Assembly: GCA_963801995.1 (NCBI GenBank) | Contig: CAWDGW010000014.1 | Location: 359,523 to 423,522 of the forward strand | Origin: an uncultured Holophagae bacterium | Lineage (GTDB): Bacteria; Acidobacteriota; Thermoanaerobaculia; Thermoanaerobaculales; Sulfomarinibacteraceae | DNA length: 64,000 nucleotides | Direction: 5' to 3' | Shown: in pieces, positions 1-64,000 of the stretch | How positions within the stretch are numbered: the first letter of the stretch is position 1 | Layout: every line of letters starts with the position of its first letter | Notes under the pieces: model-generated | The model's database searches: none | What the model was told of the DNA's origin: nothing | What the model saw: only the letters and a program-made list of their open reading frames with translations | Program-made: the position numbers and the translations under genes

Positions 1-1070
1 CCCGGCACGGCTTTGATGGCGTCTACACCATTCAATGGCATCGCACACCGCCCCACTGGGTGGAGAACGAGGAATCGCTCGGCGAGCACCCGGGGTGGGC
101 GGCGCCCGGATGGAGGGGTCCGCTCCGCCGATGTCATTTTCTGACCGATGGGGTGATCGAGGGCGGTTCACCTTTTCTCGGTCGCAAGCTGCTGATGGCA
201 AACCCCGACGTCGGGATTTGGGTGTGCCGTCCCACCGAAGGGGAAGCCACCCTGGTGGCCAACGCCGACGGTGACGAGTTGACCTTCGTCCATGCCGGCA
301 CGGGGCGGATCGAGTCGCCCCTCGGAGTGTTGGGTTTCGAACCGGGGGACTATGTCTATGTCCCCCAGGGCATGCCCCACCGGTGGGTGCTCGACACGCC
401 GGCGCATCTGCTGATGATGGAAGCGCGCAGCACCCTGCGGATTCCGAAGCAGTTCCGAAGCCCGGACGGCCAGCTCAACATGTTCGCGCCGTACACCCAC
501 CACGATTTTCGAGAACCCGCTTGGCCGAAAGGCGGTCCCGAAAGTCTCGATGCGCCCCGCCGCCTGGTGGTCCAGAGCGGTGGCCGGTTGACCGCCTTCG
601 ACCTTGCCAACGACCCCTTTGACGTGGTGGGCTGGGATGGTCAGCTGTGGCCCTTTGCCTTCCCGATTGGGGCTTACCAGCCGAAGACCGGATCGGTGCA
701 CTTGCCCCCGACGGTCCACACCACCTTTGCAGGCCCCGGGTTCGTGGTCTGCTCCTTCGTGCCGAGGATTGTGGATTTCCACGCCCAGGCCATCCCCTGC
801 CCTTACCCGCATTCGTCGCCGGACTGTGACGAGATCCTGTTCTACGTGGAGGGCAAGTTCACCAGCCGCAAGGGGGTTGGTCCAGGGTCCATCTCGCTGC
901 ACCCAAGGGGGCTCCCCCACGGGCCTCACCCGGGGACCTACGAAGCCTCGATCGGTACAAAGAGGACCGACGAGTTGGCGGTGATGGTCGATACGTTCAA
1001 GCCGCTCGTTCCGACCGAACATGCGACCGCCATCGAGGACGAGAGCTACAACCTTGGCTGGGTGAAGTAG
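1..1070 (+). CDS. hmgA: homogentisate 1,2-dioxygenase family protein, 5' partial
   Basis: The frame of ORF 60..1070 stays open to the window edge. NADGDELTF, DVVGWDGQLWPF, YPHSSPDCDEILFY and SLHPRGLPHGPHPG resemble HGD signature regions. Confidence 0.7.
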   Translation, partial: RHGFDGVYTIQWHRTPPHWVENEESLGEHPGWAAPGWRGPLRRCHFLTDGVIEGGSPFLGRKLLMANPDVGIWVCRPTEGEATLVANADGDELTFVHAGTGRIESPLGVLGFEPGDYVYVPQGMPHRWVLDTPAHLLMMEARSTLRIPKQFRSPDGQLNMFAPYTHHDFREPAWPKGGPESLDAPRRLVVQSGGRLTAFDLANDPFDVVGWDGQLWPFAFPIGAYQPKTGSVHLPPTVHTTFAGPGFVVCSFVPRIVDFHAQAIPCPYPHSSPDCDEILFYVEGKFTSRKGVGPGSISLHPRGLPHGPHPGTYEASIGTKRTDELAVMVDTFKPLVPTEHATAIEDESYNLGWVK

Positions 1071-1080
1071 GCAGTCAGCG

Positions 1081-1115
1081 GAATTCGGAATTCGGAATGC
1101 GGAAAACCGAACCGG
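1081..1115 (+). repeat. GAATTCG heptamer array x3 + GAAAACC + GAACCGG
   Basis: Starts 11 nt after the stop codon at 1070. The reverse complement recurs at 4462-4504. Confidence 0.9.
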
Positions 1116-1121
1116 GGAGTT

Positions 1122-1153
1122 CTCAAGCCCTCAAGCCCTCAAACCCCATAACC
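1122..1153 (+). repeat. octamer array CTCAAGCC x4
   Basis: Seen directly. Confidence 0.85.
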
Positions 1154-1176
1154 CTGACAGGTAGACGGCGACTATA

Positions 1177-1204
1177 GACTTTTGACTTTAGACTTTTGAC
1201 TTAG
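1177..1204 (+). repeat. GACTTTT heptamer array x4
   Basis: Overlaps the stop codon of the minus-strand gene at 1201. Confidence 0.9.
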
Positions 1205-1674
1205 CCTATGGGGGCGGTCGCGGGATCGGCGGCCAGTGCTTCCGCCTCGGATCTCTTCGGCCAGGCCAACAACATCGACGCGATGGAAAGCGCTCCCAAG
1301 CCAACACACCACACGAGATCCCCGCTGAGAAACGTGATCACCAGACCGATGATTGCGGTGCTCTCACGGAGCGCGAATCCCACGATGATCGAAACGCGGT
1401 ATGACGCCAATCGCTCCTCGGCCGTCGGTTTGGAGGCGGCCGCAGTCTTCAGTTTGCCTGCGACCACCGATGCCACGAGCAGCTGAGCCACCGCGATGGC
1501 GGCGAGTACCCACACCACCACGGGTGCAAGCTCCGGAACCGCAGTGATGGCGTTTTGGCCCACGACGAGATAGGCCACAACCACGTAGATCGGCACGGCC
1601 ATCAGGATCGCGAAGCAGATCACCGTCGTCGTCCGCGTGAACAAATCGATGGACTCACGGTCGGTTGCGGTCAT
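1201..1674 (-). CDS. hypothetical integral membrane protein
   Basis: 157-aa ORF with about four hydrophobic helices and no recognisable family. Its stop codon lies inside a GACTTTT array. Confidence 0.5.
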   Translation of the reverse strand: MTATDRESIDLFTRTTTVICFAILMAVPIYVVVAYLVVGQNAITAVPELAPVVVWVLAAIAVAQLLVASVVAGKLKTAAASKPTAEERLASYRVSIIVGFALRESTAIIGLVITFLSGDLVWCVGLGALSIASMLLAWPKRSEAEALAADPATAPIG

Positions 1675-1719
1675 CTCACCCCCCCCTTGCTGTCGGTGAA
1701 CTCAGCGTAGCACGTGGCT

Positions 1720-1754
1720 GGAATGTGGAATGTGGAATTTGGAATGTGAAAACC
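1720..1754 (+). repeat. GGAATGT heptamer array x4 + GAAAACC
   Basis: Lies in the divergent spacer 1675-1901. Confidence 0.9.
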
Positions 1755-1901
1755 TGTCTCGACGGTCGAGCCGTAGGGGGTGAGAGAGTTCAGACACTTC
1801 GAAAAGCGGGGTGGGGGGGAGGAGGGATGGCTTTTCGAAGGGGGAGGGTGGGTGGGGAATTGCCGATTTTCCGGGAACCTCCGCGGTGCTGACATCGTAT
1901 T

Positions 1902-4439
1902 ATGGTTCGGATGCTACGACCCCGTCGACGGACCCTCGCCCTGCTGGCGCCTGGGATTTTTGCGTTCCTGATCGCCGCCCTGTCGGTTGCGGACATGTTC
2001 CTGCCGCGACCGTACGACGGGGTTGTCCTTGAAGCGGACAACCCCAAGGCCAGGGTGGTGAGGCAGGTGGTGTCCGGTTCCGGCGCCGACCGGGCTGGAA
2101 TCAGACCGGGTGACATCATTGTCGGCATCGATCGGACCTTCCTCGACGATCGAACCAACGCCCAGACCTTGCTCAACCGGCACCGGTTCGGCGAACGCGT
2201 TCCCTACCTGGTTCGGTCGGGCGGCCACATCTTCGAGGTTGAGGTGGAGATGGGCCGCCGCACCATCGGCGACATCTCCTACCTCGTGGCCTGCCTGCTC
2301 GGCCTGACCTTCTTTCTAGTGGGTTCCTTCGTAGTGGTGAAGCAGCCGCGGATGCCGGCGGCTCGAGTCTTCGCCACCATGTGCAGCCTGTTCATGCTAT
2401 TTCTGGTGTGCCGCCTGCGGCCCGCCTCCTACTCGTGGGTGGACACCCTGGTGTTGACCACCGGTACGGTAGCGCTGCTATTCCTGCCGGCCGCATTCCT
2501 CCACTTTTTCCTGATTTTTCCACGGGCCATCTGGGAGTGGCGCCGAGATCCCATCGCCAACACCCTGGGTTGGATCGCCCGCCGGAGTCGGCGGATGGTC
2601 CCGCTGTACCTGGTGCCGCCCCTGGTCTACGTGGCGGCTTTCGGGTGGTCGAGGGTGACTGGCCGGCCGCTGGCTCTGATCAGCGGCGCACCCGCTGCCA
2701 ACTGGTGGGTGATGGTCGGCTACATGATGCTCGGGCTCGGTGCGTTGTACATCAGCTCGCGCCACCTGCCTGATGTCCAGCAGCGACGGGGACCCGGGCT
2801 CGTCTTCGTCGGCTCCGTGTTCGGTGTTGTTCCCTTCTTGGTGTTCGCGGTGGCCTTTCCATCGTTCCTCGATACCGAGCGATTCCTGTTCTACGGCGTG
2901 GTTCCGCTGGTCCTCGTGCCCATTACCTTTGCCTACGCGATCATCCGCTTCCAGCTGCTCGACATCAGGGTGATCCTCCGCAAGAGCCTGCTCTACACCG
3001 TGACCACCGCTCTGGTGACCGCGGTCTACGCACTCGGCATCGCATCCTTCAATCTTTTGTTCCGAGGCACTCAGCTGGCGGCCTCACCGTTCTTTCCGGT
3101 GGTCTTCGCGCTCGCGATCGTCCTTCTCTTCGAGCCCCTGCGTCATCGGGTTCAGGGCCCTATTGATCGCTTCTTCTTCGCCGAGCGGCTCCGGCTCCAG
3201 CGGGCCATGGTGGAAATGGGGGAGGCGTTTACCAACGAGGTGGAGATCGAACCCGTCGTGAGCCAGCTTGTGGAGCGCCTGCCAAACCTGCTCAAAGTTC
3301 ACTTCGCGGCGCTCTACCTCATCCAGGGGAACCGGCTGATCCGGGTTGCGGGGCCGGTGGAGCTGCCCCTCCAGCTGCCCAACCTGAACATCCTCTACGA
3401 TCACCTGAAACGCCATGGATCCCTGGTTCGGCTCGACGATCTCGCGCCGCTCCGGCTGCTCTCGAGGGACGTTGAGGAGCTCGCTGACCAGCTCGGAGCG
3501 GTGGGCGTGGAAGTGCTCGGTGTGTTGGCCACGACCCGGCGGACGGTCGGCATCATGGTGCTCTCGGGCTCCACGCGGCAGACCTCTCTCGAGCAGGATG
3601 AGCTGCAGCTACTTCGCGGCTTGTTGAATCAAGCCTCCATCGCCCTGGAAACCCACCTCCTCCTGGACGAGCGAGCCCGGCAGGCCGAGTTCGATCGCGA
3701 GCTCAAAATCGCGGCTTCGATTCAGGCCTCGCTGCTGCCGGCCTCTCTGTCCGGCGCCGACGGCTGGCAACGGGCTGCGGTCTGCCACCCGGCGCGAGAG
3801 ATCGGCGGTGATTTTTTCACCGAGCTGCCCGGACCCGAGCCCGGGTCGAAGGCGCTCGCCTACGGCGATGTATCGGGCAAATCCATCTCAGGCGCCCTGA
3901 TGATGATGGCGGCCCACGAGGTTCTGCACTCTCTAGCCCTCACACATCGCGACCCGGAAGAGCTCCTTCGGCTTGCCAACGCGCGGTTGCACGACCTGAG
4001 GGCGCGCGATCGGGGTATTCACGGCGGCAGTTTCGTCGCCCTCGGCTACCTTGTGTTTGCGCCGGGCAACGGAGCGCTTCGCTACAGCCTGGCGGGCCAG
4101 CCGCCGCCCATGGTCCGCAGAGCGGATGGGAGTGTTGAGGAGCTGTGCATGCCGGACCATCGGGTGCCCCTGGGAGCCCTGGGCTTTGGCGGCCACGAGG
4201 TGCTGAGCACCACCCTCGGGCCTTCGGACTTGATGGTGGCGTACTCCGACGGAGTGGTGGACGCGCAGTCTCCCGAGGGAGAGTTCTTTGGCGAGGAGCG
4301 CCTTCAGCGAGTCATCCAGGACTGCCCGGACCATCCCAACGACGCCGTGAACTGGATTGTCGAGGCCCTCGAGGATTTCACCCGCGGCCATACGCCCTAT
4401 GACGATGTCACCTTGCTCGCCGCCCGCTGGATCGGCTGA
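1902..4439 (+). CDS. membrane sensor phosphatase: PDZ + polytopic membrane region + GAF-like + PP2C/SpoIIE domain
   Basis: 845 aa. PDZ-like GIRPGDIIVGID near the N-terminus, about ten hydrophobic segments, and C-terminal SpoIIE motifs GGDFF, YGDVSGKSISGALMM, YSDGVVD, DDVTLL. Confidence 0.8.
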   Translation: MVRMLRPRRRTLALLAPGIFAFLIAALSVADMFLPRPYDGVVLEADNPKARVVRQVVSGSGADRAGIRPGDIIVGIDRTFLDDRTNAQTLLNRHRFGERVPYLVRSGGHIFEVEVEMGRRTIGDISYLVACLLGLTFFLVGSFVVVKQPRMPAARVFATMCSLFMLFLVCRLRPASYSWVDTLVLTTGTVALLFLPAAFLHFFLIFPRAIWEWRRDPIANTLGWIARRSRRMVPLYLVPPLVYVAAFGWSRVTGRPLALISGAPAANWWVMVGYMMLGLGALYISSRHLPDVQQRRGPGLVFVGSVFGVVPFLVFAVAFPSFLDTERFLFYGVVPLVLVPITFAYAIIRFQLLDIRVILRKSLLYTVTTALVTAVYALGIASFNLLFRGTQLAASPFFPVVFALAIVLLFEPLRHRVQGPIDRFFFAERLRLQRAMVEMGEAFTNEVEIEPVVSQLVERLPNLLKVHFAALYLIQGNRLIRVAGPVELPLQLPNLNILYDHLKRHGSLVRLDDLAPLRLLSRDVEELADQLGAVGVEVLGVLATTRRTVGIMVLSGSTRQTSLEQDELQLLRGLLNQASIALETHLLLDERARQAEFDRELKIAASIQASLLPASLSGADGWQRAAVCHPAREIGGDFFTELPGPEPGSKALAYGDVSGKSISGALMMMAAHEVLHSLALTHRDPEELLRLANARLHDLRARDRGIHGGSFVALGYLVFAPGNGALRYSLAGQPPPMVRRADGSVEELCMPDHRVPLGALGFGGHEVLSTTLGPSDLMVAYSDGVVDAQSPEGEFFGEERLQRVIQDCPDHPNDAVNWIVEALEDFTRGHTPYDDVTLLAARWIG

Positions 4440-4461
4440 CGAATCAACAATCGAAAACTGT

Positions 4462-4504
4462 CCGGTTCGGTTTTCCGAATTCCGAATTCCGAATTTCCAA
4501 TTCG
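4462..4504 (-). repeat. GAATTCG heptamer array with GAAAACC-GAACCGG end (reverse)
   Basis: CCGGTTCGGTTTTCCGAATTCCGAATTCCGAATTTCCAATTCG, between convergent genes. Confidence 0.9.
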
Positions 4505-4508
4505 CCCC

Positions 4509-5249
4509 TTACTTGCCTTGCATGGCTGAAAGAAGGTCGAATTCCTTGAGAACGTAGTCGGCAGGGGGATCGTAGAGGCCCTCCGGGGGGTCCAAGGTCT
4601 CCACCGACACAGTGGTGTCCACGCTCCTCATTTCGGCATCGCCGGCCATGGGCATGGTGGTGACGCTTTCCTCCTCGACGACGAAGCCCTCGATCGACTG
4701 GATCTTGGCCAGCACCTCGTCCATGCCGGGCTGCAGCGCGATGATCTGGTGGAAAAGGCTGTAGTAGACATCCCGGTCGACCTCGACCTCGGTGGTGGCC
4801 CACATGGTGTTCTTCACGGTTGCCATGCTCGAGGTCATCACGACGTCGTAACGCCGCGCCGTCCAGGGACCGACGGTCTTGGTTTCTTCCGAGGGAGTGA
4901 TCTCGACTTTCAGCTGGAGCATGTCCAACATCTGTTGGGCCACTCCTTCGGGCAAGAGCTTGCTCAGGTCGATGGGCAGCTCGATCTGGCTCATGGCCCG
5001 GTTTTGGTGGTCGATGATGACCATCAGCTGCCGGTCGAGGCGGACGATGAAGGAAGCCCCCACATCGTCCATCCGCAGCCGATCCGTCCCGACCCAGATC
5101 ACCCGTTCGGTATCGAGGGCCGGCTGGTCCTTGCCCATCACCGAGAACGCGTCGTGGTGGGACTGCTGGACGATCTTGGTGTCGGCCAGAGCTGCATTTG
5201 ACAGGGCGAGCGCCAGTGATAGGCAGATGAGGGTCGATCGATTCGTCAT
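4509..5249 (-). CDS. secreted hypothetical protein (possibly DUF4412-like)
   Basis: ORF 4509..5369 trimmed to ATG 5249, which is preceded by AGGAGG. Signal peptide MTNRSTLICLSLALALSNAALA. Confidence 0.55.
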   Translation of the reverse strand: MTNRSTLICLSLALALSNAALADTKIVQQSHHDAFSVMGKDQPALDTERVIWVGTDRLRMDDVGASFIVRLDRQLMVIIDHQNRAMSQIELPIDLSKLLPEGVAQQMLDMLQLKVEITPSEETKTVGPWTARRYDVVMTSSMATVKNTMWATTEVEVDRDVYYSLFHQIIALQPGMDEVLAKIQSIEGFVVEEESVTTMPMAGDAEMRSVDTTVSVETLDPPEGLYDPPADYVLKEFDLLSAMQGK

Positions 5250-5284
5250 GGGACCTCCTGGGTCAGCTGCTCGGGTTGTCGATC

Positions 5285-7411
5285 TTACCAGCCGTCGGAG
5301 GCGGATCGATAGTCGAGTTGATACGGCGGCATGTCGCCGCCGGGACCCTTCAGGTAGTGCTCCATCCACCGCAGCATTCGCAGCATGTAGTCGTACCGCG
5401 CCGCCCCCTTGCGATTGCCGTGACCCTCTCCGGGGTAGAGAACCAGTCGGACCGGGGTGTCGCCAACGGTTTTGATCGCTCTGAAGAGCTCCTTCGATTG
5501 GGTCACGCTGACCCTCGGATCGTCCTTGCCGTGCATGATGAGCAGCGGAGTTCGCCCCTGCTTGGCGTAGCTGATCGGGCTGCGCTGCAGGAAGAACGGC
5601 ACATCGTCGTACACCCTTTTACGGGCGTGCACGTAGTACTCCTCGTCGGGGATGTCGGTGGTTCCGATCTTGGAGTGCTTGTTGGAGATGCCCACGAACA
5701 TGACTCCGGCGGCAAATTTTTCACTGAACCGCGTCGCGCACCAGGCGGTGGCGTAGCCGCCGTAGGATCCACCGGTGACTCCCACCCGGTCTTCGTCCAC
5801 CAGTCCGATTTTCACCAGGTGGTCGACGGCGTCAACCAAATCGTCGAACTCCGCGCCGGCTGGATCCGCCTGGCTGGTGAGGGAAAATTCGACTCCTCTG
5901 CCGGTGCTGCCGCGGTAGTTGGGATAGAGGACCGCGAATCCACGCGCGGCCAGAACCTGTGCCGGCCTGCTGTAACGGCTCATCCAGCCGTTCCGGTAGT
6001 GGGACTCCGGTCCGCCGTGCACCACCAATACGAGCGGCACCCTGCTGCCCGGTTCGCGGTCGAGCGGGTGAATCAAAATGCCCTCGAGATCCAAGCCATC
6101 TCGGGCCTTGAATCGAATGAGTTCCTGTCGGCCAAGCCGAATGTCGGCCAGCCAGGGGTTTGAGTCGGTGAGGCGCCGAGGCTGTGTGGAACCAGGTGCG
6201 GCGACGAAGACCTCGCCCGGGTGGGACGCAGAACCGCCGACTGCCGCCCAGGCCCCGTCCTCGGCCATGGTGAAGGAGGAGAACACGGTCCCGTGGGTCA
6301 GCCCTACAGCGGATGGCGGTGAGGATCCGTCCGCCGGGACGACAAAAAGGTCTGACGCGGTGCCCACATCTCCCATGAACACCAGGGTGGAGGGGTTCCG
6401 CCATGCACACCGATTGACGTGTCCGGCGAAGTTCTCGGTCAGATTGACCGCTCTGCCGCCAGGAGCGGTCGCCACCAGGAGGGAAGACTCCGCCGGGTCG
6501 TGCAGATCGACCCCGGCGATAAAGGCGAGCCGTTGGCCGTCCGGGCTCCAGGCTATGCGACCCAGCTTGGCGGCGTGGTCCACTTCCCCCTCCACCTGCC
6601 CCGTGGTCGCAGACACCACGAGCACCCGCTGCCGCATGTACTCGTCATCCACCAGCGGGCGGGGAGCCACGGCCAGGGCCAACCGATCGTCCACCGGGCT
6701 CCAGTGGACCTGAAACGCTGAACCATCCACCGGCAGCCGAGCCGGTTCGGAGTCTCGGTCCTTCAGGGTCGCCACCCACACCGCCCGGTGTCGCCAGTCC
6801 TCCTCGTAGACTTCTTGGTTGAATCCGTCCTCTTCCTCTTCCTCGCGCTCCTCTGAGATTGGGATCTTGGCGATGAAGGCGAGCTGTGTGCCGTCCGGCC
6901 GCCACGAGTAGGAGAGGATGTCGGATTCGAAGGACACGATGCGTCGAGCCTCACCGCCTGCGACCGGAATCGAGTACAGCGATTTGTAATCGTCGCCATC
7001 CCTCTTCGCGATGAAGGAGATGCCCTTGCCGTCGGGCTGCCAGTGGACCGAGGACACGTTCACCTCGCCGGTCACGAAGGGCCTGGTCGTCCCCGAGGCA
7101 ATGTCGATCACGTGGAGTTCGGTCCACGATCCGCCGTTGTCCTGGTCGAAGAGCGCACGGGGAACGGCGCGAACCGCGGCGATGTGGTGACCGTCGGGCG
7201 AGATCTCCGCAACGACAAAGGACTGCAGTTCCGCCAGCTGCTTCGGAGTCATTCCATCAGAAGCGCCGTGGCTGAGCCCGGCGACGGCCAGCACCACTGT
7301 GGCGATCGCTGCGGCCGCAGCAGTCACCCGGTGAGATGTGCGGTTGAGAATCGGTTGGGTCTGGCTGGTGGTTGTCACGGTGGTTTTCCTCCGGAAGGTG
7401 CGTATCGGCAA
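5285..7411 (-). CDS. S9 family serine peptidase (prolyl oligopeptidase/acylaminoacyl-peptidase type) with N-terminal beta-propeller
   Basis: 708 aa with signal peptide, propeller-like repeats, nucleophile elbow GGSYGGY and a C-terminal Asp/His region (HGKDDPRV, GEGHG). Confidence 0.85.
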   Translation of the reverse strand: MPIRTFRRKTTVTTTSQTQPILNRTSHRVTAAAAAIATVVLAVAGLSHGASDGMTPKQLAELQSFVVAEISPDGHHIAAVRAVPRALFDQDNGGSWTELHVIDIASGTTRPFVTGEVNVSSVHWQPDGKGISFIAKRDGDDYKSLYSIPVAGGEARRIVSFESDILSYSWRPDGTQLAFIAKIPISEEREEEEEDGFNQEVYEEDWRHRAVWVATLKDRDSEPARLPVDGSAFQVHWSPVDDRLALAVAPRPLVDDEYMRQRVLVVSATTGQVEGEVDHAAKLGRIAWSPDGQRLAFIAGVDLHDPAESSLLVATAPGGRAVNLTENFAGHVNRCAWRNPSTLVFMGDVGTASDLFVVPADGSSPPSAVGLTHGTVFSSFTMAEDGAWAAVGGSASHPGEVFVAAPGSTQPRRLTDSNPWLADIRLGRQELIRFKARDGLDLEGILIHPLDREPGSRVPLVLVVHGGPESHYRNGWMSRYSRPAQVLAARGFAVLYPNYRGSTGRGVEFSLTSQADPAGAEFDDLVDAVDHLVKIGLVDEDRVGVTGGSYGGYATAWCATRFSEKFAAGVMFVGISNKHSKIGTTDIPDEEYYVHARKRVYDDVPFFLQRSPISYAKQGRTPLLIMHGKDDPRVSVTQSKELFRAIKTVGDTPVRLVLYPGEGHGNRKGAARYDYMLRMLRWMEHYLKGPGGDMPPYQLDYRSASDGW

Positions 7412-7445
7412 CCGGGATGGCTGACGGACTTGGTCGGTGAGCTGG

Positions 7446-7994
7446 TTAATCCGATTCGCCTGCGAGTTTGTCGCAGAAGGAGGCGAACCCGAGGGTCGTG
7501 GCCCGCAGCCGCCTCTGGGTCTCAGCCTCGGTCAACCGACCCTCGCCATCGATCAGGGCGCCGATGGTAGGCAGGTAGCAGGTGCGTCCGTAGATGTGGG
7601 CGTGGCGGTACTGAAAGACCATCTTGAGTTGCTCTACGGCCCGCACCGCGCCCCAGCGCCCGGAGGAAAGACCGACAAAGGCACAGGGTTTGTCCACCAG
7701 GCTGTCGGGAAAGGGGAGCATGTCGATGAAGTACTTCAGCACTCCGGGGAAGGAACCGTTGTACTCGGGGACGACAGTCAAGATGCCCCCAGCCCCCAAA
7801 ATCGAATCCACAAAGTGCTTCATTTCCGGGGGTTTCTGAGCGTAGGCTTCGCGAGCAAACATGGAAAGAGGGAGGTCCGCGAGATCCACCATTCGGGTCT
7901 CGATGCCGCCCTCCCGGAGCATTCCTTCCACGATTCCCGAGACGAGGCGAGTGTTGGCTCCAGGTCGGTTGGTTCCTGAGATAACGACGATCAT
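7446..7994 (-). CDS. NADPH-dependent FMN reductase family protein
   Basis: ORF 7446..8159 trimmed to MIVVISGTNRPGANT, a flavodoxin-like start. Contains the PEYNGSFPGVLK motif. Confidence 0.75.
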   Translation of the reverse strand: MIVVISGTNRPGANTRLVSGIVEGMLREGGIETRMVDLADLPLSMFAREAYAQKPPEMKHFVDSILGAGGILTVVPEYNGSFPGVLKYFIDMLPFPDSLVDKPCAFVGLSSGRWGAVRAVEQLKMVFQYRHAHIYGRTCYLPTIGALIDGEGRLTEAETQRRLRATTLGFASFCDKLAGESD

Positions 7995-8082
7995 GAGCGC
8001 CCCCGCAGCCGTCGATTCTAACAGGATCAGCGCAAATTCCGGCAAAGCGATAGGCTGCCGTAGAATGCCGGGTGGAGGACCC

Positions 8083-11000
8083 ATGAGATCAACACCCCTG
8101 GTGTCGCTTGCGGTTTTTGCATTGGCGACGGTCGCCGTGGCAGAGGAGCCCGCGCCCATTCACCACGCATTGCAGGTGAGACTTGACCCCGCCGACCACA
8201 GGATCGAGGTGGTGGACGGCCTCAGGCTCACCGGAATGGATGCTGAGGATGATGGAGGCTATCGGTTCGTGCTGCACGCCGGACTCAACCCCGAGGTGGC
8301 GAGTCCACATTGGCGGCTGCACCGGCTCGACGAGGCATCGCCTGCAGCCTTCCTCGGCATCAATGCCACATCGGAGTCCGCCGGCGGGGAGCTGCCTCTC
8401 GAGGTGTGGCGGTTGGTTCCTGGGGAGAACGGTGGCGAGTCGGTGGAGATCCGTTACGGCGGGAAAATCCACCACGAGTTGACCACCAGTGGTGAGGAAT
8501 ACCAACGGAGCTTCTCCGAGACGCCGGGACTGATTGACGAGCGAGGCGTGTTCCTCGCCGGTGCCAGTTACTGGGTGCCGACCTTTGGCGACCAATTGAT
8601 GACCTTCGAACTCGAAGTCGGCGGGTTGGTGCCGCCGTGGGACGTGGTGAGCCAGGGCGACCGAATTCGTCATCACCTGGTGGATGGCGAGCGTGTCACC
8701 GTGTGGCGAGCGGATCATCCTACCGAGGAAATCTACCTGGTGGCCGGCCCGTGGCACGAGTACTCCGATCGCGCCGGCGAGGTCGAAATCCTGGCCTTCT
8801 TGCGTGACGACGAGCCTCCGTTGGCCGACAAATATCTCGAAGCGACCAGGCGATACCTGGCGCTCTACGAGGCGATGTTGCCCGCATATCCGTACGGCTC
8901 CTTTGCCCTGGTGGAGAACTTCTGGGAAACCGGCTACGGCATGCCGGGCTTCACCTTGCTCGGGCCGCGGATCATCCGCTTCCCGTGGATTCTGACCTCC
9001 TCCTACCCCCATGAACTGCTCCACAACTGGTGGGGTAACGGAGCGTACGTGGACTTCGACCGCGGCAACTGGTGCGAGGGCCTGACCGCGTACATGGCGG
9101 ACCATCTTTTCGCCGAACAGCGGGGCGAGGCGGCCACCTACCGTCGAGCCACCCTCAAGAAATACTCGGACTTCGTTTCCACCGGCAAGGACTTCCCGCT
9201 CTCCGAGTTCACCTCGCGGCGTTCGGCGGCCTCCGAGGCGGTGGGGTACGGCAAGAGCCTCATGCTGTACCACATGGTGCGTCGGGCGGTGGGCGACGAC
9301 GCATTCCTCCAGGCCATGTCGGCTTTCTATGAGGACAATAAATTCACCCGGGCATCCTTCGATGACATCGCAGCTGCGGTGGAGTTGGCCGCCGGCGGTG
9401 ATTGGCCGGAGTTTTTCGCTGCCTGGGTGGGGCGCTCCGGTGCCCCGTCCCTGGGCATCGTCGATGTGAAGGTGGGGGAGCCAGTCGTTCCCAACGGACC
9501 CTGGAAGCTCCGCCTTCACCTGCGCCAGCAGCAGGCCGAGGAGCCCTTCTCGATCAGTTTTCCGGTGGCGGTGACCATGGATGGTGTCGAGGAGGCTCTG
9601 GTGGTGGAATCCGGTTCCTGCCAGCGGGACTGCCTGGTAGAGATCCAGTGCCCGGCTCGGCCGGTGCGAGTCGATGTGGACCCCGAGTTCGACGTCATGC
9701 GCCGGCTGGATCCCCTCGAGGTCCCGCCGGCCCTTTCTACGGTCTTTGGCGCCCCATCACCGCTCTTCGTGATTCCTGCTGACGCCACGGAGGATGAACG
9801 CCGGGCGTGGACGGAGTTGGCCGCGGGCTGGGCGCTCCCCGAGATGCCCAGGGTCGTTCTCGACAGCGAGCTCGAGGAGATGCCCGAAGGCCCGGCCTGG
9901 ATTCTTGGCTGGAGCAACCTGTGGGCCGGAAAGACGGCGGACAGGGTGGCGGTTCAGGGGTTCGGGATGGACGCTGACGTTGTGCGCCTCCCGGACGAGG
10001 CGCTGCCCCGCGCTGGCCACTCCCTGGTGGTGGTGGCCCGCAGCGTTCAGAACCCGGCAGCTGCGGTGGGGTGGGTGGCAGCCGATCCCGTGGCCGCCAT
10101 TCCCGGCCTCGCCCGCAAGCTGCCCCATTACACCAGGTACTCCTACCTCGGGTTCCGTGGCGACGAACCGGAGAACGTGGCCAAGGGCATGTGGCAGCCG
10201 TTGTCCTCACCACTGGTTCGCCATCTCGGCGACGGGGACCCGCCGCCGCTGGTTCTGCCCGACCGATCGCCGCTGGCAGAGCTGCCCGCAGTCTTCGACG
10301 CAGCCGCAATGGCCAGCGCGGTTGCTTACCTTGCCGATCCGCGGCTTGAAGGCCGCGGCCCCGGGTCGGAGGGGCTGGCCGAGGCCACTCGCTGGGTCGA
10401 GCGGCAGTTCGGGGAGATCGGGCTGTCGCCCCGTGGGGATCATGGTTTTCGCCAGTCGTGGCTCTGGACGGGAGGAGATCCCGAGCGGGAGATCGAGCTG
10501 GTCAATCTGGTGGGAGTCCTTCCCGGCACCGATGGAGCTCTCGTGGACCGGCCGGTGGTGGTGTTGGCGCACCTCGATCACCTGGGCCTGGGCTGGCCGG
10601 ACGTTCGCGCCGGCAACCAGGGGCGCGTCCACCCAGGGGCCGACGACAACGCATCGGGAGTGGTCGCGCTGCTCGAGCTGGCGCGGGCCATGGCCAACGA
10701 GCCCGCGCGCCCGCGGCCGGTGGTGTTTGCCGCGGTGACGGCGGAGGAGGCCGGGCGGGTCGGTTCGAAACATCTGCTGGCCGGGCTCGCGGAGCGGTCG
10801 GCCCCCTTGGCCTGCGTCAACCTGGATTCGGTGGGCCGGCTGGGCGACGGCAAGCTCTTCGTTCTCAACGCCGACTCGGCGCGGGAGTGGCGGTTCATCT
10901 TCATGGGTGTGGGCTACACCACCGGCGCGCCGGTGGCGGTGGTGGCCGAGCCGCTGGACAGCTCGGACCAAATGAGCTGCATCGAGGTGGGAGTGCCGGC

Positions 11001-11463
11001 AGTTCAGCTCTTCACCGGACCCCACGCGGACTACCATCGGCCCACGGACACGGCGGATGCCATCGACGCCGTGGGCATGGCGGTGGTGGCCGAGGCGGCC
11101 CATGAAGCGGTCGCGTACCTCGCCGAACGAACCGAGCCGCTGACCGTGACCATCCCGGGCTCCGAGCCGGCGGCGGAGGAGGACGCCCCAGCCCCGGCCA
11201 GGAGGGCCAGCCTGGGCACCATGCCCGACTTCTCCTTCGAGGGGCCTGGGGTCCGGGTCCAGCAGGTGATGCCGGGCTCTGCTGCCGAGGCGGCCGGAAT
11301 ACTGGCGGGCGATGTGGTGGTGGCCCTCGACGGCGAATCTGTGGAGGATCTGCGAGGCTACTCGACCCTCCTCAAGGCCCTCGCACCTGGCGACCGGGTA
11401 ACCGTCACCGTCCTCCGCGACAGCACCGAGCACGAGCTCTTCGCCACTCTGGGCGAACGGTAG
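8083..11463 (+). CDS. secreted multidomain peptidase: M1 gluzincin + M28 aminopeptidase + C-terminal PDZ
   Basis: Trimmed to signal peptide MRSTPLVSLAVFALATVAVA. HELLHNWWG zinc motif; M28 motifs HLDHLG, GADDNASGV, TAEEAG; PDZ GILAGDVVVALDG. Confidence 0.8.
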   Translation: MRSTPLVSLAVFALATVAVAEEPAPIHHALQVRLDPADHRIEVVDGLRLTGMDAEDDGGYRFVLHAGLNPEVASPHWRLHRLDEASPAAFLGINATSESAGGELPLEVWRLVPGENGGESVEIRYGGKIHHELTTSGEEYQRSFSETPGLIDERGVFLAGASYWVPTFGDQLMTFELEVGGLVPPWDVVSQGDRIRHHLVDGERVTVWRADHPTEEIYLVAGPWHEYSDRAGEVEILAFLRDDEPPLADKYLEATRRYLALYEAMLPAYPYGSFALVENFWETGYGMPGFTLLGPRIIRFPWILTSSYPHELLHNWWGNGAYVDFDRGNWCEGLTAYMADHLFAEQRGEAATYRRATLKKYSDFVSTGKDFPLSEFTSRRSAASEAVGYGKSLMLYHMVRRAVGDDAFLQAMSAFYEDNKFTRASFDDIAAAVELAAGGDWPEFFAAWVGRSGAPSLGIVDVKVGEPVVPNGPWKLRLHLRQQQAEEPFSISFPVAVTMDGVEEALVVESGSCQRDCLVEIQCPARPVRVDVDPEFDVMRRLDPLEVPPALSTVFGAPSPLFVIPADATEDERRAWTELAAGWALPEMPRVVLDSELEEMPEGPAWILGWSNLWAGKTADRVAVQGFGMDADVVRLPDEALPRAGHSLVVVARSVQNPAAAVGWVAADPVAAIPGLARKLPHYTRYSYLGFRGDEPENVAKGMWQPLSSPLVRHLGDGDPPPLVLPDRSPLAELPAVFDAAAMASAVAYLADPRLEGRGPGSEGLAEATRWVERQFGEIGLSPRGDHGFRQSWLWTGGDPEREIELVNLVGVLPGTDGALVDRPVVVLAHLDHLGLGWPDVRAGNQGRVHPGADDNASGVVALLELARAMANEPARPRPVVFAAVTAEEAGRVGSKHLLAGLAERSAPLACVNLDSVGRLGDGKLFVLNADSAREWRFIFMGVGYTTGAPVAVVAEPLDSSDQMSCIEVGVPAVQLFTGPHADYHRPTDTADAIDAVGMAVVAEAAHEAVAYLAERTEPLTVTIPGSEPAAEEDAPAPARRASLGTMPDFSFEGPGVRVQQVMPGSAAEAAGILAGDVVVALDGESVEDLRGYSTLLKALAPGDRVTVTVLRDSTEHELFATLGER

Positions 11464-11533
11464 AGTCTGTGGAATGTGCTAGGGTACTGCGCTGTTGAGG
11501 CGGGTGATGCCGCAACGGCATGCTGGAGGGACA

Positions 11534-12106
11534 ATGATCACCTTTACCGACATGGCACAGCAGAAGGTCCGCGAGTACATGGACCAGAGCGAGAGCGAAT
11601 GCCTTGGTCTGCGTGTGATGGCCGATCGTCAGGGCAAACACCACTTCAGGTACAACCTGGCGCTGCTCAGCCAGGGCGACGCTCGCGACGACGATCTCAA
11701 GGTCGATCAGGGCTCGTTCACAGCCTATGTGGACCCGGCAACGGCCGAGATGCTCGACGGCACCTCGATCGACTTCGTGTCCGACTTTTCCGGTGCCGGC
11801 TTCAGATTCGACAATCCGCACGCGGTGGTCCAATGGGACGACCCGGTGGCGACACGGGTGCAGCAGGTGATCGATGACAAGATCGCGCCGTCGGTGGGTG
11901 GCCACGGCGGATGGGTCGAGCTGCTGGCGGTGGAAGGGGAAACCGCGGTGATTCAGTTCGGCGGAGGCTGCCAGGGCTGTGGCATGTCCCAGGTGACCCT
12001 CAAAGAAGGCATCGAGCGGGTGATTCTGGAGGACGTTCCAGAGATCAAGCGCGTTGTGGACGACACTGACCACGGGTCCGGCGACAATCCCTACTATTCG
12101 GGCTGA
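11534..12106 (+). CDS. nfuA: NfuA-type Fe-S cluster carrier (HesB-like N-domain + Nfu C-domain)
   Basis: GGAGGG precedes ATG 11534. C-terminal GGGCQGCGMS CxxC motif typical of the NifU C-terminal domain. Confidence 0.7.
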   Translation: MITFTDMAQQKVREYMDQSESECLGLRVMADRQGKHHFRYNLALLSQGDARDDDLKVDQGSFTAYVDPATAEMLDGTSIDFVSDFSGAGFRFDNPHAVVQWDDPVATRVQQVIDDKIAPSVGGHGGWVELLAVEGETAVIQFGGGCQGCGMSQVTLKEGIERVILEDVPEIKRVVDDTDHGSGDNPYYSG

Positions 12107-12143
12107 AGCCTTTCCCTCCCTCGCAAATGAGGCGGGAGGAGGA

Positions 12144-12185
12144 AATCTTCAATCTTCAATTTTCAATCTTCAATTTTCGAAAACC
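12144..12185 (+). repeat. AATCTTC heptamer array x5 + GAAAACC
   Basis: Lies between the convergent nfuA-like gene and cysE. Confidence 0.9.
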
Positions 12186-12212
12186 GCGTGGTTGAGCAGT
12201 CCGATCGAGTGC

Positions 12213-13175
12213 TCAGATCCCCCCGCCATTCTCGAAGGCTTCCGTCCGTGGGCGAACCTGGGAGATCCGGGTTCCCGGTGGGACGCTGTTGGTGAGCCAC
12301 ACGTTGCCGCCGATCACCGATCCGGCACCAATTCTGACCCTGCCGAGGATGGTCGCGCCCGAGTAAATCGTCACGTCATCTTCGATGATCGGGTGGCGCT
12401 CGATGCCCTTGATGGGACGGCCCTCATCGTCGAGGGGGAAGCTCTTGGCGCCGAGGGTGACCCCCTGGTAGATTTTGACCCGGTCGCCGATCACGCAGGT
12501 CTCGCCAATCACCACTCCGGTTCCATGGTCGATGAACAGGCTCTGGCCCAGCTGGGCCCCGGGGTGGATGTCGATTCCGGTGCGGCTGTGGGAGTCCTCG
12601 CTGATGATCCGCGGGATGAGCGGGATCTGCAACTTGTAGAGCTCGTGGGCTATGCGGTGGCTGGTGAGTGCCAGCACTCCCGGGTAACAGAAAATGGCCT
12701 CCGATGGGCTCGACGCCGCCGGGTCGCCCTCGTAGGCGGCCATGGCATCCAGCGCCAGCCGCCTGCGCAGCTCGGGCAGGCTGGCCAGAAATGACGCCGT
12801 GAGACGCCTCGCTTGTGCCGTGCAGTGTGCAGAGACACCCTCACCTGGCGCCTTGTCGCAGGCGAAACACAGGCCTCGCTGGACCTCGTCCGCCATGATC
12901 AGGGCGACACGGTCCAGGGTTGCTCCCATGTGGAACTCGAGGCTTTCCTCGGTGACGTCACGATTGCCGAAATAGCCGGGGAAGATGACCGACCGCAGCA
13001 ACTCGACCATCAGCACGATTTCGTCGCGCGACGGCATGTGGTGGCCGCGATAGGTCTTTCGCAGAGGCGTGGCGAGAGAGTCGGCCTGGCTGCGCAGTTC
13101 CCGGACCACTCGGTACAGCAACTGGGTTCCGCTGTCTCGATCGTCGTGATCGTCGATGAATTCGATGTTGGCCAT
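12213..13175 (-). CDS. cysE: serine O-acetyltransferase
   Basis: Hexapeptide-repeat beta-helix (GVVIGETCVIGDRVKIYQGVTLG) after a helical SATase N-domain. Alternative start at 13202. Confidence 0.8.
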   Translation of the reverse strand: MANIEFIDDHDDRDSGTQLLYRVVRELRSQADSLATPLRKTYRGHHMPSRDEIVLMVELLRSVIFPGYFGNRDVTEESLEFHMGATLDRVALIMADEVQRGLCFACDKAPGEGVSAHCTAQARRLTASFLASLPELRRRLALDAMAAYEGDPAASSPSEAIFCYPGVLALTSHRIAHELYKLQIPLIPRIISEDSHSRTGIDIHPGAQLGQSLFIDHGTGVVIGETCVIGDRVKIYQGVTLGAKSFPLDDEGRPIKGIERHPIIEDDVTIYSGATILGRVRIGAGSVIGGNVWLTNSVPPGTRISQVRPRTEAFENGGGI

Positions 13176-13322
13176 GTGAAAGTTCTCCACACGGGAGAAC
13201 ACAGGGGAGGCTCGGTTCGTTCCGACCTAGAAGGGACGTTTGAGTGCCAGGCTTTAGAAAGGTCGCAAGTATCGTAAGGTCTGACGGGCGGGGACAGGCG
13301 ATACGTTCAACGGACGAGCTGA

Positions 13323-14283
13323 TTACCAAAGCGCCACCGGGTTGATGATCATCTGGACGGTACCCTTGATGCGGGCCTGACCGAGCACAAACATGAATTC
13401 ATGGACACCCTCTTTGGCGAGACGTCCGGTATTCATGGTTTCCAGAATATAAATTCCACCTTTCTTGAGAAACTCGATATGGCCGTAGAAGACCTTGTCC
13501 CCCTGAACCGGCGGCACCACTTCAACACCCCACGTGTCGGCGCCCACTGCCATCGGACTGAGGGAAGCCAAGTAGGCCGCCGCCTCATTTGTCAGGCCCG
13601 GTTCCCCCGCTGCCCAGGCCTGGGGATCTGAGCTCAGCATGGCGTCGGTCCAACCGGTGTGCAACAACACCACATCGCCCTGGCGGATCTTCACTCCTTG
13701 GACACTGGCAGCAGCTTTGATGTCTGCCGAGGTGATGGCCTGGCCCGACGCCATGGTGTCGACGCCAAAATACCGGGCCATATCAAGCAACACTCCGCGG
13801 CCAATCAATGGTGGCACCTTGTCCGTACCGAGCCTTTTCAAACCCGAGATATCGATAAAATCGACCGCCTTGTTGCAGTTGTAGTAGACGCCGCCCTCAC
13901 CCATATGGCCGAGGCCGTCCAGTTGCGGTCCGATGCCAAACCACAGTTGGGCCAATCGTCGTTATACGAGGCATCCAACCAAGATCCGGGATCAGGCTGC
14001 GGCCGTTATGTTGCCCTGGCTGCACGATCTGAAGGGAAAAGGATCGGGGCGGGTAGGCCGGCATTTTCGGATCAACCACGATGCCCAGCGGGTGAGACTG
14101 TCCCTTCTTCACCAGTTGCACCGCCATGAGTATCTGTTCAGGGGAGACATGGTTGGCGGAGCCGATTTCGTCGTCCGCTCCCCAGCGGGATGGTATGCAA
14201 TCATCGGCTATGCCGGTCTGGCATATGCCGATGAAAGCCAGGGCAAAGAAAAAGGGACGAAATATTTTCGAAATCCTGTTCAC
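13323..14283 (-). pseudogene. putative cyclase / kynurenine-formamidase-like gene split by frameshift(s)
   Basis: The N-terminal part with signal peptide lies in ORF 13897..14283. The C-terminal part (GPQLDGLGHMGEGG...) lies in ORF 13323..13955 in another frame. The break is near 13950-13990. Confidence 0.6.
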
Positions 14284-14379
14284 GCTTCACTCTCCTTTTT
14301 CGGCGTCGTTTTTGCTTTTCAGGCCCATAGCCAGTGATCGGGATATCCACAACCGTATCACGGTGCAAGAAGACCAGCG

Positions 14380-14433
14380 CTGGCACCTTCAGCAAGTCGG
14401 CAAAGCGGTGCCTGGCACCCTTAGGCACCCTTA
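14380..14433 (+). repeat. REP family 1 copy (GTCGGCAAAGCGGTGCCTGGCACC) with extra GGCACCCTTA half-sites
   Basis: Palindrome GGTGCC-T-GGCACC. Same 24-mer as at 16447 (inverted), 17473 and 18330. Confidence 0.85.
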
Positions 14434-14570
14434 CGTTGATCGACCCTTCGGCGGGAGGCCTGAAGCGCGTGAGCCGCACCTCGAGCGACTCGTCGATGGC
14501 TTCGAGCATCACGTCCGTGTCATCGGGAACGGTGCCGGGCTTTAGCCCGCACTATTCACCACCCATCTAC

Positions 14571-16184
14571 TTAAGGATATCCGCCGACAGTTGATGACCA
14601 CTGGGAGGTGCTGCCAGACTCGAAACCGTCCATGAATATCAGCGACGACGTCTCGTAAGGCCCCATGTCCACGACCCGCCCTTCACCGTCCGGGACGCCG
14701 GTATCGGGGATCATGGGATCATCCTTGCGACGGGGCGTGCCATCGAGGTCGAGCTCGATCATCTCATCGGTGATGTGATCCTCGTCGAGGTCGGCGAGGT
14801 CGAGGGGGATCGCGGTACTGTCGCCGGCGTCGATGGCGGGAGAATCGAGGTTGGGCCGGAAGTCGGTGCCCGGGTTGACGAAGGATGGATCGATGTCCAG
14901 GTTGTCGGTTCCGGTTCCGGTCCAACCCCCCCTCGAAAATGCTGTGGTTAAGGGTCAAGGATTGTATGTCCCCGGCGATCTGAGGATCAATCCATGCGCT
15001 GTTCCCCCAGAAGATGCAGTTCGTGAACGTGATCGCCCCTGTGCAAATAAGTCCACGCCGCCGCCGGGGCCCGTATGGGCAGTATTGCCTGACACGGTCA
15101 CGTTGACGAAGACCGGCGGCTCCGGGTTAGCCCCCTCCAGGCGGAGGCCTCCGCCGCTCCAGGCGGTGTTTCCTGCGAAAAGGCAGTTGACCAGGATCAG
15201 GCGTTAAAGGGCGGCTCCGACGTCAACCCTGAGTCCACCGCCGGGGTGATTCGGTGCCTGGTTGTCGATGAAGCTGCAGTTGTACGCACGGATGACTCCA
15301 CCAACACCGGCCCAGGCCCCGCCTCCTCCATACAGGGCAAGGTTGTCGATGAGGGTGACGTTTACAAGGGTCACGCCGCCGCCCCAGGCGTTCACGCCGC
15401 CCCCCCACGGGTTGAAAACATCGTCAGCGTACCCACGGGTGATGGTGACTCCGTTGACCATGGCGGTCGAGTTGGAGCCGCCGGCGACGACCACGTGCCA
15501 GGAGTTGTCGGTTGCGTCGGGCCCGCCGATTTCACCGCTGAGGATTGTGGGGTGTGCGTTCCAGTCGCGCAGTTGGCGGACGGTCTCGCCACCGGCGAAG
15601 CCGCCGTAGACACGCACGCCGCTCTTGGTGAGGAATGCGTCCGATTCGACGGCCCCGGGCACGTAGGTCCCTTCGGCCACCCAGACTTCGATGCCCGACA
15701 CGGCGAGGTCGATGCCGTCCTGGAGATCGGTGAATGCGCTGGCCCACGACGAGCCGTCATTGGTTCCGGTCGCGTCGGTGTCGACGTAAACGAAGCCCAT
15801 GTCGATGTCGTTGCCGGTTGTTGCGCCACCGCTGACGGTCACCGTGTCTCGGTTCCCGTCACCGTCGGCGTCGTACCAGACGAGCACATCCTCAGGGCGC
15901 GGGTCGCCGAATACACCGTCGCGGGCCATCAGTGCAGCAACGTAATAGTCCCCGTCCTGAACAGGGATCGAAAAAGCTCCGCCGGAAATGGGAACGAAGA
16001 CCGATGCGTCCGGCGGCCCGTCAGGATTAGTGTGGGCCCCGATCTCGATCTGGGTGCCGGCGCCCGGATCGCCCCAGAAGGTCACGGTGCCCTCGATGTT
16101 ACCGGCGGCGAACGCACCCAGGGGGACCAGAGCCAGGATCAGATTCGAGATAACAATCGAACGGGCATGACTCGGATGACTCAT
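14571..16184 (-). pseudogene. secreted parallel beta-helix repeat protein, disrupted
   Basis: ORF 15204..16184 ends at an in-frame TAA (15204-15206), but NC.F.GN-type repeats continue beyond it. There is a frameshift near 15050 and another in the C7 run 14926-14932. The DGFESG C-terminal tail lies in ORF 14571..14762. Confidence 0.6.
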
Positions 16185-16430
16185 ACGATCCTCCCTGTTC
16201 GAGCAGTCCCCGGAAGGACTATGCGCTGGCTCGATGAAGTTCCTCGAAATCGAGAAAGCCTCATCAAAACAGCATCTGAAATTGTTTGGCTACCCAATTA
16301 AATAGTTCTTCTCCGGGGGGATGTCAACCTGGCTGGTGGCAACGGCCGGAAAGTGAACCAGGGCAACGGTTGGTAATTGACCCACCCTGGGCGGTTTCAG
16401 TGTAAGGAAAGGGAAGATGCAGTGGTTATA

Positions 16431-16470
16431 AAGGTGCCATATAAAGGTGCCAGGCACCGCTTTGCCGACT
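16431..16470 (-). repeat. REP family 1 copy, inverted orientation, with extra AAAGGTGCCA half-site
   Basis: GGTGCCAGGCACCGCTTTGCCGAC is the reverse complement of the 18330 copy. Confidence 0.85.
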
Positions 16471-16492
16471 TGTTAGAATCGACTCGGGATAA

Positions 16493-18320
16493 TTGATGCC
16501 AAGAGCAGGGCGTAGCTTCGAGGAAGGAAGGACCTACCACGTGTACAACCGCGTGGCCGGGGGAAGGATGGCGTTCGAGGACGACGAATTGGCCGGAACA
16601 TTCGTCGATCTTTTCCGGCAAGCGGCCGACCGGGACGAGGTCGCCGTCCTGGGTTGGTGCCTGCTCGGGAATCACTACCACATGATCCTCCGACAGGGCC
16701 CTGTGCCATGTCTCGGACGATGAAGACAATTCAGCAGGGCGTCAATAGAAAGAGGAACATCCGGGAAGGCACGACGGGCCTCTCTGGCAGGGGAGGTTTA
16801 AGGCCAAGGAGGTGTCAGATGACGACTACCTCCGCCAGTTGGTGGCGTACGTCCATCTCAATCCAGTAAAGGCAAATCGTTGCAGGACGGTTGATGATTA
16901 CCGATTGAGTGGGCATGGCGACGTTGTCGGCAAAAGGCGAAACCCGATCGTCAGGGGGGATGATGTTCTTCTGTTGTTCGGGGACAGGAGACGGGAGGCG
17001 CTGCGGCATTACCGCAGAGCTCTGGCTGGCATAGGCGGAGAGGAGTGGGCAGGTGAGGGTCCCGGCAACCTGCCGTGGTGGCGTCTGGGTCGGCCGACCG
17101 AGGAGGAGAGGCTGAAACGCAGCGAGGGGGCGTACATCGACGAATTGGGACGGAGTACGGCGATGTGGCGGCCAAGGATCGAGGCGAGGGACTGGGTCAA
17201 TTTGGCCTGTTCACATTTGGGCGTTAACCCAGAAGAGCTGAAAGGACACGGGCGTGACCCGGAGATCGTGAAGTGCCGGGAACTCATCGGATTGGTGGGA
17301 ATCGAGCGGTATGGAGTGAAAGTCAACGAATTGGCCGAGGTCCTCGAGAAGTCGCGGGACGGCGTGAGCAAGTCGATGCACTGCGGCGCGGTTCGAGGGT
17401 ATCTGACCCCGGAATGTGCCGCGGCCGCACAAGCGCTGGACGACGCTGCGGGAAGAGCCCTAATAGTGATAGGTCGGCAAAGCGGTGCTTCGCACCTTTC
17501 CATGGGTTGGTGCCTGCTCGGGAATCACTACCACATGATCCTCCGACAGGGCCCTGTGCCACTGTCTCGGACGATGAAGACAATTCAGCAGGGCGTCACT
17601 AGAAAGAGGAACCTCCGGGAAGGCACCTACGGGCCTCTCTGGCAGGGGAGGTTTAAGGCCAAGGAGGTGTCAGATGACGACTACCTCCGCCAGTTGGTGG
17701 CGTACGTCCATCTCAATCCAGTAAAGGCAAATCGTTGCAGGACGGTTGATGATTACCGATTGAGTGGGCATCGCGACGTTGTCGGCAAAAGGCGAAACCC
17801 GATCGTCAGGGGGGATGATGTTCTTCTGTTGTTCGGGGACAGGAGACGGGAGGCGCTGCGGCATTACCGCAGAGCTCTGGCTGGCATAGGCGGAGAGGAG
17901 TGGGCAGGTGAGGGTCCCGGCAACCTGCCGTGGTGGCGTCTGGGTCGGCCGACCGAGGAGGAGAGGCTGAAACGCAGCGAGGGGGCGTACATCGACGAAT
18001 TGGGACGGAGTACGGCGATGTGGCGGCCAAGGATCGAGGCGAGGGACTGGGTCAATTTGGCCTGTTCACATTTGGGCGTTAACCCAGAAGAGCTGAAAGG
18101 ACACGGGCGTGACCCGGAGATCTTGAAGTGCCGGGAACTCATCGGATTGGTGGGAATCGAGCGGTATGGAGTGAAAGTCAACGAATTGGCCGAGGTCCTC
18201 GAGAAGTCGCGGGACGGCGTGAGCAAGTGGATGCGCCGCGGCGCGGTTCGGAGGGTATCTGACCCGGAATTTGCCGCGGCCGCACAAGCGCTGGACCACG
18301 CTGCGTGGGAAGAGCCCTAA
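16493..18320 (+). pseudogene. REP-associated tyrosine transposase (IS200-like HUH/Y1 domain + DnaA_C-like HTH tail), disrupted by indels and an internal tandem duplication
   Basis: N-terminus YHVYNRV and HUH motif GNHYHMIL in ORF 16493..16723. The catalytic-Tyr region YVHLNPVKA occurs twice in the fused ORF 16812..18320. Copy 1 of the body carries several 1-2 nt indels relative to copy 2. Confidence 0.75.
17473..17501 (+). repeat. REP family 1 copy, degenerate, at the duplication junction
   Basis: GTCGGCAAAGCGGTGCTTCGCACCTTTCC; the palindrome is weakened (TGCTTCGCA). Confidence 0.8.
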
Positions 18321-18329
18321 TTGTGATAA

Positions 18330-18358
18330 GTCGGCAAAGCGGTGCCTGGCACCTTTCC
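18330..18358 (+). repeat. REP family 1 copy
   Basis: GTCGGCAAAGCGGTGCCTGGCACCTTTCC, located 10 nt after the RAYT stop codon. Confidence 0.85.
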
Positions 18359-18400
18359 GATACCAACAATGCTGAGGGCGGCATCAACATGTTCATCACC

Positions 18401-18420
18401 CATGACGTGCCCGGCACGTT
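18401..18420 (+). repeat. REP family 2 copy (CATGACGTGCCNGGCACGT)
   Basis: Palindrome ACGTGCC-C-GGCACGT. Shares the GTGCCNGGCAC core with family 1. Confidence 0.8.
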
Positions 18421-18509
18421 GAGCCACTCGTGGGCAGCCCGGTTGAGAGCGTCGCGCCCGGCACCCATCGAACGATCGCAGTTGCCCTCGGCGAGACAGC
18501 AGCGTAGGC

Positions 18510-19592
18510 TTGATTCGCATGCTCCTGCTCGTGCTCTATATCGCGCTCGCCATCGGGGTGTCATTCCTGTGCTCCATCATGGAAGCGGTGCTGCTCAGCG
18601 TCACTCCCGGCTACATGGTCGCGTTGGAGCAGCGCAGGCCGAACGCCGCGAACAGGCTGCGCAGGTTGAAGGAAAACATCGACGAGCCGCTGGCGGCGAT
18701 TTTGTCCCTCAACACGATCGCGCACACCGGCGGTGCGGCGGGCGCAGGCGCCCAGGCGGCACACGTCTTCGGAGACGCCTGGATCGGCCTGTTCTCCGCC
18801 GTTCTCACCTTCGCCATCCTGTTTTTGAGCGAGATCATCCCGAAGACCATCGGCGCCGTGTACTGGAAGCAGCTCACGCCGCCGGTGACGCGGCTGCTCG
18901 TCTGGCTCACAGTCGCTCTCAAACCGCTGGTGTGGATGAGCGGCTTGGTCAGCCGGGCGATCTCGGCCAAGCACGACCCGGTCCACGTCAGCCGCGACGA
19001 GATCCGCGCCCTGGCCGACCTCGGAGCGCGAAAGGGGGTCCTGGACGAGGGTGAATCGAGAGTGGTCAACGCGCTGCTGCACTCCCGTACGCTGCGCGCC
19101 GCCGACATCATGACGCCACGGACCATGATGTTCACCCTGCCCGAGGAGGAGACCGTCGGGGGCGTTGTCGCCGAACATCAGCCGCTGCGCTTCTCGCGTA
19201 TCCCGATCCGCGGCGACTCCATCGACACCCTTCGCGGATTCGTACTCAAGGACGAGATCCTCGAGCGCGCCGCCGGAGGTGAGACGGCCACCCGCCTCGC
19301 CGACCTCCGCCGCGAGCTGCTCCTGGTGCCGACCACGACCCTGTTACCGCGTCTTCTCGACCTGTTCCTCGAGTCTCGCGAGCACATCGCGGCGGTGCTC
19401 GACGAGTTCGGCGGAACCGCCGGTCTGGTCACCCTCGAGGACCTTCTCGAGACCGTGCTCGACCTCGAGATCGTGGACGAGGTCGACAGCGTCGAGGATT
19501 TGCGCGCAGCCGCCCGGGAAGACTGGCGACGCCGCGCCCGGCGCCTGGGCCTGCTCGATGACGACGGGGAATCTCCGAACCCACGGGAATGA
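18510..19592 (+). CDS. CNNM/DUF21 + CBS-pair membrane protein (HlyC/CorC family)
   Basis: N-terminal four-helix DUF21-like region followed by a CBS pair. TTG start, alternative ATG at 18519. Confidence 0.75.
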   Translation: MIRMLLLVLYIALAIGVSFLCSIMEAVLLSVTPGYMVALEQRRPNAANRLRRLKENIDEPLAAILSLNTIAHTGGAAGAGAQAAHVFGDAWIGLFSAVLTFAILFLSEIIPKTIGAVYWKQLTPPVTRLLVWLTVALKPLVWMSGLVSRAISAKHDPVHVSRDEIRALADLGARKGVLDEGESRVVNALLHSRTLRAADIMTPRTMMFTLPEEETVGGVVAEHQPLRFSRIPIRGDSIDTLRGFVLKDEILERAAGGETATRLADLRRELLLVPTTTLLPRLLDLFLESREHIAAVLDEFGGTAGLVTLEDLLETVLDLEIVDEVDSVEDLRAAAREDWRRRARRLGLLDDDGESPNPRE

Positions 19593-19604
19593 GCACGTTG
19601 GGTG

Positions 19605-19624
19605 AACGTGCCAGGCACGTCATG
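19605..19624 (-). repeat. REP family 2 copy, inverted
   Basis: AACGTGCCAGGCACGTCATG is the reverse complement of the 18401 motif. Confidence 0.8.
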
Positions 19625-19673
19625 TTGGACGATCTTAACCGCCGCCTGGCCACCCTCGGTTGGCGCAACATCA

Positions 19674-19694
19674 CATGACGTGCCTGGGACCTTT
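19674..19694 (+). repeat. REP family 2 copy, degenerate
   Basis: CATGACGTGCCTGGGACCTTT. Confidence 0.7.
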
Positions 19695-19788
19695 ATGGCT
19701 GAAATTGAGCAGGGTGCCACTCTAGAACGTGGCAGCCCTTCGTCGCCGTTTTCGCGACGATTCCCGGTGAGATATGCGGGTTAGCCCC

Positions 19789-20316
19789 TTACCGGCGAGA
19801 CTGTTCGCGAGATGGTGACGACATCACGACGCCGCAGCGCTCGAGGATGTCCAGGATCCGCTCCAAGTCCTTCTTTTCCACGTGGACCTCGCCGGAGTAC
19901 CGATCGGAGAGGTGGACATTCCAGAAACGACGAAGCTGGTTCGTCTCGTTCGTGGTTTTGAAATACTTGAAACCGTGCTTCATCGGTTCGATTCGGCTCA
20001 GCTGATCCCAGCGGAAGACGCCTTTGAACTGACCAGGCCTCTTTTTGTTGATCGTTCGCTTCTCGATTCCCGAACCTGTCAGCTGGTATTCGACCTTTTC
20101 GGTCACGCCCGGGACGGTTGCGGCAATGGCGCCGACCGCAGCGATGACCAGTGCCTTCACGGCCTGCGGCGAGTGGAAGACGAATAACGCCAGAGCGATG
20201 AAGGCCGCGAAGACCCCGGCGACGTAGAGCACGACGACCGGTCGGACCTTGCGTGCCGACCAGCGTTCCAGGACCTCCGAGGCGTCATGGTTCGATGTTT
20301 CCCCGCCGCTTTCCAC
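19789..20316 (-). CDS. hypothetical membrane protein
   Basis: 175-aa ORF with two hydrophobic helices followed by a soluble domain. No family recognised. Confidence 0.45.
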   Translation of the reverse strand: MESGGETSNHDASEVLERWSARKVRPVVVLYVAGVFAAFIALALFVFHSPQAVKALVIAAVGAIAATVPGVTEKVEYQLTGSGIEKRTINKKRPGQFKGVFRWDQLSRIEPMKHGFKYFKTTNETNQLRRFWNVHLSDRYSGEVHVEKKDLERILDILERCGVVMSSPSREQSRR

Positions 20317-20528
20317 GGTCCTGTTTCCTCCTGTTTGATCCTGTCAACTCGACAATATCATGGTGATCCAGGTCGAGACCGGGCTTATGTTGCCGCGACT
20401 CTCTGGATCGTTCCAACGCGCCCCTGGGGTCAGGTCACACCGGTTGCGATTCTCACGTCTATTTTTCACAATACGGTTCGAGCGTTACGACACGCTGATC
20501 CGATGGTAGCGTGCGCCATTAGACACCA

Positions 20529-21500
20529 TTAACAGCCCCGGCTGTCCGGTTGCGGCTCTACCGCGTTGGACCCTTTTGCCCGAAACTGGAGAGAGATCAC
20601 CACCGTGGACACGATCAGGAAAACGGTGGTGAGGATAGACCCCTCCAGTCCGAAATCGCCCCCGGTCAGCACCTCGGAGCCGCTGACCTGGTTGCCGATC
20701 AGGCTCGGGCTCTCGAGGCCGCTGACCTTGAAGCCGAAGACCGGGCCCTGGAACAGGTTCCAGGTGAGGTGCATGCCGATGCTGAACCACAGGTTGCGGC
20801 AATAGATGTAGTAGACGCCGAGGACCACCCCTGCGAGCACGAGGTTGATCACGCTGAGCAGCGAGATGTTGGCGTTGAACAGGTGGAAGGCGGCAAACGC
20901 AAGCGCCGAAAGGAGGAGAGCAACCCAGTGGTGCATCGACTCCATCAGGTTGCTCAGCAGGTAGCCACGGATCAGCAGCTCTTCTGTGAGGGCGACCAGG
21001 GTCAGAACGGCCAGGTAGCCGAGGAACGACGACAGGCTTATGGCGTCGTGGTCGGGCACGACGGTCAGGGCGCCCGAGGCTCGGAGCACCACAAATCCGA
21101 AAACGATGAGCCCCGCTCCCCAGGCCATGCCCTGAACCAGGTGCGCGCCATACCCGCGTACGGTGAGGCCGAGCGAGAGCAGGGACCGCCGGTCGACAAA
21201 CCGCCGCAGGGGCCAGACCACGGCCACGGTCAGGGCGAAGCTCAGTCCCTGGATCAATGCCAGGACCCCTAGGCCGAGGGAGGACAGATCCTGGAACGCC
21301 TCCGCGCTCGGTGGCTCGCCGTCGGTGACGGCGGCGTACACGCCCACGCCGACCACCACCACGATGGTCAGCCCGATCATCCCGAAGACGTAGACGATCA
21401 CGCACAGCAGGGCGCGCAGCCAGCCGTGGGGGACGAGCGGCTGGGGATCGCTGCTGGGGTGTACAGCCCGATCGACCTGTGACTGGCTGGATTGGTCCAT
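20529..21500 (-). CDS. CPBP family intramembrane glutamic endopeptidase
   Basis: Polytopic protein with TEELLIRGY, FAAFH and HLTWN motifs. Confidence 0.75.
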   Translation of the reverse strand: MDQSSQSQVDRAVHPSSDPQPLVPHGWLRALLCVIVYVFGMIGLTIVVVVGVGVYAAVTDGEPPSAEAFQDLSSLGLGVLALIQGLSFALTVAVVWPLRRFVDRRSLLSLGLTVRGYGAHLVQGMAWGAGLIVFGFVVLRASGALTVVPDHDAISLSSFLGYLAVLTLVALTEELLIRGYLLSNLMESMHHWVALLLSALAFAAFHLFNANISLLSVINLVLAGVVLGVYYIYCRNLWFSIGMHLTWNLFQGPVFGFKVSGLESPSLIGNQVSGSEVLTGGDFGLEGSILTTVFLIVSTVVISLQFRAKGSNAVEPQPDSRGC

Positions 21501-21865
21501 CCGGTCCCCCTGATTTCGTCTGGCGTGATCTCTGCCATGCTATACGCATCGATTGCGACGTGGTTTCGGGCGCCGACACCCATCTAAATCGGTCCGTGTT
21601 GCTTCGGAAAATGGTGCCACTGACAACAACCTCAGATTCTGCAGGCCAACTCGGATCCTGCCTTTCGAGGGGTTCGGCAGATTGTCCAGGTTTCTCTGGA
21701 AAAGAGAGCGCGTGACGACCCGGCCCATCGGGTCACGGATTTCGGGGGTTGGTTATGGAATCAAGCCACCCCCAAAACTGCGCGATCGTGACCACGGTTG
21801 TGACGTCGTGATCAGTGGCACCCTGGTGAGGGGTTGGGTACGATGGGCAAAGAAATGACATCTCC

Positions 21866-22132
21866 TTGTCGGGAGAATTGGAGAAGTCGATGAATATAGA
21901 CATCGAGCGTGCCGACGAGTTCGCCCTGGCATTCCTGTTTCTCAATTTCTTTCGTGACGGCCCGGTCACACGGGCGTGGAAGGACATTCCTTGGGAAATG
22001 ATGGACCATTTGCACGAGCGAGGACTGATCTCGGACCCCAAAAAGAGAGGTACCAGGTCGGTGGTCATGACTGAAGATGGGCTGCGGATGGCGGAGGAGA
22101 TGTTCAACGTGCACCTGGCGCCGGCGGAGTGA
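21866..22132 (+). CDS. small DUF6429-like protein
   Basis: 88 aa. WKDIPWEMMDHLHERGLISDP...VVMTEDG resembles DUF6429. Alternative start at 21890. Confidence 0.45.
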   Translation: MSGELEKSMNIDIERADEFALAFLFLNFFRDGPVTRAWKDIPWEMMDHLHERGLISDPKKRGTRSVVMTEDGLRMAEEMFNVHLAPAE

Positions 22133-22236
22133 GCCGACGCCCCTGACCGGATCGGCCGATAGGACCCTGGTGAAGCTGCCGAGGGATGAAATACCATGAA
22201 AATCCATCACGTCGTGGAGGATTTTCATGGTAATAT

Positions 22237-23454
22237 TTGTGCATGATACCTAGAGAATCGATTTTTGAGGCGCTGGAAATGGCCCTGGATCGTAGCCGGG
22301 TTGTGGTCCTGGTGGGCCCGCGGCAGTGTGGAAAGACGACGCTGGCACGGCAGCTGCTTTCGGAGGACTCAGTCAACTACTTCGATCTGGAGGACCCCGC
22401 CAGCGTGACCCGTTTGGACGAACCCATGACGGCCCTCGGCCCTCTCAAGGGCCTGGTCGTCATCGACGAGGTTCAGCGGAGACCGGATCTGTTCCCGGTA
22501 CTTCGCGTGCTCGTCGACAGGAACGACAACCGGGCGCGATTCCTCATCCTCGGAAGTGCATCGGGTGATCTCCTGCGGCAGACGTCAGAGAGCCTCGCTG
22601 GACGGATGGAACGTGTGACCATTGGCGGCTTTTCGCTTGTCGAACTCGGGCCGGACGCGGAGCGCAAACTGTGGCTCCGTGGCGGGTTTCCGTTGTCCTA
22701 CCTTGCCCGAACGGACTCGGACAGCGCCGCTTGGAGGAAGAGCTTTGTTCAGACCCTGCTGGAGCGCGATTTTCCTCAATGGGGGGTTGGTGTGCCCGCA
22801 GCGGCGCTGCAACGATTCTGGGCTATGCTGGCGCACTATCACGGACAGACCTGGAATTCGGCGGAGCCGGCCCGCGCTCTGGGCGTCAGCGAGTCCACTA
22901 CACGTCGCCACTTGGACCTGCTCACTGACGCGTTCATGATGCGGCAACTCCAGCCCTATCACGTCAACATGCGGAAGCGGCAGGTGAAAGCTCCGAAGGT
23001 CTACGTGCGCGACAGCGGTTTGCTGCATCATCTGCTTGGGGTCGGTTCGCTCAAATCGCTGGTGGATCATCCCAAGGTTGGTGCTTCGTGGGAAGGATTC
23101 GTGATCGAACAGATATTGACGGCGGTCGATCATGACGAGGCCTATTTTTGGGGCACGCACCAGGGTGCGGAGATCGATCTGGTGTTAACAAGGGGCGGTG
23201 AGCTCCTGGGAGTGGAGTGCAAGCGGACTGACGCACCACGGATGACGCCTTCGATCCGAGTTGCGTTGGAGGACTTGAATCTGGCTCGAGTCGCAGTGGT
23301 TTACCCGGGTGCCAAGAGATATCGCCTCGGGGACCGCGTGGAGGCGGTGCCGCTCCGCGCGTTGTGCTCGGGGGAACAGGTTTTCTCGGGGGGTGAGGTT
23401 GGGTGTGAGGGGGACGACTCAACCCCCCATGTGCATAAGCACACTAGATCCTGA
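22237..23454 (+). CDS. AAA+ ATPase with DUF4143-type C-terminal domain (COG1373-like)
   Basis: Walker A GPRQCGKTT and Walker B VVIDEVQ. Length of about 400 aa is typical of the family. Confidence 0.75.
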   Translation: MCMIPRESIFEALEMALDRSRVVVLVGPRQCGKTTLARQLLSEDSVNYFDLEDPASVTRLDEPMTALGPLKGLVVIDEVQRRPDLFPVLRVLVDRNDNRARFLILGSASGDLLRQTSESLAGRMERVTIGGFSLVELGPDAERKLWLRGGFPLSYLARTDSDSAAWRKSFVQTLLERDFPQWGVGVPAAALQRFWAMLAHYHGQTWNSAEPARALGVSESTTRRHLDLLTDAFMMRQLQPYHVNMRKRQVKAPKVYVRDSGLLHHLLGVGSLKSLVDHPKVGASWEGFVIEQILTAVDHDEAYFWGTHQGAEIDLVLTRGGELLGVECKRTDAPRMTPSIRVALEDLNLARVAVVYPGAKRYRLGDRVEAVPLRALCSGEQVFSGGEVGCEGDDSTPHVHKHTRS

Positions 23455-23511
23455 ATCTGGCGACCAGTGGCCAGCATCCACGAATCGCTGAGGCTTCGGG
23501 AGGAATGTGGG

Positions 23512-23706
23512 TTAGAAGCCCCGTCCGGCGGGGCCGGCGACGGCGGAGGTGCGAGCGGCAGACCGCTTCCGGTCATCGGCCGCCATGTGGCAGGCCTTGT
23601 ATTTGATGCCGCTGTCGCACCAGCAGCGCTCGTTGCGTCCAAGGTTGGGCACGACGTGGGGCTGAGGTCCGGCAATCACTCGTTTGAGGGTGTCAAAAAT
23701 GCTCAT
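23512..23706 (-). CDS. small SEC-C motif protein
   Basis: ORF trimmed to MSIFDTLKRV. Contains the metal-binding motif CWCDSGIKYKACH. Confidence 0.5.
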   Translation of the reverse strand: MSIFDTLKRVIAGPQPHVVPNLGRNERCWCDSGIKYKACHMAADDRKRSAARTSAVAGPAGRGF

Positions 23707-23792
23707 TTTTTGTCCTTCAGGGGAACTATCCGGCCGATTCGGCGGGATTTGGCGCAAGACGGGCGGTACTCTAACAAGTGTGGGACGTCTGG

Positions 23793-25046
23793 TCAACCGG
23801 CCGGAGGGAAGTCCTCGAATCCCAGCAGGTCCGCGATGCGTCTTCCGATTTCGGTGTTATCGAGAACTCCCCCGAATGAGGACGCCCCCGGGCCAAAGGC
23901 AAAGAGCGGGACCCAATTGGCGGTGTGGTCGTCCGAGAGCCAGTGGACCGTGGCCAACCCCTCGTCGAACTCTCCCTCAACGATGCTGGGGACTCCCGTG
24001 TCGTGGTCAGCCGTAACCAGGACCAACGTGTCGCCACGTTCCGCGGCCATGGCGAGCACCTCGGAAACCGCCGCGTCGAGCTCTTCGAGTCCCCTCACGA
24101 TGCGGTCCAGGTCGTTGACATGGGCCCCCTCGTCGGTTTCTTCGCACTCCAGGACGAGCAGGAATCCCGACGGGTTCTGGGCCAGGAGGCCCATCGCGAC
24201 GGTCGCAGACCGGGCGAGCTCGGGGCCGTGGGCGTAACGGTGCCCGGGCCGGGGAGCGAAGAGGGCGATCAAGGGTGCGCTTTTCCCCTCGAGTTGGGCT
24301 GGGTCTCGGATCACCGTCCACCTCTCCGGTGCCTCGGTTTCCAACCTGCGCGCCAGCTCCAGATAGCCCGGCTTGAGGCTCGCCCGCTTGTGGCTTGTGA
24401 AATCTCCGCCGATCAGGACGTCGGCCCTGGACTCAAGCATCTGCTCGAGGATCATCCGATAGTCGTAGCGACTCGGAACATGAGTGAGGAACCCCGCCGG
24501 GGTGGCGTCGACCAGACCCGACGTGGTCACGAACCCGGTGGACAGGCCCCGCGCAGCTGCGATCTCGAAGAGGGTCGGCGGTTCGCTTCCATCCGGCTGC
24601 ATGGAGACGACCTTGCGATCGGTCTTTCTTCCGGTGGCCATCGCGGAAGCGGATGCGGCAGACCCGGTGACGAGGTCGTTGGCGGCCCAGGTTCGGACCA
24701 GGCCGACCACTGGGGCCGACTCCATCGCCAGTCCGCCGGCGGGGCCGTGAATCAGGGCCGAGATCACACTGAGGTGACCGAGCCCCATCCCGTCGCCGAT
24801 GATCAGCACCACGTTACGGGGCGGGCCCGGTGTGGCTGGCAGGTCGAATCGGCGCGTGGGTCGGGGATCAACGATCTGGGCCTGGTCGGGAGAAGGAAAT
24901 GCGCGGGACGGTGCGCGAAGCGCGCTCAGCCCCAGATCGTTCGCCTCCACCTCCACCCGGTTCGACCGCGATAGGACGACGACCACCAGCAAAGCGCACA
25001 GGATGACCATCAGGAGAACGGTGGACAGAGAAACGCGTTTGGACAC
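23793..25046 (-). CDS. alkaline phosphatase family protein
   Basis: GTG start and N-terminal membrane anchor. IIGDGMG and TGSAASASAMATG (active-site Ser region), plus ADHDTG near the C-terminus. Confidence 0.8.
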   Translation of the reverse strand: MSKRVSLSTVLLMVILCALLVVVVLSRSNRVEVEANDLGLSALRAPSRAFPSPDQAQIVDPRPTRRFDLPATPGPPRNVVLIIGDGMGLGHLSVISALIHGPAGGLAMESAPVVGLVRTWAANDLVTGSAASASAMATGRKTDRKVVSMQPDGSEPPTLFEIAAARGLSTGFVTTSGLVDATPAGFLTHVPSRYDYRMILEQMLESRADVLIGGDFTSHKRASLKPGYLELARRLETEAPERWTVIRDPAQLEGKSAPLIALFAPRPGHRYAHGPELARSATVAMGLLAQNPSGFLLVLECEETDEGAHVNDLDRIVRGLEELDAAVSEVLAMAAERGDTLVLVTADHDTGVPSIVEGEFDEGLATVHWLSDDHTANWVPLFAFGPGASSFGGVLDNTEIGRRIADLLGFEDFPPAG

Positions 25047-25130
25047 GGCACCCCCAGTGGGGGATGATACCTCCTCCGGCGCTGAGCTTGTTTCTTGACC
25101 GTGTATCTACTCCAGCCCGCCGGAGACTCG

Positions 25131-25170
25131 CCTTCCACACCCTCCACGCCCTCCACACCTTCCACACACC
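25131..25170 (+). repeat. 9-mer tandem array CCTTCCACA/CCCTCCACG x4
   Basis: Seen directly in the divergent spacer between the phosphatase and the Zn-peptidase genes. Confidence 0.9.
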
Positions 25171-25271
25171 GTTCCCGCGATCCGCCTGGAGAAACAAAGT
25201 TGGACGCCAAAGTGTTATGTTGAACGAGGGGGCCGGTGAATCAGAACCGGTCTTCCAGGAGGACCCGACAG

Positions 25272-25964
25272 ATGATGTTCGACCCAATGTATTTCGTGTT
25301 CATCATTCCGGCCCTACTGCTTTCCATGTGGGCCAGTTTTCAGGTGAAACGCAATTTTTCGAAGTACTCCAAGGTGCCCACCGCGTCGGGCCTCTCCGGA
25401 GCCCAGGCCGCTCAGCGTCTATTGGACGGAGCCGGCATCGGTGACGTCACGATCAAATCCGCACGGGGTATGCTCACCGATCACTACAATCCCATCGACC
25501 GGTCACTCAACCTGTCTGAGGGGGTCTATGGGTCCCGGTCCATCGCTGCCATCGGAGTCGCCTGCCACGAGGCCGGGCACGCTATCCAACACGCCACTCA
25601 GTACAAGGCTCTCGGCCTGCGGTCGGCGCTGGTCCCAACCGCCAAGATCGGGTCCAGCCTGGGTTACATCGTCATGCTGGCCGGCCTGTTCCTGGCATCG
25701 ACCAACACTGTACTGGTGGGTGCGGTGCTGTTCTCGGGTGTTTTGCTGTTCCAAATCGTGACTTTGCCGGTGGAGTTCGACGCATCGAACCGCGCCAAGG
25801 CCCTGGTGTCGGAGTACGGCATCGTGACCCAGCAGGAACGGCAGGGAATGGACAAGGTCCTCAACGCAGCTGCGCTGACCTACGTTGCGGCCGCTGTCTC
25901 CACCCTGATGACGCTGCTTTATTTTTTGATGCGTGCGGGCTTTCTGGGCGGCAGCCGGGATTAG
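25272..25964 (+). CDS. membrane-bound putative neutral zinc metallopeptidase (Zn_peptidase_2 type)
   Basis: HEAGHAIQH motif with hydrophobic helices at both ends. ORF trimmed to MMFDPMYF. Confidence 0.75.
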   Translation: MMFDPMYFVFIIPALLLSMWASFQVKRNFSKYSKVPTASGLSGAQAAQRLLDGAGIGDVTIKSARGMLTDHYNPIDRSLNLSEGVYGSRSIAAIGVACHEAGHAIQHATQYKALGLRSALVPTAKIGSSLGYIVMLAGLFLASTNTVLVGAVLFSGVLLFQIVTLPVEFDASNRAKALVSEYGIVTQQERQGMDKVLNAAALTYVAAAVSTLMTLLYFLMRAGFLGGSRD

Positions 25965-25966
25965 GC

Positions 25967-25995
25967 GAATTCGGAATTCGGAATTCGGATCTCGG
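25967..25995 (+). repeat. GAATTCG heptamer array x3 (+1 degenerate)
   Basis: Starts 3 nt after the stop codon at 25964. Confidence 0.9.
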
Positions 25996-26010
25996 CTGAT
26001 TCTATGTGCC

Positions 26011-26225
26011 AACGCGCCGACGGCAGCAGGCCACAGCCGTGGCCATGGGGGTCGCAGAGGCGCCGTGAGCCCAGCCGGCGAAAACGGCGCGAGGCGAACG
26101 GTGTCGCGAGGAACGAAGTGACGAGGGAGCTGGGGCTGGCCTACGGCTGTCTGCTGATGGCGGTGAGTCGCGTTGGAACAGCCTACGGCTGTGACAACGT
26201 AAACTGCTAACTGCTAACTGCTAAC
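26011..26225 (+). repeat. ~215-bp structured repeat, copy A, ending in CTGCTAA x3 (26204-26225)
   Basis: Aligns to the reverse complement of 30025-30240 with about a dozen mismatches. Long stem CAGCAGGCCACAGCCGTGGCC / GGCCTACGGCTGTCTGCTG. Confidence 0.9.
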
Positions 26226-26230
26226 AGTGC

Positions 26231-27154
26231 TCAGTCGAAGAGGACAGCCGCCTCGGGCTTCGATGCGATGAGTTCGTCGATGATTTCCACGATGGCATTG
26301 CGCCGTTTCCAGAGGGCGTTGATCGCCTTGGGGCTCAGCCACGGGCCCATGGCTTCGTCCAGCACAGCTCGATCGAGGTTCCGCAGCGCGTCCGCATTCG
26401 ATCGGCGAAACCGGGACAGGGTCTCGGCTCGGCGGAGCTTTGGGTCGGCTCGAAAGGCTCGCGAGTTGTCCACCTTGTAGAGCCTCCAGTTGCCGTCCAT
26501 CATGATATTGGACGTGTTGTTGTAGTCGGCATCCCAGTCGAGTTGGAGCAGCAGCTTGATGTCGTGCATCTGGTTGTTGTAGTCCATCACGTCGGGTGGT
26601 TGGATCTTCTTCTCCTTTGATCGCTGCCACTCGGTCATTCCGTCCTCGACCCACATGCAGAGGGATCCCTTCGTGCCTCGGATCTTGCGTTCGACGCACG
26701 GCGGCACCAGGCCCAGTTCGAGCAATTTGTCGAGCTCGTAGGCCGCAATCTCGTGCTTGTAGGAATCTTTGAGCTTGAACAGGGTCTTGCCGGTGGTCAA
26801 CTTGGTCTTGTCGTGGATGATGTCCACGTCCTTGAACACCGCGTGGAAGGTGCGTTCCCCGTCCGACAGAGTGGCCTTTCTCGGTCTGGTGATCCCCTTG
26901 CTGTCGTACTGCTGCAGCTCGACCACCTCGGCGGTGCGGAGAAACTCCTCGGCGGCCTCTCCCTCCAAGGCAAGTCCGGTAACCGGACCGGGCGAGGGAA
27001 GTACGGCAGCCGGATCGGACAAGGGGGGTGCGGTAGCCGGACCGGGCGAGGGAAGTACGGTAGCCGGGTCGGACATGGGAAGTGCGGCAGCCGGAACGGC
27101 CGCGGAACACGCTGCCTGGACAGCCACGAGAAGCAGAACCGGCGCGACGGACAT
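26231..27154 (-). CDS. secreted atypical kinase-like protein (Fam20 / PI3-4-kinase-like motifs), paralog 1
   Basis: Signal peptide followed by a Pro-rich 16-aa tandem repeat. HEIAAYELDKLLELGLVPPCV and NIMMDGNWRLYKVDNSRAF motifs. Confidence 0.5.
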   Translation of the reverse strand: MSVAPVLLLVAVQAACSAAVPAAALPMSDPATVLPSPGPATAPPLSDPAAVLPSPGPVTGLALEGEAAEEFLRTAEVVELQQYDSKGITRPRKATLSDGERTFHAVFKDVDIIHDKTKLTTGKTLFKLKDSYKHEIAAYELDKLLELGLVPPCVERKIRGTKGSLCMWVEDGMTEWQRSKEKKIQPPDVMDYNNQMHDIKLLLQLDWDADYNNTSNIMMDGNWRLYKVDNSRAFRADPKLRRAETLSRFRRSNADALRNLDRAVLDEAMGPWLSPKAINALWKRRNAIVEIIDELIASKPEAAVLFD

Positions 27155-27209
27155 GGGATCACCTCCAGGAGTATGAGCCTATTGTACAGCTGTCCCCAGG
27201 TGTCCCGAA

Positions 27210-28019
27210 TCAGTAGAGAACTGAAGTCTCTCCCTGTTCCTCGATCCTGTCCTGGATCACGGCGGCGAGCTTTTTCCGACGCTTCAATAGAGCATCGATC
27301 TCGTCGGCGTCGAGCCAGGGAGCCATCGCCGCCCGGAGCTGTTCATCGGAGAGGGACCGCAGGGCGCTCACCGTCGACCGGCGAACGCGGGTCAGGGAGC
27401 CCGGGGCGAGCAATCGCGAGCGGGCACCGAAGGAACGGGACGAGTCGATCTTGTACAGCTTCCATTGGCCGTCAATCAGGATGTTCGAATCGCTGCGATA
27501 CTCGGCGTCACGAGCGAGCTGGAGGAACAGCCGGATGTCATCCAATTGGTCCCGGAAAAACTGTTCGTCGGGAGGATTCAGCATGTTCTGCTTCATGAGC
27601 TGTTTTTCGGTTTGCCCCCCAACAACCCAGAGACACAGGGATCCGAGGGTCCCGCCAACCTCTCGCGCCACGCATGGTGGCACGATTCCGAGACCGAGCA
27701 GCTTGTCGAGCTCGTAGGCCGCAATCTCGTGGGAGTAGGCATCGTGAAGCTTGTGCAGGGATCGGCCCGCGGTCGGGTTGCCCCCCTCGTCAAAACTGTC
27801 CACGTCCTTGAATATGGCCCAGTGCGTTCGTTCACCGTCGGAAAGGGTGGCCCGCCGCGGCTTCGTGCCGGCGGTGTTGTCGAAGAACTCGAGGTCGACC
27901 ACCTCGGCCCGATTGAGGAACTCCTCGGCTTGTGCGCCGGTCAGCGGCAGGCCAGAAGCCGCAGCAGTCGGGGTGGCCACCTGAGCGGCCAGGAGTAACA
28001 AGGAGCAAGCGACAGACAA
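27210..28019 (-). CDS. secreted atypical kinase-like protein, paralog 2
   Basis: Collinear with paralog 1. HEIAAYELDKLLGLGIVPPCV and NILIDGQWKLYKIDSSRSF motifs, with a signal peptide. Confidence 0.5.
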   Translation of the reverse strand: MSVACSLLLLAAQVATPTAAASGLPLTGAQAEEFLNRAEVVDLEFFDNTAGTKPRRATLSDGERTHWAIFKDVDSFDEGGNPTAGRSLHKLHDAYSHEIAAYELDKLLGLGIVPPCVAREVGGTLGSLCLWVVGGQTEKQLMKQNMLNPPDEQFFRDQLDDIRLFLQLARDAEYRSDSNILIDGQWKLYKIDSSRSFGARSRLLAPGSLTRVRRSTVSALRSLSDEQLRAAMAPWLDADEIDALLKRRKKLAAVIQDRIEEQGETSVLY

Positions 28020-28202
28020 TTTCGACCTCCTGGAGTGATTGACGAATCAGGTGAGACAACCTGGATTATTTGATATGTATTCTCAAAAATCTCGCCGATT
28101 GTACACGAGCCGCCATTCGAAGGCGAATAAACGCATTTGGTGGAAGGTCCGTAAGAAGTATGAGAGACGACGACACGCATCGTAGCTCTCCTCCTTCCAA
28201 CG

Positions 28203-28266
<64 letters not shown>

Positions 28267-28283
28267 ACTCCCACACTCCCTTA

Positions 28284-28315
28284 CCTCCACACCCTCCACA
28301 CCTTCCACACCCATC
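28284..28315 (+). repeat. 9-mer array CCTCCACAC family
   Basis: CCTCCACACCCTCCACACCTTCCACACCC; same family and strand as 25131-25170. Confidence 0.85.
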
Positions 28316-28373
28316 CCGCCATACTCCGCACCGCCTGTATCCGGTATACACTCTCCCTTTGGAGGGGTGGATC

Positions 28374-30023
28374 ATGCGGATCGCCATCGCACAGCTCGAC
28401 TTCACCGTCGGGGCGTTCGATCGCAACCTCGAGAAGATCCGGGGGTCGGTCCATGAAGCCCGCGCCCAGGGCGCGGACTTGGTTGTCTTTTCGGAGCTGG
28501 CCACCATTGGGTACCCTCCCCTCGATCTCCTGGACAGGCCGGACATCGTGGAACGGAATCTGGAACAACTGGACCGGATCGCGGCTCTGTCGAGCGACAC
28601 GCTGGGGATCCTGGTTGGATTCGCTGACCGCAATGCATCGGGAAACGGCAAGCCCCTCCACAATGCCGCCGCTTTGTGCTTCGGCGGACGGGTTGTGGAT
28701 CGATACAAAAAATGCCTGCTCCCAGCGTACGACGTCTTCGACGAAGCCCGTTACTTCGAATCGGGCCCAGAGGTGCGGGTGCTCCACTTCAAGGGGGTCC
28801 GGCTTGGGGTGTCGGTCTGTGAGGACGTCTGGGCCGACCCTGATCTGGACGGTCGCAGCCTCTATCACCGAGATCCGGTGATGGAGCTGCTGGATCGGGA
28901 TGCCGACATCCTGATCAACGTGTCGGCAAGCCCGTTCGAGCTTGGCAAGGCGGCGCAGCGTCGAGATTTGATCCGGCGATATGCCGCCCAGTCGGGCCGA
29001 TTCTTCGTGTACGTCAATCAGGTGGGTGGCAACGACGAGCTGGTTTTCGACGGACACTCGATCATCGTGGATCCCGGTGGGAAAGTGGTGGTTCGAGCCC
29101 GCGATTTCGCTGAGGATCTGCTGGTCTACGATGTGCCCACGGATGGAGGAAACGCTGCGGCCGGAGAGCTCCGACCGGTGGCCGAGAGCGAGGAGGAAGA
29201 GGCGCTCAAGGCCCTCGAACTCGGCCTGCGAGACTACCTTTCGAAGACCGGGTTCGAGAGGGTCGTGTTGGGTCTTTCCGGGGGGGTCGACTCGGCACTC
29301 ACCGCGGCGATCGCAAGCCGGGCGATTGGGCCGGACAAGGTGCTTGGGGTGGCCATGCCCTCCCGCTACTCCTCTCAGGGCAGCGTGACCGACGCCGAGG
29401 CACTGGCAGCCAACCTGGGGATCGATTTCCGACTGATTCCCATCGACGACATTTTCCAGGTCTACCTCGACACCCTTGCGCCGGTTTTTGGAAACCGTCC
29501 TCAGGATGTGACCGAGGAGAACATCCAGGCACGGATTCGCGGCGCACTGCTGATGGCCCTTTCCAACAAGCTCGGCGGCATGGTGCTGGCGACCGGCAAC
29601 AAGTCGGAGCTTGCCGTGGGCTACGCAACCCTCTACGGCGATATGTGCGGCGGTTTGGCGGTGCTTGCCGACGTTCCCAAGACCCTTGTCTACCGGATCG
29701 CCCACTATCTCAACGCCGAACGGGAGGTGATCCCAGCGTCCACCATCCACAAGCCGCCGTCGGCCGAGCTGCGTCCCGACCAGACGGATCAGGACAGTTT
29801 GCCGCCCTACGAGGTGCTCGACCGGGTGGTCCAGGAGTATGTGGAGCGAAATCGATCGGTGGATGAAATCGTCGAGTCGGGGGTGGACCGGGCGGAGGTG
29901 GAGAGGGTGGTCGGACTGATCAACCGGTCCGAGTACAAGCGGCGCCAGGCGGCGCCGGGCATCAAGATCACGTCGAAGGCATTTGGGAGTGGCAGGCGGT
30001 ATCCGATTGCGGCCGAGGTATAA
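28374..30023 (+). CDS. nadE: glutamine-dependent NAD+ synthase
   Basis: N-terminal CN-hydrolase domain (MRIAIAQLDF...) followed by an NAD synthetase domain with SGGVDS. About 550 aa. Confidence 0.9.
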   Translation: MRIAIAQLDFTVGAFDRNLEKIRGSVHEARAQGADLVVFSELATIGYPPLDLLDRPDIVERNLEQLDRIAALSSDTLGILVGFADRNASGNGKPLHNAAALCFGGRVVDRYKKCLLPAYDVFDEARYFESGPEVRVLHFKGVRLGVSVCEDVWADPDLDGRSLYHRDPVMELLDRDADILINVSASPFELGKAAQRRDLIRRYAAQSGRFFVYVNQVGGNDELVFDGHSIIVDPGGKVVVRARDFAEDLLVYDVPTDGGNAAAGELRPVAESEEEEALKALELGLRDYLSKTGFERVVLGLSGGVDSALTAAIASRAIGPDKVLGVAMPSRYSSQGSVTDAEALAANLGIDFRLIPIDDIFQVYLDTLAPVFGNRPQDVTEENIQARIRGALLMALSNKLGGMVLATGNKSELAVGYATLYGDMCGGLAVLADVPKTLVYRIAHYLNAEREVIPASTIHKPPSAELRPDQTDQDSLPPYEVLDRVVQEYVERNRSVDEIVESGVDRAEVERVVGLINRSEYKRRQAAPGIKITSKAFGSGRRYPIAAEV

Positions 30024-30024
30024 C

Positions 30025-30240
30025 AGTTGGCAGTTGGCAGTTGGCAGTTTACGTTGTCGCAGCCGATGGCTGCTCCAACGCGACTCCCCGCCACCAGCAA
30101 ACAGCCGTAGGCCAGCCCCAGCTCCCTCGTCACTTCGTTCCTCGGGACACCGTTCGCCTCGCGCCGGCTTCGCCGGCTGGGCTCACGGCGCCTCTGCGAC
30201 CCCCATGGCCACGGCTGTGGGCTGCTGCTGGAGGCGCGCC
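30025..30240 (-). repeat. ~215-bp structured repeat, copy B (inverted), with AGTTGGC x3 at 30025-30045
   Basis: Reverse complement aligns to copy A. Starts 2 nt after the nadE stop codon. Confidence 0.9.
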
Positions 30241-30502
30241 GGATGGGCCTCCATGGAGGCACGGTGCTGCGTGGCATCGCCGGCTTCGGTGCGTCGTCGG
30301 TGCTTCACACGACGAGAATCCTCGGCTGTCACACGACCTCCCCATCGTGTTGGAGGTGGTGGACTCCGAGGAACTGATGGAGCCGTACATCGAACGGGTC
30401 AAGGCAATGCTCGACGAGGCGGGCTGTGGCGCCCTGATCACCAGCGAGAAGGCACACGTGATTCGGTATCGGCCGGGAGGCGGGAAAGAACGCAGGCAGT
30501 AG
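30201..30502 (+). pseudogene. DUF190-family gene remnant, N-terminally truncated and frameshifted
   Basis: LLLEARRMGLHGGTVLRGIAGFGASSVLHTTRIL in one frame, then RLSHDLPIVLEVVDSEEL...VIRY in another. One base is missing near 30320. The N-terminus is replaced by repeat copy B. Confidence 0.55.
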
Positions 30503-30528
30503 GCAGCAGGCCGTTGGCAATTGGCAGA
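30494..30528 (-). repeat. heptamer array AGGCAGT/TGGCAAT x5 (CTGCCAA family, reverse)
   Basis: Seen directly; overlaps the stop codon at 30500-30502. Confidence 0.85.
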
Positions 30529-30587
30529 TCCCTGATATTTTGGAAGGATCAACGGACCCAGTTTGTTTGATGAGGGGGGATGGACCG

Positions 30588-31130
30588 ATGAGCCATTTGA
30601 AAGACCTTCGAAAATCACTGGCGGTCGGGGCGTTGGTTCTGGCGTCGTCAGGTGTAGCCTCGGCTCGGGATCTCGACACCGTGGACTCCGTCGATCTCGA
30701 TCGTTACCTCGGCACGTGGTACGAGATCGCCAGCTACCCGGCGTGGTTCCAGAAGAACTGCACCTCGGTCACCGCCCAATACCGCCTCCGGGACGATGGA
30801 CTCATCAGCGTGATCAATCGTTGCCGAAAAGGCACGCTCGACGGCAAGGAGAAGAAGGCCAAGGGACGGGCAAAGGTCGTCGACACGCAGACCAATGCGA
30901 AGCTCAAAGTCTCGTTCTTCGGCCCGTTCTGGGGCGACTACTGGATCATCGATCTCGATGAGGACTATCAGTGGGTCGTCGTGGGCGAACCAAAGCGGAA
31001 GTACCTGTGGATCCTCTGCAGGAACCCCACAATGGACCAGAAATTGTTCGACGAGATCGTTGCGAGATTGCCCTCGTCAGGGTACGATGCCGGACGACTT
31101 CAAATGACCCTCCAGCCTGCCGGCGATTGA
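30588..31130 (+). CDS. blc: bacterial lipocalin
   Basis: Signal peptide followed by the YLGTWYEIA lipocalin motif. ORF trimmed to MSHLKDL. Confidence 0.8.
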   Translation: MSHLKDLRKSLAVGALVLASSGVASARDLDTVDSVDLDRYLGTWYEIASYPAWFQKNCTSVTAQYRLRDDGLISVINRCRKGTLDGKEKKAKGRAKVVDTQTNAKLKVSFFGPFWGDYWIIDLDEDYQWVVVGEPKRKYLWILCRNPTMDQKLFDEIVARLPSSGYDAGRLQMTLQPAGD

Positions 31131-31184
31131 AGTCTCTGAAATGTCATCGAATGCTCTGGCGTTGCCAGGTCGGGAGGTGAGGTC

Positions 31185-31943
31185 ATGGATCGTCTGAAAC
31201 TTTTACTGTGTGGCCTGCTTGCGGGCGCGCTGGCTCAAGCCGCCATGGCGCAGGACCTCGAATCGAAATTTGTCATCGAACTGGAAGCTGGACCGGTGTG
31301 GCAGAGCCGAAACGACGTCCAGATTCCGAACGACGACCAGGGAACGCGATTTTCGTTGGCGGATTTGGCAGGGAAGGGTCCGTGGCCAGGCGCACGGCTG
31401 TACTTCACCTGGAATCTCAGCGGTCGTCACAGCGTGAGGGCATTACTGGCGCCCTTGTCCTACACCGAGACCGGGACCTTTGATGAGCCGGTGACTTTCG
31501 TCGGCCAGACATACCAGCCAGGGCTGCCAACCCAGGCGACCTATCAGTTCAACTCCTGGCGGCTCAGCTATCGCTATCGTTTTCACTCGGGCAGCAGGTG
31601 GCAGTGGTGGGTCGGCTTCACCGCCAAGGTGCGCGACGCGAAGATCGAGCTGCAGCAGGGGAACACGACCAGCCGTGACACCGATGTGGGCTTCGTACCG
31701 CTCCTCTACCTGGGGGCGGATTGGAGGTTCGCCGAGCGCTGGCACCTGCTGCTCGATCTCGACGCTCTCGCCGGCGGACCGGGCCGCGCCGAGGACCTGT
31801 CCCTCAAAGTCGGCTACGACATCGGCGAGCGCTGGACCGTTACCGGTGGGTACCGCACCGTGGAGGGCGGCGCCGACACCGACGAGGTGTACAACTTCGC
31901 GTGGTTTCATTCGGCGGTTGTTTCGGGAATTTATCGATTCTGA
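31185..31943 (+). CDS. outer-membrane beta-barrel protein
   Basis: Signal peptide, alternating amphipathic strands, C-terminal ...GIYRF. Confidence 0.6.
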   Translation: MDRLKLLLCGLLAGALAQAAMAQDLESKFVIELEAGPVWQSRNDVQIPNDDQGTRFSLADLAGKGPWPGARLYFTWNLSGRHSVRALLAPLSYTETGTFDEPVTFVGQTYQPGLPTQATYQFNSWRLSYRYRFHSGSRWQWWVGFTAKVRDAKIELQQGNTTSRDTDVGFVPLLYLGADWRFAERWHLLLDLDALAGGPGRAEDLSLKVGYDIGERWTVTGGYRTVEGGADTDEVYNFAWFHSAVVSGIYRF

Positions 31944-31987
31944 AGTTCCTGACTGGGCTGCCAAGGCCAGCCCGTCGTCACGTCACG

Positions 31988-32541
31988 TCAAAACCCCGGC
32001 TTCATCTTCTGCCACTTCTTGGCGATCTTGGTGACGGCCTTGTCGATCTTCTTGGCATTCTTCTCGGGATTTTGGGACACCGCGGTGGTGGCGGATCCTC
32101 GCCAGATCAAGGTCTTTTCCCGGGCGTCCCAGATGTCGATGATCAGGGTGCCCTCGGTGTATGTGCTGACGCTTGTGGTGAGTAGGCACCGCCCCAGTAG
32201 GGATCCCACCCCCAGCTCCCGGGATAGCTGACGCCAAATGAAGCCGTGTTGACCCGCAGTTGATCCTTCGCGCTGGTGTGGTAGGTGACGAAGAGGTCCG
32301 GGTCGCTGTCGACGAATTTCATACGGCCGCTGGAGATGGTGTCGATGATCGCCGTCTTGATCCGGTCGTGCATCATCTGGGAGATTCCGGCTACCGACGT
32401 TTCCGGGGTGTCCGCCCAACTGAAGGTCTTGTAGGTGGTCAGTCGCGCCGCCCGGTCGTAGTCGATGTGGACCTGCTGGGCGACGGCTGGCGCTGCGATT
32501 ATGCTCAAGGTGAGCGCCGTCATCAGTATTTTATTCATCAT
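31988..32541 (-). pseudogene. DUF4136-like lipoprotein gene with frameshift
   Basis: N-part in ORF 32143..32541. C-part (YTEGTLIIDIWDAREKTLIWRG...NPEKNAKKIDKAV) in ORF 31988..32419. The shift is near 32185-32195. Confidence 0.55.
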
Positions 32542-32580
32542 TCCTCCACTCGGATCGATCGGCCGATAGTAGCACCCCAG

Positions 32581-32720
32581 CTGCCAACTGCTAACTCACC
32601 GACAACAGCAGCCCACAGCCGTGGCCATGGGGGTCGTCTCGAGGGAGGGGGCTGGCCACGGCTGTCTGCTGGTGGCGGGGAGTCGCGTTGGAGCAGCCAT
32701 CGGCTAGTTGGCAGTTGGCC
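32581..32720 (+). repeat. structured repeat copy C (short form) flanked by inverted CTGCCAA/AGTTGGC arms
   Basis: Keeps the outer stem and the 3' hairpin of copies A and B, but the ~95-nt interior is replaced by ~27 nt. Confidence 0.85.
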
Positions 32721-32790
32721 AAATTCGGAATTCGGAAAACCGATCCCGAGGGCTGGAGGGTATGGCCTTTGATCTTGATTCGAATTAGAG
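32721..32790 (+). repeat. composite element: GAATTCG x2 + GAAAACC + core ATCCCGAGGGCTGGAGGGTATGGCC + TTGATC-type units
   Basis: About 60 nt align to the reverse complement of 37870-37964. Confidence 0.85.
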
Positions 32791-32904
32791 AGCGGTATGC
32801 GCGGAGCGGGCAGATCGGCAACGAACCATCTCACACATGTAGGGTCGTCGTGCCTGTGATTTCTGATGTTCGATTAGACAGCGGAATGCCTGGAGCGAGG
32901 AGAT

Positions 32905-32974
32905 CTGCCAACTGCCAACTGCCAACTGCCAACTGCCAACTGCCAACTGCCAACTGCTAACTGCTAACTGCTAA
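32905..32974 (+). repeat. heptamer array CTGCCAA x6 then CTGCTAA x4
   Basis: Ten perfect units in two blocks. Overlaps the stop codon of the minus-strand gene at 32971. Confidence 0.95.
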
Positions 32975-33783
32975 CTGCTAACTGTCTCCTCGCCGGTGTG
33001 CTCGCTCAGCGGATCGAGCCTGAGATAACGCGAAAGGTAGCGGACGCCGATGTAGAAGGGGACGGTGTCGAGCGCCGCCACCAGAAACTTGAAGGCGTAG
33101 CCGGTGGCGATAAACAGGGCAAGCTGTCGACCCACCGGCTGCCGTGGATCGATGGGAAGCGCGTGGGCGTAGTAGTGGGTGATCAGGATGACGGCGGTTG
33201 TGTCCACCAACTGGCTGACCATGGTCGATCCATTATTCCGCACCCACAGCAGCCGGCCCTTGGTGACCCGCTTCCAGAAATGGAACACGTAGACGTCGCA
33301 GAACTGGGCCGCCATGTAGGCCAGCATGGAGGCGGTGACGGCACCAAAGGTGAGGGCGCGGATCTCGAAGAAGACCGGCAGCCGGCCGGCCCCATCGCGG
33401 AGGATCTCGCCGGTGGCCGGGTCGATGCTCTCGAAGCCCGGCAAAATCCCGCCCAGCCACATGACGAGAATGACCCAGATATTGAGTAGCAACCCGACGA
33501 AAACCACGAAGTTGGCCCGCTTCCGGCCGTAGAACTCGGAGATGAAGTCGGTACACAGGAAAGTGATCGGGTAGGGGAGGACCCCGACGGCGATCGCGAA
33601 GGTGAGGGTGGCGCCGCCGCCGGTAGTCACCTCGGCCAACTTGATGAACCTGCTGATGCCCAGGATGTTGAGCATGGCGAGGGTGCCCAGGAAGAGGCCC
33701 GCGAAGACCAGGAACACGCGCTCCCTACGCGCGTGCAGGTGCGACGCCTCGATCGGGTGCAGCTGGGTGCTGGGATTTGGCAT
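32971..33783 (-). CDS. yhhQ: queuosine-precursor transporter family (YhhQ/VUT) membrane protein
   Basis: 270 aa polytopic protein with YPITFLCTDFISEFYGRKRAN typical of the family. Confidence 0.7.
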   Translation of the reverse strand: MPNPSTQLHPIEASHLHARRERVFLVFAGLFLGTLAMLNILGISRFIKLAEVTTGGGATLTFAIAVGVLPYPITFLCTDFISEFYGRKRANFVVFVGLLLNIWVILVMWLGGILPGFESIDPATGEILRDGAGRLPVFFEIRALTFGAVTASMLAYMAAQFCDVYVFHFWKRVTKGRLLWVRNNGSTMVSQLVDTTAVILITHYYAHALPIDPRQPVGRQLALFIATGYAFKFLVAALDTVPFYIGVRYLSRYLRLDPLSEHTGEETVSS

Positions 33784-33834
33784 CTATACGAGGATAACGA
33801 ATCTCAAGCGGCCGTGAGGGCTGGAGGAGTCAAT

Positions 33835-33919
33835 AGTCCAAAGTCCAAAGTCGGGACGACTCCAAGGGCCAGTGGTTGAGTGGGGACTTTTGACTTGAGA
33901 CTTTTGACTTTAGACTTCT
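33835..33919. repeat. inverted heptamer arms AGTCCAA x2-3 (33835-33855) and GACTTTT x5 (33885-33919) around a ~30-nt core
   Basis: Seen directly. The right arm overlaps the stop codon at 33910-33912. Confidence 0.85.
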
Positions 33920-34305
33920 CCGCCGTCGAACTCGTGCTCCCAGGCGTGCATCTCGGCGTCTGAAAGACCGAAATGGTGGCCAATCTCGTGCAGCAGGGTG
34001 AGCTGGACCTGGCGGATCAAGGCTGGCCCGTCGGCCGACGCGGCCATCAGGGGTTGGCGATAGAGCACGATCACGTCGGGCAGGACGTTGCCGTACCAGC
34101 CGCCCCGCTGGTCCAGCGGAACTCCAGTGTAGAGACCGAACAGGGTGTCCCGTTGGGGGTCGAGGTCCAGATCCAACAGAGTGGCGCGATCCGGAGTTTC
34201 GCGGATTTGGACCGTGACGTTGCTCATGAGCTCGGCGAAGTGGGTGGGCAGGTTGTCGAGGGCCTCTTCAACCAGCTCCTCGAACCGAGAACGCGAAACG
34301 CGCAT
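33910..34305 (-). CDS. zincin-like metallopeptidase family protein (DUF1025 type)
   Basis: 131 aa with the HEIGHHFGLSDAEM motif. Confidence 0.7.
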   Translation of the reverse strand: MRVSRSRFEELVEEALDNLPTHFAELMSNVTVQIRETPDRATLLDLDLDPQRDTLFGLYTGVPLDQRGGWYGNVLPDVIVLYRQPLMAASADGPALIRQVQLTLLHEIGHHFGLSDAEMHAWEHEFDGGEV

Positions 34306-34320
34306 GGATGAGCCGGCAAC

Positions 34321-34527
34321 CTACTTGTGGGCGCGACCCTTGAGGAGATCGACGGCGTTCCAACCCACCAGAGAGCCGACGACGGCGCCGACGATCGGTC
34401 CGATCAACTCGCCCTGGGTGCCGAGCAGCATGGGTCCGTATTTGACCCCGGCGGCACCACCGACCACGGCGAAGATCACCAGGAAGATGGCCCTCAAGAA
34501 TCGGACGGTTTCAAAATCCAACGACAT
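34321..34527 (-). CDS. small membrane protein
   Basis: ORF trimmed to MSLDFETV. Two Gly-rich hydrophobic helices. Confidence 0.4.
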   Translation of the reverse strand: MSLDFETVRFLRAIFLVIFAVVGGAAGVKYGPMLLGTQGELIGPIVGAVVGSLVGWNAVDLLKGRAHK

Positions 34528-34660
34528 GACGTGGCTCCATCGGGCGCGGGCGGCTCCGCTCTCCGCTGCCATCGTGATTATACAGATACGTTGGGTCTGA
34601 GCGGGTTGACGAGGCTCGGAGCGTGTAAAGTTGCAGGGCCATGAACAATGGGGGATCGCC

Positions 34661-36286
34661 ATGCACTTGATCGGACTGCTCGGAGTGTTGGCTCTACTGG
34701 GTCTCGCGTGGGCGCTTTCCTACCACAAACGGTCCGTTCGGTATAGCACGGTAGTGTGGGGGATCGGACTCCAGGTGCTGTTTGCCGTGATCATCCTCCG
34801 CAGGGATGCCTGGAGCTTCGCCGGAATGGTGGTCTTCGGCCTGTTGATGGTTGTCTATCTTCTGCAGAAGGACCACGCCACGATGGGCCGTGGATGGACG
34901 GCGACGGCCCTCCTGGCAGCCGGGGGGGTGGCGGTGGGAGCTGTTTTCGTCGTGCTCGCACCGGGCTTCGTGCCGTATTTTCTCGGTGCCACCGTGGTGG
35001 CTTTGCTGGTCAACGGCGGCTTTCGGCTCGCCCAACCGGCCCAGCGGTACCTGGCGGCGCTGTTGGTGGTCCTCGGGGTAGCGTTTCTCATATCCCGGGG
35101 CTATTACGGGCAGCTCATATTTGCCGCTTTTTCTCAAAAGGTGGCGGCGTTCCTGAGTCTCTCCGACTACGGCGCGAGTTTCCTGTTTGGAAACCTGGTG
35201 GATTCCAAGTACTTCTTCCCGGGTGAGGGCGCTGGCTGGCCGGGTTTCGGCTTCCAGTTTGCTTTCAAGGTGTTGCCCACCATCATTTTCTTCGGCGGAT
35301 TCATGAGCGTCCTTTACTACCTGGGAATCATGCAGCGGGCCATCGAGGCCATGGCGAGATTCATGCGTTGGACCATCGGTACCAGCGGCGCCGAAACCCT
35401 CTCGTGCACCGCCAACATCTTCGTCGGCCAGACCGAAGCGCCCCTGCTCATCAAGCCGTTTCTGGACGATATGACCCGATCGGAGCTGCTGACCATCATG
35501 GTGGGGGGCTTTGCCACCATCGCCGGTGGTGTGCTGGCCGGCTACATTGCTCTCGGCGTCCCCGCCGGGCACCTGGTGGCCGCCAGCGTGATGTCGGCTC
35601 CGGCCGCCCTGGTGATCGGGAAGATCATTTACCCGGAGGTCGAGCACTCTCGGACAGCGGGGGACGTCAAGATGCCGGACATCGATGTCGGCGGGAACGT
35701 CATCGAGGCGGCCTCCAACGGGATCATCGACGGGCTCAAGCTGGCGGTCAACGTGGGCGCCATGCTGATCGGTTTCATCGCGTTGATCGCGGTGATCGAC
35801 ACGGCCCTGATCTGGTGTGACGCGCTGATCGACGGCCGCCTGGTGGGCGGTGAGTACGTGGTCTACAGCTTCGAAACCCTGTGGTCGCCGGTGAGAGGGG
35901 AGTACCTCGGTTTCTTCCCCGGCTCGCTTCAAACACTTTTTGGAACCCTACTCAGACCGCTGGCTTGGCTGATGGGTGTGCCCTGGGCAGACGCCGCCGC
36001 GGTTGGGAATCTCCTAGGCATCAAGCTCTCCCTCAACGAGTTCGTGGCCTACGGTGCGCTCGGGTCCTACATCCAGGAGGGTGTCATGAGCGAGCGTGCG
36101 ATCATCATCTCCACCTACGCGTTGTGTGGATTCGCCAACTTCTCGTCCATCGGCATCCAGTTGGGCGGCATTTCGGCGGTGTCACCGAAGCGCAAATCTG
36201 ACCTGGCTCAGCTCGGCCTGAAAGCCATGCTCGGGGGGGCCATCGCCTCGTGGCTGACCGCGACCATCGCCGGCCTCCTTTTGTAG
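34661..36286 (+). CDS. NupC/CNT family nucleoside transporter with extra membrane segments
   Basis: CNT-like N-terminal and C-terminal regions (SLNEFVAYGAL, CGFANFSSIGIQLGG). About 120 aa longer than typical. Confidence 0.75.
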   Translation: MHLIGLLGVLALLGLAWALSYHKRSVRYSTVVWGIGLQVLFAVIILRRDAWSFAGMVVFGLLMVVYLLQKDHATMGRGWTATALLAAGGVAVGAVFVVLAPGFVPYFLGATVVALLVNGGFRLAQPAQRYLAALLVVLGVAFLISRGYYGQLIFAAFSQKVAAFLSLSDYGASFLFGNLVDSKYFFPGEGAGWPGFGFQFAFKVLPTIIFFGGFMSVLYYLGIMQRAIEAMARFMRWTIGTSGAETLSCTANIFVGQTEAPLLIKPFLDDMTRSELLTIMVGGFATIAGGVLAGYIALGVPAGHLVAASVMSAPAALVIGKIIYPEVEHSRTAGDVKMPDIDVGGNVIEAASNGIIDGLKLAVNVGAMLIGFIALIAVIDTALIWCDALIDGRLVGGEYVVYSFETLWSPVRGEYLGFFPGSLQTLFGTLLRPLAWLMGVPWADAAAVGNLLGIKLSLNEFVAYGALGSYIQEGVMSERAIIISTYALCGFANFSSIGIQLGGISAVSPKRKSDLAQLGLKAMLGGAIASWLTATIAGLLL

Positions 36287-36336
36287 CGGCGCTGATCTTC
36301 GGAGCAGCGTGGGGACCTCCGAATCGGGCGGTCGAA

Positions 36337-36385
36337 GGTTGATGAGGTTGAAGATCCAAGATCCAAGATTGAAGATTCTGGATCG
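36337..36385 (+). repeat. heptamer array AAGATCC/AAGATTG x5-7
   Basis: Seen directly. Confidence 0.85.
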
Positions 36386-36406
36386 CGACGACCGATCGAG
36401 CGGCTC

Positions 36407-36455
36407 AAATCTCAGATCTCAGATTCCAGATCCCACATCCCAGGTCTCAGGTATC
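36407..36455 (+). repeat. heptamer array AGATCTC/AGATCCC x7
   Basis: Seen directly. Confidence 0.85.
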
Positions 36456-36463
36456 TGGTCACA

Positions 36464-36491
36464 GCCGCATGCCGCATGCCGCATGCCGCTT
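36464..36491 (+). repeat. heptamer array GCCGCAT x3 (+1)
   Basis: Seen directly. Confidence 0.9.
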
Positions 36492-36532
36492 CCCGCCGCG
36501 TCGTCTAAGATATGAACCTGACGGAGGCATCG

Positions 36533-37852
36533 ATGACTCGACGGATTCTTGTTCCGGTTCTCTTGCTGGTCCTCGCGCTCGGCGGCTGCGATCTGCTGAA
36601 CCCGGCCCGGCCCACCCCGCACGACGACACCAATCTCTTCGGCAACCTGATCGAGGTGGTTGAGGATGAAGGCGAGCCCGGTGTTTGGTGGATGCGCATG
36701 CGAATCGGACTGCCGAGGGCGTTCGCCAGAGCCGAAGCGGCGGAGGGCAAGCCGACTCCCACCATGGACGAGGGCACGGTTGCCGACGTGAGGGTGACTC
36801 ACGATACAGTCGTGCTCGTCGAAGGGCAACCGGCCTCGATCTCCGATATCAACCCCGGGACCGAGGTGGTGGTGATCCCGGTGGCGGGAAGCACCCGAAT
36901 GATCGGAACTTCGAACATCACGGTCGAGGCAGGCTACCTGACTGACTTCCACACCTTTCGACGCTGGCAGTTGCCTGGACTTGGGTCGACCCAGGCTCCC
37001 GATTCGCGGGAGGATCCAGGGGTCATCAACTCGTCCGGAGTCGAGGGTTCTCCGGTGCCGGTGGCGGACGGCAGCGTGCTCTACTTCTCGGCCCGGCTGA
37101 GGCTGCCCATCAACTCCGATGGGGGTTGGCTGGGTGCGCGCCGAGCGGGGATGGTGGAACCGGATTCGGACGCGATGGTGGTCGAGAGGTCCTACCGGAC
37201 TGAACTCGAGGAGTCGGCTTGGAGTCAGCCCGAACTCGTTGAGTTTCCTGGCCTCGACGGAGAAGCCGTGGTCAGGATTTCCTGGATGTCGAACGACGAG
37301 ACGCGGTGCCTGGTGACAGTCTCCGACTTCGAGGGACATTCGTGGGTTGGATCTTCCGAGCGTTCATCGGCCAGGGCGGGATGGGGCATGGTCCAGGAAA
37401 TGTCTCAGCTTGTGAACGAAAACCCCGGCGATGCTGTGTACCTGGCCGGCAGCACAACCAAGGTCGTCTACGTCGCGAGCATGACCGGTAGTCCAAGCAC
37501 CGATCTCATGCTGCTCGACCCTGGCGTTGCCGAGACTCCCCAGCTGCTGACCCCACCGATCAACTCGGCGGCCAGCGAATGGGGACCGAGGGTTGGACCG
37601 AACAACGAGCTCTTCTTCGTTCGCGGTGACCACCAGTTGATGATGGACGCCGGAACCGTCCACCCGGTCGGTATTCCGGTACCCCACCGAGCCGCCGTCA
37701 CCCAGGCCGCGCCAACCACCGACGGCCGATGGATCTTCTTCTGCTTGCCCAACTACACCCCAGGGGAGCTCGATCAGGATATCTACGTCTCGCGCTGGAT
37801 GGGGGAGAACAGGCTCGGCGAGCCTGTCCCTGTGGACGAGTGGAGGCCATAA
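36533..37852 (+). CDS. lipoprotein with TolB/PD40-like beta-propeller repeats
   Basis: Lipobox LALGGC after MTRRILVPVLLLV. The C-terminal half is repeat-like. Confidence 0.55.
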   Translation: MTRRILVPVLLLVLALGGCDLLNPARPTPHDDTNLFGNLIEVVEDEGEPGVWWMRMRIGLPRAFARAEAAEGKPTPTMDEGTVADVRVTHDTVVLVEGQPASISDINPGTEVVVIPVAGSTRMIGTSNITVEAGYLTDFHTFRRWQLPGLGSTQAPDSREDPGVINSSGVEGSPVPVADGSVLYFSARLRLPINSDGGWLGARRAGMVEPDSDAMVVERSYRTELEESAWSQPELVEFPGLDGEAVVRISWMSNDETRCLVTVSDFEGHSWVGSSERSSARAGWGMVQEMSQLVNENPGDAVYLAGSTTKVVYVASMTGSPSTDLMLLDPGVAETPQLLTPPINSAASEWGPRVGPNNELFFVRGDHQLMMDAGTVHPVGIPVPHRAAVTQAAPTTDGRWIFFCLPNYTPGELDQDIYVSRWMGENRLGEPVPVDEWRP

Positions 37853-37869
37853 CCCCCAGCCGCCCTTCC

Positions 37870-37964
37870 AATCGAAGATCAAAAATCGAAAATCGAAAAT
37901 CAAAGATCGAAGGCCATACCTCCAGCCCTCGGGATTGGTTTTCCGAATTCCGAATTCCGAATTC
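37870..37964 (-). repeat. composite element: AATCGAA x6 array + core + GAATTCG x3 with GAAAACC (reverse)
   Basis: The reverse complement aligns with 32721-32790. Confidence 0.85.
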
Positions 37965-38038
37965 TGCCAATTGTAGACGTGGGGTTGACATTAATTAAGT
38001 AAATGCTAAATTACCGATATAGTGAATGAGCTGTTGTC

Positions 38039-38422
38039 TTGAGTGAATTGGAGGGACTCGTGAAAGAAATCTTGGATTGTGTGGCGCCAGACCGATCATC
38101 GCACGAGTTGGTGGCGTTTCGTGAAGCCCTCAAGGTCAACAACCGCAACCTGCGCAGCGCCGCCGCGCACTATGCGTTGCTGGCCGGCGAGACCAGGCTC
38201 AAGATCCTGGCCCTGCTGCGCCACGCCGGCGAACTCTGCGTCTGCGATCTTGCCACGGTCCTCGACATGACCCCGGCCGCGGTGTCGCAGCACCTCTCCC
38301 GGCTCCGCGGCGGCGGACTGGTGGAAGCCAGACGCGCCGGGATGACGACCTACTACCGCTGTCTCGGGGACTCATGTCCCCTCCCGGAGGTCCCGGCGCT
38401 CGCCAGGGAGGTTCGGACATGA
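38039..38422 (+). CDS. ArsR/SmtB family metalloregulator
   Basis: TTG start. wHTH region ELCVCDLATVLDMTPAAVSQHLSRL. Confidence 0.8.
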   Translation: MSELEGLVKEILDCVAPDRSSHELVAFREALKVNNRNLRSAAAHYALLAGETRLKILALLRHAGELCVCDLATVLDMTPAAVSQHLSRLRGGGLVEARRAGMTTYYRCLGDSCPLPEVPALAREVRT

Positions 38423-38760
38423 TTCGGCAGTCGATTCCGGTCTTGTTGTTGGGCGCTTTGATGCTCTCGTGCTCGGGCGGTGTGATGCCAGAGGATGGGG
38501 CGGCATCGGTTCGGACGGTCTTCGTGGTGGAGGGGATGCACTGCGACGGCTGCTCGTCCGCCATCACCGAGGCTCTGGAGGGAAGTGAGGGCGTCGAGTC
38601 CGCCTCGGCCAATCATGAGTCGGGGATCGCCGAAGCCGTGCACCGGGCTGATAACGGGACGCCGGAGGAGCTCAAGACAGCCATCGAGGATCTCGGCTAC
38701 ACCGTTGCCTCATGGGAGACCGCCCCGATCTCGGCGACCGGGCGGCAACCCCCGAGTTAA
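38419..38760 (+). CDS. heavy-metal-associated (HMA) domain lipoprotein
   Basis: ATGA overlap with the ArsR stop codon. Lipobox LSCSG. GMHCDGCSSAI metal-binding motif. Confidence 0.75.
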   Translation: MIRQSIPVLLLGALMLSCSGGVMPEDGAASVRTVFVVEGMHCDGCSSAITEALEGSEGVESASANHESGIAEAVHRADNGTPEELKTAIEDLGYTVASWETAPISATGRQPPS

Positions 38761-38761
38761 G

Positions 38762-38815
38762 AGTCCAAAGTCAAAAGTCAAAAGTCGGGCTCAGGGCCCA
38801 CGACTTAAGACTCGG
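38762..38815 (+). repeat. heptamer array AGTCCAA/AGTCAAA x4 running into an imperfect hairpin
   Basis: Starts 2 nt after the stop codon at 38760. AGTCGGGC...GCCCACGACT can pair. Confidence 0.8.
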
Positions 38816-38831
38816 GGCGTAAAGATCTGAA

Positions 38832-38871
38832 GCAGTGGAGCGGTGAAGCAGTGAAGCGGTGGAGCAGGGGA
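38832..38871 (+). repeat. octamer array GCAGTGGA/GCGGTGAA x5
   Basis: Seen directly. Confidence 0.85.
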
Positions 38872-39018
38872 GGGAAGACGTGTTGGGTGGTTCATTGCTC
38901 CAACGCTAGGCCGCGCAGCGGCCGATCATGGCTTCATCGCTGAAGTCACTGCGATCCACGACCGCGACGACTCTTGCGATCGCCGGCGATTCGGACCAGC
39001 GCCTCGCTGCTCACTGCT

Positions 39019-39080
39019 CATAGCCCCTAAGCCCCTAAGCGCCATAGCCCCGAATCCCGAATCCCGAATCCCGAGCCCCG
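39019..39080 (+). repeat. octamer array CATAGCCC/CTAAGCCC x4 followed by heptamer array CGAATCC x3-4
   Basis: Seen directly upstream of the Smr gene. Confidence 0.85.
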
Positions 39081-39096
39081 GCGTTATACTCCAACC

Positions 39097-39621
39097 ATGA
39101 CACGAGGCGTTTTCAGCGACCCGAAAACCCGGCGAGCCTACATCGTGACCAAGGTGGCGGTATTCGCGGGGGCCGCACTGGCCACCTGGCCGTTGTCCAA
39201 GATCGTCGGACCTGAGGCGTGGTGGGGCCTCGGCATATTCGGAGTCGTGCTGGTGGCCCTCGGTGGTGCGGTCCTCGGACTGGGGGGCGGCGTTCGAGAC
39301 ACCGAGGAGGAGGCCGAGGAGGAAGACGACGAGTCCTTCGATTCGGAACTCCCGGTCTCGCTACCCGTCGAGGATTTCATAGACCTCCACCCGTTCTCAC
39401 CCGGGGAGATCCCTGACGTGGTGACCGAGTACCTGACCTCGGCTCATACCGCCGGATTCCGCCAGGTCCGGCTGATCCACGGCCGTGGCATCGGGGTCCA
39501 GCGCGAGCGGGTCCGCGGCGTCCTCGCGGGCCATCCCTTGGTGGTAGAGTTCTCGGACGCGACGGCCGATCGCGGCGGGTGGGGCGCCACCATCGCCCTC
39601 CTTCGAGACGATCCCGAGTAG
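39097..39621 (+). CDS. membrane-anchored Smr domain protein
   Basis: Two TM helices, an acidic linker, then a C-terminal Smr motif region LIHGRGIGVQR. Confidence 0.7.
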   Translation: MTRGVFSDPKTRRAYIVTKVAVFAGAALATWPLSKIVGPEAWWGLGIFGVVLVALGGAVLGLGGGVRDTEEEAEEEDDESFDSELPVSLPVEDFIDLHPFSPGEIPDVVTEYLTSAHTAGFRQVRLIHGRGIGVQRERVRGVLAGHPLVVEFSDATADRGGWGATIALLRDDPE

Positions 39622-39815
39622 GCGTGGGCGTGAACTGGATCGAACAATGTCTGGTACCCACCCCCGGTCATAGCCCCATGGCCCCAAAGCGCCACTCTCT
39701 CCCATATGTAAACGTCGGCAGAATTGCCATGAACATCAGCCAAGGCTTTCATGAACGTTGAACGTTTAACCTGAACGAGAGGACCTCAGACCTGCCTACG
39801 GGTAGAGCCGATTGA

Positions 39816-41099
39816 TCAGTCGCGGGTAGCCGAGCTCGTTTCGCGGAGGTGCGGCACGCCACAAATCCAGGCCACGCAGCGCTCGATGCCCAAACCGAAA
39901 CCGGCGTGGGGGAAGGAGCCGTAGGCGCGGATGTCGAGGTACCACTGATAGGCTTCGCGAGGCAGATCGTGGGCGGCGATCTGGCGCTCCAGATGCTCCA
40001 GCGAGTCCGACCGCTCCGACCCCCCGATGATCTCGCCATAGCCCTCCGGCGCGAGTACGTCCACCGCCAGGGCGCGGCTCGGGTCCTCCGGATCGGGTTG
40101 CATGTAGAACGCTTTGATGTCGGCCGGATATCGGGTAACCAAAATCGGCTGGTCGTACTGACTGGCAAGAACGGTCTCGTCATCGGCTCCGAGATCGTCG
40201 CCGAATTTGACGTCCTGGCCAAGCTCCTCAAGCTTCGTGATGGCGTCGCCGTAGTCGATCCGGGGGTAGGGCCGACGGGTGGCAGGCTCCAACAGACTGG
40301 TGTCTCGTTCCAGGCGTTCGAGGTCGGTGGCGCAGCGGTCCAGAACCCGCGCAACAATCTCCGACAGAAACTCCTCACATAGATCCAGCAGACCGTCGAA
40401 ACGCATCCAGGCCACCTCGGGCTCCACCATCCAGAACTCGGTGAGGTGGCGGCGGGTCTTCGACTTCTCGGCCCGGAAGGTGGGTCCGAAGCAGTAGACC
40501 TTGCCCAACGCCGCAGCGGCTGGTTCCAGGTAGAGCTGGCCCGACTGGGACAGATAGGCGGTGTCGCCGAAGTACTCGGTTTCGAACAGAGTCGAGGTTC
40601 CCTCGGCCGCGGCCGGGGTCAGGATCGGTGAGTCGATCAGGGTGTAGTCTCGGTCGTGGAAGAAGTCGCGGATGGCCTGGGACAGCTCGGAACGGACCCT
40701 CATGATGGCGTGTTGCCGCCGGGACCTCAGCCACAGATGGCGGTGGTTGAGAAGGAAATCGGGACCGTGGTCCTTCTTGCCGATGGGATACTCAGGGGCA
40801 ATCTGCACCACTCGAAGACCGCTGACCTTGAGCTCGTAGCCGCCGGGTGCCCGGTCGTCCGCCACCAGGCTCCCGGTAACCTCCACCGAAGACTCCTGGG
40901 TGAGCTCCACTGCCGTCTCCCACACCGCTTCGTTGACCTCGGGCCGGAACACGATGCACTGAAGGTAGCCGAAGCCGTCGCGCAAGATGATGAAGCGCAG
41001 TTTGCCCTTCTTGCGCCAGTTGTAGACCCATCCGCGAAGGGTTACGTTCTCCCCCTCGTGGTCGGCGAGTTCAGCGATCGTGATGACAGTTTCGGGCAT
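39816..41099 (-). CDS. asnS: asparagine--tRNA ligase
   Basis: Class IIb motifs including [27 protein letters not shown] trimmed to [11 protein letters not shown] after AGGAGT. Confidence 0.85.
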
Positions 41100-41134
41100 G
41101 GCGCACTCCTCGGCGGGGGGATTGTAACGCAAGC

Positions 41135-41169
41135 AAATTCGGAATTCGGAATTCGGAATTCGAAAATCG
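41135..41169 (+). repeat. GAATTCG heptamer array x4-5
   Basis: AAATTCG GAATTCG x3 AAAATCG. Confidence 0.9.
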
Positions 41170-41265
41170 TCGTTCGATCGTTGCGACGTGAACGAGGCGG
41201 CAGTGTACGGTGGGGAGCCGGCAGTGGTGCAGATGCCCGCCGATGTGATTCAGACGTTTGTCCTT

Positions 41266-41928
41266 CTACGCGTTCTCCATCGCCTGGTCGAAGTCGGCTT
41301 TCGGCCCGGAGAGGGCATCCGATGAGGCGTCCGCACGACCCGAGGCTTCGAGGACGATGACGTGGGGAACGTCCGGGTTGTCGGGATACTCCTCGTGACG
41401 TTCGAGGTTCTGAAGCGCGGGGTGACGGCTCTGGCCGTACGAGGCGGTCACCACGTCTTCGAAGCCTGCCTCGATGAGGGTTTCGGCAAGCGTCTGCTCG
41501 TTATAGAGGAACTGGTGACCCCAGCCCCGGAATGCCTTGTTCATCCAGAAGCAGTCGCGGATCGCTTCGCTGGCATTCTTCCAACCATCAAAATGGTATT
41601 GATGGCGCCAGACCCAATCGAGGTTCGGAGTTGATAGACGTAATACACCCCGGTTCGTGAGCGCGCGTCTGCACTCTCGCAGGAATTGAAGGCCGGAATC
41701 GAAATCGAGGTGCTCGATGAAGTGCTCGGCGAACACGAACTCGACATCGTCGAACGGCAGCCCCTGGCGAACATCCAGGGCCACGTCGATTCCTGGACCG
41801 GAGACGAGGTCGATATTCACCCAACCCGGGAGGGCGACTGTCCCGCACCCGACGTGGAGTTTCCTCACACCAGACTCAGACTGTTCCAGGCCTCGTTTTG
41901 CCTTCTTTTTTTTCGTGAATATGCTCAT
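41266..41928 (-). CDS. class I SAM-dependent methyltransferase
   Basis: 220 aa with motif I-like LHVGCGTVALPGWVNID. Confidence 0.65.
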   Translation of the reverse strand: MSIFTKKKKAKRGLEQSESGVRKLHVGCGTVALPGWVNIDLVSGPGIDVALDVRQGLPFDDVEFVFAEHFIEHLDFDSGLQFLRECRRALTNRGVLRLSTPNLDWVWRHQYHFDGWKNASEAIRDCFWMNKAFRGWGHQFLYNEQTLAETLIEAGFEDVVTASYGQSRHPALQNLERHEEYPDNPDVPHVIVLEASGRADASSDALSGPKADFDQAMENA

Positions 41929-41993
41929 GACCGAGCCTCCGAAAGAACAGTGGCGATCGACGACAACCCTCTCATTTCAACCTCGGTGAATCA

Positions 41994-42028
41994 ACTCTTC
42001 AATTTTCAATCTTCAATCTTCAATTCAA
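41994..42028 (+). repeat. AATCTTC heptamer array x5
   Basis: Lies upstream of trpE. Confidence 0.9.
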
Positions 42029-42125
42029 CTTCGCCTCTGCTCAGCCCGGCCGTTCACCTTGGGGCTGGACGGTCGGGGCGATGCCGGGCACAATGGCGGC
42101 TCGGAGCTGGGGGTTGGAGAGGGAG

Positions 42126-43625
42126 ATGAATGCGCACGATGATCTGAGACCAAACCGAGAGCAGTTCGAGGAACTGGCGAAGTGCCATGCCGTGGTACCA
42201 GTGGTGCGGGAACTCACCTCGGATACGGTGACGCCGTTCAGCGTGTACTCCAGGCTTGCCGCGAGCGGGCGTAACGCCTTTTTGCTGGAAAGCGTCGAGG
42301 GAGGTGAACGGGCGGCGCGCTACTCGTTTTCCAGTGCAGATCCCTACCGGGTGATTGAGCTTCGCCGGGGCGAGGTTTACGTGGATGGCATTCCGCAGCC
42401 GGGGCCGCCGATCGAGGTGCTCCGCCGAGCCACCGACCAGGGGTCACTGGCTCCGGTGGATGATTTGCCTCCCTTTGCCGGCGGCGCAATGGGCTACGTG
42501 GGCTACGACGCGGTGCGGGTGATGGAACGGATTCCGGACACGGGGCGTGACGAGGGTGGGCTGCCCGATGCCTGGTTCGGCCTGTACGACGGCGTGGTGG
42601 CCCTGGATCGGGCTCGCCAGCGTCTTCAGTTGATTGCCCTCGCCCGGATCGAAGGGGACTCCGAGCGGGCTTGGCAGAGCGCGGTGCGTCGGCTCGGCTC
42701 GCTGCACGCCGCGGTGCTGACCGGCGGCGACGGATCCCGACCGCACGCCATTCCCCGCCCCGCCGGCGATCCATGGCACGACTGGCGCGCGACTCCGGAG
42801 GCCGAGGATTACCTGGCAGCCGTCCGGCGCGCCCGCGAGGACATTCTGGCGGGAGATATCTTCCAGGTGGTCCTGTCCCGACGGTGGCGTCGGATGCCAC
42901 GCTGTACGGCGGCCGAGATCTATCGGATGCTGCGGCTCACCAACCCATCGCCCTACATGTTTCTCTTCGACACCGGTCAGGCTCGAATTCTGGGCGCCAG
43001 CCCCGAGATGCTTGTCAGGGTGAGGGACCGGGTGGTGGCCACCTGTCCCATCGCCGGGACTCGCCGGCGCGGCCAGGATCCGGAGGAGGACCGCCGACTG
43101 GAAGAGGAACTGCTGGCGGACCCCAAGGAGCGGGCCGAGCACGTGATGCTGGTGGACCTGGGACGCAACGACCTCGGCCGAGTGTCGGAACCAGGTTCGG
43201 TCCGGGTCAGCCGCGATCTCGAAGTGGAGCGATACAGCCACGTCATGCACCTGGTGAGCGAGGTGGAGGGGCGACTTCGAGAGGACACCGATGCCTGGGA
43301 CGCTCTCTTCGCCTGCTTCCCGGCCGGTACGTTGAGTGGCGCTCCCAAGGTCCGGGCCATGGAAATCATCGACGAGCTCGAAGAGGTCCGCCGTGGCGTC
43401 TACGGAGGGGCTGTGGGCTATCGAAACGTCAACGGCGACCTGGACTCCTGCATCGCCATCCGGACCCTGGTGGAACGGGGCGGTTCGGTCCAGGTGCAGG
43501 CCGGGGCGGGGATCGTGTACGACTCGGTTCCCGAGACCGAGCTCGAGGAATGCCGCAACAAAGCCAAGGCCCTTATCGAGGCGGTCGCCATGGCTGAGGC
43601 GGCGTCGAATCGCCAAGGAAAATGA
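42126..43625 (+). CDS. trpE: anthranilate synthase component I
   Basis: Chorismate-binding domain (GAVGY, IRT, GAGIV motifs). First gene of the trp gene order. Confidence 0.9.
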   Translation: MNAHDDLRPNREQFEELAKCHAVVPVVRELTSDTVTPFSVYSRLAASGRNAFLLESVEGGERAARYSFSSADPYRVIELRRGEVYVDGIPQPGPPIEVLRRATDQGSLAPVDDLPPFAGGAMGYVGYDAVRVMERIPDTGRDEGGLPDAWFGLYDGVVALDRARQRLQLIALARIEGDSERAWQSAVRRLGSLHAAVLTGGDGSRPHAIPRPAGDPWHDWRATPEAEDYLAAVRRAREDILAGDIFQVVLSRRWRRMPRCTAAEIYRMLRLTNPSPYMFLFDTGQARILGASPEMLVRVRDRVVATCPIAGTRRRGQDPEEDRRLEEELLADPKERAEHVMLVDLGRNDLGRVSEPGSVRVSRDLEVERYSHVMHLVSEVEGRLREDTDAWDALFACFPAGTLSGAPKVRAMEIIDELEEVRRGVYGGAVGYRNVNGDLDSCIAIRTLVERGGSVQVQAGAGIVYDSVPETELEECRNKAKALIEAVAMAEAASNRQGK

Positions 43626-43640
43626 GGGCCGCGGCAAATG

Positions 43641-43776
43641 CGAAATTCGAAATTCGAAATTCGAAATTCCCCCACCCGCCCAGGCACTGACCGACGCGGT
43701 CGAGGTCTCGGACAAACGCTGGCAACTTTGGGTGTGCGGTGGGGGAATGTTGTCGAATTTCGAATTTCGAATTTCC
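43641..43776. repeat. inverted heptamer arms (CGAAATT x4 + CCCCC / GGGGG + CGAATTT x3) around a ~67-nt core
   Basis: The arms are reverse complements of each other, giving a potential stem of about 30 bp. Lies between trpE and trpG. Confidence 0.9.
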
Positions 43777-43796
43777 ACGCGTGAGGGAGGGCTCGC

Positions 43797-44408
43797 GTGA
43801 TCCTCGTCATCGATAACTACGATTCCTTCACCTACAACCTGGTGCAGGAGCTGGCCGAGTTGTCGGAATCGGCTCTCGAGGTGGTGAGAAACGACGTGGC
43901 CCCCGCTGTGGAGCTGGTGGGCCGTACGCCGGCGGCGATCGTGATTTCCCCCGGGCCGGGAGTGCCCGAAGGGGCGGGAGTCAGCATGGATCTGATCACC
44001 GCGGCCCGAGGCATCCCCGTGCTGGGGATCTGCCTGGGTCACCAGGCCCTGGCCGCGGTCCACGGCGCCACCATCGTGCGCGGACCGGAGCCGGTCCACG
44101 GCAAGACCTCGCCCATCCACCATGACGGCAAAGGGCTCTTCGAGGGAGTTCCCAACCCCTTCGAGGCCACTCGATACCACTCGCTGGTGGTGGACCGGAA
44201 CACGATTCCCGACGCACTGCGGGTGACGGCGTGGACTGACGACGGCATGGTGATGGGACTTCAAGACGTTTCGCGACCCCACTACGGCCTCCAGTTCCAC
44301 CCGGAGTCCTACCTCAGTGAGGAGGGGATGCGGCTGCTGGCTCGTTTTCTCCAGGCCGCCCACATCCCGCTCAGTGACGAAGGTCGGAGGAGGATCGGTG
44401 AATCTTGA
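43797..44408 (+). CDS. trpG: anthranilate synthase component II (glutamine amidotransferase)
   Basis: GTG start. MILVIDNYDSFTYNL, GICLGHQ and HPES triad motifs. Confidence 0.9.
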   Translation: MILVIDNYDSFTYNLVQELAELSESALEVVRNDVAPAVELVGRTPAAIVISPGPGVPEGAGVSMDLITAARGIPVLGICLGHQALAAVHGATIVRGPEPVHGKTSPIHHDGKGLFEGVPNPFEATRYHSLVVDRNTIPDALRVTAWTDDGMVMGLQDVSRPHYGLQFHPESYLSEEGMRLLARFLQAAHIPLSDEGRRRIGES

Positions 44409-45444
44409 GACCCGGCAGATGCTGCAGCGACTGATCGATCGCCAGGACCTCGAGGCGACTGAGCTGCAACAGTTCATGGGCGAGGTCATGGATGGGCGGG
44501 TGGAACCGGCTCAGATCGCTGCGGTGTTGGTGGCCTTGAGGGCGAAGGGTGAGACTCCGACCGAGGTGGCCGCGGCCGCACGGGCCATGCGGGAGCGCCT
44601 GCTCCCGGTCCCTGTGACCGAACCTGAACTGGCGGTGGATACCTGCGGGACCGGCGGTGATGGCGCCAACACGGTGAATATCTCCACTGCGGCCGCCCTG
44701 CTGGCGGCGGCCTGCGGGGTACCGGTGGCCAAACACGGCAATCGTTCGGTGTCGTCGCGCTGCGGTTCTGCCGATGTACTCGAGGCCGTGGGGGTACGGC
44801 TCGACCTCGAGCCCGCTGCCCTGGCCCGGCTCCACCACGAGCTGGGCATTGCCTTCCTCTTCGCACCCCGCCTCCATCCCGCCATGGGCGCGGTGATGCC
44901 GGTGCGGCGTGCGCTGGGCGTGCGAACCGTTTTCAATCTATTGGGCCCCCTGACCAACCCGGCCCGCGCCGAACGTCAGGTGGTGGGCGTCTGGGGTTCC
45001 GACGTGCAGCCGCTGATCGCCGGTGCGCTGGCCGAGTTGGGCACGCGCCACGCCCTCGTCGTCCACTCCGACGACGGCCTGGACGAGATCTCGGTGTTGG
45101 CGCCCACGTCGGTTGTCGAGATTCGAAATGGCGAGATTGCCGCCGAGTGGCGAGTGGTTCCTGATCAGCTCGGTGTGACGGCGGACCGACCCGAATCGCT
45201 TCGCGGAGGAACGGTGGAGGAAAACACCCGCCGGCTGGAGTCCATATTGGCGGGCTCAGAGAGCTCGGCCGCAGCGGAAGCTGTGGCCCTCAACGCGGCC
45301 GCTGCACTCTACGTCGCTGGTGAGGTGGACGATCTGCGGGAGGGGCTCGCCCGTTGCCGTGAGGCGTTGGCGACTGGAATCGCCCTCGACAAGCTCCGAG
45401 AGCTGGTGCGGAGGTCGGCGGAGCTGGTGGGCCATGCCGGATAA
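44398..45444 (+). CDS. trpD: anthranilate phosphoribosyltransferase
   Basis: GTG start after GGAGGAGG, overlapping the trpG stop codon. DTCGTGGDGANTVNIST motif. Confidence 0.9.
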   Translation: MNLETRQMLQRLIDRQDLEATELQQFMGEVMDGRVEPAQIAAVLVALRAKGETPTEVAAAARAMRERLLPVPVTEPELAVDTCGTGGDGANTVNISTAAALLAAACGVPVAKHGNRSVSSRCGSADVLEAVGVRLDLEPAALARLHHELGIAFLFAPRLHPAMGAVMPVRRALGVRTVFNLLGPLTNPARAERQVVGVWGSDVQPLIAGALAELGTRHALVVHSDDGLDEISVLAPTSVVEIRNGEIAAEWRVVPDQLGVTADRPESLRGGTVEENTRRLESILAGSESSAAAEAVALNAAAALYVAGEVDDLREGLARCREALATGIALDKLRELVRRSAELVGHAG

Positions 45445-46249
45445 ATCGATTCTCGACCGGATTGTGGAGTCGGTCCTCGAGCGGCAACGGGCCGCCGAGC
45501 CGGCCACCGGCCTTGAAGAACGTGCGGGGCGGGTGGCGGAGCAGAGATTCCGGTCCGATCCGCGATCACTGCGGGCAGCGTTGGCGCGGCCCGGGACGTC
45601 GGTGATCGCCGAGTGCAAGCATGCCTCACCCTCGGCCGGGGTCCTCAGAGATCCATTTGTCCCGGTCTCCCTGGCAGAGGCCTACCAAGGCGCTGGCGCC
45701 GCTGCCATCTCGGTGGTCACCGAGGTCGACCACTTCCAGGGAAGCTTGGCCTGGCTGGCCCCGGTCCGCCAGGTCGTGTCGGTGCCGGTGCTGCGGAAGG
45801 ACTTCGTGGTCACCGAGCGACAACTCTACGAGACCGCTTTGGCCGGTGCCGACGCCGTGCTGCTCATTCAGCGGATCCTCGAGCCGGCGCACCTGGAGGA
45901 CCTGGTCGGGCTGGCGGCCCGACTTCACCTGGAGGTCCTGCTCGAAATATTCGCCGATGAGGATCCGGAGATCGCGGTCGCTTCGGGGGCGGAGATCATC
46001 GGCGTCAACGCCCGCGATCTGGGTACTTTCACGACCGACCTCGTCAGAGTCGAGGAGATGGCCGCAAGCATTCCATCGGACCGCGTCCGGGTCGCCGAGA
46101 GCGGGATCAACGGCCGCGGCGACATCGACCGCCTCGCCGCAGCCGGCTACGATGCCTTCTTAGTGGGTGAATACCTCGTCCGGGCATCGGATCCTGGTGA
46201 ATCTCTTCGAGATCTGATCGCCCCGCAGAAACGGTCGCATGAGCCGTGA
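45434..46249 (+). CDS. trpC: indole-3-glycerol phosphate synthase
   Basis: ATG overlaps the trpD end. IAECKHASPSAG and SVVTE motifs. Confidence 0.9.
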   Translation: MPDKSILDRIVESVLERQRAAEPATGLEERAGRVAEQRFRSDPRSLRAALARPGTSVIAECKHASPSAGVLRDPFVPVSLAEAYQGAGAAAISVVTEVDHFQGSLAWLAPVRQVVSVPVLRKDFVVTERQLYETALAGADAVLLIQRILEPAHLEDLVGLAARLHLEVLLEIFADEDPEIAVASGAEIIGVNARDLGTFTTDLVRVEEMAASIPSDRVRVAESGINGRGDIDRLAAAGYDAFLVGEYLVRASDPGESLRDLIAPQKRSHEP

Positions 46250-46251
46250 GA

Positions 46252-46286
46252 AATTTTCAATCTTCAATCTTCAATTTTCAATTGGG
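46252..46286 (+). repeat. AATCTTC/AATTTTC heptamer array x5
   Basis: Fills the 46-nt trpC-trpF spacer. Confidence 0.9.
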
Positions 46287-46295
46287 TGGGCGGGC

Positions 46296-46898
46296 GTGCT
46301 GATCAAAATCTGCGGCTTGACCCGCCCCGAGGACGTCCAAGTCGCTATCGCGGCGGGCGCCGACATGGTGGGTTTCGTGTTCGTCCCGGGCACCCCTCGA
46401 GCGGTCACGGTCGAGTCGGCGCCATGGGTCCGGGAGATCACAGCAGTTGAGACCGTTGGTGTGTTCCGTGACGCCTCGCTGGACGAAATCTGCGCCGTCC
46501 GCGATGGACTGGAGCTGGACCGGATCCAGCTCCACGGCCACGAGTCCGACGCTCTGATCGATGCACTCGGATCGCGGGTCATCCGGAGAGTGGACCCCGA
46601 GGAAGGTCCTGTTTGGGATAGGGTTGTGGAGCTCCAGGGGCGGTGTCTGCCGTTGCTCGATCCCGGGGCCGGCAGCGGTGTGGCGGTGGACTTTTTTGCC
46701 TTGTCTCCCCCGCCCAGCGGGATCCGCTTCGGCCTCGCCGGGGGACTGGCGCCCGACAACGTGGCGACTGCGGTGAGCCGCCTGCAGCCGGCCATGGTGG
46801 ACGTGTCCTCAGGGGTCGAGACGGCTCCGGGGGTCAAAGATCCGGCGTTGATCCGTCGGTTCATCGAGGCCGCGCGAGCCGCGGCCGATACCCTGTGA
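46296..46898 (+). CDS. trpF: phosphoribosylanthranilate isomerase
   Basis: GTG start. [14 protein letters not shown] matches the typical TrpF N-terminus. Confidence 0.85.
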
Positions 46899-47008
46899 GA
46901 ACCTCGGGCCCCTTCCCGTTCCGGTACCCGAAAACGACTCACCTGAGCCTTCTATCAAATCACCATCCACGGTTGGAGGGGAGGTTGGTTTTTCGAGTAC
47001 AGTTCTTT

Positions 47009-47072
47009 CGGGAACGGGAACGGGAACGGGAACGGGAACGGGAACGGGAACGGGAACGGGAACGGGCACGGA
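47009..47072 (+). repeat. hexamer array GGAACG x9 (+1 degenerate)
   Basis: Lies in the trpF-trpB spacer. A partial inverted copy CCCTTCCCGTTCCGG is at 46909-46930. Confidence 0.95.
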
Positions 47073-47109
47073 GTCGGACAGGGGTAGAATCAGGCGGTAT
47101 GGAAAGACC

Positions 47110-48303
47110 ATGAAGAAATTACCCAACTCCCGCGGCTATTTCGGCGATTACGGGGGGAGGTTCGTCCCCGAAACTCTGATGGAGCCTCTCGCTGAGCTCG
47201 AACGGGCCTTCCGACGTTCGCGACGGGATCGGAGCTTTGTCAAGAAGCTTGACGATCTGCTGGCGCACTACGTGGGCCGGCCGACGCCACTGTTTTTTGC
47301 GGAGAGCCTCTCCGATCGGGTGGGTGGAGCCGAGATTTGGCTCAAGCGGGAGGACCTCTGCCATACCGGGGCACACAAGATCAACAACGCTCTCGGTCAG
47401 GGATTGCTCGCCGTGGCCATGGGCAAGGAGCGGGTGATCGCCGAAACCGGTGCCGGCCAGCACGGGGTGGCTGTAGCCACCGCCGCCGCCCTGCTCGGGC
47501 TCAAGTGCCGGGTGTATATGGGCACCGAGGATATGCGCCGGCAGGAGATCAACGTCTTCCGCATGCGCCTTATGGGCTCTGAGGTGGTCGGGGTGGAGGC
47601 CGGGTCAAAAACCCTGAAGGATGCCATCAACGAGTCCATGCGGGACTGGGTGACCAACGTGGCCACGACCCACTACATCCTGGGTTCGGTGTTGGGACCC
47701 CACCCCTTTCCGGAGATGGTGCGCGACTTCCAGTCGGTGATTGGCAGGGAGGCTCGGGTTCAATTCAAACGGCAGGCGAAAGGAACCCCGGAGATGGTGG
47801 TGGCCTGTGTCGGCGGTGGATCCAACGCGGCCGGGATCTTCACGGCATTTGTGGCCGACGAGTCGGTCAGGCTCGTGGGTGTCGAGGCCGGGGGTCGAAG
47901 CAGCTCGCCGGGTGAGCACGCGGCGCGGTTTGGTGGCGGTGGGTCCCCGGGTGTGCTCCATGGAACCCGAACCTGGATGCTCCAAGACGAGGACGGTCAG
48001 GTGTTGGGCACCCATTCGGTGTCCGCTGGTCTCGACTATCCGGCGGTGGGTCCGGAGCACGCCCAGTGGCACGACACCGGGCGGGTCACATACACCAAGG
48101 TGGACGACGAGCAGGCGCTCGAGGCTTTCCACCTTCTGGCCGAGACCGAGGGAATCGTGCCAGCCCTCGAGTCAGCCCACGCCATCGCCCACACGGTGAA
48201 GGTCGCTCCGGGCATGGCTCGGTCGGCGAGAATCCTGGTCAACCTGTCCGGTCGAGGAGACAAGGACCTGGATGAAGTGGTGCTGGTGGAGGGTGGATCG
48301 TGA
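47110..48303 (+). CDS. trpB: tryptophan synthase beta chain
   Basis: [14 protein letters not shown]-lysine motif and GGGSNA. Confidence 0.95.
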
Positions 48304-49097
48304 GCCGGATCGCAGACGCCTTCGCTGCCGCCCGCCGCGCCCGCAGAGCGGCTTTCATTCCGTATGTCACCGCGGGGGATCCAAGCCTCGAGAGGACGGT
48401 TGGCCTGGCCCGTGCCCTGCGTCGAGCCGGTGCAGACATCCTCGAACTTGGCGTACCCTTTTCTGATCCTATCGCCGATGGACCAACCAACCAGCTGGCC
48501 GCGGAGCGTGCCTTGGCCGCTGGAGCTACCCTCGCAGGGGTGCTCGAGGTGGCAGCCCACATTCGGTCCGAAGAGGACCTGCCTCTGATCCTGTTCAGCT
48601 ATGCCAACCCTGTGGTCCACTACGGGGTGGACCGATTCGCTGAAGACGCCGCCTCGGCCGGAGTTGATGGGATTCTGTTCACCGATGTTCCAGTTGAAGA
48701 ACTGGGACGTTTCGAATCCGATCTTGAGCGAACCGGGCTGGACGCGATCCTTCTGGTCACTCCCACCTCCACCAAGGAGCGGATCAAGGCCGCCAGCCGC
48801 CGCGGCGGTGGATTCATCTACTTGGTTTCCACCACAGGGGTGACCGGGGCGCGCAGTGCTCTCGACCCCGAGCTTGCTTCCAACATCCGCACCGCACGTC
48901 GGATCTCCAAACTTCCGGTGGCGGTGGGCTTTGGCATCTCCACACCGGCCCAGGTCTCCGAGGTCGCCGCCCTTGCGGACGGCGTGGTTGTCGGCTCCGC
49001 CATCGTCGACCGAATCGGCAGATACGGCGATGCGGCGGGCCTCGAAGATATGGTCCAACGCTTCGCCACTCCTTTGGCCGAGGCGTGTCGTAGGTAA
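48300..49097 (+). CDS. trpA: tryptophan synthase alpha chain
   Basis: GTGA overlap with the trpB stop codon (GTG start). [14 protein letters not shown] motif. Confidence 0.9.
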
Positions 49098-49294
49098 GTG
49101 AAAATTTCGGCTCGATACTAGATCCTTGCGCGATGGGTCATAATCAGTGGAGTTCAATACTAGGCCTTTGGCTTCCTCTACTGCCCTGGAGGCCGAACAA
49201 GAGACACTCAGTGTCGAGCTGTCAACATCGATTACCAAGCCGAAGACCGAGTATTGAGTAATTTAGCTATGACCGGGTTTAAAGCGATAAGGAC

Positions 49295-50071
49295 ATGAAA
49301 CGTTCAAAGCTACGCCGAATGGGTCAGAACTTCCTGGTGGACCGGGAGGTCGCTGAGCGCATTGTGGGGCTACTCGATGACGAACCAGGTCGGGTACTCG
49401 AGATCGGGCCGGGAAGGGGGGCGCTGACCGGGCCGCTGGCGGAGCGATTCGGCAGGGTCCTCGCCCTTGAAATCGACCACAGGTTGGCGGGGGATTTGGC
49501 GGGGAGGCCATGGCATTCAGCCGTTGAGGTGGTCCACGCCGACGCACTGCATGACCCGTTGGAACCCCTGGTGGAGAGTGAGGCCCCATGGCAGGTTGCC
49601 GCCAACCTGCCCTACTCGGTTGGCTCCGCTATCCTCCGGCGGCTGCTGCCCCGGCACGATCTTTTTGCCTCGCTGGTGGTCATGCTGCAGCGTGAGGTAG
49701 CCAATCGGGTGGTCGCCGTTCCCGGGAGCCGAAACCATGGCCTGATGGCCCTCGAACGGGCGGCCTGGGCCGATGCCTCCATCGCCTTCGAGGTTTCGCC
49801 TCGGGCCTTTCGGCCCCGCCCCAAGGTCGTGTCCGCGGTGGTGGTGCTGCGCCTCCACCCTTCGCCCACAAAGCCGGACGAGCTCGAGGCCGGTCTTCGC
49901 CTTGCAGCCCACACCTTGACCAAGCCCCGCAAGATGTTGGGCAATGCTGTACGTCCACTTTGCGACCGGAACGCCCTGATCGCTGCTGACATCGATCCCG
50001 ACCTTCGACCCGGGCAGCTGGCCCTCGAGGATTGGGTCCGCCTCGCCACCACGCTGAGAAGTGCAGGCTAA
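49295..50071 (+). CDS. rsmA: 16S rRNA (adenine1518/1519-N6)-dimethyltransferase
   Basis: MGQNFLVD and EIGPGRGALT motifs. Confidence 0.9.
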   Translation: MKRSKLRRMGQNFLVDREVAERIVGLLDDEPGRVLEIGPGRGALTGPLAERFGRVLALEIDHRLAGDLAGRPWHSAVEVVHADALHDPLEPLVESEAPWQVAANLPYSVGSAILRRLLPRHDLFASLVVMLQREVANRVVAVPGSRNHGLMALERAAWADASIAFEVSPRAFRPRPKVVSAVVVLRLHPSPTKPDELEAGLRLAAHTLTKPRKMLGNAVRPLCDRNALIAADIDPDLRPGQLALEDWVRLATTLRSAG

Positions 50072-50081
50072 CAGTCGGAAA

Positions 50082-50118
50082 GGGTTTTGCGAATTCCGAA
50101 TTCCGAATTCCGAATTCC
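50082..50118 (-). repeat. GAATTCG heptamer array x4 with CAAAACC end (reverse)
   Basis: GGGTTTTG followed by CGAATTC x4. Starts 11 nt after the rsmA stop codon. Confidence 0.9.
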
Positions 50119-50220
50119 AACAACGTCTCAAAGTGATACAATTCAAATGGTTATGCTGGTTATTCACTCAACACCTCCGGCCGTTGTCGGCGGGTCGTGC
50201 GCCCGGGGAGGGTGCCGAAC

Positions 50221-51009
50221 GTGAGCGTTGTTCACGCCGTCGTGCTGGGCATTCTCCAGGGGTTGACGGAGTTCCTGCCGGTCTCCTCGTCGGGTCATCT
50301 CGCCCTGGCCCAGATGATGATCCCCGGGTTCAGCCAACCTGGGGTGCTCTTTGACGCCATGCTGCACGTCGGCACCGCGTCGGCCGTCGTGTGGTTTGAG
50401 CGGCGCCGAATCGTGCGTTGGGCCGGTACCCGAGGAGGACGGCGTCTGCTGGGCCTGCTGGTGTTTGGAACCCTGGCCACCGCCGTTGTGGGGTTCACCT
50501 TGCGTGGCGTCGCCACCGACGCCTTTCACAAGTCACTGTGGGTCGGCATGGCTCTGATTGTCACTGGGACGGTGGTGGCGATCACGCGATTCTTGGCTGG
50601 CGGCCACCATGGTGAGGAAAGCACCGGCTGGAAACAGGTTTTGGTCGTAGGCCTGGCGCAGGGGATTGCAGTATTCCCGGGTCTGTCCAGGTCGGGCCTG
50701 ACCATCGCCGCCGGATTGGGGGTTGGACTCGAGCGATCCTGGGCTGCGAGGTTCAGCTTTCTGCTTGGCGTACCGGCGATTGCCGGCGCGACAGTATTCG
50801 AGCTGGCGTCGAACAGCACCGAGCTGGCATCGACGGCGCCGGCCTTTTGGGTTGCCTGTGCCGTGGGAATGCTGGCGGCTGGTCTATCCGGGTATCTGGC
50901 CCTGCGAGTCGTTCTGTGGGCGGTTTCGGACCGGGTCTTCCACAGATTCTCCCTCTATTGCATTCCTTTGGGTATTCTTGTGGTCGTGATGAGTTCGAGG
51001 ATTTCCTGA
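50221..51009 (+). CDS. uppP: undecaprenyl-diphosphate phosphatase
   Basis: GTG start after GGGGAGGG. LGILQGLTEFLPVSSSGHL motif. Confidence 0.85.
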   Translation: MSVVHAVVLGILQGLTEFLPVSSSGHLALAQMMIPGFSQPGVLFDAMLHVGTASAVVWFERRRIVRWAGTRGGRRLLGLLVFGTLATAVVGFTLRGVATDAFHKSLWVGMALIVTGTVVAITRFLAGGHHGEESTGWKQVLVVGLAQGIAVFPGLSRSGLTIAAGLGVGLERSWAARFSFLLGVPAIAGATVFELASNSTELASTAPAFWVACAVGMLAAGLSGYLALRVVLWAVSDRVFHRFSLYCIPLGILVVVMSSRIS

Positions 51010-53441
51010 TGCGCGATCGGATCCTCCGTGAGACCGGTGCTGTGGCGCTGCTGCTGGGCTCAATCCTGGTGGCGGTGGCCCTGGTTTCCCACTCGCCGAT
51101 GGATCCCAGTCCATTCCACGCCTCGACGTTGAGGTCGAGCCCGATCAACTGGGCCGGATGGCTTGGGGCGACTCTGTCGGCGGCCCTGTTGAGTGTCATC
51201 GGTGTCACGGCCTTTCTGCTGCCTCCCATCGGAGCCGTGCTGGGTTGGCGAATTCTGAGGCAGCGGCCCCTGGAAAACTCGCCGGTGACCTTGATCGGTT
51301 GGCTGGTCATCATCCTCTCCCTGCCAGGGTTGGCGGCACTGCTGACCACGGACCTGCCCTACCGTGACGGGTTCATACCCTTCGGCGGGCTGACTGGGAT
51401 GGCCTCGGCGCAGCTCCTCGGCGGTTTCGCCGGTCCGGTGGGCCGACTGGTGATCTTGGCCTTCCTTCTCCTCTTCGGTGGTCTCATGGTGTCTGGCAGA
51501 TCGGCCGCGACGCTGGCGGACGCGATCATGAGCAAGTTCCAGGGTCGGCTCGACCGGAGCCATCGAGAGCGGATTCGGCGTCGGCGGGAAAAAGAGAAGC
51601 AGCAGAACAAGCGAAAGGTCCTGGAACGTCAGCTGCGCCGGTTGGACGCCGAGGACGCGTATCGCGGATCCATCACCGTCAAGAAAGTGGAGGGCAAAGG
51701 CCGGTTCAGAATCGTGCGCCGGATGGCTCCATTCCTCGGCGAGGACATGTCCGAAGAGGGGGACGATGGTGCGGAGCCGGCTGCCACCACGGCCCGACGC
51801 CGAACGTCCCGCTCCGGCCGAACGGCGGGTGGCGCAGCGGCGATGCGAAAGAAGAAGGTGGTTCAGGAGGAGTTCGATTTCGTCGACGATCTCGAGTCCT
51901 ACGATCTGCCCCGGGTTCAGTTCCTGGATCAACCCGAGGAGGAGGCTCCTCGGAACTCGGACGCGCTGATCGAAATGTCGAAGCTGATCACCGAAAAGTG
52001 CCACGAGTTCAAAGTTCGCGGCGAGGTGGTGAACATCCGAACCGGACCGGTGATTACGACCTACGAATTTCGGCTCGAGCCCGGGGTCAAGATCGCGGCC
52101 GTTCAGAATCTGTCCGAGGACCTGGCGCTCGCCCTGCGCACCGAGTCGGTGCGGATCGAGCGGGTACCAGGGCGTGCCACGGTGGGAATCGAGGTGCCCA
52201 ACCCCAATCCGGAGGTCATCCGGCTGAGAACCCTCGCCGAGTCGGCCGAGTTTCAGCACGCCCAGTCGCTGCTCACATTGAGCCTCGGGGTGGACAAGAG
52301 TGGCAAGCCATTTTTTGCCGACCTTGCTCGGATGCCCCACCTGCTGATCGGCGGGTTCACCGGATCGGGGAAATCGGTGGGCCTCAACGCCATGATCATG
52401 TCGATTTTGTACAAGGCACGACCCGAGCAGGTGAAGTTCATCCTGGTGGACCCGAAGATGGTGGAGCTCGGCGTCTATGCCCACATTCCCCATCTGCTAA
52501 CTCCCATTATCTCGGATCCGAAGAAGGCGGCCAATGCTCTCGGATGGGCGGTGACCGAGATGGATGAGCGCTACCGCCGGCTGGCGGCGCTCGGGGTGCG
52601 AAACCTCAACCAGTACAACCAGCTGGTGAGCGATCCCGGGCAGCTCAAAAAGGTCAAGGCACAGCTCGCAGTGGATGACGAGGGGCGGGATTTGGACTTC
52701 GAGCCGCTGCCCTTCATCGTCATCATCATCGACGAGCTGGCCGATCTCATGCTGGCCTCGTCCCGCGCGGTGGAGGAGTCCATCACCCGTCTTTCCCAGA
52801 AGGCGAGGGCGGTGGGACTCCACCTGGTGTGTGCGACCCAACGACCGTCAGTGGACATCCTCACCGGGATCATCAAGGCGAACTTCCCGTGCCGATTGTC
52901 CTACAAGGTCCGCTCCAAGTTCGACTCCCGGACGATCCTCGATGCCATCGGAGCCGAGCACCTCCTCGGTCGCGGCGATATGCTCTTCCTGCCGCCGGGC
53001 ACCTCGGCCCTGCTCAGGCTCCATGGCCCGCACGTCACCGAGAAGGAAATCGCCACGGTGGTTCGGTATATCAAACGATTCGGCAAACCGGACTACCAGA
53101 GAGAGGTCCTGACCCACGCCCCGCTCGGCGGTAACGAACGGGGCGGGCGACGCACGACAGTCGATGATGAAGATCAACTCACCGACCCCATGTACGATCG
53201 GGCGGCGCGGCTGGTGGTCGAGACGCGCAAGGCTTCGGCTTCGTACATCCAGCGCCGATTGCACCTCGGGTACACCCGGTCGGCGCGACTCCTCGATATG
53301 ATGGAGAGAGAGGGCCTGGTGGGCCCGCTCGCAGGATCGAAGGGAAGGGACGTCCTCGTTCCGAAAAACTACTTCGAGGAGGTGGACGAGAGCCACCTGC
53401 TCAACTACGGCGGCGTTGACGAGAGCGAGGTGTCGAGATGA
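51009..53441 (+). CDS. ftsK: DNA translocase FtsK
   Basis: ATG shares one base with the uppP TGA. N-terminal TM helices, Walker A GGFTGSGKS, and C-terminal gamma wHTH YIQRRLHLGYTRSARLLDMME. Confidence 0.9.
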   Translation: MRDRILRETGAVALLLGSILVAVALVSHSPMDPSPFHASTLRSSPINWAGWLGATLSAALLSVIGVTAFLLPPIGAVLGWRILRQRPLENSPVTLIGWLVIILSLPGLAALLTTDLPYRDGFIPFGGLTGMASAQLLGGFAGPVGRLVILAFLLLFGGLMVSGRSAATLADAIMSKFQGRLDRSHRERIRRRREKEKQQNKRKVLERQLRRLDAEDAYRGSITVKKVEGKGRFRIVRRMAPFLGEDMSEEGDDGAEPAATTARRRTSRSGRTAGGAAAMRKKKVVQEEFDFVDDLESYDLPRVQFLDQPEEEAPRNSDALIEMSKLITEKCHEFKVRGEVVNIRTGPVITTYEFRLEPGVKIAAVQNLSEDLALALRTESVRIERVPGRATVGIEVPNPNPEVIRLRTLAESAEFQHAQSLLTLSLGVDKSGKPFFADLARMPHLLIGGFTGSGKSVGLNAMIMSILYKARPEQVKFILVDPKMVELGVYAHIPHLLTPIISDPKKAANALGWAVTEMDERYRRLAALGVRNLNQYNQLVSDPGQLKKVKAQLAVDDEGRDLDFEPLPFIVIIIDELADLMLASSRAVEESITRLSQKARAVGLHLVCATQRPSVDILTGIIKANFPCRLSYKVRSKFDSRTILDAIGAEHLLGRGDMLFLPPGTSALLRLHGPHVTEKEIATVVRYIKRFGKPDYQREVLTHAPLGGNERGGRRTTVDDEDQLTDPMYDRAARLVVETRKASASYIQRRLHLGYTRSARLLDMMEREGLVGPLAGSKGRDVLVPKNYFEEVDESHLLNYGGVDESEVSR

Positions 53442-53752
53442 CATCCGGACTTTTCGAGTTCAGCCCTTCGATGACGGTTCAGCTCCTCGGAGCCGCAGGA
53501 ATCGTGATCCTGCTCGTGCTGCTGGTGATCAGCTTCATGTCTCGAGCTCGGGTCTTTTGCCAGTACCTCAAGCACATGACCGGGATCGAGCTCAAGCCGG
53601 TGACGGTGCGCAGGGTTTACCGTCAGAAAGGTCGGGCTGGTGTCCGCGACTTTCTGATTTCCCTGCTCATTCAGGAGGATCTGGCCGATCCGCGCCGGGT
53701 CGTCACACCGGACTCGGTTCCCGACACCTCCATGTACAACGGCAACAAGTAG
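53438..53752 (+). CDS. small hypothetical membrane protein
   Basis: ATGA overlap with the ftsK stop codon. One hydrophobic helix. Confidence 0.45.
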   Translation: MTSGLFEFSPSMTVQLLGAAGIVILLVLLVISFMSRARVFCQYLKHMTGIELKPVTVRRVYRQKGRAGVRDFLISLLIQEDLADPRRVVTPDSVPDTSMYNGNK

Positions 53753-53792
53753 CCCACTTTCCCCGTTCATCTTCGGTGTAGACGGCAGGGCA

Positions 53793-53827
53793 GAATTCGA
53801 AATTCGAAATTCGAAATTCGAAAACCC
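53793..53827 (+). repeat. GAATTCG/AAATTCG heptamer array x4 ending AAAACCC
   Basis: Seen directly. Confidence 0.9.
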
Positions 53828-53843
53828 TTCCTTAAACTCACTG

Positions 53844-53869
53844 CCTCATAGCCTCATAGCCCCACAGCC
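53844..53869 (+). repeat. octamer array CCTCATAG x2-3
   Basis: Seen directly. Confidence 0.8.
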
Positions 53870-53880
53870 TGGTCTAGAAT

Positions 53881-55677
53881 GTGACCGTGCCGAGGATCAA
53901 AGTTCTGCCCGACGGGCTCGTCAACCGCATTGCTGCCGGGGAGGTTGTGGAGCGCCCGTCTTCGCTGGTCAAGGAACTGGTGGAGAACAGCCTCGACGCG
54001 GAGGCGACGCGAATCGAGGTCGAACTGATCCAGGGCGGGCGCAGCATGGTGCGGGTGGCAGATGATGGAGTCGGAATGGACCCCGACGACGCCCTTCTGG
54101 CCCTCGAACGTCATGCGACTTCAAAGATAGCCACTGTCGACGATCTCGACCACATCTCATCACTCGGTTTCCGGGGAGAGGCCTTGCCGTCCATGGCCGC
54201 GGTGTCCCGGTTCTCTCTGTTGACATCGGCCGACCCCTCCGAGGGTGGGGTGAGGATCACGGTGGAGGGGGGGCGCATTCTCGGTGTGGAGGGTGCGGCG
54301 CGGGCGCGGGGAACCACGGTGGAGATCCGGGATCTGTTCTTCAATACCCCGGCCCGGCGCAAGTTCCTTCGTGCCCCCGAGACCGAGCTTCGTCATGCCC
54401 AGGAGGTCATTTGGGCGGCGGCGCTGGCCAACCCCGAAGTGGGGTTCGTGCTCCGTCACGGGTCGCGGACCTTAATCGAGGCTCTCCCGACCACGGATCC
54501 CGGTCAGCGGCTTCGCGACCTGTGGAGCCGGGTCCCAGGACCCGTCCACCGTTTTGAAGCGGCGGGAGGCGGTGTGGAGATTTGGGGTTTGTTGGCGGCC
54601 GGCACCGGGTCTGGGAGGCCGTCGCTGACCATCATTGTCAACGGCCGCGCCGTGCGCGACCGGCTGTTGGTGGGTGCGGTGCGCAGAGTTCTGGGCCAGG
54701 CGGGTGGCGGGCTGGGTGGCGCCCGAGTGGTGCTCTTCGTGACCGTGCCGCCCGACGAAGTCGACGTCAACGTCCATCCGGCCAAGGCGGAGGTTCGATT
54801 CGCCAATGGCAGGTCGGTCTTTGCGGTGGCAGAACGGGCGGTGCGATCCGGGTTGACGGCGTCCCGGGGCCACGAAGCGGTTGACCGCGTGGAGACCCCT
54901 GACTGGGTGGCCGAGTCCGCCGCCGCCCCGGGCGGAGAACCGATGGCCAACCCCTACCGCGGTGGTGGCAACCTCTTCGCTCACCCGGTTTATCACCAGA
55001 CGGCAGAAACGGGGGGGGAGGACCCCGGATTGTCGTTCGTCCGCGAATCCCACCCTTCGAGAGGACCGGGCCCCCGGCCCGCGCCCCCAGACACTCCCTT
55101 CGGCCGTCTCATCGGCCAGTACAGGGGCTCCTTTCTCCTGTTGGAGGACGAGTGGGGGCTGGTCATCGTAGATCAGCATGTGGCGCATGAGAGGGTGCTC
55201 TACGAACGGATCCTGCGTCAGTTGGCGGACGGAACCGCCCCGTCTCAGCGGCTGTTGGATCCCGTGCTGTTGGAGTTGGACGAAGCCTCCGTCGGAGCCC
55301 TGCCCGATGTCCAACACCTGCTGAGCGGGGTCGGTATCGAGGCCGAGCCCTTCGGCCCCGCCACGCTCCGGTTGTCGGCCCTGCCGCCGGAGGCGGACCC
55401 GGCTGACGCCGGTGAGGTTGTGGAGAAGATGTTGGAACGCGCCACGGCTCTTGATGGGGTTCCGGAACAGGTGGTTGAGGAATTGGGACACGAGCTGGCG
55501 GCTGCGTTGTCCTGTCGTGAGGCTGTCAAGGTCAACGACGTACTGTCCGAGGAGGAACAGCGGGTTCTTCTGCAGGACCTTGTTGCCACCGAGAACCCCT
55601 ACCGCTGTCCCCACGGGCGGCCCATTGTCCTCAGGCTCAGCCAGGAGGAGATGGAGCGCAGGCTGGGGAGGCGGTGA
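53881..55677 (+). CDS. mutL: DNA mismatch repair protein MutL
   Basis: GHKL ATPase N-terminus IAAGEVVERPSSLVKELVENSLDA. C-terminal dimerisation domain. Confidence 0.9.
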   Translation: MTVPRIKVLPDGLVNRIAAGEVVERPSSLVKELVENSLDAEATRIEVELIQGGRSMVRVADDGVGMDPDDALLALERHATSKIATVDDLDHISSLGFRGEALPSMAAVSRFSLLTSADPSEGGVRITVEGGRILGVEGAARARGTTVEIRDLFFNTPARRKFLRAPETELRHAQEVIWAAALANPEVGFVLRHGSRTLIEALPTTDPGQRLRDLWSRVPGPVHRFEAAGGGVEIWGLLAAGTGSGRPSLTIIVNGRAVRDRLLVGAVRRVLGQAGGGLGGARVVLFVTVPPDEVDVNVHPAKAEVRFANGRSVFAVAERAVRSGLTASRGHEAVDRVETPDWVAESAAAPGGEPMANPYRGGGNLFAHPVYHQTAETGGEDPGLSFVRESHPSRGPGPRPAPPDTPFGRLIGQYRGSFLLLEDEWGLVIVDQHVAHERVLYERILRQLADGTAPSQRLLDPVLLELDEASVGALPDVQHLLSGVGIEAEPFGPATLRLSALPPEADPADAGEVVEKMLERATALDGVPEQVVEELGHELAAALSCREAVKVNDVLSEEEQRVLLQDLVATENPYRCPHGRPIVLRLSQEEMERRLGRR

Positions 55678-56552
55678 TGCGGCGCGAGTACTGGCATCTG
55701 ACCGAGGGGCTGATCTTCGTCCACTTCGCGGTTTTCTTGCTGTCCTGGGCCAACCCGGCGAGTCTGCAGGGTCTCGCCCTGGTCCCCGGCGCAGTCGCCA
55801 ACCGGCCGTGGACCCTGGTCACCTACCAGTTCATTCACGGCCAGAGCATGTTCTGGTTCTTCATTTCCATGCTGGTGCTGTGGGTCATGGCCAAGCCCAT
55901 CGAAGACTCGTGGGGATCTCCCCGATTCCTGGTGTTTTGGTCGGTGGCCACCTTCGGCGCTGCCGTGGCGGCCCTCGTCCTCGGCCGGCCATTGGCCGGC
56001 GACACGGCTTTTATGGGGTCCCTGCTCTTCACCTACGCGACCCTCAACCCGGAGATGGAGTTCCTGCTCTTCTTTATCGTGCCCGTCAAGGTGAAGTGGC
56101 TCGCCATCGTCGGCGGGGCCTTCCTGGTGATGTCGAGTTTCCTCTCGTTCGGTCTGAAGGGTGGCATCGTCAACGTGGTTGGGATGTCGGCGGGATACCT
56201 GTACTTCCTCGCCACCCGGCGTCTGCCCACCCGGCGAAAGATCGCGTTCGAGATGAAGAAACGGCGGGCGCGGACCGAGGTGGCGTCCGAGGCGGCCACC
56301 GCCGAGCAGCGCAACCGCGCGTGGGATCCGTTGGTTCGGGAGGCCGAACAGCGGGCGCTGAGCTCTGGCGCCGTGGCGGAGCAGGACCACGCCCTGTTGG
56401 CAGAACTCGACGGTGCGCGGGACCCGTCGATCACCGTCTGTGCGCCGTCCGAGTTTGGCTTCACCGACGATGACGTGTGTCGTACCTGCACCGGATTCGC
56501 CGAGTGCTCCGCCCGCCGCATCCGCCTCGCCGCAGACGCCTCGAGCGACTGA
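55674..56552 (+). CDS. rhomboid family intramembrane protease-like protein with Cys-rich tail
   Basis: Start overlaps the mutL stop codon (GTG 55674 or ATG 55677). WTLVTYQFIHG and GMSAG motifs in a six-helix core. Confidence 0.65.
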   Translation: MMRREYWHLTEGLIFVHFAVFLLSWANPASLQGLALVPGAVANRPWTLVTYQFIHGQSMFWFFISMLVLWVMAKPIEDSWGSPRFLVFWSVATFGAAVAALVLGRPLAGDTAFMGSLLFTYATLNPEMEFLLFFIVPVKVKWLAIVGGAFLVMSSFLSFGLKGGIVNVVGMSAGYLYFLATRRLPTRRKIAFEMKKRRARTEVASEAATAEQRNRAWDPLVREAEQRALSSGAVAEQDHALLAELDGARDPSITVCAPSEFGFTDDDVCRTCTGFAECSARRIRLAADASSD

Positions 56553-56566
56553 GGATCATCAGAATC

Positions 56567-56605
56567 ACCTTTAAACCTTTAACTTTTAAACCTTTAAACC
56601 ATTTT
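56567..56605 (+). repeat. 7/8-mer array ACCTTTAA x4-5
   Basis: Lies between the convergent genes. Confidence 0.85.
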
Positions 56606-56609
56606 CCGA

Positions 56610-57944
56610 TCACAACGGAATGGTACGTTGCCGCGCGCGCTCGGCAGGCACCAACCACTCATCAGGCTCCCCATCGCCCAGTCGGGCGATGGCGTGGGAC
56701 AGAGTGTCACGCAGGTACCTGCCCCAGATCTTGATGGGGATTCCATCCACCCTTGCGGTGGGAGAGATGGCGTGGCACAGCATGTACTCGATGATCCAGG
56801 AGGCGTTCTGTGCGATCCGACCGGAGTAACCGGCGCGATCTCGCTGTTCGAGGATCCGGACCTCGTGGATGCCGAGGCCAAACTCGGATTCCACGAGGTC
56901 GTCGATGGTGGTCAGGATGAGCTCGAGGCTGAAAGTCCGGCTGCCGGTGGTGACGTACTCGTAGAACTCGTTCTCGAGATCGAAGACCGAGACCCCGCGG
57001 CCGGCGGCGAAAGACCAGTCGATGTCGCGCAAGCCGGTCACGATCTCGTCCACCGGGGGGAGCTCGATCTCAACCTTGTAGTGGGTGCCCACGTACAGAC
57101 CTTCGTGGACCCTGCGGTGAAATGCCCAGGTTTGTTCCCTTTCGTCGAGGGCGATTTCGAGCTTTTCAATCTCGGCTGGCGTCGCGATCAGTTTGACCCC
57201 GATCACGTCGTCCACCTGCTGACGTTCAGGGTCGAGGGTGATCTCCATGGATCGAATTCGATCCGCCACCAAACGCTCCGCCTCGGTGAAGTCGTCGTCC
57301 ATCTGAGCCGGTGAGGAGATCATTCGATCCAGGGGAATACCGGCGTTTCGGGCACGCTCGGCGGCCAGGATTCGGGCAGCGTCGTCGATCTCGCCGGCCA
57401 GTTGTCGGGCCACGTGCCGAGAGACCTTCTCGGCGATTCGTCGGATTCGCTTTCGACGCACCATGCCCGCCAGGGTTCCGTCTTGTCGGGTGACGAGGCT
57501 CATGTGGACCGGGGTGCGGGGGAAGAACTCCTCTGGCTGTCCTTGGTAGCGCCCGAGAAGCTGGCGGGCTCGGGTCGAGGGTTCGGTCACCGCCGCCACG
57601 ATGGCGTCTCGAACCGCATCCTTGTCGGAAACCCGCTTCAGAATCAGGGAACCCGGCTGGATGGTCCGCGAAAGGTCGCCCACCAGGGCTCGCACCGACG
57701 GCGCGGTGATGGCCCGTTCAAAGGCGAATATCTCAGTCAAGGTGCGCCCATCGGTGGGCTCGACGCGGTCCGCCAACCATCGACAGGCGATGTCGAAGAG
57801 GCGGTCGCGGTGGGTCAAGCCGGTGAGGTACATGGGTCTTTTGTAACGGTGACATGTCGGCGGTGACGATTCAAGCGCCAGCGGTTTATTGACCGCAATC
57901 GACTCTCGCTCAACCGATCGTTGACGGTTTTTCGCATTTCGCAT
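56610..57944 (-). CDS. hypothetical protein with divergent RelA/SpoT-like nucleotidyltransferase features
   Basis: Basic RRKRIRRIAEK segment, DDVIGVKLIA, EGLYVGTHYKVEI and SLELILTT line up loosely with RSH synthetase motifs. Alternative start at ATG 57833. Confidence 0.35.
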   Translation of the reverse strand: MRNAKNRQRSVERESIAVNKPLALESSPPTCHRYKRPMYLTGLTHRDRLFDIACRWLADRVEPTDGRTLTEIFAFERAITAPSVRALVGDLSRTIQPGSLILKRVSDKDAVRDAIVAAVTEPSTRARQLLGRYQGQPEEFFPRTPVHMSLVTRQDGTLAGMVRRKRIRRIAEKVSRHVARQLAGEIDDAARILAAERARNAGIPLDRMISSPAQMDDDFTEAERLVADRIRSMEITLDPERQQVDDVIGVKLIATPAEIEKLEIALDEREQTWAFHRRVHEGLYVGTHYKVEIELPPVDEIVTGLRDIDWSFAAGRGVSVFDLENEFYEYVTTGSRTFSLELILTTIDDLVESEFGLGIHEVRILEQRDRAGYSGRIAQNASWIIEYMLCHAISPTARVDGIPIKIWGRYLRDTLSHAIARLGDGEPDEWLVPAERARQRTIPL

Positions 57945-58078
57945 TTCTTGGAAGCTCGAAGTCGAGGCGACCCGACCCAGTCACGAACTGTGCCAACGCC
58001 TGAAAATGGGTCTCAGCGCCCGCTTTCTTGATTTTGTGAAGGAATTCACATAAGTTCACATGAGCGCCTGTCCGGGTT

Positions 58079-58843
58079 ATGCTTGAACGCCGGCTCCAAC
58101 ACCTTCTCGACGTCAGGAGCACGCGATTGTTCGAAAAGCGAGTCACTATCTTTGTCGGTCATTTTGGCAGTGGCAAGACCGAGATTGCCCTCAACGGGGC
58201 TCTCGAGCTGGCCAAGGCCGGGGACCGGGTGACCCTTGCCGACCTGGACGTTGTAAAGCCCTATTTTCGGTCCCGTGCGGCGCGTGAGATTCTGGAAGCG
58301 GCAGGCATCCGCCTGCTGGCGCCCACCGGAGAGAACACCCACTCCGATTTGCCGATCATCGTCCCCCAGATCCGGTCTGCCCTCCAGGACCGTTCATGCC
58401 GGCTGGTGATGGACGTGGGCGGCGACGACAGCGGCGCAAAGGCCCTCGGATCTCTGTCGGACGTGGTTCCGAGAACCCAGACCGAGAACCTGGTGGTGCT
58501 GAACTTCAGACGGCCGTCGACGCCGGACACCGCAGCGGCAGTGACCATGGTGCGCCGAATCGAAGCGGCGGCGTGCCTCGGTGTGACCGGGTTGGTTTCC
58601 AATACCCACTTGATGGGGGAGACCACGCCCGGCATCGTCCTCGAGGGCCACCGGATGGCCATGGAGGTGGGAGAGGAGATCGGGATTCCGGTCGTGGCGG
58701 TGGCCGCCTCCCGGGACGTGGCGGACGATCTACGGGGCCAGCATCTGGGCTGCCCGGTCTTCGTGCTCGACCGAGTGGTCCTTCCGCCCTTTGAACAACC
58801 ACTCCAAACGCGGGTCTCGGGCCCGCTTTTTGTTGTCAACTGA
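58079..58843 (+). CDS. P-loop NTPase (MinD/ParA/CooC-like)
   Basis: Walker A GHFGSGKTE and Walker B-like LVMDVGGDD. Lies immediately upstream of the oxidoreductase genes. Confidence 0.6.
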   Translation: MLERRLQHLLDVRSTRLFEKRVTIFVGHFGSGKTEIALNGALELAKAGDRVTLADLDVVKPYFRSRAAREILEAAGIRLLAPTGENTHSDLPIIVPQIRSALQDRSCRLVMDVGGDDSGAKALGSLSDVVPRTQTENLVVLNFRRPSTPDTAAAVTMVRRIEAAACLGVTGLVSNTHLMGETTPGIVLEGHRMAMEVGEEIGIPVVAVAASRDVADDLRGQHLGCPVFVLDRVVLPPFEQPLQTRVSGPLFVVN

Positions 58844-58854
58844 GGGGAGGTCCA

Positions 58855-59088
58855 ATGCCCCGAATCGTCATTACTCCTGACCTCTGCAAGGGATGCGAGC
58901 TCTGCGTCAACGCCTGCCCGCAGCAGATCCTGGGCATGGGTACACGGATCAACAACAAGGGGTATTTCTACGCCGAGGTTGCGGAGCAGATGCGGTGCAT
59001 CGGTTGCCGGCTCTGCTGCATCACCTGTCCCGACGTGGCCATCGAGATGAAGGTCAACGGGACGATGTATCACTACTTCTCGTACTGA
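58855..59088 (+). CDS. 2-oxoacid:ferredoxin oxidoreductase delta subunit (2x[4Fe-4S] ferredoxin)
   Basis: CKGCELCVNACP and CIGCRLCCITCP motifs. Confidence 0.85.
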   Translation: MPRIVITPDLCKGCELCVNACPQQILGMGTRINNKGYFYAEVAEQMRCIGCRLCCITCPDVAIEMKVNGTMYHYFSY

Positions 59089-59135
59089 TGGGAGCAACCG
59101 TGCGTGGCGCGACCATTGACGCAGTCCATTACGAC

Positions 59136-59245
59136 GGGATTCGGGATTCGGGATTCGGGATTCGGGAATCGATAGCCCCCGACCGCGGGTGCAATTGGAG
59201 GCCGGAACCTCGAGCCCCGAACCCCGAAGCCCGAACCCCGAGACC
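59136..59245. repeat. inverted heptamer arms GGGATTC x5 (59136-59171) and CGAACCC x5 (59211-59245) around a ~39-nt core
   Basis: The arms are near reverse complements, with one mismatch per unit. Lies between the delta and alpha subunit genes. Confidence 0.85.
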
Positions 59246-59256
59246 GGGAGCCTGAG

Positions 59257-60345
59257 ATGGCGAAGAAACTCATGAAGGGCAGCGAGGCGATCGGCGAGGC
59301 GGCGGTGCAGGCGGGTTGCCGGCTGTTCTTCGGCTACCCGATCACCCCGCAGAACGAGATTCCCGAATACATGTCCGTGCGGTTGCCCCAGGTGGGTGGG
59401 CGGTTTGTCCAGGCCGAGAGCGAGGTGGCGGCGTCCAACATGCTGTACGGCGCGGCCGGTTCGGGCGAACGGGTCATGACCTCATCCTCATCCCCCGGTA
59501 TTTCATTGATGGCCGAAGCCATCTCCTACCTGGCCGGCGCAGAGCTGCCGGTGGTCATCGTCAACATCATGAGGGCCGGCCCGGGCCTCGGCGGCATCTT
59601 GCCGAGCCAGGCCGACTACTTCCAAGCCACCAAGGGCATGGCCCACGGGGACTTTCGGCTGCTGGTTCTGGCGCCGTGGTCGATCCAGGAAGCTGCTGAT
59701 CTGGTACAGGACGCCTTCGATTTGGCCGACTTCTACCGGAGTCCCGTGTTGGTGTTGGGTGATGGCCTGATCGGCCAGATGATGGAACCGGTGGAGTTCC
59801 GGGAGGGACGGCAGCCCATCAAGGAGCTCGAATCCAAGACCTGGGCGGCCACCGGGAACCCGGGCGACCGTCCAACGAACGTCATCAACTCACTGTTCCT
59901 CGATCCGGAAGTGCTCGAGCGGCACAACCTCAAGCTCAAGGCCAAGTTCGATCTCATGGTCCGCGACGAGGTCCGGTTCGAGGAGTACGGGACGGGCGAC
60001 GACTACGACGTCCTGATCGTCGCCTATGGCACCGTGGCGAGGGTGTGTTCGACGGCCATCGACGAATTGCGGGAGCTGGGTCTGAGGGTCGCCATGGTTC
60101 GCCCCATTTCACTCTTCCCATACCCCTACCAGGCGATCAGGGAAGCCGCCCTTCGAGCCAGCTCGGTGCTGGTCGTGGAGCTGTCCGCCGGCCAGATGAT
60201 CGAGGATGTCCAGATCGCCCTCGAGGGTTCTCGACCCATCCATTTCGCCAATCGGATGGGCGGCATGCTGGTGTCACCGGATGAGGTGGTCGCCAAGGTC
60301 ACGGAGATTCTGGAGGGTCGTGCCGTGGAGGTGATTCATGGCTGA
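59257..60345 (+). CDS. 2-oxoacid:ferredoxin oxidoreductase alpha subunit (Kor/Vor type)
   Basis: MKGSEAIGEAAVQAGCRLFFGYPITPQNEI matches the typical N-terminus. Confidence 0.85.
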   Translation: MAKKLMKGSEAIGEAAVQAGCRLFFGYPITPQNEIPEYMSVRLPQVGGRFVQAESEVAASNMLYGAAGSGERVMTSSSSPGISLMAEAISYLAGAELPVVIVNIMRAGPGLGGILPSQADYFQATKGMAHGDFRLLVLAPWSIQEAADLVQDAFDLADFYRSPVLVLGDGLIGQMMEPVEFREGRQPIKELESKTWAATGNPGDRPTNVINSLFLDPEVLERHNLKLKAKFDLMVRDEVRFEEYGTGDDYDVLIVAYGTVARVCSTAIDELRELGLRVAMVRPISLFPYPYQAIREAALRASSVLVVELSAGQMIEDVQIALEGSRPIHFANRMGGMLVSPDEVVAKVTEILEGRAVEVIHG

Positions 60346-61114
60346 GACTGTGTTTTCCAGACCAAAGGCGCTGGCCGACGTCTCGACCCACTACTGTCCG
60401 GGGTGTACCCACGGGGTCATTCATCGGCTGGTGGCGGAGATCGTGGACGAACTCGGGCTTCGTGAGCAAACGGTTGGAGTGGCCCCCGTGGGCTGTGCGG
60501 TGCTCGCCTACAACTACTTCACGGTGGATTTCCAGGAAGCCTCCCACGGTCGTGCGCCGGCAGTGGCCACCGGTATCAAGCGGGCGCGGCCCGATCTGAT
60601 CGTCTTCACCTATCAGGGCGACGGCGATCTGGCCTCCATTGGCATGAGCGAAATCGTGCACTGCGCCAACCGGGGCGAAAAAGTCACGGTGGTCTTTGTC
60701 AATAACGCCATCTACGGGATGACCGGCGGCCAGATGGCACCGACCACCATGCCCGGTCAGGTGGCCACCACCTGCCAGCTGGGACGCGACGTGGAGCTGG
60801 CGGGGTACCCCATCCGCATGGCCGAGCTGTTGTCGACGCTGCGAACACCGGCCTTCATTGCCCGGGGTTCGGTCCACACGCCGCTTTTGGCCGTTAACAC
60901 CAAGGAACTGCTGCGCCGAGCCTTCACCTACCAGAAGGAGGAGACCTGCTTCTCACTGGTGGAGATTCTCTCCACCTGCCCGACCAACTGGGGGATCCCT
61001 CCGGCGGAGTCCACCCGGTGGCTCGAGAAGAACATGTTGCCGTTCTACCCCCTTGGGGTCTTTAAAAGTCCGGAGCACGGGGACCGGGCCCCGCTGCCGA
61101 CCCCGGGAGGCTGA
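60338..61114 (+). CDS. 2-oxoacid:ferredoxin oxidoreductase beta subunit (TPP-binding)
   Basis: Overlaps the alpha subunit stop codon. YCPGCTHG and GDGD motifs. Confidence 0.85.
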   Translation: MAETVFSRPKALADVSTHYCPGCTHGVIHRLVAEIVDELGLREQTVGVAPVGCAVLAYNYFTVDFQEASHGRAPAVATGIKRARPDLIVFTYQGDGDLASIGMSEIVHCANRGEKVTVVFVNNAIYGMTGGQMAPTTMPGQVATTCQLGRDVELAGYPIRMAELLSTLRTPAFIARGSVHTPLLAVNTKELLRRAFTYQKEETCFSLVEILSTCPTNWGIPPAESTRWLEKNMLPFYPLGVFKSPEHGDRAPLPTPGG

Positions 61115-61115
61115 G

Positions 61116-61688
61116 ATGCAGAACGATGTGATCATGGCGGGCTTCGGCGGGCAGGGCATCCTGCTCATCGGCAAGATGCTCGCCTACGCCGGGATGAGGG
61201 AGGGCAAGGAGGTTTCGTGGCTGCCCTCCTATGGACCGGAGATGCGCGGCGGGACGTGCAACTGCACCGTGGTGATCTCGGACCGGCCGGTGGGCTCGCC
61301 AGTTATCCGCTCACCGATGGCGGTGCTGGCCATGAACCTGCCGTCACTGGACAAGTTCGAATCCGACCTGCGCGCGCGTGGCGTTCTTTTGATCAACTCG
61401 TCGCTGATCGGCCGCGAACCCAAGCGCACCGATCTGATAGTGATCAAGGTGCCGGCTAACGAGATTGCCAATGAGCTCGGAAACCCACGCGGCGCCAACA
61501 TGGTCGCCCTGGGAGCCTACATCGGAGCGACGGGTGCGGTGGGTCTGGACGGAGTCATCGAGGTGATCCGGGAGACCTTCGCGGCCAAACCCCAGGTGGT
61601 CGACATCAACATCGATGCACTGAAACGGGGATACGAGATGGGCGTCGCAGCCATCGAGGAGGCTGTGATGGTCGAGGAGGGCGCATGA
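61116..61688 (+). CDS. 2-oxoacid:ferredoxin oxidoreductase gamma subunit
   Basis: AGFGGQGILLIGKMLA and PSYGPEMRGGTCNCTVVIS motifs. Confidence 0.85.
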   Translation: MQNDVIMAGFGGQGILLIGKMLAYAGMREGKEVSWLPSYGPEMRGGTCNCTVVISDRPVGSPVIRSPMAVLAMNLPSLDKFESDLRARGVLLINSSLIGREPKRTDLIVIKVPANEIANELGNPRGANMVALGAYIGATGAVGLDGVIEVIRETFAAKPQVVDINIDALKRGYEMGVAAIEEAVMVEEGA

Positions 61689-62170
61689 CGGAGCAACCGT
61701 GTGTGGACCTGGCGCTGACTGACGAAATCCTCGGTCGCTACCCCCTCGAGGAGCCGTCGTTGATCCAGATTCTGCAGGACGTGCATCGCGCGTACAACTA
61801 CCTTCCCTGCGATGTTCTGCTGAAAGTGTCCGAGGCCCTCGATGTCCCGCTGGGCAGGGTCTTTTCGGTATCAACCTTCTATAAGGCCTTTTCGCTCGAG
61901 CCCCAGGGCGACACCATCGTCAGGGTCTGCATGGGCACCGCCTGCCACATCCGCGGCGCCGGCCAGTTGGTGGAGGAAATCCAGCGAAAGATTGGAATCG
62001 GTCCCGATGAGACCACCGAGGACCTGAAATTCACGGTCAAGACCGTCAATTGCGTGGGTGCCTGCGCCATGGCGCCGGTGATGATCGTTGGCGAGAAGTA
62101 CTGGGGAAGTGCCAAACCGGTCAAGGTGTCCAAATACCTGGCTCAGGGAGGCACCGACGATGCGAATTGA
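61685..62170 (+). CDS. NuoE/HndA-like [2Fe-2S] thioredoxin-fold subunit
   Basis: ATGA overlap with the gamma subunit stop codon. CMGTACHIRG and NCVGACAMAP cysteine motifs. Confidence 0.8.
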   Translation: MTEQPCVDLALTDEILGRYPLEEPSLIQILQDVHRAYNYLPCDVLLKVSEALDVPLGRVFSVSTFYKAFSLEPQGDTIVRVCMGTACHIRGAGQLVEEIQRKIGIGPDETTEDLKFTVKTVNCVGACAMAPVMIVGEKYWGSAKPVKVSKYLAQGGTDDAN

Positions 62171-64000
62171 GTCACGGGACCAGTTCGAAGCCTTGCGGGC
62201 CGAAATCCGGGAGCGTGCGGCGGGTCGCAACCAGCAGATTCTGGTGTGTTGCGGAACCGGCTGCCTGGCGTGGGGCGCCAAGGAGGTGGCCGAGGCCTTT
62301 TCCAAGGAGGTCGTCAAGCGCGGGCTGGATGTGGAGGTGGGGCTGTTCGTCAAGTCCACAGGCTGTCACGGATTCTGTGAACGCGGCCCGCTGGTGGCGC
62401 TGCAGCCGTCGGGCCTGCTCTACACCAAGGTCAAGGCGAATGCCGTTGAAGAGATCATCGACAAGACCGTCCTGGGTGGCGAGGTGATCAAGCGCTTGCT
62501 GTACAAGAATCCCGCGGACGGTGAACGGATCGCCGAGTACGCCCAGATCCCGTTCTACAAACACCAGGTGCGGGTGGCCATGCGCAATATCGGCCGCATC
62601 GACCCCACCGACATCGAAGACGCCATCGCCGAGGGTGCCTACGCCGGCCTCGCCAAAGCGCTCCACGAAATGACCCCGGATAGGGTGCTCGAGGAGGTTC
62701 GGCTCTCAGGCCAGCGGGGACGTGGCGGCGCCGGTTTCAACACCGCTCGGAAATGGCAATCCTGCTTGGAGGCTCCCGGTAGTCGGCGGTTCGTCCTGTG
62801 CAACGGTGACGAGGGCGATCCAGGCGCCTTCAAGGACCGGTCCATCATGGAGGGTGACCCCCACTCGGTCCTGGAGGGAATGATCATTGGTGCCTACGCG
62901 GTGGGAGCCAACGAAGGCTATATCTACGTCCGGGACGAATACCCGCTGGCGGTTGTGAATCTGACCATCGCCATCGCCGAGGCCCGAAAGCGGGGCTTGC
63001 TCGGCCAGAACATCATGGGCTCGGGTTTCGATTTCGACATCAAGATCTCCCGTGGCGGCGGTGCCTTCATCTGCGGCGAATCGTCGGCGTTGATGCGGTC
63101 CCTGGAGGGGAAAATCGGCGAGCCCCGCGCCAAGTACGTTCACTCCACCGAAAAGGGCCTTTTCGATCTTCCGACGGTGCTCAATAACGTGGAAACCTGG
63201 GCCGGCATCGGCGCTATCATCCATCAGGGCGGCGAGTGGTTTGCCTCCATGGGGACCGACAGATCCAAGGGGACAAAGGCCTTTTCGCTGGTGGGCAAGG
63301 TCAAGAACACCGGGCTCATCGAGCTTCCCATGGGCACCACTCTGCGTGAGATCATCTACGACATCGGTGGAGGCGTGGCGTCCGATCGACCCTTCAAGGC
63401 GGTGCAGACCGGTGGTCCGTCGGGCGGCTGCGTGCCCGAGGAGCTCTTGGATCTTCCCGTGGACTACGAAAAGCTCACCGAAGCCGGATCCATGATGGGC
63501 TCCGGCGGCATGATCGTGATGGACGATCGCACCTGCATGGTGGACGTGGCCCGCTACTTCCTCGGCTTTCTCACCGAGGAGTCGTGCGGCAAGTGCACTC
63601 CCTGCCGAGAGGGCCTCAAGCAGATGCTGTTGATCTATGACCGGTTGGTGGAAGGCAAGGGGAGGAAGGGCGATATCGAGGCCATCGAACGACTGGCGTG
63701 CGGAATGCAGCTCGGCAGCCTGTGCGAGCTGGGCAAGTCGGCTCCCAACCCGGTGCTGTCCACCCTCAAGTACTTCCGGGCCGAATACGAGGCCCACGTC
63801 GCCGACCTCGCCTGTCCGGCCGGAATCTGCCGGGAGCTGACCGCCTACGAGATCGTCGAGGAGGGGTGTGACGGCTGCCACGCATGCTTCAAGGCCTGCC
63901 CGGTGGACGCCATCGAGGGCACGATCAAGGAACTCCACGTCATCCACCACGACGCCTGCATCTCCTGTGGCGTCTGCTTCGACGTCTGCCCCACCGAGGC
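62160..64000 (+). CDS. NuoF/HydB/HndC-like NADH-binding flavoprotein subunit, 3' partial
   Basis: Open frame from ATG 62160 to the window end. N-terminal 2Fe-2S domain, GRGGAGF, GDEGDPGAF (FMN/NAD site), ESCGKCTPCREG, and C-terminal CxxCxxC ferredoxin motifs. Confidence 0.85.
   Translation, partial: MRIESRDQFEALRAEIRERAAGRNQQILVCCGTGCLAWGAKEVAEAFSKEVVKRGLDVEVGLFVKSTGCHGFCERGPLVALQPSGLLYTKVKANAVEEIIDKTVLGGEVIKRLLYKNPADGERIAEYAQIPFYKHQVRVAMRNIGRIDPTDIEDAIAEGAYAGLAKALHEMTPDRVLEEVRLSGQRGRGGAGFNTARKWQSCLEAPGSRRFVLCNGDEGDPGAFKDRSIMEGDPHSVLEGMIIGAYAVGANEGYIYVRDEYPLAVVNLTIAIAEARKRGLLGQNIMGSGFDFDIKISRGGGAFICGESSALMRSLEGKIGEPRAKYVHSTEKGLFDLPTVLNNVETWAGIGAIIHQGGEWFASMGTDRSKGTKAFSLVGKVKNTGLIELPMGTTLREIIYDIGGGVASDRPFKAVQTGGPSGGCVPEELLDLPVDYEKLTEAGSMMGSGGMIVMDDRTCMVDVARYFLGFLTEESCGKCTPCREGLKQMLLIYDRLVEGKGRKGDIEAIERLACGMQLGSLCELGKSAPNPVLSTLKYFRAEYEAHVADLACPAGICRELTAYEIVEEGCDGCHACFKACPVDAIEGTIKELHVIHHDACISCGVCFDVCPTE

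Follow-up and report, generated by a model that had tools for sequence, protein, structure and literature searches.

What are the short tandem arrays that crowd the intergenic spacers of this stretch of DNA? The window, that is the whole 64,000-nt stretch analysed, comes from an uncultured Acidobacteriota bacterium (Thermoanaerobaculia; labelled Holophagae on some records) of soil or sediment, and not from a cyanobacterium. Tandem Repeats Finder returned 83 rows over the window, which after collapsing overlaps left 32 intergenic arrays of period 7, five to six of period 8, two of period 9 and one of period 6 (about 40 in total), in line with an earlier note on this DNA that had counted more than 35, mostly heptameric. 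Arrays with at least three exact copies numbered 16 for period 7, one each for periods 5 and 6, and none for periods 8 to 15. All 16 exact period-7 arrays (16/16) lie inside the intergenic 14% of the window, and shuffling the intergenic DNA 200 times with dinucleotide composition preserved yielded none. With genes delimited by our own, uncurated codon-usage calls, the period-7 register covers 929 of 9,059 intergenic bases (~10%) and 56 of 54,941 coding bases (~0.1%), the latter being overlaps with stop codons and with one start codon (46239) that was probably called too far upstream. The arrays had been described as restricted to non-coding DNA and as AT-richer than their surroundings, and both descriptions hold (GC content of the units 39% versus 63% for the window). 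An independent Logan assembly (L085) matches 38730-39110 base for base, arrays included, and the same arrays are present in relatives from many projects, so they are not the assembly artefact that the earlier note had considered.

The proximity to stop codons was borne out as well. Arrays overlap a stop codon or start 0-3 nt after it at 25967..25989 ((GAATTCG)3.3, stop codon 2 nt before), 30024-30049 ((CAGTTGG)3.7, adjoining the NAD synthase stop codon), 32905..32984 ((CTGCCAA/CTGCTAA)11.4, the longest array, overlapping the stop codon of the minus-strand gene 32971-33783), 33885-33917, 38762..38786 ((AGTCAAA)3.6, stop codon of an HMA-domain gene 1 nt before) and 46252..46283 ((AATTTTC)4.6, trpC/trpF spacer). 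Other arrays at gene ends are (CGGAATT)3.7 (1079..1104, 8 nt 3' of the stop codon of gene 60-1070), (GACTTTT)3.7 (1177..1202, adjoining the stop codon of the minus-strand gene 1201-1674) and (CGAATTC)4.1 (50090..50118, 18 nt past the rRNA adenine dimethylase stop codon). The divergent spacers 1675-1901, 25047-25271 and 28002-28358 carry arrays, as had been reported: (TGGAATG)4.3 at 1719..1748, the nonamer (TCCACACCC)3.8 at 25134..25167, and (TTCCGAA)4.4 at 28235..28265 with the nonamer (CCTCCACAC)3.2 at 28284..28312, upstream of the NAD synthase gene. Convergent spacers hold (TTCCGAA)4.4 with a GGTTTTCC flank (4473..4503) and the octamer (ACCTTTAA)4.4, which occupies its whole spacer (56567..56600). 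Upstream of genes lie (AGCCCCTA)3.8 followed by (CCCGAAT)3.7 (39022..39080, Smr-domain gene), (AATTCGG)3.9 (41136..41162, 3 nt from the start of a minus-strand class II aminoacyl-tRNA synthetase gene) and (AATTCGA)4.3 (53794..53823, mutL). Further arrays are the octamers (CTCAAGCC)3.1 (1122..1146), (CATAGCCC)3.2 (39669..39694) and (GCCTCATA)3.5 (53843..53870), an 8/16-nt array (TGAAGCAG/TGGAGCGG; 38828..38872), the degenerate (AGGCAGT)4.9 (30494..30527) and (CTCAGAT)6.7 (36404..36450), (GCCGCAT)3.7 (36464..36489), and the short (TGAACGT)2.7 (39752..39770) and (TTTCGCA)2.6 (57930..57947).

Several unit families exist, as the earlier note held, but fewer than it listed: GAATTCG, CGGAATT, TTCCGAA, AATTCGG and CGAATTC are rotation or strand variants of a single unit, as are CTGCCAA and CAGTTGG. 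Relatives carry 221 period-7 arrays over 774 kb, outgroups 5 over 467 kb. The units fall into 74 canonical forms, among them AAATCCG (42 times in 14 genomes), AAAACTC (29 times in 14) and AATTCCG (27 times in 16), and phage contigs bear the same kind of array at equal length. Such arrays might be a neutral by-product of replication slippage, in which the polymerase steps by 7 nt on AT-rich seeds in place and the functionless products are purged from coding DNA, a reading that we regard as unlikely. A polymerase favouring 7-nt slippage was hypothesised by Mrazek et al. (2007), as quoted in PMC4692102. The 74 unit forms, the presence of arrays in all spacer types and the arrays on phage DNA, which are expected if a property of host replication acts on any resident DNA, are consistent with slippage; the recurrence of the same few units across 14-16 genomes argues against it, as does the region 13.9-25.3 kb, which has zero arrays across 3.3 kb of intergenic DNA (P ~6e-6).

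Array length peaks at 31-33 nt (112 of 248 arrays) and shows a secondary maximum at 25-26 nt; the sharp, non-geometric main peak again speaks against slippage. Read on the A-rich strand, 56 arrays are preceded by a G-rich stretch of 14 nt (at least 8 G) and 7 by a C-rich one. A neighbouring array lies within 150 nt of 125 of the 219 arrays, and many arrays are laid out in the order array, C-rich box, loop, G-rich box, array. The T-rich array leads in 25 pairs and the A-rich one in 10, the spacers of T-first pairs are mostly 37-45 nt long, and C-first spacers outnumber G-first ones by 32 to 0. The G-rich and C-rich boxes beside the arrays, and this spacer length and polarity, also count against slippage. 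Solitary arrays make up ~40%, and their strand bias is not significant (28 versus 16, p = 0.10). The earlier note had overlooked the fixed length, the G/C-rich boxes, the hairpin pairing and the array-free 13.9-25.3 kb.

The modules fold into long hairpins right after stop codons. In the window, these include a hairpin-forming inverted pair, (AGTCCAA)2.6 ... (GACTTTW)4.7 (33835..33917), a plus-strand module of (CGGGATT)5.3, a 33-nt spacer and (GAACCCC)5.3 between the ferredoxin and pyruvate:ferredoxin oxidoreductase genes (59135..59241), and the plus-strand module of the trpE-trpG spacer (43636..43775), which reads (AAATTCG)4.9, C-box CCCCCACCCGC, loop, G-box GCGGTGGGGG, (TCGAATT)3.3 and whose spacer has a minimum free energy of -83.9 kcal/mol. 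Across 27 genomes the trpE-trpG spacer measures 118-251 nt and is mostly one long hairpin with arrays as arms. The unit varies between genomes while the arms remain complementary: cognate arms form a duplex of -45.7 kcal/mol and non-cognate ones a duplex of -29.1, and the cognate mean was reached in 0 of 10,000 permutations. In thirteen relatives the trpE-trpG junction is compact (3-15 nt, with an ATGA stop-start overlap in some) and looks like an empty site.

The best explanation, to which we give about an even chance, is that the arrays are fast-evolving REP/MITE-like repeat modules whose main effect is a non-terminating RNA hairpin. A module consists of ~33-nt arrays (4.4-4.7 units, AT-rich) next to G- or C-rich boxes; in very many cases two arrays flank a 37-45-nt GC-rich stem-loop whose C-rich arm is always first on either strand, and the resulting ~110-nt element forms a long hairpin immediately 3' of the stop codon. 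This anatomy is shown by the data, as are the taxonomic distribution, the dynamics and the complementarity of the arms. The element's main molecular effect would be stable transcript hairpins, either intercistronic or at the 3' end of the mRNA, which may act in 3'-end protection, RNA processing or translation spacing. The folds lend weak support to this inferred RNA-level role: among 47 modules the sense strand gives the more stable fold 29 times and the antisense strand 17 times (p = 0.018), and the share of G-U pairs is 9.5% in sense versus 6.3% in antisense folds. The asymmetry is modest, and the elements counted are partly orthologous and so not independent. Against the hairpin modules stand the solitary ~40% of arrays, which lie beyond a hairpin explanation, several pairs whose two arrays are non-complementary (seven 'AA'-type pairs), and the loops of the hairpin modules in the window, which are unrelated to one another. 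Complementary arms could also persist mechanically, via template switching at quasi-palindromes and without selection, and hairpin modules do not account for the 7-nt period, nor for the polarity being strictly C-first.

The arrays might instead be parts of intrinsic, possibly bidirectional terminators, the T-rich array forming the U-tract after a GC hairpin, but we consider this very unlikely. Arrays lie a median 8.5 nt past stop codons, convergent spacers are the densest (3.2 per kb), and the solitary arrays there, read along the sense strand of their nearest gene, are T-rich 11 times versus 4. Single cases resemble terminators, namely (AATCTTC)5.0 at 12144..12178, which follows a C-first GC stem-loop (12114-12142) downstream of a NifU-domain gene, and the GC hairpin 28202-28230, with the TTCCGAA array directly 3' of it. 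However, terminator-like sites occur at chance level (14 versus 13.6 expected; 16 versus 11.9), a T-rich arm ahead of the stem with an A-rich arm behind it (25 versus 10 pairs) is the reverse of a terminator, and many modules are intra-operonic (trpE-trpG, trpC-trpF, trpF-trpB), where termination would be harmful. If the arrays are hairpin modules, selection would filter them against terminating transcription; with the pyrimidine-rich arm first, no U-tract follows the stem.

Dispersed copies of composite modules occur within the window. A structured repeat of ~216 nt (26013..26228, plus strand), ending 3' in an (AACTGCT)3.4 array (26202-26225), has an inverted, 92% complementary copy (30023..30238, minus strand) that begins with the (CAGTTGG)3.7 array, and a short, internally deleted copy (32589..32705, plus strand) has CTGCCAA/TTGGCAG units at both sides. 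The composite module (AATCGAA)6, 29-nt spacer, (TTCCGAA)3.4 (37870..37970, plus strand) recurs inverted at 32708..32790 (minus strand, 87% match) as a TTCCGAA-type array, the shared spacer and an AATCGAA-type remnant. Compared with L001, units have drifted at orthologous sites and many arrays were gained or lost. The inverted pair 33835..33917 is kept (L001 2472-2573), related arrays occupy the sites of (AAGATYS)4 (36351..36378; 4974-5005) and of (TCAATCT)4.7 upstream of trpE (41991..42024; 9915-9943), and the trpC/trpF array has an identical unit and site (14199-14233), whereas the hexamer (CGGGAA)10.5 of the trpF/trpB spacer (47009..47071) and the array at 50090..50118 are missing.

Between strains, L086 has one additional TTCCGAA unit in 37870..37970, where L085 has an (AACTGCS)5 array instead; L086 and L087 both show two substitutions in 38762..38786 and lack a single 16-nt unit of 38828..38872. 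The slippage polymorphism that had been anticipated is thus present, and these single-unit changes, together with the drift, gains and losses against L001, are consistent with slippage. The swap of whole modules between strains argues against it: at 59135..59241 the modules of L082 and L083 differ while the flanking genes are ~99% identical. Divergence in this ferredoxin spacer begins inside the last codons of the gene, which is more easily reconciled with a divergent allele imported by homologous recombination than with transposition. Neither target-site duplications nor a transposase associated with the modules turned up, so their mobility is only putative. The modules evolve as single units are gained or lost, as units become homogenised within an array, and as whole modules are inserted or replaced. 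Their turnover is much faster than that of neighbouring genes, while some spacers go on hosting modules across long evolutionary distances. We read the modules as REP/BIME- or MITE-like semi-selfish intergenic elements, and their mode of spread is our inference.

Copy-number polymorphism between strains would also be expected of contingency loci, where changes in unit number switch expression of a neighbouring gene in the manner of phase variation, as the literature describes for Haemophilus hmw1A and its heptamer repeats. We find this scarcely plausible here, as the neighbours are housekeeping genes (trp operon, mutL, ftsK, NAD synthase, tRNA synthetase), most arrays lie 3' of genes, divergent promoter spacers are depleted (0.8 per kb versus 2.5-3.2), and copy number stays near 4.4-4.7 units with no wide range.

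The fixed array size of about five cores and the few units recurrent across genomes might point to a protein-binding platform with ~7 nt per subunit, whose five adjacent sites would modulate translation, the stability of RNA or the local organisation of DNA. On single-stranded RNA the candidate binders would be cold-shock-domain proteins or ribosomal protein S1; another candidate would be a DNA-binding or nucleoid protein specific to the lineage. Heptanucleotides are bound by bacterial cold-shock proteins, and solitary arrays stop ~10 nt short of start codons, as they do in many relatives at the site that follows trpG. S1, Csp or CsrA were proposed to bind TAACTGA repeats that lie upstream of start codons (MacGregor 2015, PMC4679880), and a Nostoc preprint describes regulatory effects of deleting heptamer repeats. 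Nevertheless, a platform seems distinctly unlikely: the 74 dissimilar unit forms disfavour a single sequence-specific binder, solitary arrays lack a significant strand bias, arrays occur in both orientations and on both sides of genes, and no candidate binding protein for them was identified.

The arrays were thought to be undescribed in GC-rich bacteria, a claim that fails because the class is already known, including from GC-rich Xanthomonas, where ~186 intergenic GGGAATC arrays, mostly of four units and some in inverted pairs, are conserved in position and variable in length (Rehm et al. 2015, PMC4692102). Heptamer repeats are over-represented in many bacteria (Mrazek et al. 2007, as cited in PMC4692102), and among the periodic repeats in the intergenic DNA of prokaryotes tandem heptamers are the commonest, with nothing to hint at their function (Mori et al., 10.1101/309039). 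The arrays of this lineage are its version of these known intergenic heptamer repeats (STRR; Xanthomonas GGGAATC), a class without known function; the lineage-wide spread, the fixed array size and the modular build seem to be unreported. The analogy with cyanobacterial STRR drawn in the earlier note is apt, as both are tandem heptamers, intergenic only and of several unit families. In contrast to free-running microsatellites, the arrays of Thermoanaerobaculia are modules of nearly fixed size.

Tandem Repeats Finder returned 83 rows for the whole window, which after merging of overlapping rows correspond to 32 intergenic arrays of period 7, 5-6 of period 8, two of period 9 and one of period 6. 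With about 40 arrays in total, the claim of the earlier note that the spacers are dense with more than 35 tandem arrays is borne out. Our own gene calls, based on codon usage, comprise 59 genes covering 86% of the window and leave 14% as intergenic DNA. Among arrays with at least three exact copies, 16 have period 7, one each has period 5 and period 6, and none has a period of 8-15. All 16 exact period-7 arrays fall in the intergenic 14%, and none arose in 200 dinucleotide-preserving shuffles of the window's intergenic DNA. The supposed confinement to non-coding DNA also held when coding and intergenic bases were compared: 929 of 9,059 intergenic bases (10.3%) lie in a 7-nt register versus 56 of 54,941 coding bases (0.1%). 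These 56 bases are overlaps with stop codons and with one start codon, which the gene call probably set too far upstream. The arrays have the properties of heptamer simple sequence repeats, namely a 7-nt unit in at least three tandem copies and an over-representation both of intergenic location and of period 7.

The positions listed in the earlier note, at or near stop codons and in divergent spacers, hold as well. A stop codon is overlapped by the array or lies 0-3 nt before it at 25967, 30024, 32905-32984, 33885-33917, 38762 and 46252, and the divergent spacers 1675-1901, 25047-25271 and 28002-28358 contain arrays. The units are indeed richer in AT than their background (39% GC versus 63% for the genome). 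The stretch 38730-39110, arrays included, is identical in an independent Logan assembly (L085), and arrays recur in the assemblies of many different projects and sequencing platforms; they are therefore no artefact of assembly or polishing. The arrays are also not a CRISPR array, with direct repeats of 24-48 nt and unique spacers, since their 7-nt units are contiguous with no spacers between them.

Arrays of other periods were seen beside the heptamers. One C-rich nonamer (CCTCCACAC/TCCACACCC, 3-4 copies) recurs in two divergent promoter spacers (25134-25167 and 28284-28312), 104 nt upstream of a Zn-peptidase gene and 46 nt upstream of the NAD synthase gene, and could be a shared regulatory site. 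The trpF-trpB spacer holds a nearly perfect (CGGGAA)10.5 hexamer array (47009-47071), far longer than the heptamer arrays; it is absent from the syntenic relative L001, where the spacer is 27 nt.

The genes between the arrays are ordinary housekeeping genes. They include a complete trp operon (trpE, G, D, C, F, B and A at 42.1-49.1 kb), NAD synthase, MutL, FtsK, a class II aminoacyl-tRNA synthetase, pyruvate:ferredoxin oxidoreductase subunits, peptidases and transporters. Searches of the window for tRNA genes and Rfam families were negative. The best TrpE matches (76-89% identity) are MAGs labelled Acidobacteria, Thermoanaerobaculales, Candidatus Sulfomarinibacteraceae or Holophagae. A cyanobacterial host (Gloeobacter), guessed from the 62% GC and the STRR-like repeats, was therefore rejected, the TrpE homologues and the syntenic loci being Acidobacteriota. 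Exact-protein look-ups of TrpE, TrpG, the products of 53438-53752 and 33910-34305 and the NifU-domain protein gave no record. Two well-scoring ORFs (36512-37852 and 56610-57833; 446 and 407 residues) have no Pfam domain, and one genome scan with the first of these orphan proteins as query found no close relative. Finally, a tandem repeat with a 27-nt (54-nt) period and five copies lies at 26966-27099, at the 5' end of a long ORF on the minus strand (26231-27154); as this period is divisible by 3, it probably translates into a repeat of nine residues in the protein and stands outside the intergenic array system.

To place the window in its lineage, we fetched 80 loci around trpE, 48 of them ingroup (774 kb; Thermoanaerobaculia-like TrpE, 70-89% identity in all but one locus) and 32 outgroup (467 kb). 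Period-7 arrays numbered 221 in the ingroup loci versus five in the outgroup loci, and periods 6, 8 and 9 were likewise raised in the ingroup (54, 43 and 26 arrays, respectively). Some relatives, mostly above 68% GC, lack heptamers and carry instead a small number of octamer arrays (3 x 8 nt). Such arrays of about three units (24 nt), often in inverted pairs (e.g. CACCAAGA/TCTTGGTG and CACAGAGG/TCTCTGTG), were seen in L015, L018, L026, L028 and L048; they replace heptamers in all of these loci except L026. Lineages may differ in the period that they prefer. The earlier note had also counted several unrelated unit families. The diversity stands, with 74 canonical units in the ingroup, while several of the families listed are rotations or reverse complements of one unit. 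A few units dominate: AAATCCG (42 arrays in 14 genomes), AAAACTC (29 in 14) and AATTCCG (27 in 16).

The anatomy of the arrays follows narrow rules. A length of 31-33 nt (4.4-4.7 units) is shared by 112 of the 248 heptamer arrays of the ingroup; lengths peak again at 25-26 nt, and longer arrays are few. This is not the geometric decay expected of simple slippage. On the A-rich strand a G-rich box (GGGTGGGTGG or GGGAGGG type) stands in front of the arrays; the upstream 14 nt contain at least eight G in 56 arrays versus at least eight C in seven. A second array lies within 150 nt for 125 of 219 arrays, and the spacer between the two comprises a loop with a C-rich box on one side and a G-rich box on the other. 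Where the T-rich array comes first, this spacer measures 37-45 nt in 23 of 25 pairs, with a mode of 41-43 nt. Over all paired arrays, the polarity of the spacer is C-first in 32 and G-first in none (p ~5e-10), and because the module is a dyad, this polarity reads identically on either strand. The purine/pyrimidine logic is less strict for the arms than for the boxes: the T-rich arm is first and the A-rich arm last in 25 pairs, the reverse is true of 10, and in seven both arms are A-rich, while 35 of 43 adjacent oriented pairs are inverted in A/T-richness. The whole module of array, C-rich box, loop, G-rich box and array spans about 110 nt and can fold as a stem of at least 40 base pairs. In the window, clear hairpin modules occupy the trpE-trpG spacer (43636-43775; -83.9 kcal/mol), 59135-59241 and 33835-33917; other arrays are solitary. 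Most arrays lie 3' of genes, at a median of 8.5 nt from the upstream stop codon, and arrays per kb of spacer amount to 3.2 between convergent, 2.5 between co-directional and 0.8 between divergent genes.

The trpE-trpG junction offers a natural series at one site, with 13 empty and 27 filled examples whose arms are complementary despite the changing unit. In 13 relatives the junction is only 3-15 nt, several with overlapping ATGA stop-start codons, and in 27 genomes including the window the spacer is 118-251 nt. Most of the long spacers fold as a single long hairpin with the arrays as its arms. The unit differs by genome (CGGATTT/AAATCCG, GAATTCG, AAATTCG, GAGTTTT/AAAACTN, GATTGCA/TGCAATC and AGGAATT/AATTCCT), and the arms were observed to match within each genome: the mean duplex energy is -45.7 kcal/mol for cognate versus -29.1 kcal/mol for non-cognate arms, and the cognate mean was reached in none of 10,000 permutations. 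Template switching at quasi-palindromes could keep this complementarity without selection. Filled and empty states also occur in close relatives, as in L002 and L008, two loci of 89% identity with spacers of 174 nt and 7 nt, respectively. After trpG, many relatives carry a solitary G-box and array, the end of which lies about 10 nt upstream of the following start codon; the site is conserved and the unit changes.

Turnover was observed at two distances. The relative L001 is about 80% identical to the window at the nucleotide level and syntenic over 29-54 kb. Position is kept and the unit has drifted at 36351, at 41991 and at the inverted pair 33835/33885; both position and unit (AATTTTC) are kept at 46252; and the arrays at 50090, 37870/37941 and 32905, as well as the hexamer at 47009, are found in the window only. 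Between strains whose flanking genes are about 99% identical, turnover is visible as differences of a single unit or of entire modules. L086 has one extra TTCCGAA unit at 37941, and in both L086 and L087 the array at 38828 lacks one 16-nt unit and the 27-nt heptamer array at 38762 carries two substitutions. These differences in unit number are the slippage polymorphism that the sequence-only reading had forecast. In the trpE-trpG spacer of L081, the left array is exact, two units of the right array share the same A-to-C change, and the loop has strongly diverged with the C and G boxes conserved. An (AACTGCS)5 array in L085 replaces the composite module of the window at 37862-37943.

In L082 and L083 the whole spacer 59085-59245 is swapped for other modules, which match arrays elsewhere in the window at 97-100%. 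A concerted substitution of GGGATTC to GGAATTC at 59135 was considered for L082 and rejected: its array has a GGAAAAC flank of the TTCCGAA family, and together with the 97-100% match to other window arrays this indicates module replacement. The ferredoxin encoded beside this spacer (window 59085-59245 versus L082 458-678) is identical over 77 residues and the flanks are 97-99% identical, the spacers being entirely different. Since the divergence sets in within the final four ferredoxin codons, with a different stop codon, recombinational import of a divergent allele fits better than transposition, which suggests recombinational exchange of spacer alleles at this site.

Polymerase slippage acting neutrally is a rival source of such arrays, and the single-unit differences between strains are of the kind it produces. 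The strict rules on array length, spacer length and GC polarity exceed simple slippage, and we regard the neutral account as unlikely.

Larger dispersed elements are also present. A GC-rich, highly structured repeat of about 216 nt occurs at 26013-26228 and, inverted, at 30023-30238, the two full copies being 92% complementary; a third, short copy at 32589-32705 is internally deleted. Heptamer units (CTGCCAA/CAGTTGG) form the end of every copy. At the orthologous L001 sites the repeat is missing; it has no Rfam match at the gathering threshold and may be a MITE or a small RNA. An array-spacer-array composite at 37870-37970 recurs inverted at 32708-32790.

One stretch of the window, 13,956-25,271, accounts for 36% of the intergenic DNA, and of the 27 heptamer arrays with at least 2.8 copies not one falls in it (P ~6e-6); no short tandem array of any kind was seen there. 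Its GC is lower (0.59-0.63), and its genes include a RAYT-like transposase, a DUF4143/AAA_14 ATPase, a DUF6429 protein and a CAAX protease, while its first 1.25 kb (13956-15203) has no confident gene call. Given the lower GC, the RAYT-like transposase and the DUF4143/AAA_14 ATPase, this stretch is probably recently acquired DNA. Within it, 16400-18400 contains a tandem duplication of about 855 bp, identical over stretches at 100%, which spans a Y1/HUH transposase gene of RAYT/IS200 type (motifs GNHYHMILRQG and YVHLNPVKA and a weak DnaA_C-like HTH), apparently with a frameshift in the first copy. This duplication may be genuine or may stem from the assembly. Positions 14394, 16443 (inverted), 17471 and 18328 carry REP-like palindromes (AAGTCGGCAAAGCGGTGCCTGGCACCTTT), which are unrelated to the heptamer arrays. 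The idea that the arrays are REPs mobilised by the window's own RAYT-like gene (16.4-18.4 kb) was discarded, as its palindromes (GGTGCCTGGCACC) differ and occur only in the array-free region.

Heptamer arrays were also detected on phage contigs. The sequence (AAATCCG)4 was found in ten IMG/VR contigs. The phage contig L093 encodes a lambda-type portal protein and a cement protein and has eight heptamer arrays in 13 kb (1-13185); L098, with genes for the large subunit of a terminase and for a P22-like portal protein, has seven arrays in 6.6 kb (1-6626). All 15 arrays of the two contigs are 3.4-5.7 units long, most of them 4.3-4.9. They lie between structural genes, and some share the units AAATCCG and AATTCCG with the bacterial loci. 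A further IMG/VR contig (L095), putatively of phage origin, carries five arrays at only 45.5% GC. The presence of arrays on phage contigs implies that whatever makes or selects them also acts on phage genomes, and it argues against mere tolerance of junk. It fits either a property of host replication or repair or a portable functional signal.

The folds of the modules bear on whether they act as DNA or as RNA. In 47 paired-array modules from co-directional spacers, the sense fold is the steadier in 29 and the antisense fold in 17 (Wilcoxon p = 0.018), and G-U pairs make up 9.5% of sense versus 6.3% of antisense folds. Judged from these predicted folds, in which partly orthologous modules are counted, the bias hints weakly at selection on transcript structure. 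Solitary arrays, inspected for a strand bias as a sign of RNA-level function, gave 28 versus 16, which is not significant. Transcription terminators would explain hairpins placed mostly 3' of genes, and we consider them very improbable. A consensus scan found terminator-like sites only at the chance rate, and in the dominant polarity the stem follows the T-rich arm and precedes the A-rich one, the wrong arrangement for an intrinsic terminator, a GC stem-loop followed by a U-tract. Because the pyrimidine-rich arm comes first, no U-tract follows the stem, and operon-internal modules would not terminate in either direction. Phase variation, with the arrays as contingency loci that switch by changes in copy number, is extremely unlikely: unit numbers do differ between strains, and against this stand the housekeeping neighbours, the mostly 3' position of the arrays and their narrow copy-number spread.

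We infer the role of the modules in RNA and their mode of spread as follows. The arrays of this lineage form fast-evolving modules of fixed size that behave like semi-selfish elements of the REP/BIME or MITE kind, a reading suggested by filled and empty sites, dispersed copies and whole-module replacement. Slippage and homogenisation work inside each array, and selection appears to filter the form of the module. The main effect may be a stable, non-terminating transcript hairpin at cistron boundaries, which could serve 3'-end protection, processing or the spacing of translation. The 7-nt period, the size of about 33 nt and the absolute C-first polarity are not accounted for by this semi-selfish reading. 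A protein-binding platform, on which a cold-shock-domain or S1-type reader would take up about 7 nt per subunit, is another rival account, and with 74 canonical units in use we judge it quite improbable.

A further possibility, which we hold to be decidedly unlikely, is that the biological unit is, rather than a heptamer microsatellite, a size-measured, polarity-locked module (array of about 33 nt, C-box, loop, G-box, array of about 33 nt) that is made by a dedicated process, is shared by Thermoanaerobaculia and their phages and acts as an operon-internal RNA signal. The process might be templated synthesis or a template switch at the GC hairpin, or it might rest on a mobilising enzyme as yet unrecognised, and the signal might concern processing, translational spacing or coupling, or a shield against read-in from the opposite strand. 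If true, the polarity-locked module would be the first mechanistic handle on the period-7 preference of prokaryotic intergenic repeats. The regularities turn heptamer arrays into specific, testable questions, and the hypervariable spacers are possible strain markers as well as a hazard for metagenome assembly and start-codon calling.

Mori et al. (10.1101/309039) rank tandem heptamers first in abundance among the intergenic periodic repeats of prokaryotes and see 'no clear clue' to their function. According to Rehm et al. 2015 (PMC4692102), heptamers are over-represented in many bacteria, for which a polymerase-footprint hypothesis was put forward (Mrazek et al. 2007, cited therein). Regulatory roles have been proposed by MacGregor 2015 (PMC4679880) and in a Nostoc preprint (10.1101/2022.06.06.494920). 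Our literature searches found no paper that joins Thermoanaerobaculia with tandem repeats or Acidobacteria with heptanucleotides. The earlier note's claim of novelty for GC-rich bacteria does not survive, as heptamer arrays are already described in GC-rich Xanthomonas (PMC4692102). The same paper describes the intergenic arrays of Xanthomonas (GGGAATC) and Nostoc (GGGGA(C/T)T) as having no function found, a preference for four units, some inverted pairs, few occurrences between divergent genes, and positions kept between the same genes of related species with variable length and sequence.

The likeness to Xanthomonas extends to the GC-rich host, the non-coding bias, the number of about four units (a mode of 4.4-4.7 here), inverted pairs capable of forming stem-loops (35 of 43) and the depletion between divergent genes (0.8 versus 2.5-3.2 per kb). 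The host phylum is Acidobacteriota, unlike that of Xanthomonas, and no single G-rich unit dominates here, where 74 canonical units, mostly AT-rich (39% GC), occur. The GGGATTC/CCCGAAT (GAATCCC) type is found in only two of the 32 window arrays (59135 and 39049). As the units are AT-rich and mostly without G-tracts (G3), the G-quadruplex rationale of Xanthomonas does not apply, and G-quadruplex heptamers of that type (GGGNATC, at least four G-tracts) are ruled out by unit composition. The X. campestris genome is about 5 Mb, which puts its density at roughly one array per 27 kb, versus about one per 2 kb in the window (32 heptamer arrays in 64 kb). The count behind this figure is 186 GGGAATC-type arrays in the whole X. 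campestris genome (PMC4692102). G/C boxes, a 37-45-nt spacer and strict C-first polarity were not found described for Xanthomonas in the excerpted text of that paper. Nor did we find the modular rules taken together (fixed length, G/C boxes, 37-45-nt spacer, C-first polarity, arm covariation and presence in phages) described in the papers on heptamers that we read.

The analogy with cyanobacterial STRR was well drawn: both consist of tandem 7-nt units of several families dispersed in intergenic DNA, and STRR are often transcribed with neighbouring genes and have no known function. Here the host is not cyanobacterial, the genome is GC-rich, and the arrays are built into size-constrained hairpin modules; the units, too, presumably differ from the classical STRR sequences. 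Membership of STRR in the strict sense was rejected, the relatives being Acidobacteriota with AAATCCG, AAAACTC and AATTCCG as dominant units. The TAACTGA repeats of Beggiatoaceae, cyanobacteria and Bacteroidetes (PMC4679880) are intergenic heptamers in 2-6 copies near start codons, with a proposed post-transcriptional role. That system has a single unit, related heptamers being rarely repeated, and lies mostly just upstream of start codons, whereas here most arrays directly follow stop codons, the units are many and the arrays pair into hairpins.

Like the REP/BIME elements of enterobacteria and pseudomonads, the modules are short, abundant intergenic hairpins, found inside operons and at 3' ends and variable between strains. 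REP/BIME elements stabilise upstream mRNA. REPs are single imperfect palindromes of 20-40 nt mobilised by RAYTs, whereas the elements here are tandem arrays; REP/BIME membership was rejected because the arrays are not single palindromes and the RAYT-like gene is flanked by a different palindrome. With MITEs and the small dispersed repeats of cyanobacteria they share a small, non-coding form with inverted ends, dispersed composite copies in one genome, and filled versus empty sites in close relatives (L002 versus L008 at trpE-trpG). The ends here differ in being tandem arrays whose unit changes between copies, and most hairpin modules have unique loops. No clear target-site duplication and no parent transposon was recognised for the modules; a 16-nt near-repeat (GGCCATAMCYCCAGCC) brackets part of 37845-37935. 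The arrays belong to a known class of intergenic heptamer repeats; the phylum is new for it, and both their density and the diversity of their units are unusual. They are not a new kind of system but an unusually dense, comparison-friendly case of a widespread unexplained pattern.

Follow-up and report, generated by a model that had tools for sequence, protein, structure and literature searches.

Terminus-anchored duplication of a RAYT-type gene in sediment Acidobacteriota and the recurrence of end-anchored duplications among its relatives

The TnpA_REP/RAYT proteins of subclass 2.1, defined by Quentin et al. 2018 (PMC6006769), correspond to RAYT group 1 of Bertels et al. 2017 (PMC5581495) and include, in subclass 2.1.2, long forms with a C-terminal HTH of the Bac_DnaA_C, HTH_23 or HTH_28-like type (PMC6006769). 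They also correspond to what Di Nocera et al. 2013 (PMC3733652) named 'TIRYT/TIRtron', among which is an Acidobacteria-specific group. HUH enzymes leave a 3'-OH and a 5'-phosphotyrosine, and the E. coli enzyme cleaves a few nucleotides outside the hairpin, between C and T, either 5' or 3' of the REP (Corneloup et al. 2021, PMC8266576). The mechanisms by which REPs are disseminated are poorly understood; the 3'-OH may prime replication, which has been raised as one possibility, or resolve the covalent link, and both might spread REPs (PMC8266576). Clusters of tandemly repeated REPINs and BIME arrays are known for REP systems, and these repeat whole units together with their flanks, unlike the nested fragments with one common terminus described below. 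In the IS91 family, in Helitrons and in RCR Rep errors an HUH nick likewise gives a 3'-OH and a 5'-phosphotyrosine, and the by-products of rolling-circle HUH enzymes have one fixed and one variable end and include head-to-tail arrays of truncated copies. In the RAYT/TIRYT literature that we searched, neither nested duplications anchored at an element terminus nor the disruption of a gene during such a duplication has been described.

The window analysed here, a stretch of 64,000 nt from an uncultured Holophagae bacterium whose coordinates are used throughout, holds a gene of this type in duplicated form. Joining its N-terminal part (16493-16649) to the second unit of the duplication (17503-18320) yields an uninterrupted ORF of 978 nt that encodes 323 aa from the ATG at 16496; a sequence-only reading of the window had anticipated both this continuity of frame and an intact product, of about 325 aa, upon collapse of the duplication. 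The collapsed protein is 97% identical to metagenome protein P0001. It scores 81.4 bits against NCBIfam NF047646 REP_Tyr_transpos (cut-off 80), the best family match rather than IS200, and 27.3 bits against Pfam Y1_Tnp PF01797 (cut-off 23), so that the Y1/HUH, RAYT-type identity assigned to the gene from the bare sequence is upheld. Both H60-Y-H62 and Y119-V-H-L-N-P (the Y119-x3-NP motif) show little or no variation among 17 homologues, and a profile compared with solved structures retrieved E. coli TnpA_REP 4ER8 as the sole match (E=1.2e-7), with both motifs aligned. Similarity to Bac_DnaA_C lies below the cut-off (E=2.2e-5; 24.8 bits against 31.5), HTH_31 matches weakly over residues 271-315, and PF08299 is precomputed for the homologues P0086 and P0100.

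With its long Y1/HUH protein of 323 aa bearing the HYH and Y-x3-NP motifs, its C-terminal HTH weakly similar to Bac_DnaA_C, its terminal inverted repeats of 30-37 nt, some of them forming moderately abundant repeat families, the several diverged copies per genome seen in its family and its occurrence in Acidobacteriota, the window element resembles subclass 2.1/TIRYT. Unlike most TIRYT repeats, which carry GGGGWSAS, those studied here have GGTGCCWGGCACC, or GGTGCCACG in paralogues, and GGGGACGT-like ends were found only in the distant Desulfobacterales loci L063 and L064. The E. coli-type REPtron (groups 2 and 3) shares a gene lying between inverted palindromic repeats and the dispersal of solo copies and head-to-head doublets, which for our repeat was seen in metagenome contigs. 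In contrast to that system, the window protein has roughly double the length and includes an HTH domain, its palindrome has a 5-6-bp stem without the GTAG tag (GTAA at best), and near-identical genes occupy different contexts, as is typical of insertion sequences. Gene copies 93-97% identical indeed lie in unrelated flanks, and single MAGs hold several paralogues (L006, L008 and L046 in one; L040, L054, L055 and L059 in another), whereas a single copy per genome and vertical inheritance characterize groups 2 and 3; paralogue number and contexts fit group 1/subclass 2.1 over groups 2 or 3. IS200/IS605 elements likewise have an HUH/Y1 core and subterminal hairpins and are cut a short, constant distance away from the hairpin, the last only predicted for our element, but their TnpA is of ~130-150 aa with a Y-x4-Q type motif and often a tnpB partner, fixed tetranucleotides serve as their targets and they lack inverted-repeat ends; the window element instead encodes 323 aa with an extra domain between inverted ends, in a repeat-RAYT-repeat unit of ~1.07 kb without a second ORF. 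The likeness to rolling-circle HUH elements is one of analogy, in nick chemistry and in copies sharing one fixed end: those elements rely on Y2 or Rep-type enzymes that act on a defined origin and terminator, whereas our enzyme is a Y1 RAYT whose family has inverted ends and duplications at both of them. The gene is therefore best described as a RAYT/TnpA_REP, the best fit being the long form with C-terminal HTH (subclass 2.1, 'TIRYT'-like) of sediment Acidobacteriota.

The element is bounded by inverted arms of 37 nt (16443-16479 and 18320-18356) that are 92% complementary, and the 24-nt core of its repeat, GTCGGCAAAGCGGTGCCWGGCACC, occurs four times in the window against an expectation of zero. 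The left terminal inverted repeat (16441-16479, minus strand; core match 16446-16469, minus strand) contains the palindrome GGTGCCAGGCACC at 16446-16458, and homology with the relatives L001, L002 and L003 starts at the left terminus, around 16441. The right one (18320-18358, plus strand) ends the element at 18358, in ...GGCACCTTTCC followed by GATACC; homology with the same three loci, whose flanks are unrelated, stops at GGCACCTTT(A/C)C, and contigs of runs X2 and X9 carry the right flank fused to unrelated DNA exactly at 18358. An internal copy of the right repeat, RE1 (17473-17501, plus strand), carries two substitutions at the palindrome centre (GGTGCTTCGCACC) and retains a 5-bp stem. The inverted repeats around the gene had been taken for REP hairpins; the repeats are there, but the hairpin is weak (5-bp stem, -4 to -7 kcal/mol, z-score 0.1 to -2.3), that name overstates it, and 'terminal inverted repeat with short palindrome' is more accurate. 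The left end also shows a 'stutter' overlooked in the first reading, TATAAAGGTGCCA twice at 16427-16452 on the plus strand (TRF period 13, 2.0 copies, 100% identity), a partial duplication in tandem that reaches from the left terminus as far as the palindrome centre; partial duplications of other lengths lie at the same place in L001, L002, L003 and L008. The only repeat copy outside the element within the 64 kb is a solo one 2 kb upstream (14393-14432, plus strand), with a 10-nt terminal stutter of its own, GGCACCCTTA/GGCACCCTTA.

Repeat search and global alignment agree on a head-to-tail duplication of units 16650-17501 and 17503-18358 (both plus strand), identical in 837 of 858 alignment columns and spaced 853-857 nt from start to start, in keeping with the ~855 bp first noticed; both share a perfect block of 300 nt (16774-17073 and 17629-17928). 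Unit 1, or copy 1, extends from Gly53 (GWCLLGNHYH) to the stop-codon region and the repeat, and unit 2, or copy 2, is near-pristine, with its TAA stop at 18318-18320. A single extra A separates them (17502, plus strand), standing between ...CACCTTTCC and TGGGTTGG, so that the junction reads ...GCACCTTTCC/A/TGGGTTGG; this A either has no template or reflects a C>A mismatch adjoining the junction. The comparable junction of L008 is ...CACCTTTAC/AT/CTTGG. The junction had been placed directly after the flank of the hairpin, and this can now be made more precise: its position in RE1 is that of the boundary between element and flank at 18358 (...GGCACCTTTCC). Contigs of runs X3, X8, X6 and X4 join 16649 straight to 17503 or are without frameshifts. 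The duplication of this locus is known from one assembly; in the public runs searched only single-unit relatives were found, related strains having different DNA at this site, and none of the contigs crosses 17502/17503 or contains the RE1/A/TGGG junction, copy-1 variants or copy-1-specific words.

The locus holds no intact gene. The N-terminal coding part present once (codons 1-52, MPRAGR...AVL; 16496-16649, plus strand), whose homologues also begin with MPRAGR, runs into copy 1 and meets a stop at 16723 after 76 aa. Copy 1 lacks a single nucleotide at 16709 and another at 16772; a -1 change at 17395 and a +1 change at 17407 offset each other; and the loss of 2 nt at 17450 takes the TAA out of frame. 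These are all the indels listed in the sequence-only reading, with some positions shifted (from ~16710, ~16780 and ~17445); that reading was also right about the absence of an intact gene, the cause of which is not the duplication. Unit 1 still has a stop codon and terminal repeat of its own, so the duplication alone would not break the gene, and the RAYT ORF of the window is dead because of the copy-1 lesions. The copies differ by 14 substitutions, and 18 derived lesions (13 substitutions and 5 indel events) fall in copy 1 against one, a substitution at 18123, in copy 2 (P=7.6e-5). Those of copy 1 are rich in indels and transversions and cluster at relative positions 60-124 and 725-842, 17 of the 18 being no farther than 130 nt from a unit end (P=2e-8). 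Both units begin with the same 59 nt (16650-16708 and 17503-17561). Generic indel error was rejected as the source of the frameshifts, the rest of the window being ~85% covered by long, intact ORFs of up to 1200 aa. For a downstream CNNM/CBS gene, exact-protein look-ups with two different starts returned no record.

A fused ORF of 502 aa (16812-18320, plus strand), overlooked before, joins the C-terminal two thirds of copy 1 in frame to copy 2, the repeat between them being translated as well. Strand beta1 and helix alpha1 of the HUH fold are missing from its product, which is probably non-functional; a search against 5.8 billion proteins found only 323-aa matches, none covering more than 59% of the ORF. 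The possibility that the duplicated form is a normal two-domain protein or a conserved fusion, named at the outset as the finding that would overturn the duplication, is thus ruled out: the ~680 homologues are all of ~323 aa and the collapsed ORF is intact and 97% identical to P0001, so that the two-unit form is not the normal architecture.

The arrangement of inverted repeats around the gene is shared by L001-L003 and L008, and tandem duplications anchored at the element ends, of 7-289 nt, recur across the family. They were present in 23 of 59 related loci, and the gene-end zones (25.2 kb in all) contained 30 TRF arrays (period of at least 10, identity of at least 95%), the flanks (257.9 kb) only 15, which gives densities of 1.19 and 0.058 per kb (P=2.7e-21). 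Units at left ends start with N3-5 GGTGCCA and those at right ends finish with TGGCACC plus 3-7 nt; the exception is L006, where the unit ends at GGCACC itself and not 4-7 nt past it. Many short units begin at the palindrome centre. In L008 a segment of 289 nt from codon 240 to the repeat is present twice, L054 and L037 have 149 and 157 nt, respectively, duplicated from the left end into the gene, and L047, whose source we take to be a long-read MAG, contains three nested 3' fragments, all finishing in GTGGCACCCGTC and unequally diverged, one copy being rich in deletions and 87% identical. The window duplication is the largest among the cases found, and the ORF stays intact in the other family members with end duplications. 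At solo repeats, furthermore, a perfect tandem duplication crosses the terminus in 14 of 80 distinct repeat ends, drawn from 84 metagenome stretches, against 11 of 1453 control positions (odds ratio 28, P=1e-12). Of 79 ends compared by side, 14 had duplications on the outer side and none on the inner one (P=1.2e-4), a comparison that is somewhat biased since the search pattern fixed 7 inner nt. Short stutters occur in JGI and ENA metagenome contigs, presumably short-read, as well as in long MAG contigs, presumably long-read, which makes an artefact of any single platform unlikely. The inner breakpoint of the window duplication (GTCC/TGGGTTGGTGCCTG, with GGTGCC 6 nt downstream) was considered as a pseudo-left-end and rejected as a general explanation, the motif being absent in L008, L047, L054 and L037.

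It is somewhat more probable than not, in our judgement, that the locus is a repeat-RAYT-repeat copy in which the 853-nt duplication anchored at the right terminus arose from nicking, extension and rejoining by the transposase, a process that repeatedly affects element ends in this family, its ORF being killed by the lesions of copy 1. The transposase would nick at the outer boundary of the terminal repeat, 4-7 nt past the GGCACC half-palindrome (the predicted nick lies 4-5 nt 3' of GGCACC on the strand ...GCAAAGCGGTGCCTGGCACCTTTCCGATACC); a DNA polymerase would then extend the 3'-OH over a variable distance, usually 7-45 nt, often to the palindrome centre and occasionally by hundreds of nucleotides, and the transposase would rejoin the 5'-phosphotyrosine-linked end to the extended 3'-OH. 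The outcome would be a tandem copy that always includes the terminus, and the lesions would probably stem from low-fidelity synthesis or repair tied to the duplication event. Their placement is left unexplained by the simplest form of nicking, extension and resealing, because there the new copy would be the outer one, whereas it is the inner one that bears the lesions. The first proposal, which traced the junction to transposase activity at the repeat, receives comparative support from the boundary position and the 23 of 59 loci, short of proof; nicking and joining by the transposase and not by the hairpin alone, the order of the enzymatic steps and the origin of the lesions are what we infer from the sequences.

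A rather unlikely alternative dispenses with the transposase: the palindrome would stall the polymerase and the nascent strand would re-anneal upstream by microhomology, through slippage or template switching. The 2-3 nt of microhomology at the window junction (TCC; GTCC/TGGG versus TTCC/A/TGGG), the ACA at that of L008 and the many short units spanning palindrome centre to end, as a hairpin block would give, are also compatible with slippage at a stalled hairpin, and the clusters of lesions near the breakpoints resemble the error-prone replicative template switching of MMBIR-type events. Nevertheless, the outer end points cluster 4-7 nt past the palindrome instead of at the stem base, at the spot where independent insertions border on their flanks; the polarity was strict (14 outer, 0 inner), although stalling would be expected on either side of a symmetric palindrome; the hairpin is weak, as described above; and a jump of 853 nt on 3 nt of homology with an extra base fits simple slippage poorly.

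We regard as improbable that unit 2 was derived from another, intact element as a 5'-truncated copy covering residue 53 to the right end, and was inserted in trans where a resident copy, by then already decayed, is cleaved, the repeat ends serving as insertion targets. Such an insertion would account for a pristine copy 2 next to a decayed copy 1, and it would agree with the near-identical genes in different contexts, with the unequal divergence of the nested 3' fragments of L047 and with the frequent adjoining of repeats in this family, as in L001, which lies beside a GGTGCCACG-type repeat, or in strains of runs X23 and X24, where a further repeat follows this site 37 nt to its right. Against it, the N-terminal part of the presumed resident is not decayed, 189 nt (16520-16708) being identical to a run X4 contig that stays in intact frame where ~3 lesions would be expected (P~0.04); the first 59 nt of copy 1 match copy 2, and the lesions lie at both ends of copy 1 instead of being evenly spread as age predicts.

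There is an equally small chance that an artefact is involved, either in that the duplication was mis-joined or in that it is real and polishing at repeat boundaries in a mixed population introduced the copy-1 lesions, in which case unit 1 would be an intact gene with an extra partial copy behind it. No independent data set contains the junction or the lesions, the clustering of indel- and transversion-rich lesions near unit boundaries is what such errors might produce, and the deletion-rich copy of L047 offers a parallel. The junction, however, has no misleading k-mer overlap (8 nt at most), the long ORFs over ~85% of the window indicate a low general rate of indel error, equivalent duplications are found in several independent assemblies, apparently from different platforms, and the palindrome was called without error in its three other window copies.

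A reversible switch, with the two-unit form as OFF, collapse as ON and the arrangement kept for that purpose, had been suggested on the strength of the intact 323-aa ORF obtained by collapse, to which may be added the identical 59 nt and a decay confined to the part that would be lost, but it has little in its favour and appears very improbable, as the frame is restored only by a crossover inside those 59 nt (the 300-nt and other downstream blocks give frameshifted products), re-duplication cannot recreate the decayed copy 1 and so the state would not be reversible, the duplicated lineage gains nothing from collapsed offspring, the other end-duplicated members keep their ORF, and none of the public runs searched has both forms at the locus, the single-unit contigs of other runs differing by a few percent, being too short to reach the flanks or lying at other sites.

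The evidence points to nicking and rejoining by the transposase itself, with the duplication as a side effect, and not to a designed switch. By itself the window locus is a dead copy of a mobile gene, and its value lies in the recurrent pattern; what is new here is that the gene was broken by lesions in copy 1 and that end-anchored duplications recur across the family. The pattern bears on the mode of action of RAYTs in cells and on the multiplication of REPs and REP arrays. It is tempting to speculate, tentatively, that nested end-anchored duplications are in vivo footprints of replicative RAYT/TIRYT activity, the enzyme nicking, a polymerase extending and the ends being resealed. If so, in vivo cut sites could be read from genome sequences alone, the growth of REP arrays would have a simple and testable model, and a (semi-)domesticated HUH enzyme would cause local duplications, self-inactivation included. 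Such transposase-driven and possibly error-prone duplication, copying up to hundreds of bases of adjacent DNA, the enzyme's own gene included, may be the elementary step in the growth of REP arrays and BIME-like clusters.

Repeats of this family also occur away from the gene. An exact scan for the 24-nt core in the contigs of species-representative genomes gave no matches, and an exact 20-nt core was found in the 84 metagenome stretches, only 19 of which have a RAYT nearby. Head-to-head repeat doublets with spacers of 19 and 36 nt are present in runs X23-X25, at a depth of up to 12.7 in X25.

Repeat finding and global alignment revealed that positions 16650-18358 form a head-to-tail duplication made up of a first unit (16650-17501), a single junction nucleotide, A, at 17502 and a second unit (17503-18358). 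The two units are identical in 837 of 858 aligned columns, share a 300-nt block without any mismatch and differ by 14 substitutions and five indel events, with copy 1 lacking one nt at 16709, one at 16772 and two at 17450 and showing a -1/+1 pair (17395, 17407). Inverted repeats of 37 nt (16443-16479 and 18320-18356; 92% complementary) enclose the locus, and their 24-nt core, GTCGGCAAAGCGGTGCCWGGCACC, is present at four sites in the window versus zero expected by chance: at the left end, in an internal copy at 17473, at the right end and in a solo copy at 14396. The left end also shows a partial duplication of 13 nt, present twice (16427-16452). The N-terminal ORF ends after 76 aa at the duplicated locus, and joining 16496-16649 to 17503-18320 yields a 323-aa ORF without interruption; another ORF of 502 aa (16812-18320) connects copy 1 in frame, via the translated repeat, with copy 2. 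Since unit 1 still has its own stop region and terminal repeat, duplication alone would have kept the gene intact and added a further, partial copy behind it. Small coordinate shifts apart, the sequence-only reading described the locus correctly, the left-end duplication, the 502-aa ORF and the consequence of the retained stop region and repeat of unit 1 being additions to it; the 853-nt duplication is thus confirmed as an observation in the assembled sequence, although no contig of the public runs searched carries its junction.

The collapsed protein scores 81.4 bits against NCBIfam REP_Tyr_transpos (curated threshold 80) and 27.3 against Pfam Y1_Tnp (curated threshold 23), and an alignment of 17 relatives revealed conservation of the HUH histidines, H60 and H62, and of the Y119-x3-NP motif, all of which upholds its assignment to the REP-associated tyrosine transposases (RAYTs). 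The sole solved-structure match of the profile built from this alignment was the E. coli TnpA_REP (4ER8), to which both motifs align, and the last third of the protein is an HTH weakly similar to Bac_DnaA_C. In the scheme of Quentin et al. 2018 the gene fits subclass 2.1.2, the equivalent of RAYT group 1 in Bertels et al. 2017; it likewise fits the "TIRYT" entities described by Di Nocera et al. 2013, one group of which is specific to Acidobacteria. In species-representative genomes, related loci come almost exclusively from sediment Acidobacteriota MAGs (Thermoanaerobaculia, Sulfomarinibacteraceae, Holophagae), among which several diverged paralogues per genome are frequent. A search of 5.8 billion proteins retrieved ~680 relatives, practically all of 322-330 aa, the closest (P0001) being 97% identical across the full length of the collapsed protein. 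No protein in that database covers more than 59% of the 502-aa ORF; therefore, the two-unit form is not a normal architecture of a family whose members have ~323 aa.

The termini of the mobile unit were mapped by aligning the collapsed locus with the related loci L001, L002 and L003 (protein identities of 97%, 93% and 78%), each lying in unrelated flanking DNA. Homology begins at (G)TAAAGGTGCCAGGCACC... and stops at ...GGTGCCTGGCACCTTT(A/C)C, thus defining a repeat-gene-repeat unit of ~1.07 kb that in the window extends from ~16441 to 18358. In contigs of two public sequencing runs, X2 and X9, the right flank is fused to other DNA exactly at 18358 and related strains diverge on the left at 16405, so that the element is a strain-specific insertion with 18358 as its true end. 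The duplication junction, ...GCACCTTTCC/A/TGGG, occupies the exact homologous position of this end in the internal repeat (17473-17501), so that the suspected link between junction and repeat end holds. Related strains (X2, X4, X5, X9 and X21) have both flanks in common with the window and different DNA between 16405 and 18358; left of the site these strains continue with CTCATGGTCTGAGG..., and the 21 nt at 16406-16426 are absent from them too. In other strains (X23 and X24) a different repeat of the family (...AAAGCCTGGCACCCGTT) abuts 18395, 37 nt to the right of the insertion, which would make the intergenic stretch upstream of the CNNM/CBS gene an apparent hotspot of such repeats.

Duplications anchored at the element ends are recurrent. 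Tandem arrays (period of at least 10, identity of at least 95%), counted by self-comparison and TRF on the related loci, reached 1.19 per kb in terminal zones versus 0.058 per kb in the remainder of these loci (P=2.7e-21), with end duplications in 23 of the 59 loci having a full-length gene. Left-end units begin N3-5 GGTGCCA and right-end units finish TGGCACC plus 3-7 nt. The majority span 7-45 nt, often from palindrome centre to terminus, and to this kind belong the 13-nt left-end stutter (a short partial terminal tandem duplication) of the window and its solo repeat at 14396. Longer cases include L008, where the duplicated stretch of 289 nt extends from codon 240 across the right repeat (junction CACCTTTAC/AT/CTTGG), L047, with three nested 3' fragments of 258, 121 and 72 nt each finishing in GTGGCACCCGTC, and L054 and L037, in which duplications of 149 and 157 nt, respectively, start at the left terminus and take in the first 16-20 codons; at 853 nt the window duplication is the largest found. 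The solo repeat (14393-14432) lies 2 kb upstream in a stretch without long ORFs, has its own 10-nt terminal stutter (GGCACCCTTA, twice) and is preceded by a TGGCACCTT fragment.

Solo repeat ends behave likewise: a perfect tandem duplication across the terminus was present at 14 of 80 distinct ends from 84 metagenome stretches versus 11 of 1453 control positions (odds ratio 28, P=1e-12), and in the comparison of sides (79 ends) the outer side of the palindrome accounted for all 14, the inner side for none (P=1.2e-4), with the caveat that part of the inner side was fixed by the search pattern. Short stutters occur in JGI and ENA metagenome contigs and in long MAG contigs; if these are short-read and long-read products, respectively, as assumed from record names and lengths, the pattern is not tied to one platform. 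A contig of run X1 covering 18288-18438 carries after 18346 a 16-nt insertion, TGGCACCTTTCCGATA, that repeats in tandem the right half-palindrome, the terminus and 4 nt of flanking sequence; this duplication thus reaches beyond the boundary of the element. Recurrent, polar, terminus-anchored duplications are not described for the RAYT/TIRYT family in the literature searched. Taken alone the window locus is ordinary; as a recurrent class, these duplications provide a testable handle on the in vivo action of RAYT/TIRYT enzymes.

Single-stranded DNA cut by HUH/Y1 enzymes is left with a 3'-OH and a 5'-phosphotyrosine; with the E. coli enzyme the cut falls a short distance (a few nt) to the 5' or 3' side of the REP, and the free 3'-OH can prime synthesis or resolve the covalent link (PMC8266576). 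Beyond the anatomy and the statistics, which are shown, the simplest scheme for variable-length, terminus-containing duplications at both ends would be nick-extend-reseal, whose enzymatic steps we infer from sequence: cleavage at the outer repeat boundary would release a 3'-OH to be extended over a variable distance with strand displacement, and the extended end would be resealed onto the enzyme-linked 5' end. The extra copy would then be carried on one strand and fixed at the next replication, and the additional A in the window and AT in L008 would be untemplated additions or misincorporations at the join. The main rival, transposase-independent slippage at the palindrome, would account for the short microhomologies and for inner end points at the palindrome centre, but it fits poorly with outer end points that coincide with the insertion boundary instead of the stem base, with the strict polarity of the duplications and with a weak hairpin. 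As single-stranded DNA the palindrome forms only a 5-bp stem of weak stability, and "terminal inverted repeat with a short palindrome" is a more accurate name than REP hairpin. The nick-extend-reseal account is itself incomplete, as it puts the new copy outside and the lesions sit in the inner copy.

When differences between the copies were polarised with L001, L002 and L003, 18 derived events fell in copy 1 versus one in copy 2 (P=7.6e-5). All but one of the 18 lie at most 130 nt from a copy-1 end (17/18; P=2e-8), clustering at relative positions 60-124 and 725-842 of 852, with none in the central 457 nt (simulation P=2e-5). The unique N-terminal part is 100% identical over 189 nt to an X4 contig that stays in the intact frame. 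The locus is a pristine gene (N-terminus plus copy 2) split by a copy damaged near both ends. Such damage could stem from low-fidelity synthesis or repair coupled to the duplication, from age, if the duplication is older and gene conversion has homogenised its centre, from lesions in a displaced single strand, or from consensus errors made at the boundaries of the repeats when the population is mixed. In L047 the third nested copy (4265-4385) is 87% identical to its master and deletion-rich, its neighbouring fragments being 98-100% identical, a hint of copies that are "born damaged", or else of poor long-read consensus in such arrays. The damage pattern at the window locus is not what clock-like decay of a symmetric duplication would give, and low general assembly quality is at odds with the long, intact ORFs elsewhere in the window.

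Of the interpretation given in the sequence-only reading, the family assignment, the abnormal architecture and the link of the junction to the repeat end stand; the reversible on/off state that it also proposed does not. Restoring the gene by collapse requires a crossover inside the first 59 identical nt, exchange in longer identical blocks retains the frameshifts, the reverse step is unable to regenerate the decayed copy, and both states were seen together in none of the populations in the public runs searched. A regulated switch is thus highly improbable, and we regard the locus as a dead gene copy.

The repeat family behaves like REPs, its exact 20-nt core being found in 84 metagenome stretches with a RAYT nearby in only 19. 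Head-to-head doublets with 19- or 36-nt spacers in X23-X25 resemble REPINs (joints 16471>18331 in X23 and X25, 16464>18336 in X24); composed of left repeat, spacer and right repeat with no gene between, at depths of up to 12.7, they look like miniature non-autonomous derivatives. An internal-deletion derivative (joint 16583>18181, with 12-nt microhomology) that keeps ~30 N-terminal and ~46 C-terminal codons was found in three independent runs, X2, X9 and X25. Two repeat subfamilies, of the GGTGCCWGGCACC type and of the GGTGCCACG / CGTGGCACC type, are frequent neighbours, separated by at most a few tens of nt (L001 at about 370-397, L114, L142 and L150), which suggests that repeat ends are insertion targets across subfamilies. 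About ten contigs (L087, L094, L100, L113, L125, L129, L141, L150, L152 and L156) have the same 25-30 nt (...CCAGCGAACTAGATCTGCAAAGCGG) on the inner side of the repeat; the 1.1 kb available on that side of L100 contain no RAYT similarity, so the repeat may also bound a different cargo or gene family. Elsewhere in the window, ~1.1 kb at 46942-48036 are without a long ORF, and the minus-strand ORF at 20485-21579 has a GC3 of 0.44, atypically low for a window of 63% GC.
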